The notes under the pieces were generated by a model. The model saw nothing but the letters and a program-made list of their open reading frames with translations, was not told where the DNA came from and made no database searches. Positions 1 to 64,000 of a stretch of 64,000 bases of DNA are shown here, one piece after another. How positions within the stretch are numbered: position 1 is the stretch's first letter; each line of letters begins with the position of its first letter. This stretch comes from Bilabrum cf. latius (taxonomy: Eukaryota), in contig OZ237736.1 in NCBI GenBank assembly GCA_965178125.1, forward strand, positions 1,054,001 to 1,118,000. Direction: 5' to 3'. Made by a program: the position numbers and the translations under genes.

Positions 1-1054
1 TTGCACCTCATCTGTAGATTCGTCGGATGTCTTTTCAAGGTCTTTTTGACCGCCAGATGTGCCCTCCTCGTTCCTGGCTGTTCTCGCCATGTCGGCATGC
101 TGCTTCTTCATGGTTAGGAACCTGTCTCGGAAGAGAGCGAATTGCATGGCAGACACAGTAAACTCAGGCGTGAACAGCAGTCGCATTACACTATACACAA
201 GGCGTTGGCCAAGGGGCGCACCATTCCCAGATTCCTGCAGCTACTGCCGCTAGATCTGCGCGGCTTCGGAGCTCAGCTGGCTGGACGAGCCTGCCGCACT
301 CTGGTCGGGCCCGGCTGTGCCGGTGACCTCGGGAGCTTCGGCGCCAGAGTCTGCCCCGCCGCTTTCCCCCTTTGCCTATTCAGAGCCAGTATCTGACGCA
401 GTAGCATCCTCTGTGCCAGGCTGGTCAACTGTGGTGCTCTACCCAGCCGCTGCGCTACCAGCGGCAAGCTTGTCTTCCAAGAACTGCTCGAGATAGTCGC
501 CTACTCCGACCCAGACTTCCATAAGGTCTTCATCGTGCTGTTCCGGCGCGGTTGCAGATGAAACTGGAACACCAGCTGCCGTTTGTAGCATCGAGATTTG
601 GTCATCCCACAGCAAGCGTTGCGTGAAGGCATCCTCCGTGTTTTCAAGCAGCACAGGCAAGATTCGAGTGAGCAAACGAACCTGCATGATAGTATTAAAT
701 GAATTGCAGGGCCTTTGGTGCTAATGCTATGCCTTGTCTCAATATGGTAAGCTAAAATCACGCATGCCTCACTATGTTTAGAACAGGCCTTGAATCCTGC
801 TTTGAAAACCGTCCAGAGTAGCGTTCCAGCGCTTCCACCAGTTTGATAACAAGCATACATAAATTTGTCGGAAGCCTGCTTCTCATTGCGCGCACGTCGT
901 CTGGCTAGATCAGTCCAAAGATCTGCTCAACTCCAGCCTTATGATGCCAGAACCCCTCCCAAACGGGATGGTCGGGAGGAACAGTTGCCTTGCATATCTC
1001 TGTTACTGTAGCAGTTAAATCCCTTGGTGCTGGGGCTGACGCCGTATTTCCCAT
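1..1054 (-). CDS. HID1: HID1/dymeclin-family Golgi protein, 5' part (runs off the window); intron 682..772
   Basis: Starts MGNTAS (myristoylation-like). Then EQIFGLI*PDDVRAMR..PTNLCMLV..VLNI|VRLLTRILP..LLW and PLGQRLVYSVMRLLFTPEFTV, matching HID1 N-terminal blocks. Several in-frame TAG, e.g. 439. Confidence 0.8.
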
Positions 1055-1205
1055 GCTGAAGATTGTCAACGCGAGCAGCCCCGCGGCGGCGCTGCCAGAT
1101 CGGAGAAAGTTCCGTGGTTCGGGGAGAGCGACAGCGGCGTTTTAGATTCGGGCTTGGCGACGCGCTGTGGTGGATGTTGTGTCTAGCAAACACAGAAACA
1201 CTTAA

Positions 1206-4200
1206 TCAAACAAGCAGCTGCCCAAGCGTAGAGGTGTCTGCCACGTACTTCATCGCCTTGACCGATGCCAGCGGGGCCTTGCCCTTGTGGAACTCGTCCT
1301 GCTTCCACGCGCTCTCAGTGGATTCCACCTTATCGTTCTCGCCGAAGACTTGCACTGACAGGCGTCGGGGCCAGTCGCTAGATGACCCGCTCTCACTTGC
1401 CCCAAGCACCCTCTCTCGATACATGCTCTCGATGTCTGCAAGCGTGACACTCCCGGCACGCAGCTGGGCCAGCCTTTCCTCGGCAGCTGCAAAATCGTAT
1501 CGCAGGGATGAGATCTCCTACCACATCCAGCTGGCAGCCTCTTCCATCCTCTACGGTTTCTTGCGATACTCTGCATCCAGAGCATCCACAAGTGCCTCCC
1601 AACGTGTGCGATTCTGCTCGCCTGATCCCTTCCCGAGCGCAGCGATCTCGACCGGGACGGTCTACTCCAAGAAGGCAGCGATGCGCCCGTCCATCAACGC
1701 AGCACTCTTTCCGCCCTGCGCAATCACGTACATGATATCCCTGGCGTCGCTGCCCCCCGTGGCACCGCTCGCCCCAGCCGCCGCTTTGCCCCGGGCGGCC
1801 AGCGACGGAGCAGTGTACGCGAGCCGCGTGCTGCTCTCGCGGTATATGGGATCAATGGGCTCTGCGGCCCCCCTGGGGGCAGCTGCAGACTGCGTCCCTC
1901 CAAAAACGATGTATCCAAGTTGCTGCTGCGTGCGCAGTGTCTCAAATGCGGGCGTTTCTACTGCGTCGCTGAGCAGACTGGCGGCAATGCTCTTCCTGGC
2001 CATGCACCGGCGAGTGGACGCTTCGGAGCCGCTTGGGACAGCCAGCCTGCGGGCCTGGGAGTGGGCCTCTGCTGCACGCGCACAAGACTGCTGATGGCCC
2101 CCGGCCGCGAGGCAGGCCTTCATTCTGCGCCTGCGGTGGGTGGCCTGCAGCTGCACCCACTCCCTGGTAAGCACTGGATCCTCGTCGACGGCCGAGCTGC
2201 CAGTCGGGTCTGCCAGAACCGCCGCTGCGTCTACTCGAGTACTAGCCTGGGCACTTGGTGCCTGCCTGATGCGGTGCTTGCGCGTCCCTTTGGCCTGCTT
2301 GCTGCTAGGGCTGGCACCACTGCCGTGTCCGCCGTGGATGGAGACCCTAGAGGCGCCCGCCTGGGACTGCAGCAGGGAAGAAGGCCCACCGAACAGCAGT
2401 TCTGCAGCACCCTTTCTGTGGGTGTGAGCCGCAGCATGCGAGCCAGCTGCATCTTGCTCCGCAGAGGCGCCCACTTGCTTGGCAACTCTCCCTGAATCGC
2501 CTGCGGCCTTGTTTGATCTCTGCGTCGCAGATCCGCTGTTCGACTGGCTCGCGTGACGCGCGCCAGAGCGCGCGGAGCCATCCGCCGCGCAGTCACCGAG
2601 CCGAAGCCCCATATCGGCGACAAGGAACACCGCGCTATCGTTCTCGTTGTCTCTCGACACCTTCCTCTGCACGCCCCAGGCGCCCTTGGACAGCTTCCTC
2701 AGCTGCTGCCGGAGTGCCCTCGCCTCCTCTGGCAAGAGAGGCTCGGCATCTCTCAACGCCTTGGCAAAGATCCCTCCAGTTTCAGCTGCTACTGCGGCGT
2801 TCACGTCACCGTAGACCAGCAGCTGCAGCCGCACCTTGGCAAAGATTCGATTCGCGTGCTGCTACAGAAGCTCAATAAGCTCTTTGTCGCTCATCGCGGC
2901 GAGCTTGTTAGCGGCTGCCCTGCGCTGCGGGATAGAGAATCGCGTGGAGCCGAGCGCCAGTCGGGCAAAGTATGAAGCGCGCTGGTACACCTGTTGCGCC
3001 CGCTCCGCGTTCTCAATGCCGATGAGTGCCGTCTGCAGATTCGCATCAAGCCGCTTGGCCGTGATGTTGGGGTGCGTGACTCCGTCCAGCACCGTGTCGA
3101 TCCACAGAGGCATGTGCTAGGTGAATCCACGGAATGTAATCATCAGGGCGGATGCCTGCGGGTCCTGCGAGACTGAGTATCCATAGCTGGCCTTAGCTCC
3201 TTGGTACGCGACTGTCTGCAGGGTGTCGCTGATGGCGTCGAGGACGAGCGAGGTCAGCATGGAGTGCTTGGCCGTCTTGGACACCTCCTCGGAGGACACC
3301 AGGGCATACACAACCTGTTCTGGCCTCCGAAACACCGTGTCCTGCTTCTGCCACACCTCCATCGCTGCGGGTGACAGAGAGGCTGGCTCGTCTGCTAGCA
3401 CCCTGGCGGCAGCGAATCGGGCGAGGGCCTGTGCCGCACTCGGTCCATCCGGTGTACTTCCAGTAGAGGCAGATCCCTCTGCCTGAGCCTATCGCGAGCT
3501 TCGCAGAGCCAGTGCGATGGATTCCGGTTCCACGGCTGTGGGGGCCTCAATGTACGCCTCGTCGGGGTCGGCTGCCGCCGTCTGGTTCTGGTCCGATACA
3601 GGCAGCGGCTCGAGCTGGGTGGGAATGAAGGGGTTGCGCGCCGGAAGATGCAAAGTATCTCCCGCTTCAGCCCTCTGAAGCTCTTCCAGCTTGTCATCCG
3701 GCACGCGGCTGGACGCATACTTGGTCCCGTACACCGGCTCCGAGCTCGTCAGGCTCGTGGCGTTGATCGCAGACGACACCAGGGTGACTAGCATGCGCTG
3801 TGGGGTCATGCTCTGCAGGATGTGCGCGATACCCACTGGGTCAAAGAGCTATCGCTGAGGGGGGCCCAGCACATCGATCGGGGGCCTCACGTGCAGAGAG
3901 CGCGCCATGGAGGAGGCGATGTCGGATGGACTGCCCTTCACATAGTACTGGAAAGCAGCAGCGCTAACTTGCATGGACTCGTCCCAGATCCACTTGGGCG
4001 GGGCCTGCAGCCTACGCAGCATGTTGCAATAGGCAAATACAGCCTGCAGGCACTGCTGCAGCACCTCCTCCTGCTCCTGCTGGGACCCCCGCATGGCAGT
4101 TGGCGAGAGCGTCATGTCTACCCCCATCAGCGAGAAACCGGCGGAATCCAGCTGCAGCCCGGCACTGATCTCCTCCACCAGACCGAGCTCTCCCTTCAGG

Positions 4201-5749
4201 TGGGCCAAAATGCTGCCCTTGCCCTCGTCCCCGAGCAGAGAGGACAAGTAGCCGGCGGGGTTGCGCCTGTACCGATGCAGCTGCGAGGGCAGTGGCCACA
4301 CAATGGAGATGGTGTGAGACTCGGCAACCGGTGAGACGCGGACGACCGAAGCTAGCGTGCTGGCCGCCGGAAATATCGCAGAGGGGGAGATGTCGCTTGG
4401 CTCGTACGCGTTGCCGATCGTGACAGCAGCGCCGGCCTTAGTCTGCCCCGCAGGTAATCCAGCGATTCCCTGAGCTCTGCGCTTGGGGGTCGCATGCGCA
4501 GCGGCAGCGCCCGGGCTGGACTAGCCGGCGTGAGTCTCTCCATTGATAGGCATCCCTGCGGCAGCTTCTTGCAGCAGCGATCCGCTGCCACGGGCCGTCG
4601 CCGTCCCATTTCCTGCCGAGCTGGACGCGGCTCGCCTCTGCTGCCCCACGGACCGCACGCCGCCGAACGCCTCGTGCGCCAGTGCCCGGAGGTCTTGAAT
4701 CGAGTGTCTACCCACGATAACTGCCTTCATCTTAGGTGCAATGTAGTGCTCCGTATGGAAAGTCCTGAGCGCCTGCATGACGCCAGTGCGATTCAAAGTG
4801 GTCAGGTCTCCGGTGGAGAACCGGCTGAAGGGTGTGCCCGGCCGGGAGGACTGCTTCAGCAGCTGAAAGAGGCGCCACCCGTCGCTGAGTAGGTTCTTCT
4901 GGTGCTCAGAGTGCACGGCTCGCATCTCCCTGCCTATCATGTTCTCGTCGAGCAGCGGTGCGACAAAGAACTGAGCGAATCGGTCGATGGCTCCGGGCAG
5001 CGCAGACCACTCGACGGAAAAGTAGTAGTTCGTGTGCTCAGAGTCGGTATAGGCATTCGAATCCCCTCCATGGTCGCCAAGCCACTGCCGGTACCCGCTT
5101 TCTTCAGGGTATTTCGAACTACCAAGAAACAGCATGTGTTCCAAAAGGTGCGCGAGGCCCTCGAAGCCTGGCGGATCACGCCAGCTTCCGACTCCAACGT
5201 CAACTGCACCTGCGCAAATAGAAAAGCCAGATAAATCAAATAAAATACATGTGCAGGCTGACTTGACAAAATAACTTCGCCGTGTGTAATCCTTCACGCG
5301 AATGCTTACAAGCAGCCTGGTCAGTCTCTGGGTCCGATACTAGCATGACTTCCAAACCATTCGGGAGCTCTACATTCTCAAAAGCACGCTTGTCGTTTGG
5401 ACTAGCCAAGACTCGAGTCTCATCTTCATTTCCTCCCGCCAGCGATCGAGAACGATAGGCCGACTGTGATGTATGTGGCAAGCTACAGAAGTGTCGCATT
5501 ACGTGATCGAACGACCACCAGTCACACTGATGCATTATATTCATAACTTACGACGATGAGGCCAAGTAACACGGAGGAAACGACCGCCAGTCCACAAAAA
5601 CCTCCCAAAACTGAGTATGGAGAGCGAGGTTGACTTTCAGCTGGCCCAAGCTGCCGATCGACGCTTGTGCCGGCTTCATTGCTGGGATTGAGACCAATCA
5701 ATTCATTGTCGCTGAGAGCATCATCATTGCTGGGTCCTTGGGTTGCCAT
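1206..5749 (-). CDS. Insulysin/pitrilysin-like M16A metallopeptidase with N-terminal signal anchor; introns 5464..5551 and 5210..5309
   Basis: Motifs ELPNGLEVMLVSDP, GLAHLLEHMLFLGS (HxxEH), NAYTDSEHTNYYF, FETLRTQQQLGYIV. ORF fragments ending at 4521, 3849, 3489, 3117, 2862 and 1662 are all in one frame and separated by TAG. Ends TGA at 1206. Confidence 0.9.
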
Positions 5750-5898
5750 TCTCTGCGATTTTCAGCTAGCCAGCGTGCCGATATTAAAACGTGCAGTATC
5801 CGATATGCGCGAGGTCCGTGGTAGTCGAGCTCGCCTCGCAGAATTGGCATTTCCTAAGTTGCACGTCAAATCCAGTACATGCGATACCACCAACAGTG

Positions 5899-8597
5899 AT
5901 GCCACGAGTATCTAGATTAGTAGCTGCCGGGGGGCGCACACAGCAATCTCATGGACGACTGCCGATTCGAGCGGCCGGTGAGGCTCAACGTAAAGGCAGG
6001 TACAAGGGCGGAGCTACTGCTAGTTTCGACGATGAAGACGGCGTATCGCAGGATGTAAGTACTCTTTGCTTTGTTATGGTTGCCGCTGGTATGGAATATC
6101 AAGCTGGAAAGCACAACTACCCAATCTAGCCCCGACAGCACAGGCCATGACCGACAGGCCACTACGACAGATTATTGATGGAAACCACAAATTCCACATG
6201 TTCAAAGCATCGCAGACAATACAGCTAGTAGCACGGATGATCCGTCGCGTGCAGCATCGAATGACTCTATTCCGTTTCGTTGATGAGTTCATCGTCGTTC
6301 GGCGGATGATGGAGCGACTGAATCGAATCATTATATACGGATTCTTTATGGTCGTATTTACTATCTCTACAGTTTATGCATTCTAGGAACAGGTGAGTCG
6401 CTCTATAGAGATCCGTAAATGCTGTGCGGAGTGTGCTCTGGCACATGCTCAGCTCCCAAAATCAGTTTCGTATTTGTTTCAATGCATGCAGGATCTCTAC
6501 CACATGGCCAGAAATTTAAAAGGTCAGCTCACTTCGACTGAGTTTGAGGAGCAAGACTCAGGGATCAAGAAGACTTTTGCCGACATCGAGACCATTGCAG
6601 AAGTGCACCAGTGGTTACGAGGACCGTTTGCAAGAACTCTGTACTCGGGCTCAACGCTCTGGGTCGAGAACTATGTCGAGTCTCCGAACCCGAGGCCTGG
6701 GGCCATTTTTGGATTTAACACCATCGTCGGCGGTGTGCGAGTTGCGCAGCTGCGTATGGAGCTCCAGGCGCGAGACTCGTGTACGCGAGTCCTGAGTAAG
6801 TTGTTTCGCTCCAGCGCAACCTCCTCGTTGGGTGATTTGGAGCAGAACACCACCGTTGTAGATGCTAGCACCGGAACTGACCTGCTGCAGACGAGCGGTG
6901 CTCTGTGTGTCGGGGTTGACGGGGACTACCAGTAGGACGAGGAAAGCAAGTAGCCAGCCGGTGGGTTTGATTGGGCAGGCCCACAAGGAAACGATAGTGA
7001 ACTGTACCACACAGTGCAGGAAGAGCGCAACCCGTTTGGGATCGGAGCCTCCAACGGTGGAGGCATTCGAGGACCCACGGGCACAACGTACCCAGCGCCT
7101 GCGTTTCCGGTAGTCCTGCCGAATCGAAATTACAGTGCTAGCCTGCAAATGCTGGAGAGCCTTGAAGAGTCTCGCTACTTTGACCTGTAGACCAAGGTCT
7201 TCCGCGTGGACTTCACGGTGTACAATCCGCACTTGGACAAATTTCATGCAGTCTGCGTCGTATTTGAAGCCAATCGAGGCGGGGGCTTGGAAAAGGGCTA
7301 CTACCACAGCACTGCCACGCTTCATTCGCCATTCGAGTCCAACGACTGGCTTACTGTGACGTGTGAGTTGATCACGGCGGCGTTCTTTGCCTGGTTCATC
7401 GTGGAAGAAATCTGGTTGCACCGCAAGTATGGCTACTCGCACTTCGCCAAAGCGGAGACGATCATGCACATTGTCAACATTATGTGCTATGTGGCGGTGT
7501 GGTCCTTCAGGATCATGGCAATGGGGACATCCCCTGATCTCGACGAGGTGGTGGCCTCGTCTGGCGTGTACTACGGCTACGTGATCCCGGTTCGGTGGAA
7601 GCACGCTGCGGTGCAGATCAACGCAATCAACGCAGTGTTGGCGTGGATGAAGATTGCTAAGGCAATGACAATCATCCCACAGTTTCAGACGGTATTGGGG
7701 ACCCTGGCTCGAAGCTTCAGGGCGGCAGTGCCGTTCATCATTGTGTTCGGAGTCTTCGTCTACAGCTTTGCATCGTCCTATCTGCTGGTGTTTGGCTCAC
7801 AGCTCGGGGACTACCGCAACATTGGGTTTGCGTCATGGAGCCTTTTCAAAACCATCCTGGGCGATTTCGAATTGGATAGCCTCGCGTCCGCGTCGTACTT
7901 TCTAGGCCCGCTGCTTGCAGTGTCCTTTGTGGCCCTTGCCTTGTTCGTTATCCTCAACATGTTGGTCGCCATCGTACTTGACTCGTACCAAGAGGAAGTG
8001 ATGGAGCTGAAGAGAAACCCGCAGCATCCGGTGATGCCCTTTTTATCAGCGTACGTGAACCTAGGCGTCTATCACGTGTGTGGCCTGGAGTGTCGACGCT
8101 GGTTCAGGGACTAGGAGCAGTCGTGCGGACGGATCGTTGGACTCCGGTGCTCGCGTCGACACCAGGTCTTGATCGAACTCATGTGCACTCCCGCTGGCGT
8201 GGTGCCTGAGCTGCCAGCCGCAGAGGCTGCGTCACTGCAGGCTGCTGAGTCGGAGAGTTCTCGAAAGAGGGCACGGACTGATGGTACGCCTGCCCCGAGC
8301 CCGAAGGCCTCAAGCCCCAGACAACCGAGAGGAATCAGCGATGCCCTGGTTAGTGTGCTCGAGACCTTGACAGAAGAGCAACGGGCAGAGGTGTTGGGTA
8401 AGTTGACTAGTCACCTCGGTAGCAGCCATGGAAAGTCAGGTGCTGACACCAGCGGTGCGGCCGACGCTGGTGAGGCTCGTCCAGCAGAAGGGCCGTGGAC
8501 TCGCTCACTGGAAGGACAGCGGGGAGTAAGCAGGCATGGCGTGACCCCTCCAGGTGCTACGGTGGTGAAAGTTGGATCAGCGAGCAATGGAAAATGA
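5899..8597 (+). CDS. Polycystin-2 (PKD2/TRPP)-like cation channel; introns about 6055..6143 and 6393..6491
   Basis: Motifs NTIVGGVRVAQLR, DFTVYNPHLD, six-TM region with LFKTILGDFE pore and FVILNMLVAIVLDSY. In-frame TAG at 6384, 6933 and 8112, among others. Ends TGA. The start codon is tentative. Confidence 0.85.
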
Positions 8598-8700
8598 TTG
8601 ACTGGGTAGAGTTGGTTGGTTGGTTGTCGCGTGGCTTGCCTGTAGACTGCGGCTGCTACTCGAGATGCGTGTACTTGATAGCGTGTTCGCATGCATCGAC

Positions 8701-11057
8701 TCAAGCGTGTTTCACCACGCCAGACCGCCATGTACCCCTCAAGATGGGGTCAGGCAGCCTAGGCATGCAAGCCTCCAAACCTGCTGCAATTTCGAGCAGT
8801 CTATCGTCCTTGCCCTCTGTGGCCATTAGCTCCATGCCGACCGGCACTCGCTCTGACCCCGGATCTCCGGGGGCCGCGCTTCGCCTAAGCCTGGCAAAAC
8901 CGCACGGCACCGATACGGCAGGACCCGCCATGCAAGAAGCCACGCTCGCATTCCGCTGGTACGCCCTTTGGCACGACGTCACCCCTGTCCCGCAGTGAAC
9001 CGTCTGTCCGGATGCTCCACGCACAACCGCAGCCGGCACAAGGCATGTCGGGTAGAGCACGCAATCCACGCTCGCTTGCTGAATGGCTGTCTCCACGGCA
9101 GCTCGCACGGCATCGCGCGCGTGGACGAGAGCGTATAGGTACGAGGCTCGGTCCAGTGCCTTGACAGGTCGCATGCCCCGGTCGACCACCTCCCTCTCCT
9201 CGCTGGGCGCCTTGATGGCATCTATGACCGATGCAATGCTCGTCCGGATCGTCATCATCTTCGGCTTCTTCTCCCCGCCCTCGCCGTCCTCCTCCTCTTC
9301 AGCCTCCTCCTCCTCCTCCTCCTCCTCTCCCTTTGGTGCAGGCGTGTCATCCACCACCTCTCGGTCCTCGTCAAGCCGCTGCTGCGCAATGAACATCCCG
9401 AGCTCCCGAAGCAGCTCGTGCTCGCGCACCACCTCGCACACCTTGCTTGCGACAGCAGGCACGCTAAAACCGTCTTCTGCGCCTGCCATGACGGCAAACG
9501 AAGGGTCGCGTGGGCCTGCGGCTCGACCGGCGCCCGAGGCCACGCCCTCGCTGCTGCTACCACCCGCCTCCAGCCCAAGCTTCCTGCCCACTGTGTCCAT
9601 GCCCGCAAGATCCAACTCGACGATTTCAGCACCCTCTGCGGCTAGCTTGGCACATGTCTCGTCAAATGACCTCATCACGCAGGGGTCAGCACCCTTGCAG
9701 AACTGTCCTCGGCTGATTCCAACCCTGGCCCCCCTGAGGCGCGCCTTCGCTTCGGCTGCCCCTGCCCGCTTCGTCTGGAGCTCAGTCACCTTTTTGCGAC
9801 TGAGCCTTCCCCTTGCAATAGCCTGTATTCGCAAGGCCGCTTCATCTTCCCTGGCCTTCGCCTCCTGCTCCAGCTGTGCCCTCAACTTGGTCCTGCCCTG
9901 CTTCCCCCTGATGATGGCCTGCACCTTGGTGGCAGCTGCAGCCTCGGCCTCGCCGTACGTCACGTGGTGCTGCTCCCCCCCGGAGTCTCCTCCCTTCGAC
10001 TCCTCCTCGCCGCCCTTTCCCTGGTCTTCCTCTTTCCTCTCCTCTGCGCCTGCCGCAGCAGCAGCTCCGCCAGCAGCAGCCCCCTCGTCACTGCCCCTCG
10101 CCTTGGACAGCTCCAGCTTGCGCCTCTCCTCCTTGAGCTCCTGCACGCGGCCCCTGTCTCTCCTAGCCCGAGCGATGGCCTGGATTCGCACCGCTGCCTG
10201 TGACTCTGCCTCGTCCTGCTCATCCATCTTCTCCTCAGCCGACCGCTTGCAGAGCGCGGTGTCTGCTAGCACGACGTCTTCCACCGTTCGAGCCATCACG
10301 GAGACAACGTCGAGGGAGCTCGAGGACAGCAGCACGCCCTCTGTTGGGTATCTGTTCAGCGAGGGGCGGTACGCAACTGTGCCGCAGCACGCTGCAGCAG
10401 CTCTCGCGTCCCCAGTCGAGTCAACAGCGAGGGCCAGCGGAGCCACCCGCGCGGCGACGGCAGCAGCGGCACCTCCGGCTGCTCCTCCCGTTGTCGCCCC
10501 GTGCGCCGACCAGGGATTTTCTGCCGGACCCCGTAGAGTAGACTGTGTGGTGCACCCCAGTGAAAGCTCATGCACGGACGTTTTTGTCATGAAAATTCCG
10601 CCAGCGCGCTTCAGTCGAGCAACGACGGCTGCATCCCTGCTGGCAGCCCACCGGGTAAGGGCCTCGTTGCTGCGGTCAATACGAAAGAAATCAAGCCCCA
10701 TCAACTTAGAAAGTGCTATTCAGGGATATTATCAAAGTTCGTGGTGCTGCAAGCGGTCTCTCACCTAGCAGTGGTTGGCAATCCCTTCGAGTTGATTGTG
10801 TCGCTGACAAGAAACGGCACTCCGGCAAGCGGGGGCCGTTCCGCCGGTTTCTTGCTACAAGCTTCCAGAATACCAGCACTTGTCCGCTCCCTTGCCTCAG
10901 TTGGGGTCAGGAGAGGTGGGCTGAGCTTGGCAAACTTCATTTCTTCGAATCTCGCGATGCAAGCCGATGCTAGGTCTTCTGGCTTGACTTCGGCCGAATT
11001 CAGACCATCCACAAGATCTGCTGCAGATAAACTTACAATTCGTTGCGCAGCGGCCAT
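8701..11057 (-). CDS. Amidase-signature-family protein with degenerate catalytic triad and three inserted IQ motifs; intron 10670..10764
   Basis: PLAGVPFLVSD, DAAVVARLKRAGGIFMTKTSVHELSLG, ENPW..TTGGAAGGAAAAVAA, C-terminal PAVSVPCG..PVGMEL..DDRLLEIA. IQ motifs: IQAIARARRDR, VQAIIRGKQGR, IQAIARGRLSR. Confidence 0.85.
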
Positions 11058-11173
11058 ATTTACCCTCAAACGAATTGAGTAGGAAGCAATCTCGTGGCTG
11101 GATCCGTTGGGTGGATTGTTGCGTGCGGTTGCCGTTCTAGCCGTTGCGGCGCACATTGCTACACACGTCCAGC

Positions 11174-13887
11174 ATGCCGACCAGGAGGCGTAAGGGCAGT
11201 AAAAAAATTGGTGCAAAATCCAGTGATGATATGATAAGAGCTTCCGCCAGGCTACGGGCGCAAACATCAAGAGTCGAGCGCGAGATAGCGCGAGCAAAAG
11301 CGCAGAGTGAATTCATTCGCCAGCGCAAGTCAGGGTCCAACGTCGCTGTCCAGGGCTCCTCCATGCGGACTTTGTCAAGCACTAGCCGATCATTAGAAGA
11401 CACAATTCTAGAGGAAGTTGCTTACCAGTTGCAGCGCTCGCGTCCGGATCAGGATGCTTGGCAAGCGGTGTTCAGGTCGCTTGACAGGAATGGATCAGGC
11501 AATTTGTCCAAAATGGAGCTGCTTGACGGACTGGAGAAACTGGGTTGTTCAGTTAGTACCGCTGATGTAGCTTCGCTTGTCCGCCGTTTCGACCGTGATG
11601 GCGACGGACTCGTGTCGTACCGCGAGTTCGTTCGTGAGCTGGGTCGATCGGCCAGATCAGGTCACAGGCCGTCGAGCAGAGCCGATCGTGGAAGCTTGCC
11701 ACCAAGCTCGCATCCCATGGAGGACGACTTCATCTCGATGGCTCGCCGAATCGTCCGCTCTACGGGCGCCACAAGCCTGGAGGCACTGCGGAAGGTATTC
11801 CGATCGGTGGACACGTCCAGGTCCGGCAAGCTGTCTCGCGATGAGCTCCGGAGAGCCCTGGGTGACGCAGGGTACAAGCCATCCGCTCAAGAAGCCGAGC
11901 TTCTCATGAAGCGCTTGGACAGTAACCGCGACGGCAGCGTGGACTGGCACGAGTTCGTGGATAGGATCGGCCAGATCACGGGCGTGTTCGGAGACGGCGA
12001 GAGGGAGGAGAGGAGAGCAACGAGGAGCCTGTTGTCGGCCAGCGATCGAAGAGAAGACTCTGCGAGGTACGGCAGGAGGCGAATGGAAGGCAGGATGGGG
12101 TGGGGCGAGGATGACCCAGACACGGAGAAGAAGCGAGGCAGGGACCTGCAGCCCCTGGGTGAGCCAGGAAACAGTGGGAGTGAGCAGACGCAAAGTGGGT
12201 CCTCTGAAGCAGCCAACAAGGTTGCTAAAGACATCTTGCAGAGATTGCTGGTGAGGATCGGTGAGGCGGCGTACGATAGGTATGGTGGCGACGCACGGTA
12301 CGGTGCGAGCCGGGGCAGCCGTAGGGGCCGCGGGAGGTGGGGCCAGGTGGAGAGGAGGGACAGGAGGAGCTTGCTGCGGAAAGCCTTCGACAGTATGGAC
12401 GTGGACGGGGACAGAGCCCTCGGCGAGAGGGAGATCCTGCGCATGGTGCAGGGCACGCTAGGTGTGTCTCTGTCGAGAGAGGAGTCGGGGGCTCTCATGC
12501 AGCACCTAGACAAGGACGGGAGCGGGGAGGTGGAACTGCAGGAATTCATCGATGCGATCGCGCAGGCAGGGTTGGATGCATTGGCTGCCAATGCCGCGGA
12601 GTCTGCCGCGAGTTCACCACGGGGCCCCTCCTCCACCGGGGAGCAGGCCATGCTTGCTCTCGTGGGGCGAATCGCGAGGGCCGCCCGCAAGAAGAGGATC
12701 TGGTCTCCACGAGCTGGACGATCCGGGGCGGACCACCGGAGCGCTTTCTTGAAGGCATTCAAGGGGATCGATGCGGACGGCAGTGGTCGTCTGACCCGTC
12801 GTGAGATCGAGAGAGCGATGGGTGAGCTGGGGTACGACCTGCAGGACGAGAGGAGGGAGGCGGACCTGATCATGCGGCACTTCGACACGGATGGCACGGG
12901 GTCCATTTCGTACAAAGAATTCGTGGACGCCTTGGTGCAGGCTGCGGCCAAGGAGGCCGGGTAGGCTGTGGAGCGCGAGGATGACAAGTCCAGGGTGGAC
13001 GCCATGATGGGCTATGCCGGCGCTTCGGACGACGTGGACGCCATGCGCCAGGGCCAGGAAGCGATGCGCTTGCTTCGGCCCGCTGCTATGCAGTGCATCC
13101 GTGTGTTAGTCGAGGCTGCAAGACGCCTTGGCAGTTAGATGCAGCAGCAGCACAAAGGCAGCATGCCGGCCTGGGCATCTAGGCACGCAGCGCAGAGCCC
13201 AATAGCGTTCGGGATCGATTGCATGCAGCAGCTACTTGCTCGGCAGGCAGATGCAGCAGGGCTAGTATAGTCTGCAAAGGATGGATACGTGCAATTTGTG
13301 GGCAGTGCTGGTGCAGATCTAGCAGACAAGTCCGCGGGCATGGGGAGCCGTCGGGGGAGTCGCCGAGGATCGCCGCGCGGGAGGATGGTGCCTCCCTTAC
13401 CGATTGGGAGAGATGGGTTCGGCTTGGAGTCGGGTATGGGGCGAGATGGACGGTACGGATACGGTGGATATGGAGGCACGGGAGCTCAGGAGATTCCTGA
13501 CTCGGATTGCTTGGAGCAGGAGAGTGTTCGTAAGATCTGCCACTTGCTCGCAGTGGACCCCACCGCCGCGAAGAAGGAGGCAGATGCGGCGCTCCCAGTC
13601 AGCAAACAGGCCATGGAGCAAGTACTTCGGCGAGTTGGTCTTCAACTGTCACCGTATGACCCGTCGTGGCCTCAGCTTGCCCAGTAGCTCGCCATTGCAG
13701 GCAGGCCGGCCAGGCCTGGTGGCATGATGAGCGGTGTCAGGGCTAGTTTCCCTCCAGCCGGCATGAACATGGGTGGCATGGGCATGGGCATGGGTGGTAA
13801 CGACGGGCCAATGATGCCTGGAAGCGAGGTACTATCGGCAGCCGCTCTTGTCAGAGTGCTCCGCGCGGCATCTGGATCGTCAACAGG

Positions 13888-13918
<31 letters not shown>

Positions 13919-15195
13919 GTGGCCACCGGACAATACGGTGGTGGAGCCATGGGCATGCCAGGACAAATGTATGGTAGCAATGGAACCTTTGGCGGACCCA
14001 TGGGGACTGCCATGGGTGGAATGGGAATGGGAATGATGGGCCTGGATCCTTCGCAGCTGGTCGTCAGAGCAGCCGCAGAAGCAAGCGCCTCGGCAGCAGC
14101 TGACGCAGCCACGGAGTTCTTCGAAGAGGCTAAAGGGCATGCTGCCAAGGCAAGAGCAGACGAGCTGAAGCGATCGCGACGCGCAGCCGCCGTCTACAGC
14201 GCCGCTCTTTGGCACACGACCGGTGGTGCTGCGGGCCAGCCCATGTTCCGGGGCTTGGACGATGCCAGCCTCACGCTGGCTGGGAATCCAGAGTCGGACT
14301 TCGATGACCTAGACAAGGCACCAGACGGCTCAAGAGCCACCCGTCAAGACCCACTGTTAAATGCGACCTCAGGAGCGGTGGCCGCTGGAGGTATTGCTTC
14401 GTCTGGTGCCCCTGGCGGCAGCTCTGCTGCAGCATTCGCTGGCGCTTCGCTCAGGGACCGCGGCATCGAGGATCTGCCTCGCCTCGAGTCTGGCATTCAA
14501 AGTCTGAAGGACAGGCTTAGCAAGTCAGGGCAACTTCCAGCTGAATCTGGTGCCGGAGGAGAGGCAAAAGAGTCAGAGGACAAGCCGTCGGCAGAGGCAG
14601 ATGCTAAGGAAGAGTCTGCCCTCGATAAGACGTGCCGCATGGTGGACGAGCTGGACGAGGCCACTGCAGCCGAGCAAAGGGGCACCGCATGGAAAAGAGG
14701 TGGTCTTGATGCTGACGCTGCCATTCGGAAATCTCTGCAGCATGCAGACAGGGCATGGTCCGCCATGCGCAAGTCATGGGACGTGACCAGCCGTGCGACC
14801 GCGCTCGGCGGTGCTGCCAAAGCTGGGCTGCATGGAGCCGACCGCAAAGCAACGGAAAAGCTTGCATCGTCCTGGGCTGGTCTACAGCGTGACCTAACCA
14901 ATGTGCTAGAAGGCTCGGCTCAGGCTCCACCTCAGTTGCCACAGACACAGCCTTGGCAAACTGGTGGGTATTGGCCTGGAATGAGCATGGGTGCCGGTGG
15001 AGCTGCCGCAGCCCCTTTCGGTGCATCGATGCAGCAGGCACCGTACGGCTCCACAATGCCGATGGGCGGCATGATAAACCCAATGGGGACTAGCGCCGGC
15101 ATGCCTGGAATGTTTGGCGCCACAGGTCCATCAATGGGAGGCTACGGCGGTATGACACCAGCTGGTAGTCAGGGGATGGGCATGGGCATGGGCAC

Positions 15196-15229
<34 letters not shown>

Positions 15230-17961
15230 CCTACAGCTCAACGAGCACCCTTTGCGACCGGCCTACTAGGTGCCACATAGACCGGGGCGGGATTTGGCTC
15301 GCTGGCCCGTAGCGCTGATTTTGGGCGTGAGCGTGAGCGTGAGCTGGGCCGCAGGGGTGACCCAGCGTTTGGGGTCTCGTTCGATAATCGCTCTGACAGC
15401 AGGCATCGCGGAGCGGGCCAGTGGGGCCGGAGGGATGATCGGTACGGCGTGGACGTTGACTTTGGCAAGGGCCTGGACGATGACGCCGTGCCGATGACGG
15501 TGCTGCGAGAGCGCTTCCTCAAGCTAAGGGTCAACGCAGGCATGAAGAGGCAATTTCGCGGCTTTGATACCGACGGAGACCGCACGCTCGACTTTCGGGA
15601 GTTTGAGGAGGCTTGTGGTAAGCTTGGTGTAGCGATGCGCCGTAGTGCCCTCCAGCGCGTCTTCGATGCGGTCGATCGCAGCGGAAGCGGCAAGATATCG
15701 TGAGAAAGCGACGAGGTGCCTAGATCTACATTCGTAGAACGCTATTCTTAGTGCTGACAACACTACCATACCCCTCTCTCTTTCACACTTTGAATCGCAG
15801 GTACTCGGAGTTCATGGACTGGATGAACCACGGTTCGCCACGAAATTTGAGCAGGAGCGGCTCCCGGTCATCTTCCCCGCGTGGGTCAAGATACTCACCG
15901 AGGGGGCAGAGGGCTGGCAGGACAGCCGATCTTCTTGGAGCCATTGAGGCTGCGGAAGAGTCCCACTCGCGGTACGGAAAGCGTGAGGACTATTTGTGGC
16001 ACCCTGACGTGCCCTAATGCGTTGGCTTCTACTGTCGAACTCCTAGCTTGTTTGATTGAAACTTGCTGCCGCTGATCCAGTGCCCTCCGCAGGCAGGTGA
16101 TGCACAACCTGGCGATCAAAATGAGTTCACGGAGGCGCTCAGCTAGATTCCCAGTGGCGAGCAACGCCGCCACTGGGAATCCCAAACTACGCCGATACGA
16201 GTGCCAGACTTGGTGCAGAGAATTCGCTAGCATTTAGCAAAACAATTGATCGGCGCATCCGAAGCTGAATTGAAGGCAGTGCTGGGATCAGATGCCCCTG
16301 CATTCGGCAGGAGCACCGAGTCCGCTTCAAGTGAAGCAGATGCCGGCGCCCAGCCCCCGCCTGTGTGCAGGATGGCCGCAAAATAGTGCGTTCTGTACCT
16401 GCGCAGATCGCTCCTACAGCAACTTGTGAGCGCCGCTCAAGCTGAGGATGACGACTTGTTGCTCGATGCAAGGGTACAAGCACGCGCCGAAAGCAAAGAG
16501 CATGATGGTTCCCCTCGTGAGCCTGGGCAGAGTCTGCGGGAAATTAGCTTCGACGCCCTCGGTGCTGCTGTCCGCGCCATGCTATCTGGACGGGATCCCG
16601 TACCGAGCTACGACCTGTCTGCGCTCGGTGCTTACATGAAGGACATCGAAACATCCAAGGCCCTGCATGTTGGAGCTGCCGCGGGCTCTGATCCCTCCTC
16701 GCCGCATGTGCTGCGCGGATCGGCTTCTACCACGGTGGCACTGACCACGGCAATGTACGCAATCTTGGGAGACATGTCGCTGTCGTCTCGCATTTCCTCT
16801 CGAGATGCAGAGCGAGTTGTAGTGGGCACAGCTTCGAAGAGCGGCATTGAGTCGAGAGGTGCCGGGTCGGCTGTTCCGGGCAGCAAACGGGTGCGTGGCG
16901 TCCGGGGAGCAGGCGCACAGCACGACGATCTGTGCTTGCCGGCGTTCGTTGTGGATTGGGTGGGTGGGCCTGGTGTGGCACTGGGACTGCTGCAGGCTGG
17001 TGTGACGGACTCCAGTACCCTCAGTGGTCCCACGAAGACCGCTTTGACCAAGGCAGAAATCAAGCTCAGGTCAGAGATCGAGAAGCGGTCCATGCCTCGG
17101 GGCACGTTCAAGTCTCCTGCTGCATCCGCAGGTCGTCACATCAGCAAAGTTCCGGGCAGCATCCGCGGCTACGGCACTGATCTAAGGCCAGCATACTCCT
17201 GGTTATGCAGGGGAAGGAGGGGCGGGATCATCAGCTTGCTCGATGTTAGGGACGCCATTGTTGAGCTTGGAGTGGCGCCTAGCCGAGAGTTGGCCGCCGG
17301 CCCAAGGCCGGGCAGAGACAGCTGGGAACTATCAAATGCTGTGCACGCTGACATGGTAGCCGTTGGTATCGGCGCAAAGATGAGGGGGAAGCGACCTGCC
17401 GTGGCTCTGCAGCAGTACGAGCTATCGGGGTGCCCTCCTCTGGAGGAGGCGCTGAGCGACAGGGCCAAAGGGCTCGAGGGAGGCAGCAAGCAGATGCTTG
17501 ATGACATCCTCATGCCGGAGCATCTTCGAGCTATTCGATTCCATCACGTGGTGCGCTGGGCCACCCCGATGGTAGCCATGGCACAGCCGCTGCAAGCGCT
17601 GGTGCGGGATGCTTTCCGGAGGCAGGGCAGGACCGGAGGAGGCGGCACTGACCCTGAAAAGGCAATGCGCGCTCTCGATGAGAACGGTGACGGGGTAGTC
17701 AGTCGGTCTGAGCTGCACCACATCTTGCAGAAGCTGCTAGCATCACGGAGGGGCGGTGCGGGTGGAGGAGGCAGCATCGTGATGGGGGCGGCGAGGCCCT
17801 CGGGGCTCTCGAGCGCGACTGCCGGCGGGCCCATCGGGTCTCAGTGGGACCTGAACGAGGAGCAAATTGCCGAGGCGCTTGATCTGTTTGATGTTGACGG
17901 CGATGGCAAGATTGACTTGGAAGAGATGGCCACGGCCGTGCTAGAGGGAGAAGGTAGCTGA
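11174..17961 (+). CDS. Large multi-EF-hand calcium-binding protein with Gly/Met-rich low-complexity middle; introns 15700..15800 and about 15983..16091
   Basis: About 12 EF-hand loops (DRNGSGNLSKME, DRDGDGLVSYRE, DTSRSGKLSRDE, DSNRDGSVDWHE, DVDGDRALGERE, DKDGSGEVELQE, DADGSGRLTRRE, DTDGTGSISYKE, DTDGDRTLDFRE, DRSGSGKISYSE, DENGDGVVSRSE, DVDGDGKIDLEE). Frame continues through TAG at 12962, 13685 and 15278. Ends TGA. Confidence 0.8.
13886..13918 (+). repeat. (GGCATG)n coding microsatellite, Gly-Met repeat
   Basis: Tandem ggcatg units are directly visible. Confidence 0.9.
15176..15229 (+). repeat. (GGCATG)n coding microsatellite, Gly-Met repeat
   Basis: Tandem ggcatg units with one ggcacg variant. 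Confidence 0.9.
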
Positions 17962-18068
17962 GCTGAATCGAAGACCTGTCTCTTCGGTCTTGCTGGGTTG
18001 CTGGGTATGTGAGTACCAAAAATTCGCTGCAATGACATTTACTTTTTGTTTATCTGCACCGGCACCAG

Positions 18069-19271
18069 TTAAAATCTTGAATTGAACCACTGCATCGCCT
18101 GCCTCATGAGCTCGCTGTCGACCTCGTGCACCTGCGTCCCACCCAGCTTGGTGGGCCTGTCATCAAAGTGCTCCCAGCCATCGTTGAGCGCCTGCATTGT
18201 CAGTTGGCCGTCCTCCAAGCCTAGGTGCTTTGACACCGCTCCTAGCGCTGCTGAAACTCGCTCGCGCTCTGGCTCTGTGAGCCGATCGAGCCACCCGCAG
18301 TGGCCCCCGTACTCAGCCTCGAGGGCGTGAGCAGGCGCGGGCTTGCCGTCTGCCATCTAGGTTAGCACGAATAGCTCATCGGGCTCAAGCTCATGGAATT
18401 CATAGAATCCATGCAGATCGCTGTTCTAGGCCCCCGACGTTTCTGGGGGCGGTCCAGCAACCGCGCCCCCCTGCCTGCCATCCGGCGTCGTCACCAGCGC
18501 GTCTCCCTCCGACGCCAGTGCGAGCATCGGCACTGGGCAGGGCTCGAGATTTACGGGTCGAGAAACCATGCTCTGTAATAATGCTGCACTTGGCTACTGG
18601 TACGACGCGGCTAAAATTGCCAGCGACTGCGGATCAGCTGTGCTGCGAAGCAACCAGGATGCAGCAAACTGTGCTGCTTCGTCGAACGCCCCCTCTGGTG
18701 TAGGCGTAGCGGGAAACGACTTGGCAACCAATGAGTCGTAGTCGTCATGAGACATAGACTCTAAGGCGTCAACGCCCAGACCAAGCCATCGAGCAACAGC
18801 GCTGGAGCAGTCTGGGCTCGATGGATTCAAGACCAGCATGCCGCTGGCTGCCCAAGACTCCAAGTAGCGCTGAGCAAGAAACACACCACAACCGCTAGAA
18901 ATCAAAATAGGCGCAGAGTGTCCAAGCGTCTCGCTAGCAAGCCGTATAGAATCCACAACAGTTTGGACTGGCGCCTACTCTTCCGCGCTACTCTATGCAA
19001 CTGCTTCGGCGTAGTCAAGTCGCGCTGTCGAGAATCCTCTCTCGTTCAAGTATGGCTCCAAGTGGCAAGCGAATGATAAGGAATTCTACATGACATCAGG
19101 CACGAACAGAATAGGTGTTGCTCGCTCATCAACCCCAGTTTTAGCAGGACGAACAACCACCCGGCTTCCATTTCCCAGCTGAGTACTCGCCATGCGGGAT
19201 AGTGGTGGACAGCATCCCGGTCCTGTACTGTAAAATATCTGGCTGGCCACACGACTACTTCGCCTGAACAT
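18069..19271 (-). CDS. Alpha/beta-hydrolase-fold-like protein (about 400 aa), nucleophile elbow degenerate, possible mitochondrial presequence
   Basis: ORF pieces 19086..19271, 18594..18956 and 18069..18356 share one frame joined by TAG. Motifs TPILFVPD, YLNERGF, PILISSGCGVFLAQRYLES, HEVDSELMRQAMQWF. Ends TAA. Confidence 0.6.
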
Positions 19272-19409
19272 TGCTGCCTGGAGCTTTATGATTTGGTTGC
19301 CTTTGTGACGTGGCTGAGAATGAGACCAAATACTAGCTGCGGACCCCTTTTCCCCACAAACAATAGACTATGATACGTCTGTCGAAAAGATGGTAAGCAG
19401 GCCGCTGAA

Positions 19410-21458
19410 TCAGAGCAGAACGGCATCCTCGGCCAGCAGCCCGGCAGAAGCCACCACGACAGCTCCCTGCAGCAGCGTCCTGCCATTCCCAGTGGTCCTG
19501 CACCGCACCACGCCGCCTCGCTTCGACGCCTGGAAGCCGACCTGCCAGGCCTCCTCTTCTTTACTGGAGCCCTCCCCAGAGGCGGTTCCACCTCTGGCCT
19601 TGCTCTCCCAGTAAGGGCAAAGCATGGTGTGCGCCGATCCAGTCACGGGGTCCTCGTCCACGCCGCACCGAGGACCGAAGAAGCGAGAGGCAAACGTGGG
19701 GCGCTCCTGCAGGTGACGGGTCGCGCTTGCCACCGCATGCTTAAAGGACAAAGAGGAGGAAGAGGAGGGGGGCTCCGATGCGCCGGCACTCGATGCTGCT
19801 GCCTCCTCCCACGCACTCGTCACAACGACACCCCTGCAGTCGACCTTGGCCAGCTGGCCCACATCCGGCTTCATGCCCGCAAAGTCCTCCGGAGACACCT
19901 CGACAAGGACGTCACTCACATTGCGCCCGTGGAACTTCAGTGCCTCGCGCTAGAGGCCCAGCCCAGAAGCGATCACACCGGCTTCATCCGATGCGCCTGC
20001 CTTTTCGCTGACGTCCTCTGCCGCGTTGGTCGGGAAATCCAGCTGAATCTGAGTCTGGCCAGAGGCCGCAGCATCTCCGCTGCCGCTGACACCTCCGTCG
20101 CCGCCGATTCGAGTCGCCTCCAGCGGCCCAGACAGACTCACAAACCGAGCAAGTTTCTGCACCTCAGGCAGGGACCCCGACTTCCAGAGAGCTCCGGCAG
20201 AAGCCAGCGTCGCATGCCCGCACAGATCGACCTCCGTCCCAGGAGTGAACCACCGCAAGCTCCAGGCGCCGGGCAGGTACGATGCCTCGCCCTCACCGCG
20301 GCTGGTTGCCACTCGGAGCAGCGCGTCACCTTTTCTTGCCGCCCCAGCCGCGCGCTCAGCCTCCAGCACAGCCTGCTCGGCCTTTAAGAGGAGCTCGGCT
20401 TCAGTCGCGGTGAACTGCCGTACGAACGCCGTCTCGCTCAGGTTGAACTCGATGGTGATCCGCTGGGCCCAGTCGTACCATTCGCCCCGAAATTTCTCTC
20501 GAGACTCGCTGAGCAGCCATGCTAGCGAGGCCGCGTGATCGGAACCACCCGCACCTGACGAGGCACTTGCTCCTGGACCGCCACTGGCAGTTGTTGATGA
20601 CAGCGAGCGCATCCGACGGGCGAGCAAGTGCTCCAGAGAAGAGACGCCAGCCCCTGGGGGCAACAAAACGACAGCGGCTGGGTTGCCCGTCGTCGGTCTC
20701 CCGGTGGAAAAGGCGTCCAGAACGCAAAATGGAAGCTGGGCCGCTCCAATCGCGAGGCTTGACCGGGGAATGCAAGCGTCGGTGCTAGGCGGCGCCAGGC
20801 TCCGCGTCATGTCGTACCATAAATCTGCGCCGTGAACGACCTTGCTCGGACCAAGCAGCACAAAGCCGCACCTTTTGTAAAGATCAATGTTTCCCTTTTT
20901 CGTAAGAAGCGATGCGCGTTCGAGCTGCCGGCCGCCGTCTGGCCGTTCTACTGACTCCAGCGGGCTGCCCTTAGCGTCAAGATTTGGCACGCATCGTGTG
21001 CTCCAAGATTGTACCAGACGCAGGTACTGCCGAAATAACCAAGTTGCCAGCCCTTTTCGCCTGTGTGCCTCCGAAGTTACAACAGAGTGCACCAGGAGAT
21101 GGTGGCCCAGTGGATTGTGGCTGCCCATGCTGTCCTCGGTGAGCTCGTCGCCATCTGTGAGGGTTCCACATACATAGCCGACGATTTGGCTCGTTCCGTC
21201 CTTTGCGTAGCTTTTCGCAACCAAAAAGAAGGGCCTAGCCTCCGACGCTCTCAGCTCGAGATTGCGCTCGCTCGCAGCCTCATCAGCAGGATACGCTGCA
21301 TTGTCAACCAAACCAAAATATATTTAGTATGTAGTGGCGGCGAACATATAAGCGCGCTGCGGAGGTTGGTGCTATCTCTCACACGTGCTCTCGATCTTTT
21401 TGATTTCATCAAGGTCGCTCCATTCTACCGGTGCTACTGACACTTGGTACTCGTCCAT
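19410..21458 (-). CDS. GNAT acetyltransferase (AANAT/PAA1-like) fused to PhzF/PBLD-family isomerase; intron 21296..21382
   Basis: N-term IESTSYPADEAAS..HSVVTSEAHRRKGLA..LYKRCGF. C-term DAFS..GNPAAV, NLSETAF, RWFTPGTEVDLCGHATLA, SRFFGPRCGVDEDPVTGSAH. One in-frame TAG at 19950. Ends TGA. Confidence 0.88.
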
Positions 21459-21863
21459 AGCCTGTCAGCTAATAGCAAAACCGGACGTGTAGGTGGTCGA
21501 GCAGAATAGACTTTTGTGAGCTTGGTGGAGCGGTGTCCTGATTTTCGAACCTGCGCGAATATGCTGTGACGACTACCGGCCCGGGATCGGATCACACACG
21601 CGTCATAGCGTGACGTGCACGCAACACAGTGCCGCCAGTAGTGTAACACTACTAGTGTTTGGCCGTCAGGCCACGTGGTGTCCTGCCCGCATGGTAACAT
21701 ACCACGACCGGCTAGTAGCTTCACAAATTTAGAAGCTGTCCGAGTCGTTTCACATCAATATCTACTTGCTAGCTGAGAGGGTACAAGCAGCACGCAATGC
21801 CGGTCTGCATCCCGCCACATGCGAGCGAACAGCCTGGGCAGATCTGCACATCGAATCGAGCTC

Positions 21864-23467
21864 TCAGTGGGGCACCTCCTGCCCGCTGCTGAGCTGCGCG
21901 ATCTTCTTCTGGTCAAAAAAGTTCAGCGCCGCCGCCCATGGGCTAGGGCCGTCCCAGCGGTCCTTGAGCATGCCCTCGAAGTACATGACGGGCATGAGGT
22001 CTCTCTTGAGGTACATGAAGGCGGCGTTGGGAGTACCCTGGTCGATGGGGAAGGTCTCCATGGGCTCCTTGGTGAATCCGTTGAACTCCGCTAGCAGCAA
22101 GGAGTTCCGGCCCAGCACCAGAGGGCAGCTCGTGTAGCCATTGTACTCCTCGTTGGGTGCAAAGCCCGACATCATTGCGCGGAGGTTGTGCTTGACCACG
22201 CCTGCCTGAGCCGCGGCTGCAGCCGCCGTCTTGGAGGTGGGGATGCTGCTGCAGTCGCCCAGCGCGAACACGTTCGAGAACTTCGTGGACTGGCACGTGC
22301 CCTGGTGCACGTCCACCCATCCCCCAGCCCCTGCCAGGGGAGAGTTGGCGATGAAATCGTACGACTTCATGCGGGGAGCCACATGCATCATGTCGTAGGA
22401 TTCCTCCCTCGTCTCGTCCGTGAGCTTGCCGCCCTCCACCTTGCGGAAGGTGGCGACCTTCTTGTCCTTGTCGATAGAGTCCAAGTCCCAGCTGAAGTGC
22501 CGGTCGATCCCGCGCTCATCGCAGATCCCGTCCAGCACCTTGCTGTACTTGGGTGCGCCGAACTGGGAGGGGGTGCCGCACATCCAGCGCACCGTCACGT
22601 TGTCCCGGACACCAGCGGTGCGGAAATACTCCTCGGCCAAGTACTGCGAACAAGAATAATTGCGTCGGGAAGCACAGCAAGGGTGTACCGGGGTGGGCTG
22701 GTTTGGTACAACACGGTTGTAACCTCGCTCACCATGATCTTCTGCGGGGCACCGGCGCACTTGATCGGGCTGCTGGGAATGGTGAACACATACGTGCCGT
22801 TCTTGATCGCCTGGATGTTCTTCCAGGTCTGCTCGACAGAGAGGGGGGAGTAGTTGGTCGTCACTCCGCTGGATTTGTCCTCCAGGGCTTCCGGCAGCCC
22901 TGCGATGGCATCAAGCTTTATCTCAATACCAGCTGCTACTACGAGGTAATCATATGTCACTTTCTTTCCTTTCGACGTGACGACCGTGTTGTTCTCAGGG
23001 TCAAAGGTAGCTGCGCCGTCCTGGATCCAAGTAGCGTCCGGCGGCATCACATCACCCATAGGGCGCCTCGTCTCCTCGAGCGTCTTTACGCCACCACCCA
23101 CTAGGGTCCAACCTGGCTAGTAGTAGTGGTTTTGGGACGGCTCGATGATCCCAACCTTCTTGTTGCGCTGGAACGCGCTTGCAACGGAGAGTCCAGCAGC
23201 TCCGCCTCCAACGCAAAGCACGTTGTAGTGGTCATCGCCAGCTGCTTTGGTAAACAAATGAAATTAAATACTGGCTTAGATCAGTGCAACATTCCAGTGC
23301 ATTGTCATCAAAGCCAACACGCTGCTTGTGGCTGGGGTTTCAGAGCAGCTGATTCTGATTCTGAACTTACCCTTCGAGGCCATCCCTCGTACAAACGAGG
23401 TATTTCGCATGCGCTGCGCGGACTTAATGAGTCCTCTTGCTGCACTCCTTGAAACAGCGGCCAACAT
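21864..23467 (-). CDS. SQOR: Mitochondrial sulfide:quinone oxidoreductase; introns 23245..23370 and 22644..22732
   Basis: Presequence MLAAVSRSAARGL, VGGGAAG, HYY*PGWTLVGGG, YDYLVVAAG, KCAGAPQKIM|YL, NVFALGDCSSIPTSKTAAA, YNGYTSCPLV. Ends TGA. Confidence 0.93.
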
Positions 23468-23635
23468 AGCAACTTGGTGTCCGATACGCCTCGGTGACGT
23501 CCCGATGACAGATCCCAGTCTAGGTTCCGCAATTGTAGTATCGCCGCGCGTTTTAGGCATGGCAGTGCAATGCATATTCATTCTGGACAAATTTTGACGT
23601 TTTCTCCAAAAGTAGGTGCTCTGTATGCGCATATC

Positions 23636-26600
23636 ATGCATTGTATCATAGTATTTGTTTGTATTACTCTGATCGCTTGCGGAAATGTGATAAAACCGGA
23701 CCCAGTATCAATTGCATTTGGATCTCGCCGCCGCTGCTTTCTTGCCATTGGTCCAACCCATGTGCAGAAGATTGAGTCTGCATCCGTTGCAAGCGAATCC
23801 CTCTAGTGGATTTATTTGATCTCTAAATGGCATCATGAAACGTTGAATCGGCACCCGGTGATACCAACCGATGCTATTGTCGCTGCCGAGGTGCTTCGGG
23901 GGGGTTCCCATTCACTAAATCCAGCCATTGGTGCACCCAGTCGACGGTGTCCACCCATGCCAAGCATGCTTCGCAAGCATATGGCCGGTAGGCTGCGCAA
24001 GTGCGCCAGGGGCCTAGACTTGTACGGGTCGGCTCGAGAAGCATGGCAAAGAAGCGTGTCTGCCTGCATTGGGTCAGTCAAGAGTCCCCTCATCCAAAGA
24101 GACACAAGGTCTATTCTATTGGTGTCTGAGGTGTTGCAAGAAATGGAGCTCGAAGTGGCCACATATGAGGTCATGCTGGCCGCTGGGTTGTTGCAGCCTG
24201 CCGTGCTCGACTCGACGAGAGCTCCCAATACGTCGTGTATTCGGACTGCAGCTGACCACGAACACGGTGACAGCACCCGTTCTCTTCCCAGAGGAGATGA
24301 ACTGCTCACGATGGTACGAGATGCCATACGGCGTGAGGCAGAGGGCCCCTGTGTTGCTTGCTCGCCGAGCGGAGGGCCGGCAGGACCTGTAATGCAAACG
24401 TTCCACGAAATCGTAGCAGGGTTGCCCGGAGACCCGTGGTGGTCTTTACAGCATACTTCAATAGATAGGGGTGGGACTTCAGGTCAAGTGCAGCTGCGTG
24501 CCTTGTCGAGGGCGTCTTCGATCGTTCGAAGGCTGCTGCTCGGGCTTAATTGTCAACCACCGTACGTGTCGGGGCTTCGCAGCTTTGTTGTGGAAAGGCG
24601 CCAAAATGCAAGCTACGATATGCAAAATGTTAGTGCAGATTTGTGCACTGCACTTCCGGCTGTACTCGCGATCGCACAGCCCGCTGAATCGCATAGCCAC
24701 GTGCAGTTTCCGTATCGAACAGCTCGTCTAGAGATCTGTCGACCGGACGGGTCGACGCTCGAACCCCCACCGGGTGCACTGCACAATACGGATTCTCTAG
24801 AACGATGGATTGATAGCAATGCTGACGTCAAACTATGCTACCCAGCTCGGGGTCCAGACACTATCCTGGGGAAGGGCTAGAAGCAGGGCACTGCCGACGA
24901 CGATTTCTCCGCAGTCCGCCCCCACGCCGACGACGATGTCCTGCTGACGAGTCCCCGCTTGCCAATAGCGATGCATGGAAATGGTCAGGATTCAGATGCA
25001 CGCGCATATTGTAGCGTTCTTGAAGATGCAGCGCGTAGATGGATGTTTAGACGCGAAATGACTCAGGCCGCTCGATCTGCGCTAGCTTGCATCGGGCCTG
25101 CGGCTGCCCACTTGGAGCGGTAGCCCCTGGTGGATCGCTCGGGCCTTGCCAATGCCTCGGCCGCCATATTGCCCCAGCTGCATTCGTGCATAAACTAGCT
25201 GAAGGAAGCGCTGCATCGCCAGATTACAACCCACCGTGCCAGCAATAGATCACGGCAGCGACTGGTCGGGCAAGCCTGCCCCACCGAGACTACTCGAAGC
25301 ATATAGCAGCAGCTGCCACTGGCAGCAGTACACCAAGCTACTTTTAGCAGTCCCAAACTAAGTTTCCCGCTGATGCCAAAGTTCTAGCCTGGGAATGCTG
25401 CTGGCCTGACAATAGAGGACATTGTGGCGCTGTCCACTCCGCGCTGGACCCCGCCGATGCGCGGCATCCGCAGGCATGGCCTTCGATGGAATCACGAGAT
25501 GGTCGAAGCACGTGACCAGAATGTTGAAATAGAGCTTGCGGGAATAGTCCCAGCCAGTCTGTCCATGGAACAGAACAATAACCTTGCCTTCGCGACCCGG
25601 CAGGACGTGCAAGGGCCAGCTAGCATCCGCCTTGCACAGAACATCGATGCTAATGGTGCGGATGTTGAATCTCATGCACAGCCGGCTTGCACCGACGACA
25701 TCCTCACCAACGTGTCTGTGGAGTTGTTGATCTTGTCATTTGATCTCGCCGACCGGGTCTAGTACGTGCAGACCATGCTACAGGATTTAGCTACCTCCTT
25801 GCGTTCGACATACGAGACACACTGCATCGTCTGGCACTTGCGGATACGAGTCGTCTTTGGGTCGAGTGATGCGCTGCTGAATCAAGTTGAGGATGCAATG
25901 GAACGCGTGAAGCGGCCGGCGGGAAATGAAACCCGTTCGAAACCAGTGCATGCAGCTCGAGGGACTAGCCCACTTGGCGACGCGGCAGGCTGCGCTGGAG
26001 CGGCCCTCGAGGGTTTGCTAAATGCCGGCTCAAGAACAGAATAGCACGCACCTCTATCGTTTGATTCTACGACAAAGGGAAAAACAGGCATATGCGGGAA
26101 TGTAGCCGAAACCCCGGGCTCGACTCCTGCAGCAGACATCGCCGCAGACGACTAGCGGGCACTCGATGCTCTCGCTCAAGTTGTGCGCACTGCACAGCAC
26201 CTGTGGTCGAGACATTGGCCATCGGAGGAGTATCTCAATCTATCACACCGTGTTTCTCTGACTGGTGCTCCAGCTCCTAGGAGTCTTGGCGTCTCGTTTC
26301 CTTGGTTCGTGCGCTCGAGATACCTGGTGCGCTCCGCACTTGCCGACGACGGCCCATCGGATGTCATGATGATGCAGGAGGATGACACGGCAATATCAAT
26401 GCACCACGTATTGCATATGATGCTGCGCATCAATGGTCGATGGATGGATGGGCACTTTGTTGCAAAGATAGACACAGCCGAAGGTCGCGGTATCGCAGTT
26501 GCTTTACAGAGACTGCCAGAGATGATCCTACCCGTCCCAGTTCTGATTGAGGATGCGCTTGTCGGTGAACGATGCCTATACAACCGAACATCTTGGCTTC

Positions 26601-27289
26601 GAGAGGCGCTCGGAGATCAGCCGATAGTGGAATCCTGCGATCATGTTCGGCCGGCTGACCCTGCCTCGCCATCGTCAATGATGCCCGGTCTGACTTTGCA
26701 GCTGTCAAACGGTTGGCCGGTGTACAGGATCCGACACTATAAAGACGGAAATGCGCAGTCAAGGCACAATACTGCATTTGAAGATCAATGGGTCAGCGCA
26801 CCGTACAACATGCATTTCGCGGGCACTATGCTCCCAGGCAAACTGCTGGTGCACCTGGCGATGGAAACCAAATGCATTGATCCTCGGGTGCCGCTGCTGC
26901 CTCACTGGTAGTACCCGCCTATCGATAGGAGCCAGGACCAGCCGTATACAATATGCGGATTCTCGTCTGTCTTTGACTTGCCACCCGTTGGTTCAGTGCT
27001 GGGCGATGACGCATGGTAGCGATGGGCCAGGTCGGTCACCATTTGGCACAGGCCCAATAAATACGTCGGCAGGCACGTGTGGTTGCAACGCACGGATGCA
27101 GAACGCACGGCTGCTGCAATGTACCTTACAGGCCTATCACCGCCGCAAGGGCTAGGCAGTCCGCTGTCTGGGCTGCCTGGTGGCTTTCACGAGTTCGGGC
27201 CTAGCTGGCCAGATCTGGTGGGCAAGATGGTTGCGATCAGGGATTCCCACGAGGGCCTAGGAACCATGCGGAAGATGTAGGTGGACTGA
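23636..27289 (+). CDS. Hypothetical secreted protein, about 1217 aa, no recognised domain
   Basis: ORF pieces at 23570, 23816, 25424, 25766, 26183 and 27077 share one frame interrupted only by TAG. Signal-peptide-like MHCIIVFVCITLIACG. Ends TGA at 27287-27289. Confidence 0.65.
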
Positions 27290-27343
27290 CCGATGCAAGA
27301 CAATAATGTTTTGACAATCCAAGCAAGCCATACTACGGCGAGA

Positions 27344-30300
27344 TCATTGCGGTGAAGCTCCCCGCCCGGAGCCCCTCGCGAACTGTGCAGCGCGTGCCGC
27401 TCCAGTGGCAGCCCTCCTCGCCCTCAGTGCGTCATACTCGAATTCAAGCTCCTCCTCCCTCTCGATCTCAGCAACAAACCGATCCACCAGCTCCTCCAAG
27501 GGAGGCACTCTCCGCAGGAGCGTGTGGTAACGCCGCTCGTGCCCGCACACGTCGCACTTGTCCGGGGCAAAGAGTCGAGCCACGAACCCGGTGCACTCAG
27601 CCTACCTCCTGCCACCCGACGGAGTGGCCGATCTGCCTGTGGATTGGGGCCTCCCAGAAGAAGGAGGCCCCTCCTAGTCCTTGCCACCATTCTCAGCTTC
27701 CTCCCTCTCTTTCGCACGCTTGTCAAGCTCTTTGCCCTTCGTGACTGCCTGTGCGCCAAGGGCTTCGGCCTGCGAGCCCAGGACAGACCCGTCTGTCGGG
27801 GGCGCAAGCACGCACAGTGGCCGGTCGCGGTTCAGCTCTAGTAGCTTCTGACGCTCTTCCTTGGCTCTGTCGACTGCCATGCGCAGCACATCGTCCTGCG
27901 CTCCTCCCGTCGCCCTGTCCATCATGGCCCCTCTCCTTTCCCGCGCCGCATCCAGCATCGTCATGTCTCGCTCGCGCCACTCCGGCCACGTCTCTGGGGC
28001 GTACGGTGCTGTGGACACAATTGTGCACCGGTCACCACATGCAACAGACACAGCCGACCCAACACCGTACTCTCGAAGCCCCTCGACACGGCCAGGCATC
28101 GGAGTGAATGCAGGATTGCCCTCTGCAGCGACAGAGGCGGGCCTGCCGAGGCAGTTCGCAGCATTTGAGCCCCACGTCCATACTTCGCCATCCGTTGACA
28201 GAACGGCAGTGTGATACCTGCCCAGAGATGTCTCTGCCACCACCACGTCGTTTTCTAGCAGCGCCGTTACAAGTTCAGGCTCCTCTGCTCTGGTTCTACT
28301 GCCCAGGCCCAGCTGCCCCACGCCACCGGAACCCCACACGTACAGCCAGCCTCCCTCCACGAGTGGAGGCACCTGCACAACAGCTGCACTGTGCCACGCA
28401 GCCGCCTCCACTTGGATCACTACCTAGCCACGGAGAGCCTTCACTTCTTGCGGCACATCAAACACGCGGGATGATAGCGTGGACGGGTCAGGTGCTCTCC
28501 TCCCAGCGTGCGCACGGTCTGACTTTGACCTTGCGGCCATGGCTGCCGCCTGAGAAACGCCATGGCTGCCGATTCCTAGCCTGCCTCCGTCAGCAGATCC
28601 CCACGAGTACACGCCCTTGTCAGTGAGCGCGACAGTGTGGGCAGCACCGCACGATACTTGCAGGACTCGCATGCGGGACGAAAGCCCTCCCGCCGCCACA
28701 GCTGCCGCGAGCGAAAACACTGGTACAGGGGTGGGTACCGAGACATAGCCTCCTTCCAGCGCTCCCCCCTTCCCCTTTGCCTCCGACTATCCCTCGGCCA
28801 CCGGCAATCGGCTGCCTGCTCTCCCCTACGAGGCCGTGTTCTGCACCCTAGGCCCGTGGTTTCTGACCGACCCAAGACCGAGCCTGCCAAAGTTAGCCGA
28901 GCCAAACATGAGCAGCTCTCCTTGGCTCGTTACGACCGCTGAATGGCTTGAGCCTACGGATGCGCATACGACCCTTCCTTGCGCAGGGAGGCCAAGATGC
29001 TCCTCCGTGTCCATCAGAAACGGAAACGAGTGAAACCTGCCGTCCCCGCCGAGACCCAGCACACCCTGCCGTGCCGCTCCAAAGACGAATACATCGCCTC
29101 CCGAAGTCACGGCTACTGCGTGCTACCCCGAGACAGCCACCTGAACGACACATTCACCGCGCAGTTCCCGCACCTCAGTGGGCGGCGAAAAATCGGCGTA
29201 TCCGCGCATGTCAGCGTCCACGGCCCTTTCGATGTCAATGTAGTTCTGTTCACCCCCCCAAGAGGTAGGGTCAAAGCGCTTGCGTTCCCCGAATCCAAGC
29301 CTTTGGTTGGAGAACGCCTTGACAGCGAGCTGCATGCCGGTCTCAGCGGTAATCTTGTCCTTCTCCCTGGCACCCTTGGTGAGCTCCCACCACTTTTCCT
29401 GCGGGACGTCACCCTTCTTGATCGCCTCGTACGGATCCGACTCGTCCTCTTCGAACCCGTTTGGTACACTCCGCGCGTCGCGTACGAAAGGTTCCCCGGC
29501 GGAGGGCGAAGCACCACCCAACTTGCCTGGCAGCGAGAGCGGTGGCAGCTGCTTTCTAGAGGTGGAAGTTGAAATCTACTTAGTATCCAGAGAGTTTACG
29601 GCAGTGTTATGGCCGACAAGGGAGTGTCCCGCAGCTTTTGCTTCTTCTTGTTCCTATGCAATGGAGGCAACCCCTCGGAGAGTCAGGCTATGCTGCAGCG
29701 CAGACCGGGGTGTGACTGCCTTGGCGTACCCAGTCTTCGAAGCACCGGGATACGGCTGCCCTGACAATGGCATCTGGTCTACGCTGGGTATGATCGGGCC
29801 AGCTGCTGGTCCCCTCCCGAGCGATGAAGACGGAACCGAGCTCAGTTTCCCGCCGCCGGTCAGATTGGCCAGCGTTCGGTCGGATCCCGCGATGGGGGTG
29901 CCCGCACCCATCGCAAGCAGGGCAGATCGTGCCTTTGCCCGGGTCATCAGCTGGACTCCATGCCCTCTGCTCGCAGTACTGCCTCCGGAGAAGGTACCCG
30001 CCATGGGGGCTGCCTCTGCCGCTGCAAGGGAAGCCCTTGCCTCTCTCCTGGCAGCCAACGCATCCTGCCCGGTGCTATTACCGCCAGCACGCTGCCATCG
30101 CTGCTTGTCAGCATGGGTGAGCCATGGGATATCAACTGGGGTGGCAATTGGTTTCGCCTTCAACTTGTCCGAAGCCTTGCTCTTCGCTTGCATTGCGTCG
30201 CTGGTTCGCTTTGCCCGCGCTCCCCGGGCATTGCGACCCCGCTTGCTGGCCTTGCGACGCTCTGCCTCTTCCGCCTGCGACTGCCTTCTGCGTCTTCGCT

Positions 30301-33025
30301 TGTTCTCCTTCTTGTGTCTTGTCCGGGGATCAGCGTCTGCGACGTAGTTTCTAGCAAGCTCAGCAGCTCTCACTGGGTTTAGCGGCTGCACGCGAGCAGC
30401 ACTCACAGAGTGCGCGCCCCCGTGCGTAGAAATGACGTTCTCGCGATTGCTCACGCCGGGCGGTACCAATGTACCGCTGTCAGAGCTCACGGGAGCCTTC
30501 AACCCGGCTGCTGCTCCTGGAGGTCGTTGCCAACCGACAGAATCTACACCCTAGGGTAGCTGCCTCGGCTGCTGCTTCTATCGCTCCAGTTTGCCGAGCG
30601 TTTTCGGCGAGAGGGGCTGCTTGCCTGGTGGAGGCGCAAACGATCGGTTGATGGCATGGAGTCCTTTGCCCTTGGCGACATCTCCCATGCGCTCGGCCTC
30701 CATCTCCGCTGCCTCCACGCCTGGCCCTCGCAGGGACGACGAGGGCTCCGTGAGCGGTACCCTGCGAGGCAAGTTGATCGCTCCCGCGGGAAGATTGCCC
30801 GCGCCTTGCGGTCCATACCGATTGTAGTGTGGCTGAGTCGGCAGCGGTTCTGCGGTGTCCTTCTTTGCAGTAGCCTCCTTGACCGCGAACTCCCCGAGCT
30901 CATCGTCCTCACCCGCAGGCAGCGGCTCCAGCCCGACCGGGCCGCCAAGGGAGGGCCGCCTTGAATTCTTCTTCTTGTCATTGCCCTCTGGTGTCTCCAA
31001 TGAAGCGTTTCGATCCTCTTCGAGCAGCACTTCGGCGAGGCTGTGCCTCGCTCGGCGCTTCCTTGAGACTGCGGCGCTGGACTCTTTCACGCCCTAGCTC
31101 ACGATCCGGTCGCGTTCTGCCATGCGACTGTCCGAGACAGAGAAGCCACGCACCCGTTGAGCGATTCCCGACGCGGTTCCTCCAACAGCCCAAGAGCCTT
31201 CCTCTTCTCCATCGCCCTCGTCAGTCTGCGCTTGCCCTAGTCCGGTGCTGGCTTCAGCAGACGATCCACGATCCGGATGGTCAGGCTCGTCGGATGCGAG
31301 CTGCTCCTGGGTTGGCACCATCTCCTTCTCAACAGGAGGCAGGCCCTGCGCGCCCCTGCCTCGGCGGCCCGCTTGCCCGTCTTCTGCAACGCCCGGCGGC
31401 AGCGAACCTTGGCTTCGGGGACGGGGCAGCTTGCCCGTGTCGGCATGCAAGGAAGAGTGTGGCTCTCCCGCTGCCAGCTGGCTTGGTTTCGGCAGGGATG
31501 ACAGGTCCAAGTCGTCGATCACTTCCGGATTGCCCTCCCCTTCGATAGATTCAAGTCCAGCTCCCGAGTCGGTGGATGGTGCCAAAGATGCCTGCTACAA
31601 ACCATCAGAAGGACCGATACCAGCGTCGCCAGAGGGACTCGCTTCGTGCCCATCCTCCCGCACGGGCTCTAGGTGATCGCTACCGTCTTCATCGCGCAAG
31701 CTCTGCTTGCTGCTTGGCCGGAGCGGGCCTGAACCTCGCCGGGAGGACTCGCTGGCGGCATCGGCATTGCCGAGCCGCTCGCTGGCGGCAGGGGCAGTCA
31801 TGGACGCGCGCCGTCCCGCCGCAGACATGGCTGATCGAGGGGGCGGAGAGCTTTCAACAAGGCGGGCCAAGGATGCTCTACGCGCCTTATCCTTAACTCC
31901 GACTCTAGGTCCGTCCGCTGTAGCGAGAGGTCGGCGCCCTGAATCGAGACCCTCACTGGAGCCGACAGAGTGCCCGGACTCTCGGCTCGCTCTCTTGCCC
32001 GTGGCGGGCGCCGTCTAGGATCGAACCGGTCCATCTCTGTCGGTGCTATTCTCTGCAGCGTTTTGTACTCCGTCATCCTCGTCGGATCCCTGCCCAGGCC
32101 CGAACGGCACCCTCGCTACCACCACGTTTCCCTGTCCCCCTACACCTGTCTGCTGCACGCCTTCGCCGTCGCTATCGCCATCAATGGAAGGACGGTCGTC
32201 CTCTGGAGGAGGCAGCAGCGGCTGCCTGGCACCGCCCATACTCTCTGCAATCTTGCGCTGCCCCGCATCCAGGGCGGCACCCGCGGCGGTGGACGCGATG
32301 TGGAGTTCCTCTCGCCGATTGCCGCGGGCCCTCCGCTCCTTCGAATCGGGGTATCCAAGAGGGGCCCAATCCTAGGGTCGGACGGCCCCAAATGAAATAA
32401 CGTCCCCATTTTCGCACAGTGCGAGGCAGACGCGAGAGTCGAATCCCACCTGCACCTGCACGACACCTCTACCACACATGGCTTGCAGCACAGTAAGATT
32501 GTTTCGGACGAAACATCGGTCCCACGAGTGCACTTGTGGACCATACCCCTAGCCAAAGGCATACACGGCACCCTTCGCTTCTCCAAGCCTCTCCCGTTGC
32601 AGCCGCTCGAATGCCTCCGAGCGAGCAATCCGCTTTAAGTCGCGACGCTGCTGCTGCAAGATACGATCAATGAGCTCGCCACGGGTTCCAATTTGGTCAA
32701 GATCGCGAGATGCACACGCAATTCTCAATTCTCGGAGAGAAAATGTCTGCAGCTCTGCCAGATTGACGCCTGTCCAGAACTCCTCGAGTTCGACGGCAGC
32801 TGGGACATCCCTGCCCATCATCACGCGGGCTTCGGCCTGACGCCGCTTCTTAAGGTTTCCAACTGCTCGCCGCCGCCACTTTACAAGCTTTTGCACGACT
32901 TCGACGCCGAAGGGGATGGTGTAAGAGCCATCTGCTTGCAGGCCATACTAGACCCCTGCGCTTCCACTACCACCCCCTCTGGTGCCGCGAGGGCCTTGCC
33001 TTGACTACCGTAATACAAGTGCCAT
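27344..33025 (-). CDS. SAP-domain plus RCC1-repeat protein, about 1893 aa, apparently intronless
   Basis: SAP-like LQTFSLRELRIACASRDLDQIGTRGELIDRIL. RCC1 repeats (VSCGAAHTVALTDKGVYSWGSADGGRLG, LYVWGSGGVGQLGLG, SLGRYHTAVLSTDGEVWTWG). Eleven ORF fragments in one frame joined by TAG. Ends TGA. Confidence 0.8.
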
Positions 33026-33280
33026 TCTTCGCGAGCCGAGCCGTTTGAAACTTATTCGATTGGTCTGAAAGAGGGGCAGAAGTGGGCAGTACCGTTGTGA
33101 GACCCAGGCGGTCGCAACCTTTCAAAGTTCGGTCGACAGTGCCAGCGGTCGCAGACGATTCGAGAATTCAGGCTGCATGGGTAACTTCTTGGTGCTTAGG
33201 ACAACCATCTGACCACACAATCTAGCCAACACATGGACCGCATCGGAGAGCAGCTTCTCCGCGGCTCGCTGCCCTCCGCC

Positions 33281-34550
33281 TCACGCCGTCTTGGGCTTCT
33301 TGCGGTAGAAGGCGTCGTACACCATCGACGTGATGGACTTCATCAGGAGCGTGGTCAGGGCCACGTGTGCCACCCTCGCCACCAGTCCCCGCGTGGCAAA
33401 CGTCAGGAGGGTCCCTTCCTTCATCCTCTCGCCGAAGATCTGCATGGCGCTCACGCCCTGCCCCGCCTTGGAGGCCTGCTGGATGGTGGCCACCATCACG
33501 TCGATTGGGATCGTCGACACCGCCGAGAGGCTGCCTCCAGCCAGAGCACACGCGACCTTCTGCGACTGTGTCAGCTTCTTTCCGTCCTGCTGCGCCTTGA
33601 CTGCGGACTGCACGATCTCCACGAAGCCGAACCTGGTGACCCAGTCGAAGAACCTCTTCATGGAGAAAATGCCCATGCCCTTCGTCAGGGCCAAGAAGCC
33701 CTCGCGCTCGATCACGTTGGCGCCAATCTGCGAGAGCAAAGAATGCAGGCGTTTGGGTGCAATGCACGGGATGGTTCGGTGAATCAGTCATCAGGCAGGG
33801 CTGGAGCTTGCACTAGTAGCTCGGGGCAGTCGCGGTCTCCGAGCCGCTCACCTTCGCGCTGGAGACTGTGGTATCCCACCAGCCTCCTGATTTGCGGAAA
33901 GCAGGGTCCGTCATGACCCTCGTCTTGAGCAGGAGCATGGGAGACATGGCGATGCCTTGGATAAAGCCGCCGATACCTCCGGTAAGCACCATCGTCAGTG
34001 ACGGGTTCAGGAACGTGTTACCGTAAAGAAATTGCATAGCAGTCGCTTGCCCGAACGAAAACACGGCTCCTTTTGTGATGCACTGCAGAGCCCCCCAGGG
34101 CACGAAGCCGTCCAGGGTGCCGGCGATGCCCTTCTCGGCCGTGATCCGCCTGGCAATCTGGGCGTATGACTCGTCTGGAGACGTCTGCTTGGCAACCTTC
34201 AAGAACTCCAAGAAATGCCCACCTGCCAGCGCCTCAAAGGTCACCGTTACGACGCCACCGATGATCAGCTTGGCAAAGGGAGATTCTCTCGAATCAGCCT
34301 TTGCAGCCTTTGCCTCCACTGGCGACACGGCACGCACCCTGCCCGATCCGCTACTTGAAAAGTGTGTAGAAGATTCGCTAGACGACAGCACCGGGCTTCT
34401 CCACGTTTGCGAAGGGGAGCAGGCCGCCAAGGCTAGCTGCTTGTATCCACCGAATCCTCCCATTGCGTGCGTCCCAATGCGAGTTTGGCGACCCATCGAT
34501 CTCGTGAAAGGATCAAATTGACTAGCAATAGCTGACAGACTTGCGTCCAT
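33281..34550 (-). CDS. Mitochondrial carrier (SLC25), YHM2-like citrate/oxoglutarate carrier; intron 33728..33851
   Basis: GHFLEFLK, GFVPWGALQCITKGAV, PMLLLKTR, DWVTRFG and PIDVMVATIQ resemble the yeast Yhm2 pattern. Start is tentative. Ends TGA. Confidence 0.8.
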
Positions 34551-34743
34551 GTTACGCGACGGACCAAGTATCGAGCTAGAGACTTATCTTCTGCTGGATC
34601 CAGTCGACGCGTCGTTGGCGAACTGGCGCCGCGCATTACGAACGTTCTTTGGGACCAAAGGATTTGTAGGTTCCGCTGCTAGGATCGAGTTGCACTTTGC
34701 GAAATCCCCGCAGCAGCCGCCATTACCCGGTGATTGCACAAGA

Positions 34744-37257
34744 ATGAAGCATACTTTTGTCCTAGCATGTAGTGTTTTAGCGGTACCGGTATTTGTTTCC
34801 GGTGATACCGTTGCACAGAGCAATGATGTGGCCGGGGGCATGACGCTTCGTGGGAGTCCCCGCCCGTACACATCAAATTCTTCGCTGTAGATCTTTACCG
34901 ATGCGCTTGCATCTTTCTATCTGTAGCAAGGCGATTGCACGCAAACGGCCGGCTGCCTTCCATTGGCTTCAAGTATGTGCGGAGAGGCCAAAGGTTGGCA
35001 GGAGAAGCTGTTGCCGAACGGATCCTGGGCTGATGTCCAGTACAACTCCACAGAGAGGACCGATTGGCAGGCCGTTGTACATCTGCAAAGAGTTGCCATC
35101 ATGTCGAGGTCCTACGCGTCGAGCATGTGCGGAAAACCCAAGTCGGATCAATCGTTGCTGGAAGCATCGCTCAAGGCGATCAGCTTCTGGTTGGACACAG
35201 ATCCTAAAGCACCGCAGTGGTGGTGGCTGCAGTTCGGTGCCCCTCAGTGGGTAGCAGTTAGCACGGTCGTGCTCCGCGACTAGCTCTCCACGAAGCAGCT
35301 GAACCAGACCGTGGAGGTGCTCGGTCGCGCCAAGGGCCACTTCACGGGACAGAACCTGCTCTGGTCCCTGCAGCTGCTGCTCACCCAGGCGGTCCTGTCC
35401 AAGGACAGTGATACCGTCGCCGATCAATTCAAGCAGATGTGGGGAGCGGTGACCGTTCAGTCGAACGGTGGCGACGGCATCCAGCCCGACTGGAGCGAGT
35501 ACTAGCACGGCCACGTGCTGCAGAGCGGCGCGTACGGCGGCGATTTCGCCCTCAACATCATCACTTATCTCTCGATGGTCGTGGGCACGGATTACATGCC
35601 TGATTCCGACGTCTTGAACATCGTCAACTCGTACGCGCTCGAGGGCCAGAGGCCGATGGTGTTCACCTCGGCCTCTTTGCCTGGGCTCGAAGCAGGCTCC
35701 ACGTCTGGCGGATTCTTCCCAATGACTGTGTACGACCTACTGGTCAAGGGACGAGAGATCACGCGCAACCCCAACGGGACCATGCTCTATCCCGCGTCCG
35801 TGATCCAGCAGTCCGCGGCGCTCATCGCTGCAGCTGATCCGCCGCTGCCGCGGTCATAGGAGTGGAAGGCATTCGCGGACCAGCTGGCCGGCGCAGGCGG
35901 CGCCAGCAATGCAGAAGGGACCCGGCATTTTCCCTACGGCGACTACACGAGCCACTACAGCACCTCTTCCTCATCTTCGAGCCCCCACCGGTGGATGCAG
36001 GGCATTAAGGTTTGGAGCGACAGGACCGAGTCATCTGAATGCGTGAACGAGGAGGGTCAGCTCTCCTGGCACATGTCTAGTGGAATCACCACCACGTACA
36101 TCACGGGGGCAGAGTACCTTGGAGTGTTCCCTGTGTGGAACTGGACGGCCCTCCCCGGCCTCACAGCGGTGCAGGGAGTGCAGGAGGCGCCCTGCAAGGT
36201 CAAGCAGCTCGGGCCGAATAAAGCAGCAGGAGGGGCGGCACTCGGTACCCAGGGAGGAGTTACGGCTTTTGATTTCGTGAGTGGCAACTTTGTCTCGCAC
36301 TCCGGCGATTACTCAAAGCTGACTGCTCGCAAGACGTACGTCCACATCCCGAACGTCGGCACCGTGGTCCTGGTGGCCGACCTGACCCAAGCCCCCAGCG
36401 CGTCAGGGTCGAAGCCGTGGGTGAGCACGACGCTGGAGCAGTCGCTCCTGAACGGAGACGTGGTGGTCGGACTGCAGGACGGCTCCACCAAGACGCTGCC
36501 GCCTGGTGAGCGCTGGCTTGGAGGTGCCAGCTGGGTGCATCACGCTGGCATCGCCTACGCTAGCCTGCAGCAGCCGTCTGCAGCAATCCAGGAGGCGCAT
36601 GGTGCACCTCGATCGGGCGGGCCGGTGTTCCCTGGAGATCTCTTCGTGATGAACAGGCCGGTTACGGGGAACTGGTCGAGGATATCCACCACGCAGCCGA
36701 GCACGCCCGTCGTGAAGGACGTGTTCCAGGCCAGCGTGCCCCATGGAAGCGGGCCCAACGGTGCTTCCTTCGCGTACTCGATTCTACCATCGACGCCTTC
36801 TGCGCCTCGCGGAAGAACGGGAGCGTCGTCGCTAGATGGCTTCATCCGAGGCGTCCAGGAGGAGATCGAAATCACTTCCAACAGCGCTCATCTGCAGTCT
36901 GTGCTTGTCAACGGAACGATGTTTGCATCCGTGTGGGAAGACCAGAGCGGCGTACCCGCTGATGCTGGTGTGCAGGGTGCAAGGGCTGGCAACCAGATGG
37001 GGGTTGTGGGAGCCTCGGGGACTCCTTTCACCGCGATCGTCTCGTCGAACGGCGATGGGTCCTACGCCATTGGGGCTGCTGATCCACTGATGGACTCTTC
37101 TGGGCGCCAGATTTCGTTTACCATCAATGCTAACGTGCCTGGTAAAGGGCAAGGAGCAGTCGAGTGCGCAGCTGGCACGACGCCTGGCACGACCAAAGTC
37201 ACGGTGCAGCTGCCTTCTGGACTCGGTGCGGGGGAGACTGCCACTGGCTCATGCTGA
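34744..37257 (+). CDS. Secreted polysaccharide lyase family 8 (chondroitin AC/hyaluronate lyase-like), about 837 aa, intronless
   Basis: Signal peptide MKHTFVLACSVLAVP. Motifs NGSWADVQY, WWWLQFGAP, TGQNLLW, DGIQPDWSEY*HG..GAYG, KGREITR, ECVNEEG, YLGVFPVWNWTALPG, TGNWSRI. TAG at 34888, 34924, 35281, 35503 and 35857. Confidence 0.88.
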
Positions 37258-37482
37258 TTTGAGAAGTTAGTGCATACGTGCAAAATGACTATCTGATCGC
37301 TATCGCAAGTAAACGACGCATCGCCGCAACTTTGCATTGGAGAACGTTCCGGGCAGCGGTTCGCTCGGTCAAACGACTCTGTGCACTACAGCCGAGCCAC
37401 AATTGAACCTGAATTGGGTTTCCGAGGAAGGTTGAGCTAGCACACAGGTGATACAAAAGAAAGCCAGTAAAAGAGTTCTGCG

Positions 37483-40400
37483 ATGAAAGGAGAACTTGCT
37501 GCGGTGCTTGCACCAGCAATGGCAGTTCTGGCCGTCCTCGCAAGCCGCGGAACACGAGCAGACCTCATGAACGATGCTCTCCAGCACGAGAGGCCTATTC
37601 CCGAAATCCATCCGCATGGTAAGAGGTATCTTCATTCAATGGAGCAAGTGGATGCGCTTGGTGGAGTGATAAAGTTCAACTACGACGTCACGGTGCAGCA
37701 TCACGTCGAGACGCTCGATGAATGGCCGGGCCTCGATTCGGTCGAGTGTCGCGCGGACGGAGAGCTTGTTATGCGCGGCAGCAGCGCGCATCATATTGCC
37801 CAACGTCTGTTTGAGGGATCGATTGTCGTCGGTTCTCATAAGTGGGGCTGCATTTCGGAGAAGAGGGGCGCTCCGGCGCCATTCTACCTCAAGGTCCTCG
37901 GTTCCCCCGTCTCGACCGACAACAAGACAACGGTGCAGACCAAGCCAACAACTTTCGACGCGTGCTTTACGAACATGAAAACTCACATGTCAAGGATGCC
38001 GGGACAATTTGAGCGTGAGTACTTTCCTAGCGCTGCCCACTGTTCTCGATTGGTCGCCAGGGGTCGCCACCAACTGTGATTGCCTCTCGGCCCAACTTCC
38101 CGCATTTCGCAGAAGAGATCTTTTCGGCAGTCTCTGACTTGCAGCGCAGCACATACCTCAACGATACTGATGGCCAAGTCGATGCAGCCCGAAGGCTGCA
38201 GAAGCTCGGGCGACGCGGACGGCGGCTTTGGGGGTTTATTTCGAACATCGTAGAAGCTGTGGTGGATGTTGTGGAGACTGTAGTCGAAGTTGTCAAGACT
38301 GCAGCAGAGGAAATTGCAGACGGCTTTGATTTTGAATGGGGAGCGGAGTACTTCCAGGAGTACGCGCTCGTAAAGTGGAACTTTGATTCGTTCAACAGGC
38401 GTCCCGAGCGCTCCTCCATTCCGCTCGTCGAAGGAATTGTCGTTTGCCAAGACTGCTACGCCTACATCGGGGCCAATCTTAAGTTTGACATGAACATGAA
38501 CTGGTGGAAGCTGCAAAACATCGAGCGTGAGAGCTGTGCCCAGCCGTTTGCCCAGCATCCCATCGTATCGGAAGGCTCGCTCGGTTTTGCGACCAAGATG
38601 CCCATCAACACGGTCGCACTCCCAAACTACACTTTCTCGCAGTATCCGCGTTCGCCGGCATCCTTCTTGGCATTGATATTGCCCTCGAAACCACGGATGG
38701 CATCATCGACGGCATCAACTCTCAGCCCGTCATGCCCCGCAAGAACTTCAAGCAGCTCAGGTACTGGCTCGGGAAGATTCCCCTGGACATCGACATCGAC
38801 GGGCAGGTGGACATGGTCACCACGGTCAAGGGGGACAAGGACACCAAGGTGGTCGGCCCTGGCTTCTGGGTGGACCAGTCCATCACCGTGGGCGTGGCCT
38901 TCGACGTGGAGTCGGGCTGGCGCCTGATCAAGGAGAGGTCGGCCGTGATGAAGACTCGCAAGCCGTACATCGACCTCCGCCGAAATCTCGCCATCCGCGT
39001 CGCACTGGAGAACAAGGCTATCTTCTCCATCTACGGTTCCTGGGACTTCGTCATCGGGGTGTACCCCTACATCCAAGTCGAGCTCACCCCCTCCCGGTGC
39101 ACCGGGTGGAGGCGGGTCAGGATCGACACGTACCTCGGAGTGGACGGACAGCTCCGCATCGAGGCCCCGGTGGTCACACTAGAGATCCCCCGCAAGTGCC
39201 TGGGCGGGCTGTGCCTCGGTCCGTACGAGCATGACCTGGAGCTGAACGTGGGTGACCTATTCCCTGTGGTGTTCGACTTCACCATCGTCCCCAAGAAGAA
39301 GATCTTCGGGCCCGGCATCAGCGGGTGCAGGACCAGGAGGTACCGCGAGGGCACCCGCCCCGGCTGGGGATCGAGCTCTTCGGCCAAGGGCCTCAGGCGG
39401 CTGTCTGGCTTCGACTACGCTGACGAGTGGGACGCCTACGATGAGCGCAAGAACGACTATGACCTGCTGGATGCGTTTGACGAGGATGCCCCTGCGCGCG
39501 TGCGCGTCTTGCAGGAGCAGGAAGAGGATGACGATTCGCAGGCCACCACGGCGGAGGTGTGCGGCACTCGCGGGTGTGCTCTTCATACCAGCGACTGGTC
39601 CGCGTGCAGCGTGGACTGCGGTGTCGGCGTGCAGACCCGCGAGATCACGTGCCAGACCAACAACGGAGACGGTGTCGTGGTCGACGACAGGCACTGCGAG
39701 TTAGACTCGAGCGGCAACCCAGTGGCACGCCCACCTGCAGAGCAGGACTGCTCCAGCACCTGCCTGAACTTGGACTCGAACGGCAACACCCCATTCGCCC
39801 ACGTCTTCGACAGGGCAGAGAGACGCAGAATGCGCCACGTGATCTTCCCCGGGCCCGGACACGGCGTGCGGCTCAACTCGACCAACCGGTACCGCGGCTG
39901 CCTGCTGATGCAAGAGGGCGACAACGCCGTGGATGCCAGGCTATTCAAGACTGAGGGCAACGCGCAGATGTCCCTGGAGATCTACGGCATGGGCGAGGAC
40001 AAGGCTGATCCATCTGGCATGCGGAACTCGTTCGCCATCACCAGGTCGTTCGACTCTGAGATCAGCGCGATCGTCACCGAGGCAAACGACAGGCTCACAC
40101 CATCCAGCCGCGTGTACGTGTTTGCTCGCCACATCGACCCTAACGGAGAGGTGGAGTTCAAGGTACAGGCTACATCGTACACGCAGCTGCAGCCCGGCAT
40201 GGCAGTGCAGGTTGTCACGGTGCCGCAGCAGGACCAGATCGGGACTGCACCGGAAGCTTGGCCACCGGGGATTGCCGAGGTGAATCTCCCCTTTAGTATC
40301 GGGCTGTGCGCCGACATCGATTTCACCAAGCCGTGGCTGTACGACGGAACTCTCGAAGCGATGGGCTTTGACTCGAGCACGCTGGACACCAGTGCCGAGA

Positions 40401-43400
40401 CTGCAGTGGCCTATTCCACCGGCAGCACGACCTCTGTAAACCTCACCCTGGCCGAGGTGAACTACAACCAGAGGAAGGCAACGGAGTCTGCTGGCCAGAA
40501 CGAGACTTAGACTCGCAACTTCATGCTCTACTCGAGCCAGGACACGACCGGGATCCTCTTCCTGGCAGCTACCGCCGAGGCAGCCTATGGCGAGCTTGAG
40601 TTCGACGACGCTCCCATCGTTGAGGTGGAGGCGCCTCCTCGCTGGGATGACGGATCCGTGGCACCGCTTGAGCTGCCCTACGACTTCCAGTGCCATTGGA
40701 AGGAAACGGATGGGTGGCCCTCGGAGGAGAATCCCGGTAAGTGGTCTGCCGTGCAGTCACCCGCCGATGCGCCAGGAGTGCTGAGCCTCATCATCACGGG
40801 TGATGAATACTAGCCCGGATCGTACGCGTGCTCGTCGGTGGTGTCCTAGATGGGCTTTGGCCTGGGCGTGATCGGCATGGAGATCAGCGACCTGAACCCC
40901 GGAGAGACGGCCAAGCACAACGTGCCTGCATTGGGTTACAGGCTGTTCCGGGCGACTGTGTCCTCCACTGCCTCTGCGGCTCGCATTTCTCTCCGATCTA
41001 CCCAGGGCGACGCCAACCTGTACGTGCACCACCGGATGTTCCGCACCTTCCCCCGCAACGACTGGATGTGGAGGAGCAAGGAGCGAGCCGGGGTCGTGGA
41101 CGAAGTGATCGTCTCCAGCCTGGACACGTACTACAGCGAGGAGCTCTGGATCGCCGTGTACGCGCAAACAAGCGCCGAATTCGAGATCTCTCTGCAAGCG
41201 TATGAGAGATTGGAGCAGGGAGACACGGTCCGCAGGAGCCTCGAGTCCCAGGGATACAACTACTTTGTCGGCACCGCCCCCGAGAGCGGCGGCAGCGGCG
41301 CAGAGCGATCGTTCAATCTTCGCGTGCACGCACCGGAGGACGCACCCACTACGATGGGCATGTACGCAGGATCCCACGACTCTTTCTTTCCCGTGGTGGG
41401 CCAGGGCTTCTCAGGGATCTCTGTCGAAGGGATCGGCCAGGGTCAGGTGGCAGCAGCGGAGCGCCCGTACCTGCCCGGCTCTGAGATCGCGCAGCAGATG
41501 ATCATCGCAACGAGATCGGACTTCCACGATTCTGTCAAGCCAGGTGACACGGGGAACCAGCAGGGTACCAGCATCGCCGATGTGAGTACGCAGGACAGTC
41601 GAAGGAGGCTGGCAGCAGAAGCGCATACCAACCTCACCCTGTCCTCGTCTGCGGCCAGGCGGCGCGCCATGGCCCTATCGGATGCGTTTGATGATCTTGC
41701 CCGCCCCAGTTTCGTGGAAGAGGAGGAGATGCTCTTCAGGCGCAGCACTCAGGGCGGTGGCCTGCAGGTGACCTACCCAGACATCGAGTGGGCGCCGCTG
41801 CTGGGTGAGGCACCCGTCCCAGGGCAAGTGGACGCGGGGGCTGGCAGGCGTCTGGCATCTTAGCAGCCCGCGACAGAGGGTGCCACCAGGAAGCGCGGCG
41901 CATTCCTGACCTAGGAGTAGTACAATCAGAGGGAGATCGCCAGGGCGCTGGCTGCCAAGCGCACCGTGGAGGCTATCGTGCAATCCACCAAGATTCCAGA
42001 AGCTGTGCACAGCGGGCGAGAGCTGATGCCCACGGACCACGGCATCAGGGTCGAAGACGGTGCGGCCGACAGGTGGGTCAGTTTGCGGTCCGAGACGCCG
42101 CACGGTCTCACCCAACGCCATGAGTCCGCTGGAGCGCTGCGGCGCCTCAATGCGAACGCTGCTCCCAGTGGTCCCAGTGCTGCGGACTCGTGGAAGTTTC
42201 AGGTGCCATTCGATCGGTTCCAGGGCGGCTTCTGGCAGCGAGTCGTCAACTGCAGCGTGACGGTGGGCGACGTTGTCTCAAGGCAGTGCGCTCTGGTGCA
42301 AGCAGACGATCGCGACACGACCCACTTGAGGCTGATGCTGCCCGCCCGGTCCGACATGCTTGTGAGCGTTGCCACAGTCACGAGAGCCGGCCAGGCTTCT
42401 GACGCCGCGTACACGTTGCGCGTTCGAGCCAACGAGCCCCCAGCTGCAGGCATGGCCGACCTTGTGGCTACCACGGCCACGCAGACGTTCACCGTGCCCA
42501 ATTGCGCGTACGAGGAGGAGGAACTCTACATCGCGGTGGAAGGGCAGAACTCGGGCAGGGACGTGCAGTTCCAGGTGCTGCTTGCAGGCACGCTGTCCGT
42601 GAACGGTGTTTGCGAGAGCTTCGAGTGGGCCTCCACTGCCTGGCGGGCGTGTGACGTCGAGTGCGGTGAGGGCACAAGGCGAAGGGCTGTGTGGTGCCAG
42701 ACTACCGGAGGCACCGTGGTGGATTCGTCGCTGTGCAGCCAGGCCCTCAAGCCCGCCGAGGCAGAGGCATGCGACGTGGGCGAGTGCGCCTGGTCCAACT
42801 CGGGCTGGGGCGCCTGCTCGGAGCCGTGCGGTGGCGGACAGCAGAGCCGCCTGCTCGAGTGCCGAAACAGGAACGGAGAAGGCCGGCTGGTTCTGGATGC
42901 TCACTGCGCAGACCCGCCCCTCGGGTCTCGTGTGTGCAACACGCAGGAGTGCCCTGCCAGGTTCTGGTACGCTGGAGAATGGCAGGCGTGCACGCAGCGC
43001 TGCGGCGGTGGCCTCCGGACACGCGAGGTTCTATGCGCGCAGCGCGGCCCGTGCACGTTCGAGACAACCGACGGGCGCACGGAATTGTGCGCCGAGCAGC
43101 GCAGTGCTAACTGGCACGTGGTGGACGAGGGCCTGTGCGACAGGAACGAGAAGCCAGCTGTGGAGGAGGCTTGCGGCACGGACAACTGCAGGGCACTCGA
43201 GTACGATCTCAGCTACTTCGATTCGGTGGCCCTTGTGAGTGGCACGTCGGAGCAGGTCGCGCTGGCGGCCGGACAGAACGCATTCTTTACGTTTGAGAAG
43301 CCCAACGCCGCCACCAGGGGTGTGTGCGTTCGGGCGCAGAGCTTCGAGCCAGAGGGCAGGAAGTGCTCCATCGAGGCGGAGAGGAGGGTGGGCGCCTGCA

Positions 43401-46165
43401 ACAGCGTGCTGCTGGGCTGCCTGCATACCGCCAAGGAGACTTTCCCAGGCGCCACCACAGGCGCCAGGCCCTAGTTCGCCGACCTCAAGGATGCGGTCAC
43501 TGAGTGCCACGGCAAGCACCTTCAGTGCGTGTCTATGGACGTGTGCAATGATCGGGTAGAGGCCACCGTGGAAGCAGCCAAGGAGAGCTGCATCACCACG
43601 TTCCAGGCACTTGGTCTGCTCAATACCACATCCACTTGGACGGAGGCAGAGAGCCTCTGCACCGTCCCAGCGACCGCAAGTAACCAGGACGAAGTCGCCC
43701 CACGCGAGCTCCTGCTGCATGTAGCAAAGGCAGGGAGTTCCCCCGATGACCCTGTGCTTCGATTTGAGCCTCCTATTGGACCGACCACCTCTGACTGGGC
43801 CTCGCACAGCCCCGACAAGACTGGGGAACAGCGCATGGTGATCTGGGAGACGGACGGCTACGACCGTGACGCCGATCGCATCCTGGTGGGCCTTGCTGCG
43901 CCCAAGGGGCCCCTGAGGGCGACCATACGAGTCGAGGCATTGTCGTCATTCCCCGCCCAGGCTTCTGGCTCCCTGCTCGGTGGAGCTTCCGGGACCATCA
44001 CTGCGGAGATGATCCGGCGCGGCGGCCTGCAGCTAGAGCTGACATTGTCATGCGACCTGTTCGTGGACCCAGCCGAGCTGGCGGCCAAGCAGAGGGCCGA
44101 AGCCGGACTGAACGCAACCATCGTAACGGAGGCTGAGATCGAGGCGAGGCGAGACAACGGCACGCTGACGATCGCTGATGTGGACGCGCTCAAGAATCAG
44201 AGGACGATGACACCCAACATGCTGCTGCTGGGCATCAACGCACGGGAGTCGTCGGCAGCTGGGTGGAACTCACTGGCCCAGCCCGGCATGCTGTACGACA
44301 CGCAATCAGCGGACGACCTTGTGCGCTTCTCCTTCGGCATGACACGCGCCACGGTGACCCTGCCTCCCGTGCCCGACTACAACCCCAACGGAGACGAGCG
44401 GCTTCAGATTGACATCCCTGCCCTGATGCTGCGGTCTGGCGTGAAGACCAGCGTACCAGGAGCCGTGGTGACTGTACTTTCAGACATGGCCGACTGTCAG
44501 GTGGGCCCGTGGGGACCTTGGTCTGCATGCGATTCGATCTGCTCGGATGGCGTGCAGCGCCGGCAGCGGCAGGTGCTGCGAGCACCCCGCGGCGAGGGGT
44601 CCGCGTGCCCCGTGACTATGCAGACGCGCGACTGCAACACGTGCGACCAGTGCTCTACACGCTCTTGCCTGAACGGCGGGCTCTGCGTGCAGGGCCAGTG
44701 CCAATGCAAGCCCGGCTACTTCGGCGAGGGCTGCGAGGCACCTCCTCGCGATCCCGACGCGGTGTACTACTACACCGTGGGCGAGTGGGGCTCGTGCACG
44801 GCGCAGTGTGACGGGGGCAGGCAGGTGCGCGAGGTGGGCTGCGCCCGTCTCAGCGGTGCTTCGGCCCAGGGAACAAGCCGGGCCGATGCCAGTGTGGTTC
44901 CTTTGGACATGTGCATCCAGCAGGGTGCAATCGCCGGAACCATGCCAGCAGAGGAGAGGGCCTGCAACATGTTCGCGTGCGAGGACGAGGCGCGCGTGGA
45001 CGGAAGCACCGTGCTGCAGCTGCCCGCTGGCTCTCTCAGCCTGAGCCTGGGTGACGCCAATTCCGCTGACGCTTTGATCGAGGACCTGCAGTCGGACCTG
45101 AGCCGGGCCCTCTTTGTGTCCCTGCGCCGCGTGCGGATCGACACGATCGAGCTGGAGGGCGAGGCTGCGGATGGCAGCGAGTCGGCTCGGCTGAACTTTA
45201 CGCTGCTACCCATTTCCGGAGCCACCTTCGGGGTCACCTCTGGGGCGAGCAGCGAGGCGGGCGCTCGCCTCGATACGGTCACCGCCGAGCTACAGCGGCA
45301 AGTGGAGGACCCTGCGAGCGTCCTTCGCACGCGAGGCACTTACCTTCGCCGCATGGATCCCGCCACTGTTTCGCTCGAGGCGAGATAGGGTGCAACTGGC
45401 ACGATCGTTCCGCTGCAGCAGCAGGACCCACCAGCCGTGCAGGCGTCGGCGTCCCCGAGCCCTTCCTCGAGCCAATCCACCGGGGGGGGCAGCGGTGGTG
45501 GTACCAGCAGCGGTGGAGGGAGTAGCACTGGGCAGACCGGCTCAGCGGGTGCAGGAAATGGGCAGACTCCTCAGCCCAGCGCGCCCGCCACGGTGGTGGA
45601 CCAGGACCCGGTCTCCACGGTAGACAACGGCACGCAGTCGGGTCAGCTGAACGGCAACAACAACAGCGGCAGCAACGGGGACGGGGACGATGACCGTTTT
45701 TCTGCAGCCATCCTGGGAGGCCTCTCCGCTGCCATCGTGGTCTTGGCCCTGGCTGTGGCAGGCATGGCAGCCTACATCTACATGCGGAGGCCGGCGCCAC
45801 CAGCATAGCTGGCCAGTGCCAGTGCGGCAGACGACTCGGATGCCCACGCACCGGAGGACCACCCCCACTCTGGCAGCCCTCAATTCATCGCCAGCGGCTC
45901 CGCGGCGCGGTACGGCGCAGACAGAAGCAGCGGTGGCAGCGCTTAGAACTCCATGTACCGCGGGTCCGGCGCAGCGGCGATCGCGGCACACGGCAGCAGC
46001 AGCGGCCAAGCCCAGGCTGCTGACAATGCAAGCAGTGCTTCTCCTGATGCGCAGCAGCAACGGGAGCCGAGAACCAGCACCGGGAGCAACAGTGCCAGGG
46101 TGCAGCCGTCGAGAGACTAGGCTCCGGCAGGGGAGGAGGACCTCGTCGTGTCAGAGATCGCTTGA
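37483..46165 (+). CDS. Very large type-I membrane protein with multiple thrombospondin type-1 repeats, an EGF-like domain and a C-terminal TM helix; introns 38015..38112 and 38527..38642
   Basis: Signal peptide. TSP1 repeats WSACSVDCGVGVQTREITC, WRACDVECGEGTRRR, WGACSEPCGGGQQSR, WQACTQRCGGGLRTR, WGPWSACDSICSDGVQRRQR, WGSCTAQCDGGRQVR. EGF CLNGGLCVQGQCQCKPGYFGEGC. TM AILGGLSAAIVVLALAVAGMAAYIYM. One frame through TAG at 40508, 40811, 41861, 43472, 45386 and 45806. Ends TGA. Confidence 0.82.
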
Positions 46166-46405
46166 TCCCAGGATGGGGAGTGTGTGAATACGTGATTGTT
46201 TCTCGCCGAATCTCCTAGCCAATTCATCCAGAAATAGGCAACCACCTCGGTGGTGGAGACACCCACCTCGCCGATCCCGAATAGTCCCATCACTGGCAGA
46301 TTCTTCCGGTCTCGGGGAAATGCGACGAGTTGCATTTGCTTGTGCTTGCAGAGCCGGACACTCGGCTAACAAAGTCACTTTTCACTGCATTCACTTCTGA
46401 AGGCA

Positions 46406-48244
46406 ATGGCTATGTAGTGTGGGGTATGGCTAGTTGCGGCCAGTGCCTACCTAGTCTCCGCTTCAAATGACGCGCAGCGACCTAACTTCGTCGTGGTTCT
46501 CCAAGATGATGTGGGGTACACAGATTGGGGCTGTTTTGGTGGTGTGTACGCCGAAACTCCTGTTTTGGACAAGCTAGCGGCCGAAGGGTTGCGCATGACT
46601 GATTTTTATGCTGCCATGCCTCTATGCTCCCCGACTCGCGCCGCCCTGCTCACTGGAAGACTGCCGATACGGAATGGGTTTTATCAAGATGCTATTTTTG
46701 GTAGGAATGCTGTTGCATCGGAATTCGTAGACGGAGGCCTGCCTCTCAATGAAACCACAGTCGCTGAACTCCTCCGGCGATCTTCGTATAGGACGGGCAC
46801 GTTTGGCAAGCAGCACTATGGATTCCAGCCCTAGTACTGGCCTGATAAGCGCGGCTTCACAGAGTCATTTGGAAGCCCGGGCTGCCATTTCGTGCGACCG
46901 GATCTACCCAAGACCCCTGGGATCCCCATCATTGCGAATGGATCCATGGTGGGCAGAACCTACGAGGGCAAGTTCGCGATCAACCGAACGTCAGGGGAGA
47001 GCAACATCACCGTCTAGTACACCGATGCCGCTTTAGATTTCATCGAGAGGGCAGCCAACGCGAAAGACCCGTTCTTCTTATACCTGACGCTGGACAGCAC
47101 GCATGCCCCTGCCTACGCCTCGAAGCAGTTCCTGGGGAATTCGCCTCGGGGGGTCTTCGGTGACGCTATGACGGAAAACGACTACTCGCTCGGTCGAGTG
47201 GTCGACTTGCTCGACAGTCTCGGCATCCGTAACAACACCATGATGTGAGTGGTGCAGGCACCCCTAGCTTCACGGCACCATGCCGCACGCCTCTTCCTTC
47301 TGCCCCCAACCGTGGAGCATTACCTCTAGTTCGCGACCCAACACTAGACTGCGACTCCTTCTTTGCAGTTGGGTAACCTCTGATAATGGTCCAGCGACAT
47401 GGCTGGCCCCTGAAGTGAGTGCGCAGCGGTGCAGCTCGCATCCCTGTCCTTCCATAGACCCTCAGCTGGCTTGAATGGCATGCACAGGCTCCTCGTCGAC
47501 ATGAGTGAGACCTCCTGTCGCTCTTTATCTCACAAGCATGGCTCGCAGTACGGCACCAAGGGCCCTCTGTTGTGCGGCAAGCAGGCTACCACAGAAGGCG
47601 GGATGCGCGTGCCGGCACTGGTGAACTGGCCCGGGCGAGTGCCACGGGGTCGCGTGACCCACGGGATGGGCGCGGTGATGGACATCTTCAGCACGGTGCT
47701 TGAGCTTGCAGGGGTGCAGCCGCCCTCGGACCGCCCCTACGACGGCGTCTCCTTGTGGCCTCTGCTGAGCGGGTAGACGACTCAGTCACCGAGGACCACG
47801 ATGTTCTACTACCGCGGCAACGGCCTGTTCGCCGTGCGTTTGTAGAACTACAAGGCGCATTTCTGGACATGGTCCAACACGAACCAGAGCACGGGCCCCG
47901 ACCATTGGCCGGGTGACAACTGGGATATCTGCAGGGGGGACGACTCGCCGTGGGTCGCCACACCGCAAATGACCAACCGGACCGAGATGCCCGTGATCAT
48001 TAACCTGACCCAGGACGTGGGTGAGAGGGAGCCGCTCCCATTCGGGTCTGACGAGTACAACTCGGTCCTTCCTGACCTTGTCAGGTTGAGAGAACAATTT
48101 CTGGCCCACCTCGCGCCCGGTAAGGCCCAGCTCACGTATTGCGATCCCGCGGTGGGACCCTGGTCACCGCCTGGGTGCAAAGAGGTCGACAGCTGCTACC
48201 CGACCCCACCAAACAACCGGACGACCTGCGTCTTTCATCATTGA
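46406..48244 (+). CDS. GALNS: N-acetylgalactosamine-6-sulfatase-like sulfatase; introns 47245..47368 and 47415..47547
   Basis: RPNFVVVLQDDVG, LCSPTRAALLTGRLPIRNGFY (CxPxR), TSDNGP, GPLLCGKQATTEGGMRVP, YKAHFWTWSN and a GALNS-like Cys-rich tail WSPPGCKEVDSCY..CVFHH. Ends TGA. Confidence 0.85.
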
Positions 48245-48366
48245 CGAGTGTCGCGAGGGTCTCGACTGTCCAAGGCTTACCGACCCATTGCTGGCTCGGA
48301 CGGCCTGGTACGATTGCCGGGGGGTGGGCTTGTACAACACCCGCGATTGATGTAACAAGCCGTCAA

Positions 48367-49680
48367 TTAAAGCAGCGAGACGCCGATCACGTTCGGATCA
48401 TCGAATGCAGTCACATGCTCAGTTACATCATCAGAGGCACTCGCTGGCTAGCGTTGATCACTATTGTCACCACCATCCCCTTGATTCTCATTCGAGCCCT
48501 CTGGGTCTTTGTCCAGCAGCGGCGCTCCCTCTTGGGTGGGAAGGCGCGGCGCTGTGCCGTCTGCCTCGGGTCCATGGCCCCCCCGCAGCACTGCGTCAGC
48601 CACGGCCAAAGAGACGAACGACAGCCCCACGAGGCCCATCCCGATACCCTCTAGCACGCCCACGTGCGCTCCTTGCCATGCGTCCACTGCGACGTTCAGC
48701 GGCAGGCCCATGATGGTCCCCACAGCGACGTACAGCGGATACGTGGTCGCGACACCGACGGCAATCGACAAGTTGAATGCCATGCCGGCGAGTGACGATA
48801 GAAGCTGCATGCCCCACGGGAAACTGCTCCATTCTACATGTTGCCATCCCGATTGCAGCACCGCCAGCACGATGGCCCAGCCAATGAGCAGCATGATGGC
48901 TCCAATGCTCGACAGAAGCAAGAATGCAAGTCGCACCGTAGAGGCTCCGTACACACGACGATAGAGGACCTTGTATGCAGCCGCTGCCAGTGCTGCGATA
49001 AGAGCTAAACCGCAACCGATAATGCTCCGGGTGCCAGACATGTGGAGCGGCCCCCCTGGCGCACCACTCGACGCTGTACCAAGGACAACCATGCCAGCCC
49101 CGCCGACTGCCAAGACTGCTGCGACAGCTCCTATCGCGACGTGTGGTGGGCGCTCCGATGGACTCAAAAAGCAGTAAGATAGTATGGCCACCCATGCGGG
49201 TGCCGTGTTAAACAAAGCGGTTACTATGCCGGCGTCCACCAAAGCCAAGCTTGAGATGTAGGAGATGTTGGCAATGCTCCACAGTAACCAGAATATGCTT
49301 GCAGTCCCGACCCACACTGGCCCGGAGGCTCGATTATGTGCCTCAACCATACACCTGTTTTCTGCTGGGGGCGTGTGTCGGCACTGGATTGCATTTCCAA
49401 GCTCGCTGAGAAACTGCGAGAGCTGCGCCCAATCCTGCGGTTCGCTCACAGATGACCTTGTAGACGCGCGATTCGAATCAAAGCTAGCATAAGTGCCATT
49501 AGAATCTAGCAGCGCAAGATAGCAAGGAAGATATAGCACGTGGAGAACGGTGCCAAGCACGGCCGAAAAAATGGGCGAAGCTTGATCCACTACCTTGGCG
49601 CTCAGCTACGTTGAGGCACACCATGTACATCCAATTGCAATAACTAGAATTAATCCAAGTATGTGTTGTCTGATATTCAT
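48367..49680 (-). CDS. EamA/DMT SLC35F3/F4-like transporter, about 437 aa
   Basis: ILGLILVIAIGCTWCAST*LS, WSIANISYISSL..TALFNTAPAWVAILS, AAAYKVLYR, TYPLYVAVGTIMGLPLNVAVD. Reads through TAG at 49606 and 48448 and ends TAA at 48367. Confidence 0.8.
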
Positions 49681-49816
49681 TCTTCGTATTGTCCGTGGAT
49701 GAGCTGCAATCCGGTCGACGGCAACATTCCGAGTAGATCTGGGGATGCACCCGTAATTGTCGTCAACGCAGCAAGCGCGGGGACGCACCCCACGACGCAT
49801 CTAATTTTCCTTGCAA

Positions 49817-51836
49817 TCAAAGCTCCCTGCCGTTCGTCGCACCAGCCTTGGAGCGCAGCTCCTCCACATCGATGATGCCACAGGCAAACGCAGCAAGCAG
49901 CGCTGGCATCACAACGGAGACCGCACCAGCCAAGCACATCACAAAGCACCCAAGCCCCGACCACCAGCGGCGGGTACCAAACCTTGCTACCCCAGTAGCC
50001 GGTTGGCTGCCGTCGATCACAAGGTCGGTCGAGAGCCGATCTAGCCTCTGCCCGAGAGCGGTCCTCGAAAACTCGTCCACCACCCTCTACCTGCCAGCGG
50101 CACCCAGCTGCTTGGCGAGGCCGGAGCTCGATACCAATGCCTCCATCCGCGCTGCATACCCCGCTGGCCCCGTCAGCAGCTCAGCCTTGCCTCCCGTCCC
50201 ACTTCCGCTACTCGAACCAACCCCATCCCCGTCACCATGCCCACCAAATAGGCTGCCCTCGACCCCACCGCGTGACCTCGCCCGCCGCCTCCCACCCTTC
50301 TCCTTGCCCCAGCTTTGACCACCCTCTCCGCTCCTACTAGGCTCTTGCTCTTGCTCTTGCTGCTAAACCTCACTGCCCACATCCTCCCCCGCCGACTGCG
50401 CCAATCCAGCAGCGTACGCACCCGCCACCACGGCCCCGCCCGACGGAATCAGGTAACCGGTGACGCCGTGGCGAACCGTCTCGCAGGGTCCCCCGCTCCG
50501 GTCCGCAAGGACGGGGCAGCCCGCCTCCATGGCCTCCAGGGGAACAATACCAAAGTGCTCGTTGGGCGGTGTGTAGAGGACAGCTAAGGCACTATCAAGC
50601 AGCTGGACCTTCTGCTCGTCGCTGAACGAGCGCAGGAACTCCACCTGCGCGTCGGTTGTAAACGGTGCCTTCACGTCAGCCACGGTCAGTCCGGCGTCCA
50701 GCGCCATCTGCTTGAGCTCCTCGTGGTACTCTACGTTCTCGGCGACAGCTTCGTCGTATCCTCCGGCCACTACCAGCTTCACGCGCTTCCATGCCGCCTG
50801 TGATTCCACCAATTGTACTTCACTGGCCTCGTCCGTGCTGCCGTCCAAACTGGCACCGCCCGACGGAGAAGCCGCCAAGCCTTCCTGCACCCCACCTACC
50901 GCAGGCCTGCTTGCGCTCGACATCCTCTCATTCAGCTAGCACATGGCCTGCACCGCAATGTGCAGGGCCTTCTTTCGCTCAAACCGATTGATTGACAAGA
51001 ACACGTACCGGTCCCGGCCCGCGCTGGCGCCCTACTTTTTGCTGCCCTTGTGATGCTTGCCAGCGGCCGACGACTGCCCCTTGGCCTTGCTGCCCCTGCG
51101 GCGGGCCTGCGCGACCGCGGCTTGGTCGACACGGTCTTTGACAGGCACGCAAGGATACACGACTCCGACTGGGCTGTGCAGCGCAGAGGTCTGCACGAAG
51201 GTGCGCTCAATCACGCCTGCGGTAAACTTGCTGTTTGCAACGACCTTGTCTGCCATCGCGGTTGCGATGTCTTCGAACCAGTCGAATGGCAGCCGGTATA
51301 CCTTCTGCAGCAAACTTGCATGTGGGGCTAGCAGTTGATCGGGGAAATGACAATAGAAAAGAAGCCTGGAGTTTGGCGCTAGCACCCGCAGCACCGGAAG
51401 ATACGCGGAGACCTGGTCACACACGATCACGTCGTACCGATCATGCCAAAGGCACACGCAAACCGCAAGCCACATTGCACGAAGAATCGCGAACAATATA
51501 TGCAGCCGGTTGCTGATATGCCGCGGCAGATATCCATCGTACACGGTCACAGGAAAGTACGCACTGTTTCTGGTCTCCTAAAACGAGCGTTTCTCCTCAT
51601 ACCGCGAGGTGAACATATGAACATCATGACCCTGCAAAAGTTAAAGAGCAGGATGTTTGCCAGGATAGACGGTTGGCATCGAAGCGACAGCTGGGAGATT
51701 GACATCCAAACCGTATTCTTACCTGCTCGACCAGCCCAACCGCACAGTCGACGACAAGCCTTTCGGCACCACCCAGCCCGAGATCTGGATGCAGAAAGGC
51801 GATTTTAAGCTTTCGCCTCCGCAGCTCTTCTGGCAT
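49817..51836 (-). CDS. ALG2: Alpha-1,3/1,6-mannosyltransferase ALG2; intron 51632..51722
   Basis: IAFLHPDLGLGGAERLVVD, CDQVS, LFYCHFPDQLL, VANSKFT, FLSINRFERKK, LYTPPNEHFGIVPLEAM..SGGPCETV. TAG at 51032 and 50363, among others. Ends TGA. Confidence 0.93.
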
Positions 51837-52027
51837 TGCCAACGCTATGAGGCAACGTATTGGAGGCCCATTTGTGGATCCGATCAATTCTGCGGACCGT
51901 GAGGCATTCAGGACTCTGTGCAGCTTGGACGCCAACGAAGGATATTCTTCGACAGAATTTATTCGATTCTCCGTTACGATACCATAATTATCGAAAGCTC
52001 TTGCTAGGTCGGCGATACAGCGCCGCC

Positions 52028-55000
52028 ATGTCGGGCTCTCGTCCGGATGAGAAAGGCGACGAGCGAGATGGTGCGCATGTACCCGATTCCGGTGGATCCG
52101 CGGAAAAGAAAACTAAGTGGAAGCGAGTACGGCGCGGGGACAGAGGTAGAAACAGAGGGAATGGCTCCAAGAAACGATCCGGCGCTGGGGCTGCGGCCAG
52201 CGGGGGCGCGGCAGACCGACCAAGACGAGCAGATCGAGGAAAGCCAGGGGAAGAAGCGTCCGCACGTGCCCCACCCGAACCTCCCGTCAGCTCTGTAGTG
52301 CTAAGACACATGCAAGAGGCAGGGAATATTTCAAAGTTTCTGTCGAGGCGACCACCATTGGACTAGCTGGTACAGCGGAACATCGTACGTACACAGACTG
52401 GCGTAGACCCCTCGCTGACATCGATCGAGCTAGCAGTCCGCAGATAGATGGACAAGGATGCAATAAGTCGCGCGCTTAGGCACCGTCCATCCGCCGACGA
52501 CCTTCGCGCGCGGGGCATCCTCAAAGGTGAGCCTCGCATCTGCGCCTTGCCCGTGCCTGTTCGTAGATGTCCAGCACGATCCATCCATCCAGTTTCTTTT
52601 CTTCATTTAAACATGCACAGATGAAGGTTTCTCTGGTGTCCTGGTGCACCACCAGCTGCAGAGCCTACAGGACAAGCTGGCGCACCGCCCCGGGCTGGCA
52701 GAGCTCAGGCGTGCCTCCGTCCTGCGAGATGTGATGCTGTGGACCAGGCTGGACCTGCCGCAGTAGACGCCGCTGCCGCCCCGAAGCTGCCACACCGCTA
52801 CGCTGGTTGGACGCAAGGTATACGTCCTGGGTGGAATCTCAGAGTTTGGTATTTCCAGCGCGCCTGACGTCCTTGACATAGACTCGTCCTGCTGGATCCG
52901 CACCACGGTGTTCGGGTCGGATGGGTATCCCATGGCAGTGGGGCCCAGGGGGGAATCTGTACCGATCCGATCAGACGCCAGGCTTCCTGCCGCTGTCCCT
53001 GCTGCCCACCCACGAGTGGCTCCAGCCAGGTACAGCAGCCCGCCGCAGCCCCACGCACATGCACATGCACATGCACATGCACATGCACAGGCAGACTCTC
53101 ACCCCTTGCGGGCCAACTAGTCGAGCTCGCCTCCAGGGGCCAGCCCCTCTTCGGCGGACGCGCCAGGTGCCGCCGCAGGAGGGGCGGCAGGGGAGAGCAA
53201 TCCAAGCTCCGCCACTGCCAGTGGCTCCGCTCCTGTTCCTGCTCCTGCTCCTGCTGCAGCGCACAAAGGCGGCCAAGCAGAGGCACCCGTAGCTGCAGCA
53301 GTTCGTCCTGCAGGTAGACCCCCGCGAGTGCCGACGGAGCAAGGCAGCAAGCATTTGCGTGGGGGCGCCGCAGTTGCCGTGACGACAGCTCCGTCCTCCA
53401 CAACAGCCGGGGCTGCATTCATGCCGTCTCAAATCGCGTTGGAAACAGTACCGGTGCCGCGTTACGCCCACACTGCCGTTGCGTTCGGTAGGAGCATCTT
53501 GGTGTTTGGGGGATTCGGAGCGGGCCGGTGGCTCAATGACTTGTGGCTTCTGGATACAAGGAACAACTCTTGGAGGCCAGTGCAGGCGCGGGGCTCCCCG
53601 CCCGAACCTCGAGCAGCGCATGCGGCGGTGCGGTGCTCTGTCGACGGGAAGGATTCTATGCTCGTGGTCGGCGGCAACGATGGATCGAGCCTGTACGGCG
53701 ACGTGTGGCAGCTGGACACCACCACGCTGACTTGGATCAAGCTGCAGGTGAAGGGCACGAAGGTTCGCCCGAGGGCAGGGCACTCGCTCTCAGTTGTGGG
53801 CAACTTTGCCGTTTTGTTCGGTGGCAGCCGCGGGTGGAGCACAGAAACTTTCTCGGACGTGCTTGCTCTAGACTTGGCGAGAAAGACATGGCTCCGCGTG
53901 AATGCGTCTGGTCTGAGTCCGCCGGCAGCAAGGTCCGGGCATGGCACGTGCGCCATTGGGAATCGCGTGTTCATCTTTGGCGGGGGTGACAGCAAGTGCG
54001 TGTTCAACGACATGCACGTGATGGAGCTGGATGTGCCGGTCGGAGCTGCCGCCGGCCAAGAAGCTGCTGCCATTGCAGCTGCCCAGAGCCGTGGCACCAG
54101 GGTCCGGAGCGGGTCCAAGAGCGGCGGGAGGCGTCCTCAGCCCCGCTCTCGCATCAACGTGGCTTGGCTAGACGTGGAGGACACGGGCGGGATACCGTCG
54201 CCGCGATCAGGTCACACGCTGACCGCCGTTGGCGATGACCTGCTCCTGATTGGAGGGGCCACACCCGCTGGCCAGAGGTTCTCTGATGCCTACACGCTGG
54301 ACACAAGGTTTGCTGACTACTCCAGCAACAGGTCGCCGTAGGCACAGGCACCAGAAGCGGCCGCTTCAGCCGGTGCTGGTGCGGCAGATCCATCCTCTCA
54401 GGGAAGTGCGGGGCGAAATCGGCTCCAGTCTGCCGCCTCTGGCGCACCCAGCGGGGCACCTGCACCCGATGCTGCTGCTGCTGCGACTGGCACTGGCACT
54501 GGCACTGGCACTGGCACTGGCACTGGCACTGGCACTGGCAGCGGGGAAGACCCAAGCGACTGGCCGGCTGGCGGTGCCATTGATGCCCCCCTTGCGGGGG
54601 CAAGCGCTTCGAAAGTGCTCGCGAGCAGCACGGGGGGCGCGCCCCGAGTGAGGACAGCATCAGAGGACAGCTCCAGGACAGGCGCATCGCTGGCGAGCGC
54701 CGATCCGTCGCGAGAGTCTGCCGCTGCATCTGCGACAGAACCTGTGCGCTCGAGGTCCTACCGGGGTCAGGGGCGACCCCTCATCCGCGAGTCGCACCGC
54801 CTCGTCGCGGTGCAGTCGTGTGACGAGCTGTAGCAGGCCCTGGATCGGCTGCAGATGAGGGCCGGTGTGTTCCTTGGAGCAAGCGCTCTGGTGCACGCGG
54901 GCCGCGATTTTGGAGGCGAGCGTGGTGCTGCGGGGGTTGGCCCTAACCCCACCGTGGAGGAGTCTCCTAGTGTGTCGCCAGACCTCTCTGCATTGGCTGA

Positions 55001-55406
55001 CGCTGACATCGCCAGGAGGGGCGGTGCAGGGCTAGAGACCCCCCCACGCGTGCGGGGGGACCAATGCAGCGGGGGGAGCTTGGCGCTAGCTCATGCCGGG
55101 GGGGGCACGGGGCACTGGCCGGGGTAGGCATCTGGGGCAGGGGTGCAGGGTCAGGTGACTGCGGGGCCCGGCTTTGCGCCATCGGTGCACGGGGCAGGTG
55201 CTCAGGCTGGGCACCAAGCCCGGCTGTCTGCTCGCCTGGCGCTCGAGGCGATGAGACGATCTGTGGACGAGCGGTATAGGTCTGTTCTAGCGCATGTTCA
55301 GTAGCAGCGCCTGGTAGCCCTTGGAGAAATCGATGCTACAATCAGATACGTTGACGCGACGTTTGCCGCTGATGGGGTTGGAGCAGCTGGCAGTCCGCCC
55401 GGTTGA
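52028..55406 (+). CDS. RPEL-repeat plus kelch-repeat beta-propeller protein; intron 52527..52620
   Basis: Three RPEL-like motifs (LSRRPPLD*LVQRNI, LRHRPSADDLRARGIL, LAHRPGLAELRRASVL). Kelch repeats PRSCHTAT, PRYAHTAV, PRAAHAAV, PRAGHSLS, ARSGHGTC, PRSGHTLT. Ends TGA at 55404-55406. Confidence 0.82.
53055..53088 (+). repeat. (GCACAT)n coding microsatellite, Ala-His repeat
   Basis: Tandem gcacat units are directly visible. Confidence 0.9.
54486..54540 (+). repeat. (ACTGGC)n coding microsatellite, Thr-Gly repeat
   Basis: About nine tandem actggc units. Confidence 0.9.
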
Positions 55407-55716
55407 TGTGAGGCGAGTGAGACATCGACTCAAGGACTTATTGAGGTGTGTAAGAAGCCTTCTTTTGTTTCGCAAGGCACCTGGTGTCATTCCTGCGCGC
55501 GTCGGGTGGAAAACACCACAATGCGAACGTTCTCCAGCGAACCGCAATAATGATGGAGCGGTTTCAGGGCGGGTAGTCACCGTTCGTACTGGGGTTCATA
55601 GCCTCTAAAGCAAGTATTCATTCGCGCCTACAGTATAAATCTGTGTGTACCTAGCTACTTTTCCCGGAATTGAGCATTACTTAGATTTAAGAACGACACG
55701 ATCGGCCCGTGGCATC

Positions 55717-58700
55717 ATGACAGACCGGGGTGACGGCGACGTTCCTCAAGACGAAGCCATGGACATGGGAGGTTTTGCAGTGCGAGACCTTGATAACGGC
55801 TAGATTAGTGAAATTATCGACGCTGGTTCCAGGTGAGCCGCCCACCGTCCCATGTGACTTCGACTGCTAGCTGCGATTTCTCTGCACATTCCTCTGCGAA
55901 TTTAGCTCCACCCACACTAGCAGCTCTTCGCAAACGCCACTGCACGCCATGTACTCGGTCGAAGAGCACAGGATCATTGATGAATCTAATGGTGAGCTCT
56001 GCACCGCACGGAGGCAACAACGAAGAAACGCCAAGTTGGTCGACGGGTTGCGGGCTTGTTGCCTGCTGCGCAGCAAAGATGCTGCACCGCAGTTCACGCC
56101 TTTCACTGAATTTTAGTATTTTTATTTGAGCAGGTGACGAACCTGCTTCCGGTGGCTCTTCTGGCGAGACCGTGCGACCGTACCTGTCCTATGGCGATGC
56201 TATTGAAGTCGAAGTAGTCGGGAACGGGATCGCCAGAGATAGCAGAGGACCGTTTACAGCATATTGCATACGAGTACGGCGGCACACCGCGGGGGGATTC
56301 CAGGAGTGGTTTGTCTACAAGCGGTATTCACAGTTTCGGGACCTGAAGTACTACCTTCGGCTTCACAAAGCTATTGAGGTTCCGTGCGAGTTCCCTGGCA
56401 AGCGGGTTTGGAACATTTTCGAGAGGGAATTCCTCTCGCAAAGGCAGGCGGCCTTGGGGCTGTGGATGAGTAGCATGCTTCGGTGCCGGCGGCTGCCGGG
56501 CGCGGGCGCCACCCCGGAACCGCCCCCGAGCCCTGCCCTGGTGGCCCGCGCTGCCTCCATGTCGAGGCGGCCTTGCGAGATGCTAGCGTACAGGTAGGTC
56601 ATTCAGTTTCTCTGCGAAGACACGGAAGTGCCGCCTGAGTATAGCGGGGGCATACCCTCCGCGCGGTCTGCAGGAGGGGGCGCGGGCGCTGCAGAGGGCA
56701 AATCGGACGACGGCTCGGCATCGGGCGCCGCGCGCGCACCGGCTGCAGCCGCTGCCAGCCCGGCGCAACCAAGCCCTGCCCTTCCCTCTACTGCTGCAGC
56801 GGCACTGCCTTCCTCTGGCGTCACAGGCTCGGGCTCGGGCTCGAGCTCTAGGACTGGTCCTAGGGTCGCGGGCCCTCGGTCCAGGGGCCCTCCCCAGTCC
56901 TCCTCTCGAGTGCCGGGGGCGGCGGCAGGCGGCTCAGGCTCCAGGGGTCCACCGCTCCCCAAACGCAAGACTAAGCGGTCTGCGATCGGAGTGGAATCCT
57001 TCGACTACCTGAAGGTGGTGGGCAAGGGGGCCTTCGGCAAGGTGCTGGTGGTGCGCAAGAAGGACACGGGGAAGGTTTACGCCATGAAGGTGCTGGAGAA
57101 GCAGAGCATCATCAAGAGGAAGCAGGTCGCGCACACGCAGACGGAGCGGAGGGTCCTCGGATTTACCCGGCACAGCTTTATCGTGGGGCTTCACTTTGCC
57201 TTCTAGAACAAGGAGAGACTGTTCTTCGTCCTGGACTACTGCGCGGGAGGCGAGCTCTTCTTCCACCTGTCGAGGCTGGGCAGGTTTCAGGAGCCCATGG
57301 CGCGCTTCTACACGGCAGAGCTGGTCCTGGCGCTGGAGCACCTGCACAACAAGGGCGTGGTGTACAGGGACCTCAAGCCCGAGAACGTGCTGCTGGACGC
57401 CAAAGGACACATCAGGCTGGCGGACTTTGGCCTATCCAAGGAAGGCGTCAACTCTGCTCTTGCGGGAACCACGTCGTTCTGCGGCACGCCCGAGTACCTG
57501 GCGCCCGAGATCCTCGACAGGCAGCCTGGAGGGTACGGCAACGCCGTGGACTGGTGGTCCCTAGGCATGCTGCTGTACGAGATGCTCACTGGCTTGCCCC
57601 CTTGGTACACCAAGGACCGCAAGAAGCTCTACGCGAAACTGCGGTCTGCGCCCCTCGTGTTCCCTGACTACGTCGGTGGCGTGGCTCGCGATTTGATTGC
57701 CGGTCTCCTGGACCGCGATCCGCTGAAACGGCTGGGGTCGGGCCCCTCTGGCTCGAACGACATCAAGGGGCACCCTTTCTTCCGCAAGATCGACTGGTCT
57801 AGGCTGCTCAAGAGAGAGCTGCGACCCCCGCTGCAGCCTGTCAGCTCGAGGGCGAGCGGCGCAGACACGGGCAACTTCGACAAGGAGTTCACGGAGCTAG
57901 ACGTTGAGAAGGAGCTCAAGTCCAAGCACGGGCTGAGGAGAGACAAGCCGAGCGATGACCCAGAGAAAAAGAAGAAGGAGTACCGCCAGCAGGCACGGCT
58001 AGCGAGGGCTGGTCCCGGTGCCAACGCGAGCGACAGTGACGGCAGCCCTGGGTCTATTCGGAGGGCCAGCTCCGCTTCCACCACCATGCCTTACTTTAAG
58101 GACTTTACCTTTGAGGCCGGCAACGAGCTGCGGAGGGGCTCCAGGGCCGGGTCGTACGCCAGCCCCCTGGTGCCGAGCGACCTGCTGAGGCACGCGAGCC
58201 GCACCTCCTCGCCCAGCTTTGGCCCGCTGGATGCCATGGGGCAGGCCATCGGAGGTGCAGGCGTGGGATTGGGCTCGGGCTCTGGCACGGGGGGTTCGCC
58301 TAGGGCTGAAGGGGTGCTGCGAGCCGCCCCAGCGCGAGAAACCTCCGAGCTGGGCATGATGGCGGGTGGAAGCGAGGGCCAGACCGGCGTGGACGACCTC
58401 GTGGGAATGCACCTGCGGCCCAGCCCCGACTTGGGCCCTGGCAGCGCACCCCTAGGGCCCCCGGGAGCGGGGCACGCGAGCATGCTGCCGCCCTCGGCTG
58501 CTGGCTCTGTTCGCTCCCAGCCCCCACCTCCACCCCCTGTCGAACGCGAAGCAGAGGAGCGGCCCATCTCACCGGGCCTGGCCGCCGCCATGCAGAGCCA
58601 CCCGTCCGGCGCGGCCAGGAGGCATGCAGGCGGGCTGGGTTCGGGCAGGGCCGCTGGGGCGCGTGCAGGCAGCGGGCGGACGGCGGGCGGGCTGGCGTCG

Positions 58701-58955
58701 CCGCTGTCCTCCAACGGAACGGCGGGGACAAGGGTGCGGACCAGGCCGCAGATGCCGCGCAGCGGCGTGCTTCGCATGGGGCTGCGCACCTCCCCTGGTC
58801 AAGGGCGGGGTGCGGCTGCGCCATCCAGCGGGGGGCAAAGCACCCTCGGTTCGCGCGGGGGTTAGCGGCCAGGCCCGCGAGGGCTTGGTGGGCTGGCTGG
58901 TGTGATGGGTGGCAACGCGCGGCGGGCTGGCGGGGCCGGCAGAGGCGGCACATGA
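55717..58955 (+). CDS. PX-domain AGC-family Ser/Thr kinase (SGK3/Akt-like); introns 55833..55923 and 55992..56133
   Basis: PX: FTAYCIRV..WFVYKRYSQFRDL..FPGKR..FLSQRQAAL. Kinase: VVGKGAFGKV, YAMKVL, FAF*NKERLFFVLDY, YRDLKPEN, DFG, SFCGTPEYLAPE, NFDKEFT, hydrophobic motif FKDFTF. Ends TGA at 58953-58955. Confidence 0.92.
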
Positions 58956-59445
58956 GTCTGCGGCGATGCGATGCGAGGCCAGGTGGGGTAAGCGAGCTAG
59001 GAAGCGAGCTTAATGGTGCTGTTGGTGTCACGGTACGGTGTGACATCTGTCTTGTAGATCTCGATAATATCCGCGCTTGGCCTCAAGCAGCCGTTGGAAA
59101 TTGGCGCTGAAAGGTCATGCGCGCGCTGGCGCCATGCGAGTTGGGCCACACTTGTGCTTCGCTGCATGCAATGCCATTCGTTGCATTGCATCGCAGCGCT
59201 GCACACGCTGCCGCGGTGGAAGTCGTGCCGACCCAAGCATCGTGAGGTGCTTCTTGCGCGCTTCTGCTTCGTGCAGCCCTGTGTTGCCGCTCCATGGACT
59301 GCTATCAGCGTTCGTTAGTCTTCGGATCTGAAACCGTGTATAGATTATGCTGAACCAATTACTGGCGCCATACACAATGATTCGAGCAAGACACGCGCAG
59401 GAATACACAACAAGCACACTGACTAGATGCCTTGCGTTTGCTCGA

Positions 59446-60270
59446 TCACGTGCCTGGCTTTGCGCCCATGAGCCCGCTGCTGGTGAAAAACCGCTTCATC
59501 CACGGGTCCGATTTGTGGACACCAATGGTCTCTGGAACGAGCACTTCGTATCCGAACGGGATTGATCCCTTCGACTTGAACTCTATTCTTGGCAAATGGC
59601 TCGTCTATGATGCCGCTGATGATGCGATGCCAAGAATCGCCTTCCGCAGAGATACGTCTAGCTCCAGCTCGCGCTGGCGCTGGACGGCCTTCTCTTCCTC
59701 AGACGCCGCGAGCTTGCGCCGGGTAGTATCAGCAAGAATTGACATCTACCATCTCTCCCTGCGAAAAATCATTCAGAATGTTGCCTCCGAATAAGGCGTG
59801 CGACCGCAGCACAAATTCGACCAGCGCCACGGTCGGACAGCCACTCTCACCAGGTTATTTTCTCGCGTGACTGCATGCCAAAGAATCCACTCTTAGATCT
59901 CTCAGAATAAAAGCGTAGTTCAAACTAAAACCGGACAAGTGTCTCGCTAACTTCCTTGCTAGCGTCTTGAACTTCCGTTACGGCTTGCTCGACTTGCTCG
60001 GTTACATCAACATCGACAGCGCGGGGATACTCCACGGAAAACATCTCGGAGCCTTCCTGCGCTGATCACAAGACTAAAACACTCGCCTGTTGGGTTCATT
60101 TATTGTGATATCTTGCCATATGGGCTCCTGCAGGATGTTCTTACTATTTTTGGTTTGACAACCCCGAGGCTCCTTGTAAATAGTATTGTGTGAAGTAATG
60201 CCCGGACTACATCCGATACAACGATATATTCGCACCGAATCTCGCTAACTCGGTGCAAAGCTGCGTTCAT
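59446..60270 (-). CDS. ATG101: Autophagy-related protein 101 (HORMA); introns 60057..60144 and 59759..59850
   Basis: MN..DVVRALLHTILFTRSLGVVKP, LRFYSERSKSGFFG..EKITW|ERW, HLPRI..PFGYEV. Contains in-frame TAGs. Ends TGA. Confidence 0.8.
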
Positions 60271-60415
60271 TGCCCCACACAGAGGCCTAGAAAATACTTC
60301 GGTTCGTAGACTAGTTGCCGCACGCTTGGGACGAAGGTTCGGTGAGTGGTTCGCTAGAGCTAGGGACTGGATTTTACAGTTTAGAGCAACCAAAACATGT
60401 TCTCTATAGCTTGAA

Positions 60416-63400
60416 ATGGGTGTGAAGAATTTATGGAAGCTTATGGGGCCTGCTGGCAGACGGATTGCGATCGAAACGCTCCGTGGCAAGGTGAGAGTGT
60501 CGACACTATCAACTGCGTGGGTAGTATTCCCGGCAATTATTCACGCCTCGCACATGTCAAATTGCATATTTCCAAGCTTAACATTGTACTTACATAGTAT
60601 TGCAGGCGCTTGCGGTTGATGCAAGTATATGGATCACGTAGTTCATCAAGGCCATGCGCGATTCCGATGGGAACATAATCTAGAATGCACATGTCCTGGG
60701 GACGCTGAGAAGGATATGCAGGTTATTATTCCATAGGATTCGTCCTGTCTTTGTGTTTGATGGAGGAACACCAGTGTTGAAACGCCGAACCGTGCTGAAG
60801 CGAACGATGGCACGCCAATCTCAATCTGCGTAGCTTTAGAGAGCAGCCTAGAAACTCGTGCTGAATATGGTCCGGCAGCAGTAGATTCACAAGAGATAGG
60901 GACACTCTAGGAAGGGCAAGCGCGGACCTGCAGCTGCCAATCGTACTCCTGCCAGCGCAGCCGTGGCCTCGATGTCAACTGCAAGCCGAGCCAAAGTACC
61001 AGATGGCTCTTCATCGGAGTCAGGCAGCGATATAGAGATGACAGCCGGGGCCCTTAGCGGGAGAGGTACTGGGAACAGGTACTGGAGAGTTCCAAAGTCA
61101 GAGATCGAGGCCAGGTAGGAAACAGTCCGCCAGCGTGCTCGCCGTGCTGCGTCTGCATCCAAATCATCTAAAGCAGGCCCCGGCAGGCTCAGGAAACGGG
61201 GTCGAAAGTCTCAGAAACTTGCATCCTCTGGATCGAACAGCTCGGGAAAGTCGTCCTCGGTGGCTAACGGTGGGCATTCGATGCCCCATTCGATGTCCGC
61301 AACAGAAGGTGCGGACTAGCGGCTTGCACGAAAGTAGTCTGGCGGGGCCGCAGCGGACGATGTGCTAGAGAGCGAGAGCGAGGACGAAGGCGGATACGAG
61401 GATTTTGACGTCGGCACTGGTGGGGAGTTCCCACCGTCCGTGCCTGTCGTTTCGAACGCCGACGACGTGGACTTCAGCGTGCTCAAGTCGCTCCCACCCA
61501 GCATGCAGCAGGAGTACGTCGACGAGGTGAAGAGGGTACGGCGGCAGGCCTCCCGCAGCAGGATGCTCCCGGTCGCCGCAGATCCTCAGGGCTTCAGCCA
61601 GCTCTCCCTAGGCTCCTTCCTGAAAGACGCCTCCCTCAGCATCGCGGTGGACAAGATGAACAGGCAGCAGGCCAAGGAGGCCATGCAAGGGAACGTCATC
61701 GTGTCCGAGGCGAACCGCCAGTTCCTCCTGGTCAAGGACGGCGAGGCGGACGCAGCCATTCAGGAAGCGATGCAAGCGGGAGAGATTAGTGGGCGCAACC
61801 TGATTGAAGATGCTGGCGCGAGTCGTGGAGTTGTGTCCGGTGATGACCAGAGCGGGCACGCTGCTGCTAGTATGACATTGGACTTGAACGAGTCCGATTT
61901 GGGCTCTGCAGCTGAATGTGGGCAGCCAAAGTTAAAGCAGACGGGAGACTCACCGTCGCTACTTTCGGCTGCTGGCTCGAAGCGCGGCATAGTAGAAGTG
62001 GACTCCGGTGGCCTGATCAGGGCAGCCAATCGCTACCCGTCCATGTCGCTCAGCATCGATGCCACTGAAGGCGATTTCGAGGATGCGTCAGAAGAAGAAG
62101 AAGTAGAATCTACTTAGACTAAATCGAGTCTCCCTCAGCACGGGACAGAATCTCACCGTGGGCCGCGCAGTACCACCGCAGAAGACGGCTCGCTGTCCCA
62201 CAACAAGAAGCCTTCGCTGGAGCATGAGACTGAAACGGCCAGACTGGCTGCAGTAGCCGAAGCTCTTGGACTGTCAGTCGCAGAGGCTGCGAAGCTGGTA
62301 CAGACCGGCACATAGTCCGGGCAAACCGAGGCGTGCGACGAGCAGCATTCCACAGCATCTGAATCGGGCAGTGATGGATGGGAGGACGCGGAGGAGGCAG
62401 CAAGCGACCAAGACAGCGCGGATGCGCATACATCTTCTGGAGTCGAGGCCGAGGTCCCAAGTGCAAACTGTGCGGTGCTGGATTCTAGCAAGGAATACTG
62501 CGACGGCAAAAGGGGCGAGACTAAGCCGGTCGATAGCGATGGTGAAGAGTATGTGCTGGAAGGCGGGGGTGGATTCTTCATGGAGCCAGACGCAGGCACT
62601 GTTCATGACGATGAGTCACGCCCTGTGCCGGGCTTTGACGGAAAAGTTGCTGATTCTAATGCTGGCGTTTGTGCAGAAGCAACTAAGGTCAGTATTGTGC
62701 CTTTGGAAAGCAGTGATGCTTCCGAGCCACACGGTGTTGTTGCTGGAGATTCGGATGACCAGTTAGCTGTGAGCCAATTAGATGTAAGCGAGGGCGCCGA
62801 TGGTGGGGCCGGCGGCTTCATTCCTGAGACGAGGTAGTAGCAGTCGGCAGGACGAGCTTCAAGCTCTATCGATTCCGATGAGGCTAACAACGAAGCTAGT
62901 GCTGCATCAGGTAGTACATAGGGAGCAGCACCACCTCATCAACTGTACGGCGCTGCGCAAACTGCAGCTGCAAGCACTATCCCGATCATTGGCCAGGATG
63001 AATCCGGTTTGAGTTCATAGAAAGGTTCTGCTGTGAAGGGTGAACATAGCGCCCGGCTGTCCCATGGCGCTGGGTCCAGCTCTAGTGCGGAATAGGCTGC
63101 TCTGGACGAGGCGCTGAAGATGGCTGGCTCCATGGCTGGCTGGGCTGGCGCTGCGATGCGTCGGGCAGTCCAGGCCACTACCGGAAAAGCTGTGCAGCCG
63201 GTTCTCCCAACCGGCCAGCCGTCGAGTTCCACACCATCAAAGGTGCGAGCTGGTGCCTCAAGCGCTGCGTCGTCCCGCGACGAGCAGGCTGCTAGTGACC
63301 CGCACGCTGTTCAGCAATATAGCAATCTAGAGGCCGGTAACAGCACTGTGCAACCAACGGATTGCGCGATTGACAGGGGATCGACCGGTGTGAGTTAGGT

Positions 63401-64000
63401 GGCGTCAGAGGACTTTCCAGACAGCGGCTTTCACACCGAAGGCTTCTCAAGCTCAAGTCGGACTCTGGCTGACTCCGGCTCGTCCTCTCAGTAGCAACTA
63501 GACGGGGATGAGACGGGTCCAACAGCTAACGCAGACCTGGAAGAACTGGAAGAACTAGAAAAACAAGAGAAGGAGCTGCGCAAGACGCGAAGGTCTGCCG
63601 GCAAGGCAGCAGAGTCAATGCAGGACGGCATGCTGGAGGACATCGTGGAGCTGCTCAATGTGTTCGGTATCCCTTACCTTCGAGCTCCTATGGAAGCTGA
63701 GGCACAATGTGCTGAGCTGGAGAGGCTGGGCCTAGTTGAAGGCGTCATCACGGACGATTCAGATGCCTTCTTGTTTGGCGCCCGGCACGTGTACCGCAAC
63801 ATCTTCGACTAGGGCAAGTATGTCGAGGAGTATCGGATGCCCGACATTGAAGCCGACTTGGGCCTGTCTCGAGAGAGCCTACAGCGACTTGCTCTGTTCC
63901 TTGGGTCTGATTACACGGACGGTCTCAAGGGAATTGGAATCGTGACTGCATCAGAGATTATGCACGCTTTTCCTGGCGATGAGGGCCTGAAGGAGTTTGC
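60416..64000 (+). CDS. ERCC5: XPG/RAD2 nucleotide-excision-repair endonuclease, 5' part (runs off the window); intron 60491..60605
   Basis: N-domain [56 protein letters not shown]-like [12 protein letters not shown]-domain [36 protein letters not shown]. Many in-frame TAG. Confidence 0.93.

What the first reader, a model, noticed from the sequence alone, without database searches (positions are those of the whole stretch)
1..64000. Non-standard nuclear genetic code: UAG reassigned to glutamine
Seen: most genes in the window carry in-frame TAG codons, and the frame and domain continue straight through them. The SAP/RCC1 gene alone has TAG at 27674, 28424, 28826, 29123, 29654, 30578, 31094, 31595, 32015 and 32549, all in one frame. 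Established: several TAGs sit at conserved Gln positions. Examples are SQOR HYY[TAG 23117]PGWTLVGGG (family HYYQP), kinase FAF[57204]NKERL (AGC F/YAFQ), XPG SIWIT[60639]FIK (WxxQF), PL8 Y[35503]HG (QHG next to the catalytic His), SLC35F WCAST[49606]L and GALNS QP[46832]Y. Conserved housekeeping genes (ALG2, XPG, ATG101) are affected, so these are not pseudogenes. Inference: UAG=Gln. I am not aware of this being described for the stramenopile-like lineage this resembles, but the taxon is not established.
Basis: partly seen in the sequence, partly recalled or inferred. Interest (0 to 1): 0.95.

Follow-up and report, generated by a model that had tools for sequence, protein, structure and literature searches.

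The report
UAG read as glutamine, stramenopile nucleus
This stretch of nuclear DNA comes from a relative of the flagellate Cafeteria that reads the stop codon UAG as glutamine while apparently keeping UAA and UGA as stops, a rare code change that my literature searches did not find reported for this group.

Summary
All 16 coordinates named are in-frame TAG. 18 of 19 long ORFs hold TAG, 120 in 17,806 codons, with Pfam domains on both sides.

It is not an assembly error, editing or splicing. Contigs of four studies show no differing letter over 44001-64000. Contigs of two runs skip nine short GT..AG introns yet keep 33 of the 49 in-frame TAG there.

UAG = Gln is supported.
- TAG aligns with conserved Gln in AKT, SQOR, Rad2/XPG, PL8 lyases and GALNS.
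- Protein fragments 97% and 93% identical carry Gln at two ALG2 TAG sites.
- A syntenic metagenome contig, L001, also has in-frame TAG. Across 22 TAG sites the partner is Gln 7 times; log-likelihood is Gln -53.9 against -74.9 for the next residue.

TAA is never in frame (about 37 expected if it were Gln), so this is the UAG-only type, as in NCBI table 15.

The closest named relative is Cafeteria roenbergensis. Ten paper searches found no stramenopile case.

Against: a deep-homologue profile test could not separate Gln from Lys. No tRNA, eRF1 or peptide evidence could be obtained.

The parts
1209..5498 (-). M16 insulinase-like peptidase ORF, 10 in-frame TAG
   Evidence: Pfam PF00675/PF16187/PF05193. 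TAG count. Domains continue after the TAGs in the alignment to human IDE. The TAG columns are variable in homologues.
6036..8594 (+). Polycystin-type cation channel ORF, 5 TAG
   Evidence: PF08016, PF20519. One TAG inside the polycystin domain aligns with Gly of PKD2L1.
8704..10719 (-). Amidase ORF with IQ motif, the only long ORF without TAG
   Evidence: PF01425. 0 TAG in 672 codons.
10988..17958 (+). Two EF-hand ORFs (10988-15700 with 6 TAG; 16060-17958 with 3 TAG), possibly one gene
   Evidence: EF-hand families. Counts. The first ORF breaks off inside an EF-hand loop, so an intron probably follows (inference).
18072..19409 (-). ORF of unknown family, 7 TAG, closes on TAA at 18069-18071
   Evidence: No Pfam hit. 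TAA end and a second in-frame TAA 10 codons further on.
19413..21323 (-). GNAT-PhzF fusion ORF, 1 TAG
   Evidence: PF02567, PF00583. The TAG lies outside the part aligned to solved PhzF-family structures.
22598..23263 (-). Sulfide:quinone oxidoreductase exon; TAG at 23117-23119 at a conserved Gln
   Evidence: Aligns with Gln of human SQOR, HFYQP, E = 6.7e-44. In frame.
23498..27286 (+). 1263-codon ORF of unknown family, 12 TAG; last TAG two codons before the closing TGA
   Evidence: No Pfam hit. Tail length.
27347..33121 (-). SAP-RCC1 gene, 17 in-frame TAG
   Evidence: PF02037, PF25390, PF00415. Coordinates. In the C-terminal 635 aa, the two closest relatives have Gln at 2 of 6 TAG columns (one in both, one in Cafeteria only).
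34522..37254 (+). PL8 polysaccharide lyase ORF, 5 TAG; TAG at 35503 before the HG motif
   Evidence: PF02278, PF08124. Aligns with Gln in chondroitinase AC and in xanthan lyase.
38531..46162 (+). 2544-codon thrombospondin type-1 repeat protein ORF, 11 TAG
   Evidence: PF19030, PF00090, PF19028. Count.
46370..48244 (+). GALNS-like sulfatase, three exons (introns 47245-47368 and 47415-47548), 5 TAG; TAG at 46832
   Evidence: PF00884. Gln in human GALNS at 46832, Ile at 47015. Intron joints in X5 contigs. Both this gene and its L001 orthologue end at the same residues on TGA.
48370..49908 (-). EamA/SLC35F-like transporter ORF, 3 TAG; closes on TAA at 48367-48369
   Evidence: Weak PF00892. TAG 49606 aligns with CAG in L001. 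TAA end.
49820..51640 (-). ALG2-like GT4 glycosyltransferase ORF, 5 TAG (51578, 51032, 50936, 50363, 50087)
   Evidence: PF00534, PF13439. Fragments 97% and 93% identical have Gln at 51032 and 50087. L001 orthologue 68% identical with 5 TAG of its own.
52611..55403 (+). Kelch-repeat protein ORF, 6 TAG; CAG-TAG at 52761-52766
   Evidence: PF24681 and other Kelch families. L001 has TAG-CAG at the same two codons.
56130..58952 (+). PX-domain AGC kinase, 3 TAG; TAG at 57204
   Evidence: PF00069, PF00787. Aligns with Gln of the AFQ motif of AKT2, E = 1.6e-98. Covered without any differing letter by spliced contig X5 record 13.
59432..60280 (-). ATG101-like gene, three exons (59432-59757, 59850-60055, 60144-60280), 3 TAG, ends on TGA
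   Evidence: Exon structure from X7 record 26 and X5 joints. Translation and stop. PF07855 on one exon, E = 4.4e-5, below cut-off.
60582..63998 (+). XPG/Rad2 nuclease, runs off the window, 20 TAG; TAG at 60639
   Evidence: PF00752, PF00867. Gln in 118 of 120 homologues at 60639. Gln in stramenopile relatives at residue 90. All 20 TAG lie in spliced contig X5 record 14, 0 other letters.

Best explanation
The window is nuclear DNA of an intron-poor, about 60% G+C heterotrophic stramenopile whose closest named relative is Cafeteria roenbergensis. In this organism UAG is an ordinary sense codon for glutamine. It makes up about 15% of Gln codons in the window. UGA is the main terminator, and UAA is unused in frame and closes two ORFs. 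This is the UAG-only type of reassignment (the assignments of NCBI table 15).

Shown:
- UAG lies inside conserved genes and inside their spliced transcripts.
- It corresponds to Gln codons in near-identical and in diverged relatives.
- The diverged relative has the same habit.

Inferred from how other UAG-to-Gln lineages work (passages of PMC5304391):
- Decoding is by a tRNA-Gln with anticodon CUA, derived by one change from tRNA-Gln(CUG). Such a tRNA pairs with UAG but not UAA, which would explain why only UAG changed.
- The release factor eRF1 has a weakened grip on the third-position G.
For: 1. Sense use. There are 120 in-frame TAG in 17,806 codons of 18 of 19 long ORFs, with Pfam domains on both sides. 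Genes with 17 and 20 TAG need near-complete decoding.

2. Real and present in mRNA. Over 44001-64000, contigs of 4 runs from 4 studies show no differing letter. X1 carries the introns. X5 and X7 contigs skip nine GT..AG stretches of 88-142 nt, and their listed pieces cover 33 of the 49 in-frame TAG there. These include all 20 of XPG and all 3 of the kinase.

3. Gln at conserved columns. AKT2 AFQ; human SQOR YQP; Rad2 IYQF, with 118 of 120 homologues; chondroitinase AC and xanthan lyase QH; human GALNS PQ.

4. Near-identical relatives. Fragments 97% and 93% identical have Gln at 2 of 2 ALG2 TAG sites that they cover. The 97% fragment breaks off exactly before a third TAG.

5. Diverged relative L001 (syntenic, 66-76% nt identity). 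Its ALG2, EamA, Kelch and sulfatase ORFs hold 5, 6, 5 and 6 in-frame TAG. Of 22 aligned TAG sites the partner is Gln 7, Gly 3, Arg 3, Glu 2, and seven other residues once each. True Gln codons keep Gln at 0.47, and no other residue pairs with Gln above 0.047. Empirical log-likelihood: Gln -53.9, Lys -74.9, background -67.1.

6. UAA. There are 0 in-frame TAA, against about 37 expected if it followed the CAA:CAG ratio. There are also 0 in the L001 ORFs. Two ORFs close on TAA, each with another TAA 10 or 30 codons on. The sulfatase and its orthologue end at the same residues on TGA.
Against: - A profile test on deep homologues of four genes (21 TAG columns) ranked Glu (-49.5) and Lys (-51.8) above Gln (-57.6).
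- In resampling, true-Glu columns never give so small a Glu-Gln margin (0 of 2000). Only 3% of true-Gln samples reach the observed margin at the loosest filter, rising to 23-28% at stricter ones. Lys is not excluded by this data set.
- None of the 8 M16 TAG columns has a Gln consensus. The two closest relatives have Gly, Trp, Glu, Glu/Gln, Ala, Leu and Gly.
- The run records do not state that X5 and X7 are RNA, and the tool marks X5 'probably DNA'. Their RNA nature is my inference from the spliced joints and from depth uneven by about 100-fold.
- X7 record 24 has one other letter whose place is not listed.
- No tRNA gene is present in the window or in L001. There is no eRF1 and no peptide evidence.
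- The terminator role of UAA rests on two ORF ends. At least three of the 16 TGA ORF ends lie at exon borders and are not terminators.
- Whether UAG still terminates some genes is open. Five ORFs have their last TAG 2-33 codons before the closing stop.
Confidence: 0.9

Rival explanations
1. UAG is a sense codon but stands for another amino acid, most plausibly Lys or Glu.
For: The deep-homologue profile test ranks Glu and Lys above Gln and does not exclude Lys. Several XPG TAG columns are Lys/Arg-rich. L001 has GAA/GAG at two ALG2 TAG sites and AAG at one sulfatase site.
Against: - Five columns conserved for Gln in the homologues compared, in five unrelated enzymes, would all have to be replaced.
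- Relatives 93-97% identical have Gln at 2 of 2 sites.
- In the codon alignment with L001, Gln beats Lys by 21 and Glu by 27 natural-log units.
- True-Glu columns never give the observed profile margin (0 of 2000).
Confidence: 0.03
2. Both UAG and UAA mean Gln (the common UAR = Gln code, NCBI table 6), and TAA is merely rare because the genome is G+C-rich.
For: UAR = Gln is by far the commoner variant (passages of PMC11687900). TAA is rare in the window in all frames (394 occurrences on both strands). UGA closes 16 of the 18 ORFs that end inside the window.
Against: - There are 0 in-frame TAA, against about 37 expected from the CAA:CAG ratio applied to 120 TAG.
- Reading TAA through adds almost nothing to ORF lengths.
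- The less G+C-rich L001 (54.6%) has 22 in-frame TAG and no TAA in its ORFs.
- Two ORFs close on TAA, each followed by another in-frame TAA.
Confidence: 0.04
3. UAG is ambiguous: Gln inside genes, but still a terminator near some mRNA 3' ends, as in context-dependent codes.
For: In five ORFs the last TAG lies only 2, 14, 26, 29 or 33 codons before the closing TGA or TAA, and those tails are short or of low complexity. Nothing in the window excludes it.
Against: - In ten other ORFs 85-524 codons follow the last TAG. In ALG2 and the sulfatase this stretch is conserved with L001 to the end or close to it.
- No gene was found whose homology stops at a TAG.
- The 93% identical ALG2 fragment ends at the same residue as the window's ORF, at the TGA.
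Confidence: 0.1
4. The TAGs are not translated as such. They are assembly or sequencing errors, are edited to CAG in the RNA, lie in tiny introns, or mark pseudogenes.
For: None found. Each was a formal possibility before reads were laid.
Against: - Four runs of four studies agree at every position of 44001-64000.
- Contigs with introns removed keep 33 of the 49 TAG there.
- The nine joints seen are 88-142 nt GT..AG stretches between exons, none at a TAG.
- Only TAG, never TAA or TGA, interrupts the frames.
- A diverged relative keeps the same genes open with its own TAGs at other sites.
Confidence: 0.01

Closest known systems
UAG-only reassignment to Gln with UAA kept as stop: the fornicate Iotanema spirale, the ciliate Protocruzia tuzeti and two phyllopharyngean ciliate lineages (assignments of NCBI table 15)
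   Same: The codon assignments seen here are the same: UAG = Gln, UAA not sense, UGA stop. The presumed mechanism is the same: a tRNA-Gln(CUA), which reads UAG but not UAA, plus changes in eRF1. Sources: passages of PMC5304391 and PMC11687900.
   Different: The supergroup branch differs: a free-living, G+C-rich relative of Cafeteria among stramenopiles, so an independent origin. The tRNA and eRF1 were not seen here. That table 15 carries these assignments is recalled, not from a call.
UAR = Gln codes (NCBI table 6): many ciliates, Hexamita, ulvophycean green algae, Streblomastix strix, Amoeboaphelidium protococcarum
   Same: A stop codon becomes Gln, and in-frame UAG is spread through ordinary genes (passages of PMC11687900).
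   Different: In those codes UAA is Gln too. Here TAA is absent from 17,806 in-frame codons, against about 37 expected, and closes two ORFs.
UAG-only reassignments to other residues: rhizarian exLh (Leu), Scotinosphaera (Ser), and a ciliate with UAA = Lys and UAG = Glu
   Same: UAG and UAA are uncoupled (passages of PMC11687900 and PMC5304391).
   Different: The residue here is Gln. Leu, Ser and Glu lie 41, 21 and 27 natural-log units below Gln in the codon alignment with L001.
Ambiguous stop/sense codes (Condylostoma, karyorelict ciliates, Blastocrithidia)
   Same: Standard stop codons occur inside genes (search listings and abstracts).
   Different: Here two dedicated stops remain (UGA, and probably UAA). 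No sign was found that position in the mRNA decides the meaning of UAG, but this could not be excluded.

Membership tests
UAG-only = Gln nuclear code (assignments of NCBI table 15) | In-frame UAG in conserved, expressed nuclear genes | tested here: met
   120 TAG in 18 of 19 long ORFs with Pfam domains on both sides. 33 of 49 TAG in 44001-64000 lie in contigs that have introns removed.
UAG-only = Gln nuclear code (assignments of NCBI table 15) | UAG columns correspond to Gln in homologues | tested here: met
   - Five conserved Gln columns.
- Gln at 2 of 2 sites in 93-97% identical fragments.
- Gln at 7 of 22 sites against L001, log-likelihood 21 units above the next residue.
- Against: the deep-profile test on four genes is inconclusive between Gln and Lys.
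UAG-only = Gln nuclear code (assignments of NCBI table 15) | UAA is not a sense codon | tested here: met
   0 in-frame TAA in 17,806 codons against about 37 expected, and 0 in the L001 ORFs. This covers only this window and one 6.8-kb contig.
UAG-only = Gln nuclear code (assignments of NCBI table 15) | UAA and UGA terminate | tested here: inconclusive
   UGA ends the sulfatase at the same residues in both species, ends ATG101 within a spliced contig, and the kinase contig runs about 400 nt past its TGA. UAA closes only two ORFs, whose true C-termini are not confirmed.
UAG-only = Gln nuclear code (assignments of NCBI table 15) | A tRNA-Gln with anticodon CUA | not testable with these tools
   No whole genome is held. 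No tRNA gene in the window or in L001, and no Rfam match.
UAG-only = Gln nuclear code (assignments of NCBI table 15) | eRF1 altered in its stop-recognition motifs (GTS, NIKS, YxCxxxF) | not testable with these tools
   eRF1 is not in the window, and the organism's other contigs cannot be reached.
UAR = Gln code (NCBI table 6) | UAA used in frame as Gln alongside UAG | tested here: not met
   No in-frame TAA. Reading TAA through leaves the ORFs almost unchanged.
Bicosoecida / Cafeteria lineage (taxonomic placement) | Groups with Cafeteria in gene trees and best hits | tested here: inconclusive
   - Cafeteria roenbergensis is the best named hit in 3 of 3 searches that give names, at 33-55% identity.
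- A quick single-gene M16 tree puts the window as sister to Cafeteria plus an unnamed metagenome protein, SH-aLRT 96. The careful search was not finished.
- No rRNA in the window and no multi-gene tree.

The most novel reading that the evidence does not exclude
This would be the first nuclear stop-codon reassignment found in stramenopiles. A clade of Cafeteria-related heterotrophic flagellates, with at least two members about 30% diverged in DNA, independently evolved the rare UAG-only = Gln code while the Cafeteria roenbergensis proteins compared are full-length standard-code predictions. The organism occurs in sequencing runs of at least four studies, including spliced transcript data. So the responsible tRNA, the eRF1 changes and the age of the switch could be worked out directly.
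Probability: 0.6. Interest if true: 0.8.

Novelty: new member of a known kind. Interest (0 to 1): 0.75.

Why it matters
Nuclear code changes are rare. Cases where UAG and UAA are uncoupled are rarer still: the discussion of PMC11687900 lists only a handful, none of them a stramenopile. A new independent origin adds a data point on why Gln is the recurrent target and on how eRF1 can drop UAG while keeping UAA. The close outgroup Cafeteria appears to use the standard code, since its predicted proteins are full length, and a second, diverged member shares the change.

There is also a practical side. Standard-code gene callers cut this organism's proteins into pieces; the public protein fragments of 112-204 aa found are examples. 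Its genes will therefore be missed or misread in genome, metagenome and contamination screens unless UAG is read as Gln.

Tried and rejected
- Whole-genome route: no genome is held for the window, so a genome-wide codon inference, a tRNA-Gln(CUA) search and an eRF1 search were impossible.
- tRNA scans of the window and of L001 found nothing. Rfam at gathering thresholds found nothing in either.
- The look-up of sequencing runs: no RNA holder listed. The RNA nature of X5 and X7 is inferred from the joints.
- M16 peptidase homologues (120 found, 15 aligned): the TAG columns are too variable to name a residue.
- A Codetta-like test with profiles built from deep homologues of four genes was underpowered. 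Even true Gln columns give Gln as top residue in only 83 of 200 samples of 21. It excludes Glu but not Lys.
- PDB comparison of the PhzF part: the TAG lies outside the aligned stretches. Of the polycystin part: Gly at the one aligned TAG.
- Base composition of the ORF tails after the last TAG did not settle whether UAG ever terminates.
- The careful maximum-likelihood search for the M16 tree did not finish in the time allowed, so only the quick tree is reported.
- Ten literature searches found no stramenopile nuclear code change, nor did term look-ups in a stramenopile review, a Halocafeteria genome preprint and an Incisomonas paper. Subscription journals and supplementary files were not searchable.
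- Rejected readings: pseudogenes, assembly error, RNA editing, TAG-containing mini-introns, and pyrrolysine- or selenocysteine-type recoding. The last is rejected because the aligned residues are Gln and nothing points to a dedicated insertion element.

Full report
**What is in the window**

The 64-kb window is about 60% G+C and densely packed with eukaryotic genes. Under the standard code no ORF exceeds 672 aa. If TAG alone is read through, ORFs of 2544, 1925, 1571, 1430, 1263, 1139, 941, 931, 911 and 853 aa appear. Reading TAA through changes almost nothing. Reading TGA through lengthens many random frames (longest 1039 aa), so ORF length by itself is not the argument.

The argument is that these TAG-containing frames carry coherent Pfam architectures on both sides of the TAGs. 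They are:
- an M16 peptidase
- a polycystin channel
- EF-hand proteins
- a GNAT-PhzF fusion
- a SQOR exon
- SAP-RCC1
- a PL8 lyase
- a thrombospondin-repeat giant
- a GALNS-like sulfatase
- an EamA transporter
- an ALG2-like glycosyltransferase
- a Kelch protein
- a PX-AGC kinase
- XPG

 An ATG101-like gene was read from a spliced contig. One of its exons matches PF07855 at E = 4.4e-5, below the family cut-off.

**Check of the observation**

The SAP-RCC1 gene has 17 in-frame TAG, not 10. In 19 long ORFs I count 120 in-frame TAG among 17,806 codons, and 18 of the 19 hold at least one. The other two frames of the same DNA hold 108 TAA and 675 TGA, so frames of 1000-2500 codons without TAA or TGA are not chance.

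**Are the TAGs real and in the mRNA?**

The stretch 49800-59000 is held by 14 runs of 9 studies. I laid Logan contigs of four runs from four studies on 44001-64000. No differing letter is reported in any of them.

Run X1 covers the stretch with unspliced contigs. Runs X5 and X7 contain contigs that skip nine stretches of 88-142 nt with GT..AG ends, or CT..AC for minus-strand genes. The joints are at 47244>47369, 47414>47549, 51630>51722, 52524>52619, 55829>55921, 55990>56133, 59757>59850, 60055>60144 and 60488>60604.

These joined forms are absent from X1 and X6. Together with a roughly 100-fold spread of depth between genes, I take them to be spliced transcripts. This is my inference: the run records do not say RNA, and the tool marks X5 'probably DNA'.

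The listed pieces of these contigs cover 33 of the 49 in-frame TAG of the stretch. That includes all 20 of XPG, all 3 of the kinase and all 3 of ATG101. X7 record 24 has one other letter whose place is not given, but X5 record 13 covers the same gene with none. So TAG is neither an assembly error, nor edited to CAG, nor spliced out.

**Which amino acid?**

Three independent kinds of comparison were made.

(a) Conserved columns. TAG aligns with:
- the Gln of AFQ in AKT2
- YQP in human SQOR
- IYQF in yeast Rad2, where 118 of 120 XPG homologues have Gln
- the Gln before the catalytic His region in chondroitinase AC and xanthan lyase
- PQ in human GALNS

A further XPG column is Glu in most homologues but Gln in the stramenopile ones, Cafeteria included. 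In the RCC1 part, the two closest relatives have Gln at 2 of 6 TAG columns, one in both and one in Cafeteria only.

(b) Near-identical relatives. A search of 1.84 billion representatives with the ALG2-like protein returned short fragments 97%, 93%, 81% and 79% identical. They look like pieces of genes cut at TAG by standard-code gene calling. The 97% and 93% fragments have Gln at the two window TAG sites they span. The 97% fragment ends exactly before a third TAG. The 79% fragment has Glu at a fourth site.

(c) A diverged relative. L001 is a 6765-bp metagenome contig, 54.6% G+C, syntenic with window 46497-52870 at 66-76% nucleotide identity. Its ALG2, EamA, Kelch and sulfatase ORFs carry 5, 6, 5 and 6 in-frame TAG of their own, and 3 of 3 complete ORFs end on TGA.

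In codon alignments of five ORF pairs there are 22 sites where one species has TAG and the other an ordinary codon. The partner is Gln 7 times, Gly 3, Arg 3, Glu 2, and seven other residues once each. One pair reads CAG-TAG in one species and TAG-CAG in the other.

In the same alignments true Gln codons keep Gln at 0.47, and no other residue is paired with Gln above 0.047. With the substitution frequencies of these alignments the log-likelihood is -53.9 for Gln, -74.9 for Lys (the next) and -67.1 for background. Many non-Gln partners are one base from TAG (GAG, AAG, TTG, TCG), as expected for an ordinary sense codon.

**Results that do not favour Gln**

The eight M16 TAG columns are variable and show no Gln consensus.

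I also ran a Codetta-like test with profiles built from deep homologues of M16, XPG, RCC1 and ALG2, using 21 TAG columns. It ranks Glu (-49.5) and Lys (-51.8) above Gln (-57.6).

Resampling shows the test is weak for Gln. True Gln columns come out as Gln in only 83 of 200 samples. It excludes Glu, since 0 of 2000 true-Glu samples have so small a Glu-Gln margin. It is only marginally compatible with Gln at the loosest filter (3%), better at stricter filters (23-28%). It does not exclude Lys.

My reading is that TAG codons sit at less constrained sites than CAG and CAA. The close-relative data and the conserved columns decide for Gln.

**UAA and UGA**

No TAA is in frame in 17,806 codons. If TAA were used like TAG, in the CAA:CAG proportion, about 37 would be expected. 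The L001 ORFs, less G+C-rich, also have none.

Of the 18 ORFs that close inside the window, 16 close on TGA and 2 on TAA. At least three of the TGA closures are exon ends, not terminators. Well-supported TGA terminators are:
- the sulfatase, where both species end at the same residues
- ATG101, within the spliced contig
- the kinase, where the contig runs about 400 nt further

The two TAA closures are each followed by another in-frame TAA, 10 and 30 codons on. So the code is of the UAG-only type.

Whether UAG keeps any terminator role near 3' ends is open. Five ORFs have their last TAG 2-33 codons before the closing stop.

**Who is it?**

Cafeteria roenbergensis is the best named hit for the M16 peptidase, XPG and the RCC1 protein, at 33-55% identity, with a sharp drop in score to the next named taxa. 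A quick single-gene tree puts the window's M16 protein as sister to Cafeteria plus an unnamed metagenome protein (SH-aLRT 96; the careful search did not finish). No rRNA lies in the window.

The Cafeteria proteins are full-length standard-code predictions. This fits Cafeteria using the standard code, though I did not test that.

**Mechanism**

By analogy with Iotanema and Tetrahymena (passages of PMC5304391), I infer a tRNA-Gln(CUA), one mutation away from tRNA-Gln(CUG). It reads UAG but not UAA. I also infer an eRF1 with weakened recognition of the third-position G. Neither could be looked for here.

**Comparison with what is known, and novelty**

The discussion of PMC11687900 (passages) lists UAG-only = Gln in Iotanema spirale, Protocruzia tuzeti and two phyllopharyngean ciliate lineages. 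It lists UAG = Leu in a rhizarian, UAG = Ser in Scotinosphaera, and UAR = Gln in several groups. It lists no stramenopile.

Ten full-text searches and term look-ups in three stramenopile papers found no report of a stramenopile nuclear code change. Subscription journals and supplements were outside reach.

The kind of code is known, and the lineage appears new. I file it as a new member of a known kind.

**Verdict**

- Observation confirmed.
- Interpretation supported and sharpened: UAG only; a Cafeteria relative; shared with a diverged relative; present in spliced RNA.
- Confidence 0.9 that UAG is a Gln sense codon.
- Interest 0.75.

Noticed in passing
window 49800-59000: The same DNA is held at half or more of its sampled words by 8 runs from 4 studies that carry 4 different coded organism labels. 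Either these are labels for one species, or this flagellate travels as a co-cultured or contaminant organism in other organisms' samples.
   Followed up: partly
window 54486-54540: A short repeat inside the Kelch gene (a Gly/Thr-coding dinucleotide-like run) attracts about 500-fold summed contig depth and many loose ends in all four runs. This suggests it is repeated many times in this genome or in others. The long 'joints' of X1 and X6 that land here (for example 54536>56826) look like repeat artefacts.
   Followed up: no
window 44001-64000: The nine introns seen are all 88-142 nt with GT..AG ends. Genes are packed closely on both strands, with roughly 20 genes in the whole 64-kb window.
   Followed up: partly
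window 8704-10719 (-): The amidase ORF carries an inserted charged region with an IQ calmodulin-binding motif. It is the only long ORF with no TAG in 672 codons, whereas XPG has 20 in 1139. TAG density varies strongly between genes.
   Followed up: no
window 1209-5498 (-): The M16 peptidase is about 1430 codons long because of large low-complexity inserts. Cafeteria (1526 aa) and an unnamed metagenome protein (1348 aa) share the long form, and the three form a clade apart from ordinary insulin-degrading enzymes.
   Followed up: partly
window 18072-19409 (-) and 23498-27286 (+): Two long ORFs (446 and 1263 codons, with 7 and 12 TAG) match no Pfam family under either TAG=X or TAG=Q.
   Followed up: partly
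window 27287-27289 and the three codons before it: The 1263-codon ORF ends TAG, two sense codons, then TGA. This could be a sense TAG near the end, or a case of UAG still terminating with a back-up stop.
   Followed up: no
L001 1-6765 against window 46497-52870: Gene order and orientation (Kelch, ALG2, EamA, sulfatase) are conserved between the window and a relative only 66-76% identical in DNA. TAG sites are mostly not shared between the two, so TAG codons turn over quickly.
   Followed up: partly
proteins P0266, P0298, P0309, P0411: Public protein collections hold 112-204-aa pieces of this lineage's ALG2 gene. They start at internal Met or Val codons and at least one ends at a TAG, which is a footprint of standard-code gene calling on a UAG = Gln organism.
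   Followed up: partly

Follow-up and report, generated by a model that had tools for sequence, protein, structure and literature searches.

The 64-kb stretch of DNA analysed here (the window, to which all positions refer) very probably uses a nuclear code of the table 15 type, in which UAG is an ordinary glutamine codon while UAA and UGA still terminate translation, UGA being by far the commoner stop. The evidence comes from this one window and from one 6.8-kb contig of a syntenic relative (L001). The window is eukaryotic nuclear DNA with about 60% GC (range 53 to 67%), and it is gene-dense, with short GT-AG introns. Because it combines spliceosomal introns with housekeeping genes (ALG2, ATG101, XPG and a mitochondrial carrier), it is cellular and not viral. 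The source is a GC-rich, gene-dense eukaryote resembling heterotrophic stramenopiles, with Cafeteria as the nearest named relative in the two genes on which this taxon call is made: the sister group in the M16 peptidase tree is Cafeteria plus one JGI protein (SH-aLRT 99, one gene tree), and the best named remote match of the gene at 18069..19271 also comes from Cafeteria. The genes behind the counts are as follows.

1206..63998, strand not assigned: gene set defined by Pfam families and ORFs
M16 peptidase, polycystin channel, amidase, EF-hand proteins, GNAT-PhzF, sulfide:quinone-oxidoreductase-like (SQR-like) gene, ORF 23570..27289
RCC1 protein, mitochondrial carrier, PL8 lyase, TSP1 protein, sulfatase
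ALG2-like GT4, RPEL-Kelch, AGC kinase, ATG101, XPG

Pfam-bearing ORFs of up to 2,477 aa emerge only when TAG is read through; with TAG as sense, Pfam families are found in 14 of the 19 ORFs scanned, and 111 in-frame TAG codons are spread across 17 ORFs. In-frame stops were counted in the 11 long ORFs (13,392 codons) that begin and end at the same positions with table 6 as with a TAG-only code; as reading TAA through does not shift these limits, the count is not circular. Frame 0 of these ORFs holds 88 TAG, 0 TAA and 0 TGA, which bears out the preliminary description, where no in-frame TAA had been seen in the coding frames. Off frame, the same ORFs contain 27 TAA in frame 1 and 54 in frame 2. 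Ambiguous codes with all stops reassigned, of the Condylostoma, Blastocrithidia and Amoebophrya types, also use UGA and/or UAA as sense codons in frame; the 13,392 codons contain neither.

A model-free, calibrated test of every stop triplet on both strands, based on how coding-like the 40 codons on each side look, found both flanks coding-like for 69 of 1003 TAG, 3 of 391 TAA and 7 of 1581 TGA triplets. Two of the three flagged TAA lie antisense to the TSP1 gene, and the third is placed within an intron by RNA-like contigs. TAA resembles TGA in this test, and it closes two genes. The relative L001 has the same pattern of sense TAG without in-frame TAA: its 1,819 codons include 16 TAG and 0 TAA (CAA/CAG 19/35), with 11 and 12 TAA off frame, and its three complete genes all end on TGA.

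According to the preliminary description, two minus-strand genes end on TAA, the other complete genes on TGA and none on TAG, and reading through either TAA would run into a convergent neighbor. The terminal codons of the roughly 19 to 20 complete genes agree with this, with 17 TGA (18 if the doubtful ORF 37471..38079 is included), 2 TAA and no TAG. The first TAA-ended gene and its surroundings comprise the following features.

18069..19271, minus strand: gene for a 400-aa protein with an alpha/beta-hydrolase-like N-terminal part and 6 in-frame TAG, ending on TAA (ORF, remote matches)
18069..18071, minus strand: its TAA stop (codon score 12.3 upstream, 0.7 downstream)
18039..18041, minus strand: second in-frame TAA, 10 codons past the first (sequence)
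17841..17843, minus strand: first in-frame TGA when both TAA are read through, 120 nt inside the convergent EF-hand ORF (table 6 ORF 17841..19271)
16372..17961, plus strand: convergent EF-hand ORF; its TGA stop (17959-17961) is separated from the TAA by 107 nt (ORF, Pfam)

A Pfam scan assigned no family to this gene, and its remote matches are alpha/beta hydrolases. The fragments P0122, P0123 and P0125 (92 to 99% identical) are pieces of it, cut at TAG codons 99, 226 and 305, while P0124 (66% identical) stops 10 residues before its end. The C-terminus of P0123, which comes from another data set and is 99% identical, is exactly the residue before TAA 18069-18071; P0123 may stem from a nearly identical organism, and it does not count as independent evidence. 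No splice joint is listed at this TAA in the contigs of X5, X7 and X8, and none over 18002-19335 in X5, whose depth is present in all 30 bins.

The second TAA-ended gene lies in a similar arrangement.

48367..49869, minus strand: gene for a multi-pass membrane (transporter-like) protein, ending on TAA (ORF; P0001, 68% identical; L001 orthologue)
48367..48369, minus strand: its TAA stop (codon score 7.3 upstream, -8.9 downstream)
48277..48279, minus strand: second in-frame TAA, 30 codons past the first, with the next TGA at 48238-48240 (sequence)
46370..48244, plus strand: convergent arylsulfatase gene of two exons; its TGA stop (48242-48244) is separated from the TAA by 122 nt (Pfam, L001 orthologue)

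The L001 orthologue of the transporter-like gene starts at the Met corresponding to codon 64, which is probably the true start here too. Pfam finds Sulfatase and Sulfatase_C in the arylsulfatase, and the Sulfatase_C match extends to position 126 of 127. Reading through TAA 48367-48369 leads to TGA 48238-48240, overlapping the last 7 nt of the arylsulfatase gene. The predicted collision with a convergent neighbor is thus seen at both ends, reaching 120 nt into the EF-hand ORF in one case and 7 nt of the arylsulfatase gene in the other. The coding score drops after both TAA, as it does at TGA stops, and sequence inspection found no GTGAG-type donor just upstream of TAA 18069 or TAA 48367. The L001 transporter orthologue ends on TGA after a non-homologous tail; conservation is low in the C-terminal tails of the two TAA-ended proteins, so that homology pins neither C-terminus independently. 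From this small sample of two ends, with RNA contig evidence at 18069 only, TAA is found to act as a working stop.

Under table 6 several ORFs extend further at their 5' ends, but every TAA read through in this way is intronic, as judged by contig joints in two cases and by orthologue alignment in one.

21296..21382, minus strand: GT-AG intron of the GNAT-PhzF gene, containing the TAA read through under table 6 (joint 21295>21383 in X5 and X7 contigs)
23242..23370, minus strand: intron of the sulfide:quinone-oxidoreductase-like gene, containing the TAA 23264-23266 flagged in the flank test (joint 23241>23371 in X7)
52527..52620, plus strand: inferred GTGAG..CAG intron of the RPEL-Kelch gene, containing TAA 52606-52608 (exons on both sides align with the L001 orthologue)

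Introns also affect one apparent 3' end. TGA 15701-15703 is intronic and not a gene end; in RNA-like contigs the spliced message crosses two 3' introns and ends on TGA 16098-16100.

The comparison between the window and L001 points to glutamine as the meaning of UAG. Among 27 directional comparisons of TAG in orthologue pairs, the partner is Q in 9 and TAG in 2, and no other residue exceeds 3. Standard Q codons have a Q partner in 44% of cases, and every other residue tested in at most 4%. Judged by these alignments, TAG behaves like CAA and CAG, with a Q-partner rate equal to that of standard Q and at least tenfold that of other residues. Two sites illustrate this usage.

57204..57206, plus strand: in-frame TAG at a conserved Gln of an AGC-kinase motif (AFxNKERL, against AFQTHDRL of AKT2)
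52761..52766, plus strand: CAG TAG encoding the QQ of LDLPQQTPL, where L001 has TAG CAG in the same columns

At several TAG columns the homologues carry a residue other than Q or give no information. The M16 peptidase has ten TAG columns, which are variable (D/H/E, K/A/Q and L/P/M among them), and P0124 and P0125 have E/K and P at TAG 282 and 305 of gene 18069..19271. TAG is spread along the genes and also occurs near their true ends, two codons before the TGA end of ORF 23570..27289 and 14 codons before the end of the TSP1 gene.

The preliminary description had set an ordinary table 6 code, with TAA scarce through high GC, as the reading that would overturn the uncoupling of UAG from UAA. Under that code TAA and TAG both encode Gln, and the TAA-ended ORFs continue to the next TGA. 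The 53 to 67% GC is in its favor, as is the rank of TAA as the rarest stop triplet in the window (192 + 202, against 490 + 516 TAG), and most known eukaryotic reassignments shift UAA and UAG jointly, as stated in the part of PMC11687900 used here. However, A-ending twofold codons are not rare in the window ORFs (CAA/CAG 158/506, TTA/TTG 38/177), so that 19 to 28 in-frame TAA are expected beside the 88 TAG if TAA is a second Gln codon; the observed zero has a probability of 4e-11 using CAA/(CAA+CAG) = 0.238 and of 4e-8 using TTA/(TTA+TTG) = 0.177. The abundance of TAA off frame, its TGA-like flanks, the introns behind all the 5' extensions and the lack of TAA among the L001 codons stand against this code as well, and read-through would overlap the coding ends of convergent genes and cross a second TAA each time. 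Within the window, then, an ordinary table 6 code is rejected as hardly credible. It is also very unlikely that TAA is simply avoided or unassigned and that both TAA ends are false ends caused by alternative splicing or by hidden 3' introns. The intronic TGA at 15701-15703, followed by two 3' introns, does indicate that apparent ends can mislead here, and the RNA contig evidence concerns the 18069 end. Against this are the lack of joints over the 18069 gene in X5, X7 and X8 with X5 depth in all bins, the missing GTGAG-type donors just upstream of either TAA, the fall of the coding score directly after both, and the second in-frame TAA behind each. Nor is any case known in which eRF1 lost UAA and kept UGA without UAA turning sense.

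Two further readings concern TAG itself. A context-dependent TAG of the Condylostoma type, read as Gln inside genes and as a stop near some 3' ends, would leave UAG only partly uncoupled from UAA; the late TAG codons of ORF 23570..27289 and the TSP1 gene are compatible with it, and occasional TAG stops could go unseen among about 20 gene ends. We regard it as improbable nonetheless, because none of the roughly 19 to 20 genes in the window and none of the three in L001 needs TAG as a stop (a small sample), and because TAG close to true ends is the opposite of the depletion near stops that PMC11687900, in the part used here, describes for ambiguous codes. That TAG encodes another amino acid (e.g., Glu, Lys, Leu or Ser) is highly improbable. 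Nuclear codes with UAG as Leu and as Ser exist (PMC11687900, same part), and many TAG columns are variable, as in the M16 peptidase and the relatives of gene 18069. Yet TAG pairs most often with Q (9, plus 2 TAG:TAG, of 27, others at most 3), the rate of Q partners equals that of standard Q, a conserved Q of the AGC kinase is encoded by TAG, and CAG and TAG are swapped at the QQ pair against L001. On these alignments, UAG most likely stands for glutamine.

Sense UAA together with UAG, both as Gln, is known as table 6 from many ciliates, Hexamitinae, Ulvophyceae, Streblomastix and Amoeboaphelidium; the window shares with it UAG as Gln, whereas sense UAA is found in 0 of 13,392 codons. The closest counterparts use the same table as proposed here. 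In Iotanema spirale (Fornicata; Panek et al. 2017, PMC5304391), UAG alone is reassigned, to Gln, with UAA and UGA as stops, and the part of that paper used here names the same inferred requirement, a tRNA-Gln(CUA) and a modified eRF1. Iotanema is an unrelated metamonad with UAA as its dominant stop (same part of PMC5304391), while the window is Cafeteria-like stramenopile DNA in which UGA closes 17 to 18 of about 20 genes and UAA closes 2. The ciliates Hartmannula sinica, Trochilia petrani and Protocruzia tuzeti likewise have UAG as Gln with UAA as a stop (table 15; McGowan et al. 2024, PMC11687900), and in them, as in the window, UAG serves as a synonymous Gln codon along the gene body. The Iotanema and phyllopharyngean ciliate precedents named in the preliminary description agree with this source, as far as its part used here goes. 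The same part gives 27 to 54% GC and 87 to 98% of genes ending on UAA for the three ciliates, in contrast to the UGA-dominated window of about 60% GC with rare UAA, which belongs to another lineage and has introns and normal chromosomal gene order. UAG is also uncoupled, with UAA and UGA as stops, in the rhizarian exLh and the TARA phyllopharyngean MAGs (UAG as Leu) and in Scotinosphaera (UAG as Ser); the amino acid differs there, and the window comparisons point to Gln. In exLh, UAA is the dominant stop, according to the part of PMC5304391 used here. Table 15 further occurs in giant viruses (GVMAGs V2 catalogue, PMC13524828) and crAss-like phages (PMC9523058); in the parts of these sources used here the genomes are viral, whereas the window is cellular.

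If the table-15-type code holds, established knowledge suggests that UAG would be decoded by a tRNA-Gln with anticodon CUA, unable to pair with UAA, that the genome would have no tRNA-Gln(UUA), and that the single release factor eRF1 would still recognize UAA and UGA, and UAG less well or no longer. A tRNA(CUA) together with an eRF1 that does not read UAG is the accepted explanation of UAG-only reassignment in the part of PMC5304391 used here, where the eRF1 change of Iotanema is T32G in the GTS motif. For the code proposed, eRF1 would be expected to differ in the parts that read the third base of the stop codon, namely the GTS, NIKS and YxCxxxF regions. We found no tRNA genes in the 64-kb window or in the L001 contig, and a Pfam scan revealed no eRF1 gene within the window.

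The code type is already known from Iotanema and some ciliates, and the lineage is apparently new to it, its placement being suggested by the sister position to Cafeteria in one gene tree. No nuclear code change in stramenopiles was found in the literature searched. One joint reading, which we advance tentatively and hold at somewhat less than even, is that the window may represent the first case of a reassigned stop codon in the nuclear genome of a stramenopile, common to at least two related species (those of the window and L001), and that the change would have originated in a GC-rich genome with UGA as the main stop and rare UAA. AT-driven codon capture would not explain such an origin, because UAG should not have been scarce beforehand in so GC-rich a genome; therefore, the same reading would favor a route through tRNA-Gln(CUA) and an eRF1 change. 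The compositional background is opposite to that of the UAG-only nuclear codes compared (ciliates at 27 to 54% GC, Iotanema and exLh, with UAA as the main stop in the parts of the sources used here). UAA and UAG hardly ever differ in meaning, and each independent split tests whether tRNA wobble or the single eukaryotic release factor is the reason. The window may also offer a cellular counterpart to the giant viruses with TAG as Gln, for which, if the reading is true, a Cafeteria-like marine flagellate would be a concrete candidate host. In public databases, genes of this lineage are called as pieces interrupted at every TAG, so that its proteins are truncated and under-represented, as with P0122, P0123 and P0125, which are fragments of one gene.

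The GC content of the window varies from 53 to 67% along its 64 kb. With the standard stops only short ORFs are found, while reading through TAG yields ORFs as long as 2,477 aa, and Pfam domains characteristic of eukaryotic cells are present in 14 of the 19 ORFs scanned in this form. Six short GT-AG introns within 14000-33999 are bridged by RNA-like contigs from three sequencing runs (X5, X7 and X8, whose RNA nature is a guess; spliced contigs are present in them). These domains and contig-joined introns identify the window as gene-dense nuclear DNA with few short introns, neither viral nor organellar. The gene content is as follows.

Window, Pfam-bearing ORFs: M16 insulinase, polycystin channel, EF-hands, RCC1, mitochondrial carrier, PL8 lyase
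Window, Pfam-bearing ORFs: thrombospondin repeats, GT4/ALG2-like transferase, Kelch, AGC kinase, XPG
Window, additional exons: SQR-like oxidoreductase, arylsulfatase, ATG101, Hid1-like protein

A giant-virus or endogenous viral origin was ruled out by the spliceosomal introns, the cellular housekeeping genes and the synteny with L001, a 6.8-kb metagenome contig.

According to the preliminary description, the coding frames hold no in-frame TAA. Because counting TAA in ORFs that are themselves delimited by TAA would be circular, we used the 11 ORFs (13,392 codons) whose limits are identical under table 6, in which TAA and TAG both encode Gln, and under a TAG-only code, in which TAA and TGA remain stops. 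Frame 0 of these ORFs contained 88 TAG but neither TAA nor TGA, whereas TAA occurred 27 times in frame 1, 54 times in frame 2 and 26 to 49 times per antisense frame. A-ending twofold codons are normally used (CAA/CAG 158/506, GAA/GAG 253/705, AAA/AAG 107/392 and TTA/TTG 38/177 in 17 ORFs). As a Gln codon used in such proportions, TAA would be expected 19 to 28 times beside 88 TAG, and the chance of finding none is 4e-11 from the CAA share and 4e-8 from the TTA share. We also ran a flank test free of gene models, in which every stop triplet on both strands was examined for 40 coding, TGA-free codons on each side (calibrated sensitivity 0.81, false-positive rate 0.07 per flank); a stricter initial cut-off, 15 across 50 codons, had let only 5 TAG pass. 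Both flanks were coding-like for 69 of 1003 TAG, 3 of 391 TAA and 7 of 1581 TGA, so TAA resembles TGA in this respect, and TAG resembles a sense codon. All three flank-positive TAA could be accounted for, two being antisense to the TSP1 gene and the third (23264-23266) lying inside an intron that a contig joint bridges, and the absence of in-frame TAA was thus verified.

Compared with the TAG-only ORF set, table 6 lengthened four ORFs at the 5' end. In the GNAT-PhzF gene, the TAA that table 6 reads falls inside an 87-nt GT-AG intron, which was first predicted from the sequence and later confirmed as the contig joint 21295>21383 in two runs. In the Kelch gene, the L001 orthologue revealed an upstream RPEL-repeat exon in a different frame, and the TAA (52606-52608) lies between the two exons, within an inferred GTGAG..CAG intron at 52527-52620. 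For the other two, the mitochondrial-carrier ORF (extended to 35126) and the ALG2 ORF (extended to 51871), the TAG-only ORF is bounded just upstream of the first ATG by TGA and TAA, respectively. Among those examined (GNAT-PhzF and Kelch were followed up of the four extended ORFs), no exon required TAA.

The gene ends in the window comprise 17 TGA (18 with the doubtful ORF 37471..38079), 2 TAA and no TAG, in agreement with the earlier statement that two genes end on TAA (18069 and 48367), the remaining complete genes on TGA and none on TAG. One apparent TGA end, at 15701, turned out to be intronic: X5 contigs splice this large EF-hand gene at 15699>15801 and 15982>16093, and the spliced message terminates on the TGA at 16098-16100. 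With an acceptor AG located 4 nt downstream (exon from 16097), the reading frame would continue uninterrupted into the EF-hand ORF 16372..17961 on the plus strand, so the two EF-hand ORFs may be one gene with alternative acceptors. The two genes ending on TAA, as read from the sequence, are listed below.

18069..19271, minus strand, gene ending ...QWFNSRF TAA
48367..49869, minus strand, gene ending ...GVSLL TAA

Read-through of either TAA would run into the convergent neighbor, as had been proposed. Behind the first gene, another in-frame TAA stands 10 codons downstream, and the first TGA (17841) is reached 120 nt into the convergent EF-hand ORF. Behind the second, the distance to another TAA is 30 codons, and the first TGA (48238) falls on the end of the convergent arylsulfatase gene, an end that is firm because the Sulfatase_C match extends to the last-but-one position of the domain. 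The coding score drops across the TAA from 12.3 to 0.7 in gene 18069 and from 7.3 to -8.9 in gene 48367, and comparable drops are seen at TGA ends, for example, 27287 and 1208.

For gene 18069, a word-index search gave no match, and a full HMMER search returned fragments from other data sets and remote hydrolases. Three of the database proteins (P0122, P0125 and P0123) are 92 to 99% identical pieces of this gene bounded by its TAG codons 99, 226 and 305, which shows the gene being cut up at TAG by gene callers that apply the standard code. The last residue of P0123 is exactly that of gene 18069, but P0123 is near-identical and hence not independent. Another protein, P0124 (66% identical), shows conservation up to residue 390 and ends at a point where the window carries CAG, which would fit a TAG at this position in its own DNA. 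X5 lists no splice joint over gene 18069, although all of its 30 bins have depth; depth changes in steps near 18000, and one X5 contig piece ends at 17995 and others at 27299 and 27293, but contig ends cannot show RNA ends. As to gene 48367, the L001 orthologue ends on TGA and its tail is non-alignable, so the C-terminus is not fixed by homology. The first ATG of this transporter ORF (49869, minus strand) falls within the upstream same-strand ALG2-like gene, 53 nt from the end of the latter (49817-49869). Since the L001 orthologue starts at the position of codon 64 of this ORF, translation probably begins at that codon, which would place the TAG at codon 23 outside the coding sequence. In public collections, standard-code calling has left genes of this lineage as short TAG-to-TAG fragments (P0122, P0123, P0125 and the transporter match P0001).

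L001 was found by a metagenome scan with alignment A1; an earlier metagenome scan with the transporter had given 61 pattern matches, and a genome contig scan with the ALG2 alignment A2 47, none of which was confirmed. Positions 1-6765 of L001 correspond to 46370-53000 of the window, with conserved order and orientation of the Kelch, ALG2-like, transporter and arylsulfatase genes and with proteins 53 to 85% identical. Its GC content is lower (48-63%), and the introns of the sulfatase and Kelch genes seem to sit at matching positions. The 1,819 codons of L001 contain 16 TAG and no TAA in frame, with 11 and 12 TAA in the off frames and a CAA/CAG count of 19/35, from which the chance of finding no TAA is estimated at about 0.001; its three complete genes all end on TGA. 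Sharing of this pattern by L001 indicates a trait of a small clade and not of one assembly. At the scale of the window and one relative, the proposal that UAG was reassigned alone, with UAA kept as a stop, is well supported by the TAG and TAA counts, the flank test and the gene ends.

The best evidence for the amino acid at TAG comes from the L001 comparison, which covers six aligned exon pairs. In 27 directional comparisons, the partner of TAG was Q in 9 and TAG in 2, with every other residue reaching at most 3; in the same comparison, Q was the partner of 44% of standard Q codons but of only 0 to 4% of E, K, R, L, S, G, A, Y and W. One QQ pair is written CAG TAG in the window and TAG CAG in L001. 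In the AGC kinase, a TAG occupies the conserved glutamine of the AFQ motif, while the ten TAG columns of the M16 peptidase, aligned over 120 homologues, vary or contain gaps and do not discriminate between amino acids.

Anticodon CUA allows a tRNA to read UAG and not UAA, whereas anticodon UUA reads both (PMC5304391, PMC11687900), which means that a code changed at UAG alone calls for a tRNA-Gln(CUA) and for the absence of tRNA-Gln(UUA). On this established knowledge, tRNA-Gln(CUA) would decode UAG, and tRNA-Gln(UUA) would be absent; a tRNA scan of the window and L001 detected no tRNA genes in either. Because one eukaryotic release factor serves all three stops (PMC5304391, PMC11687900), eRF1 would have to have lost efficiency on UAG while retaining UAA and UGA. 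The eRF1 changes described in such organisms include T32G in the GTS motif of Iotanema and Ala at position 69 in the rhizarian exLh (PMC5304391, PMC11687900). UAG-only Gln codes are described for Iotanema spirale, Protocruzia tuzeti, Hartmannula sinica and Trochilia petrani, and UAG encodes Leu in exLh and TARA ciliate MAGs and Ser in Scotinosphaera (PMC11687900). In the UAG-Gln ciliates, UAA ends 87 to 98% of genes at a GC content of 27 to 54% (PMC11687900), whereas the window, at about 60% GC, has UGA at about nine-tenths of its gene ends and UAA as the less common stop. Full-text searches, made in a collection with few of the subscription journals, found no nuclear stop reassignment described for stramenopiles. 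A code of this kind is already known; what appears to be new is the lineage and its GC-rich, UGA-dominated background.

The best named match of the M16 peptidase was by far Cafeteria roenbergensis (E 1e-187), followed by Aurantiochytrium (6e-96). In a maximum-likelihood tree of 24 rows, a quick search with long branches and uneven composition, the window protein was sister to Cafeteria plus a JGI protein (SH-aLRT 99). For gene 18069, the best named remote match was a Cafeteria alpha/beta hydrolase, followed by Aplanochytrium; the amidase matched only generic, taxonomically uninformative amidase clusters in the protein atlas. Judged from two genes at just 33 to 38% identity, the organism would provisionally be a heterotrophic stramenopile near the bicosoecids. 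According to PMC13524828, every isolated giant virus comes from a host with the standard code. Because Cafeteria itself hosts a giant virus (10.1101/751586), a Cafeteria-like flagellate with this code would be a plausible kind of host for giant viruses with TAG as Gln.

The M16 (insulinase-like) protein (1206-5429, minus strand; 1,407 aa) has long low-complexity inserts, and in the tree it falls with Cafeteria and environmental proteins in a separate paralogue clade outside the usual insulin-degrading-enzyme clade. Convergent gene pairs are tightly packed, with gaps of 107 (17961-18069), 54 (27289-27344) and 122 nt (48244-48367), and at the 27289/27344 pair two X5 contigs overlap by 7 nt (27293-27299). 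The plus-strand ORF 23570-27289 (1,239 codons, 12 TAG, no TAA or TGA) matches no Pfam family, and its codon score is low; RNA-like contigs lie over it, and a TAG stands two codons ahead of its TGA. In contig depth, which does not equate to expression, the SQR-like gene (21864-23370, minus strand) by far exceeds all others across the three RNA-like runs: it reaches 233 in X5, compared with about 12 for the neighboring genes.
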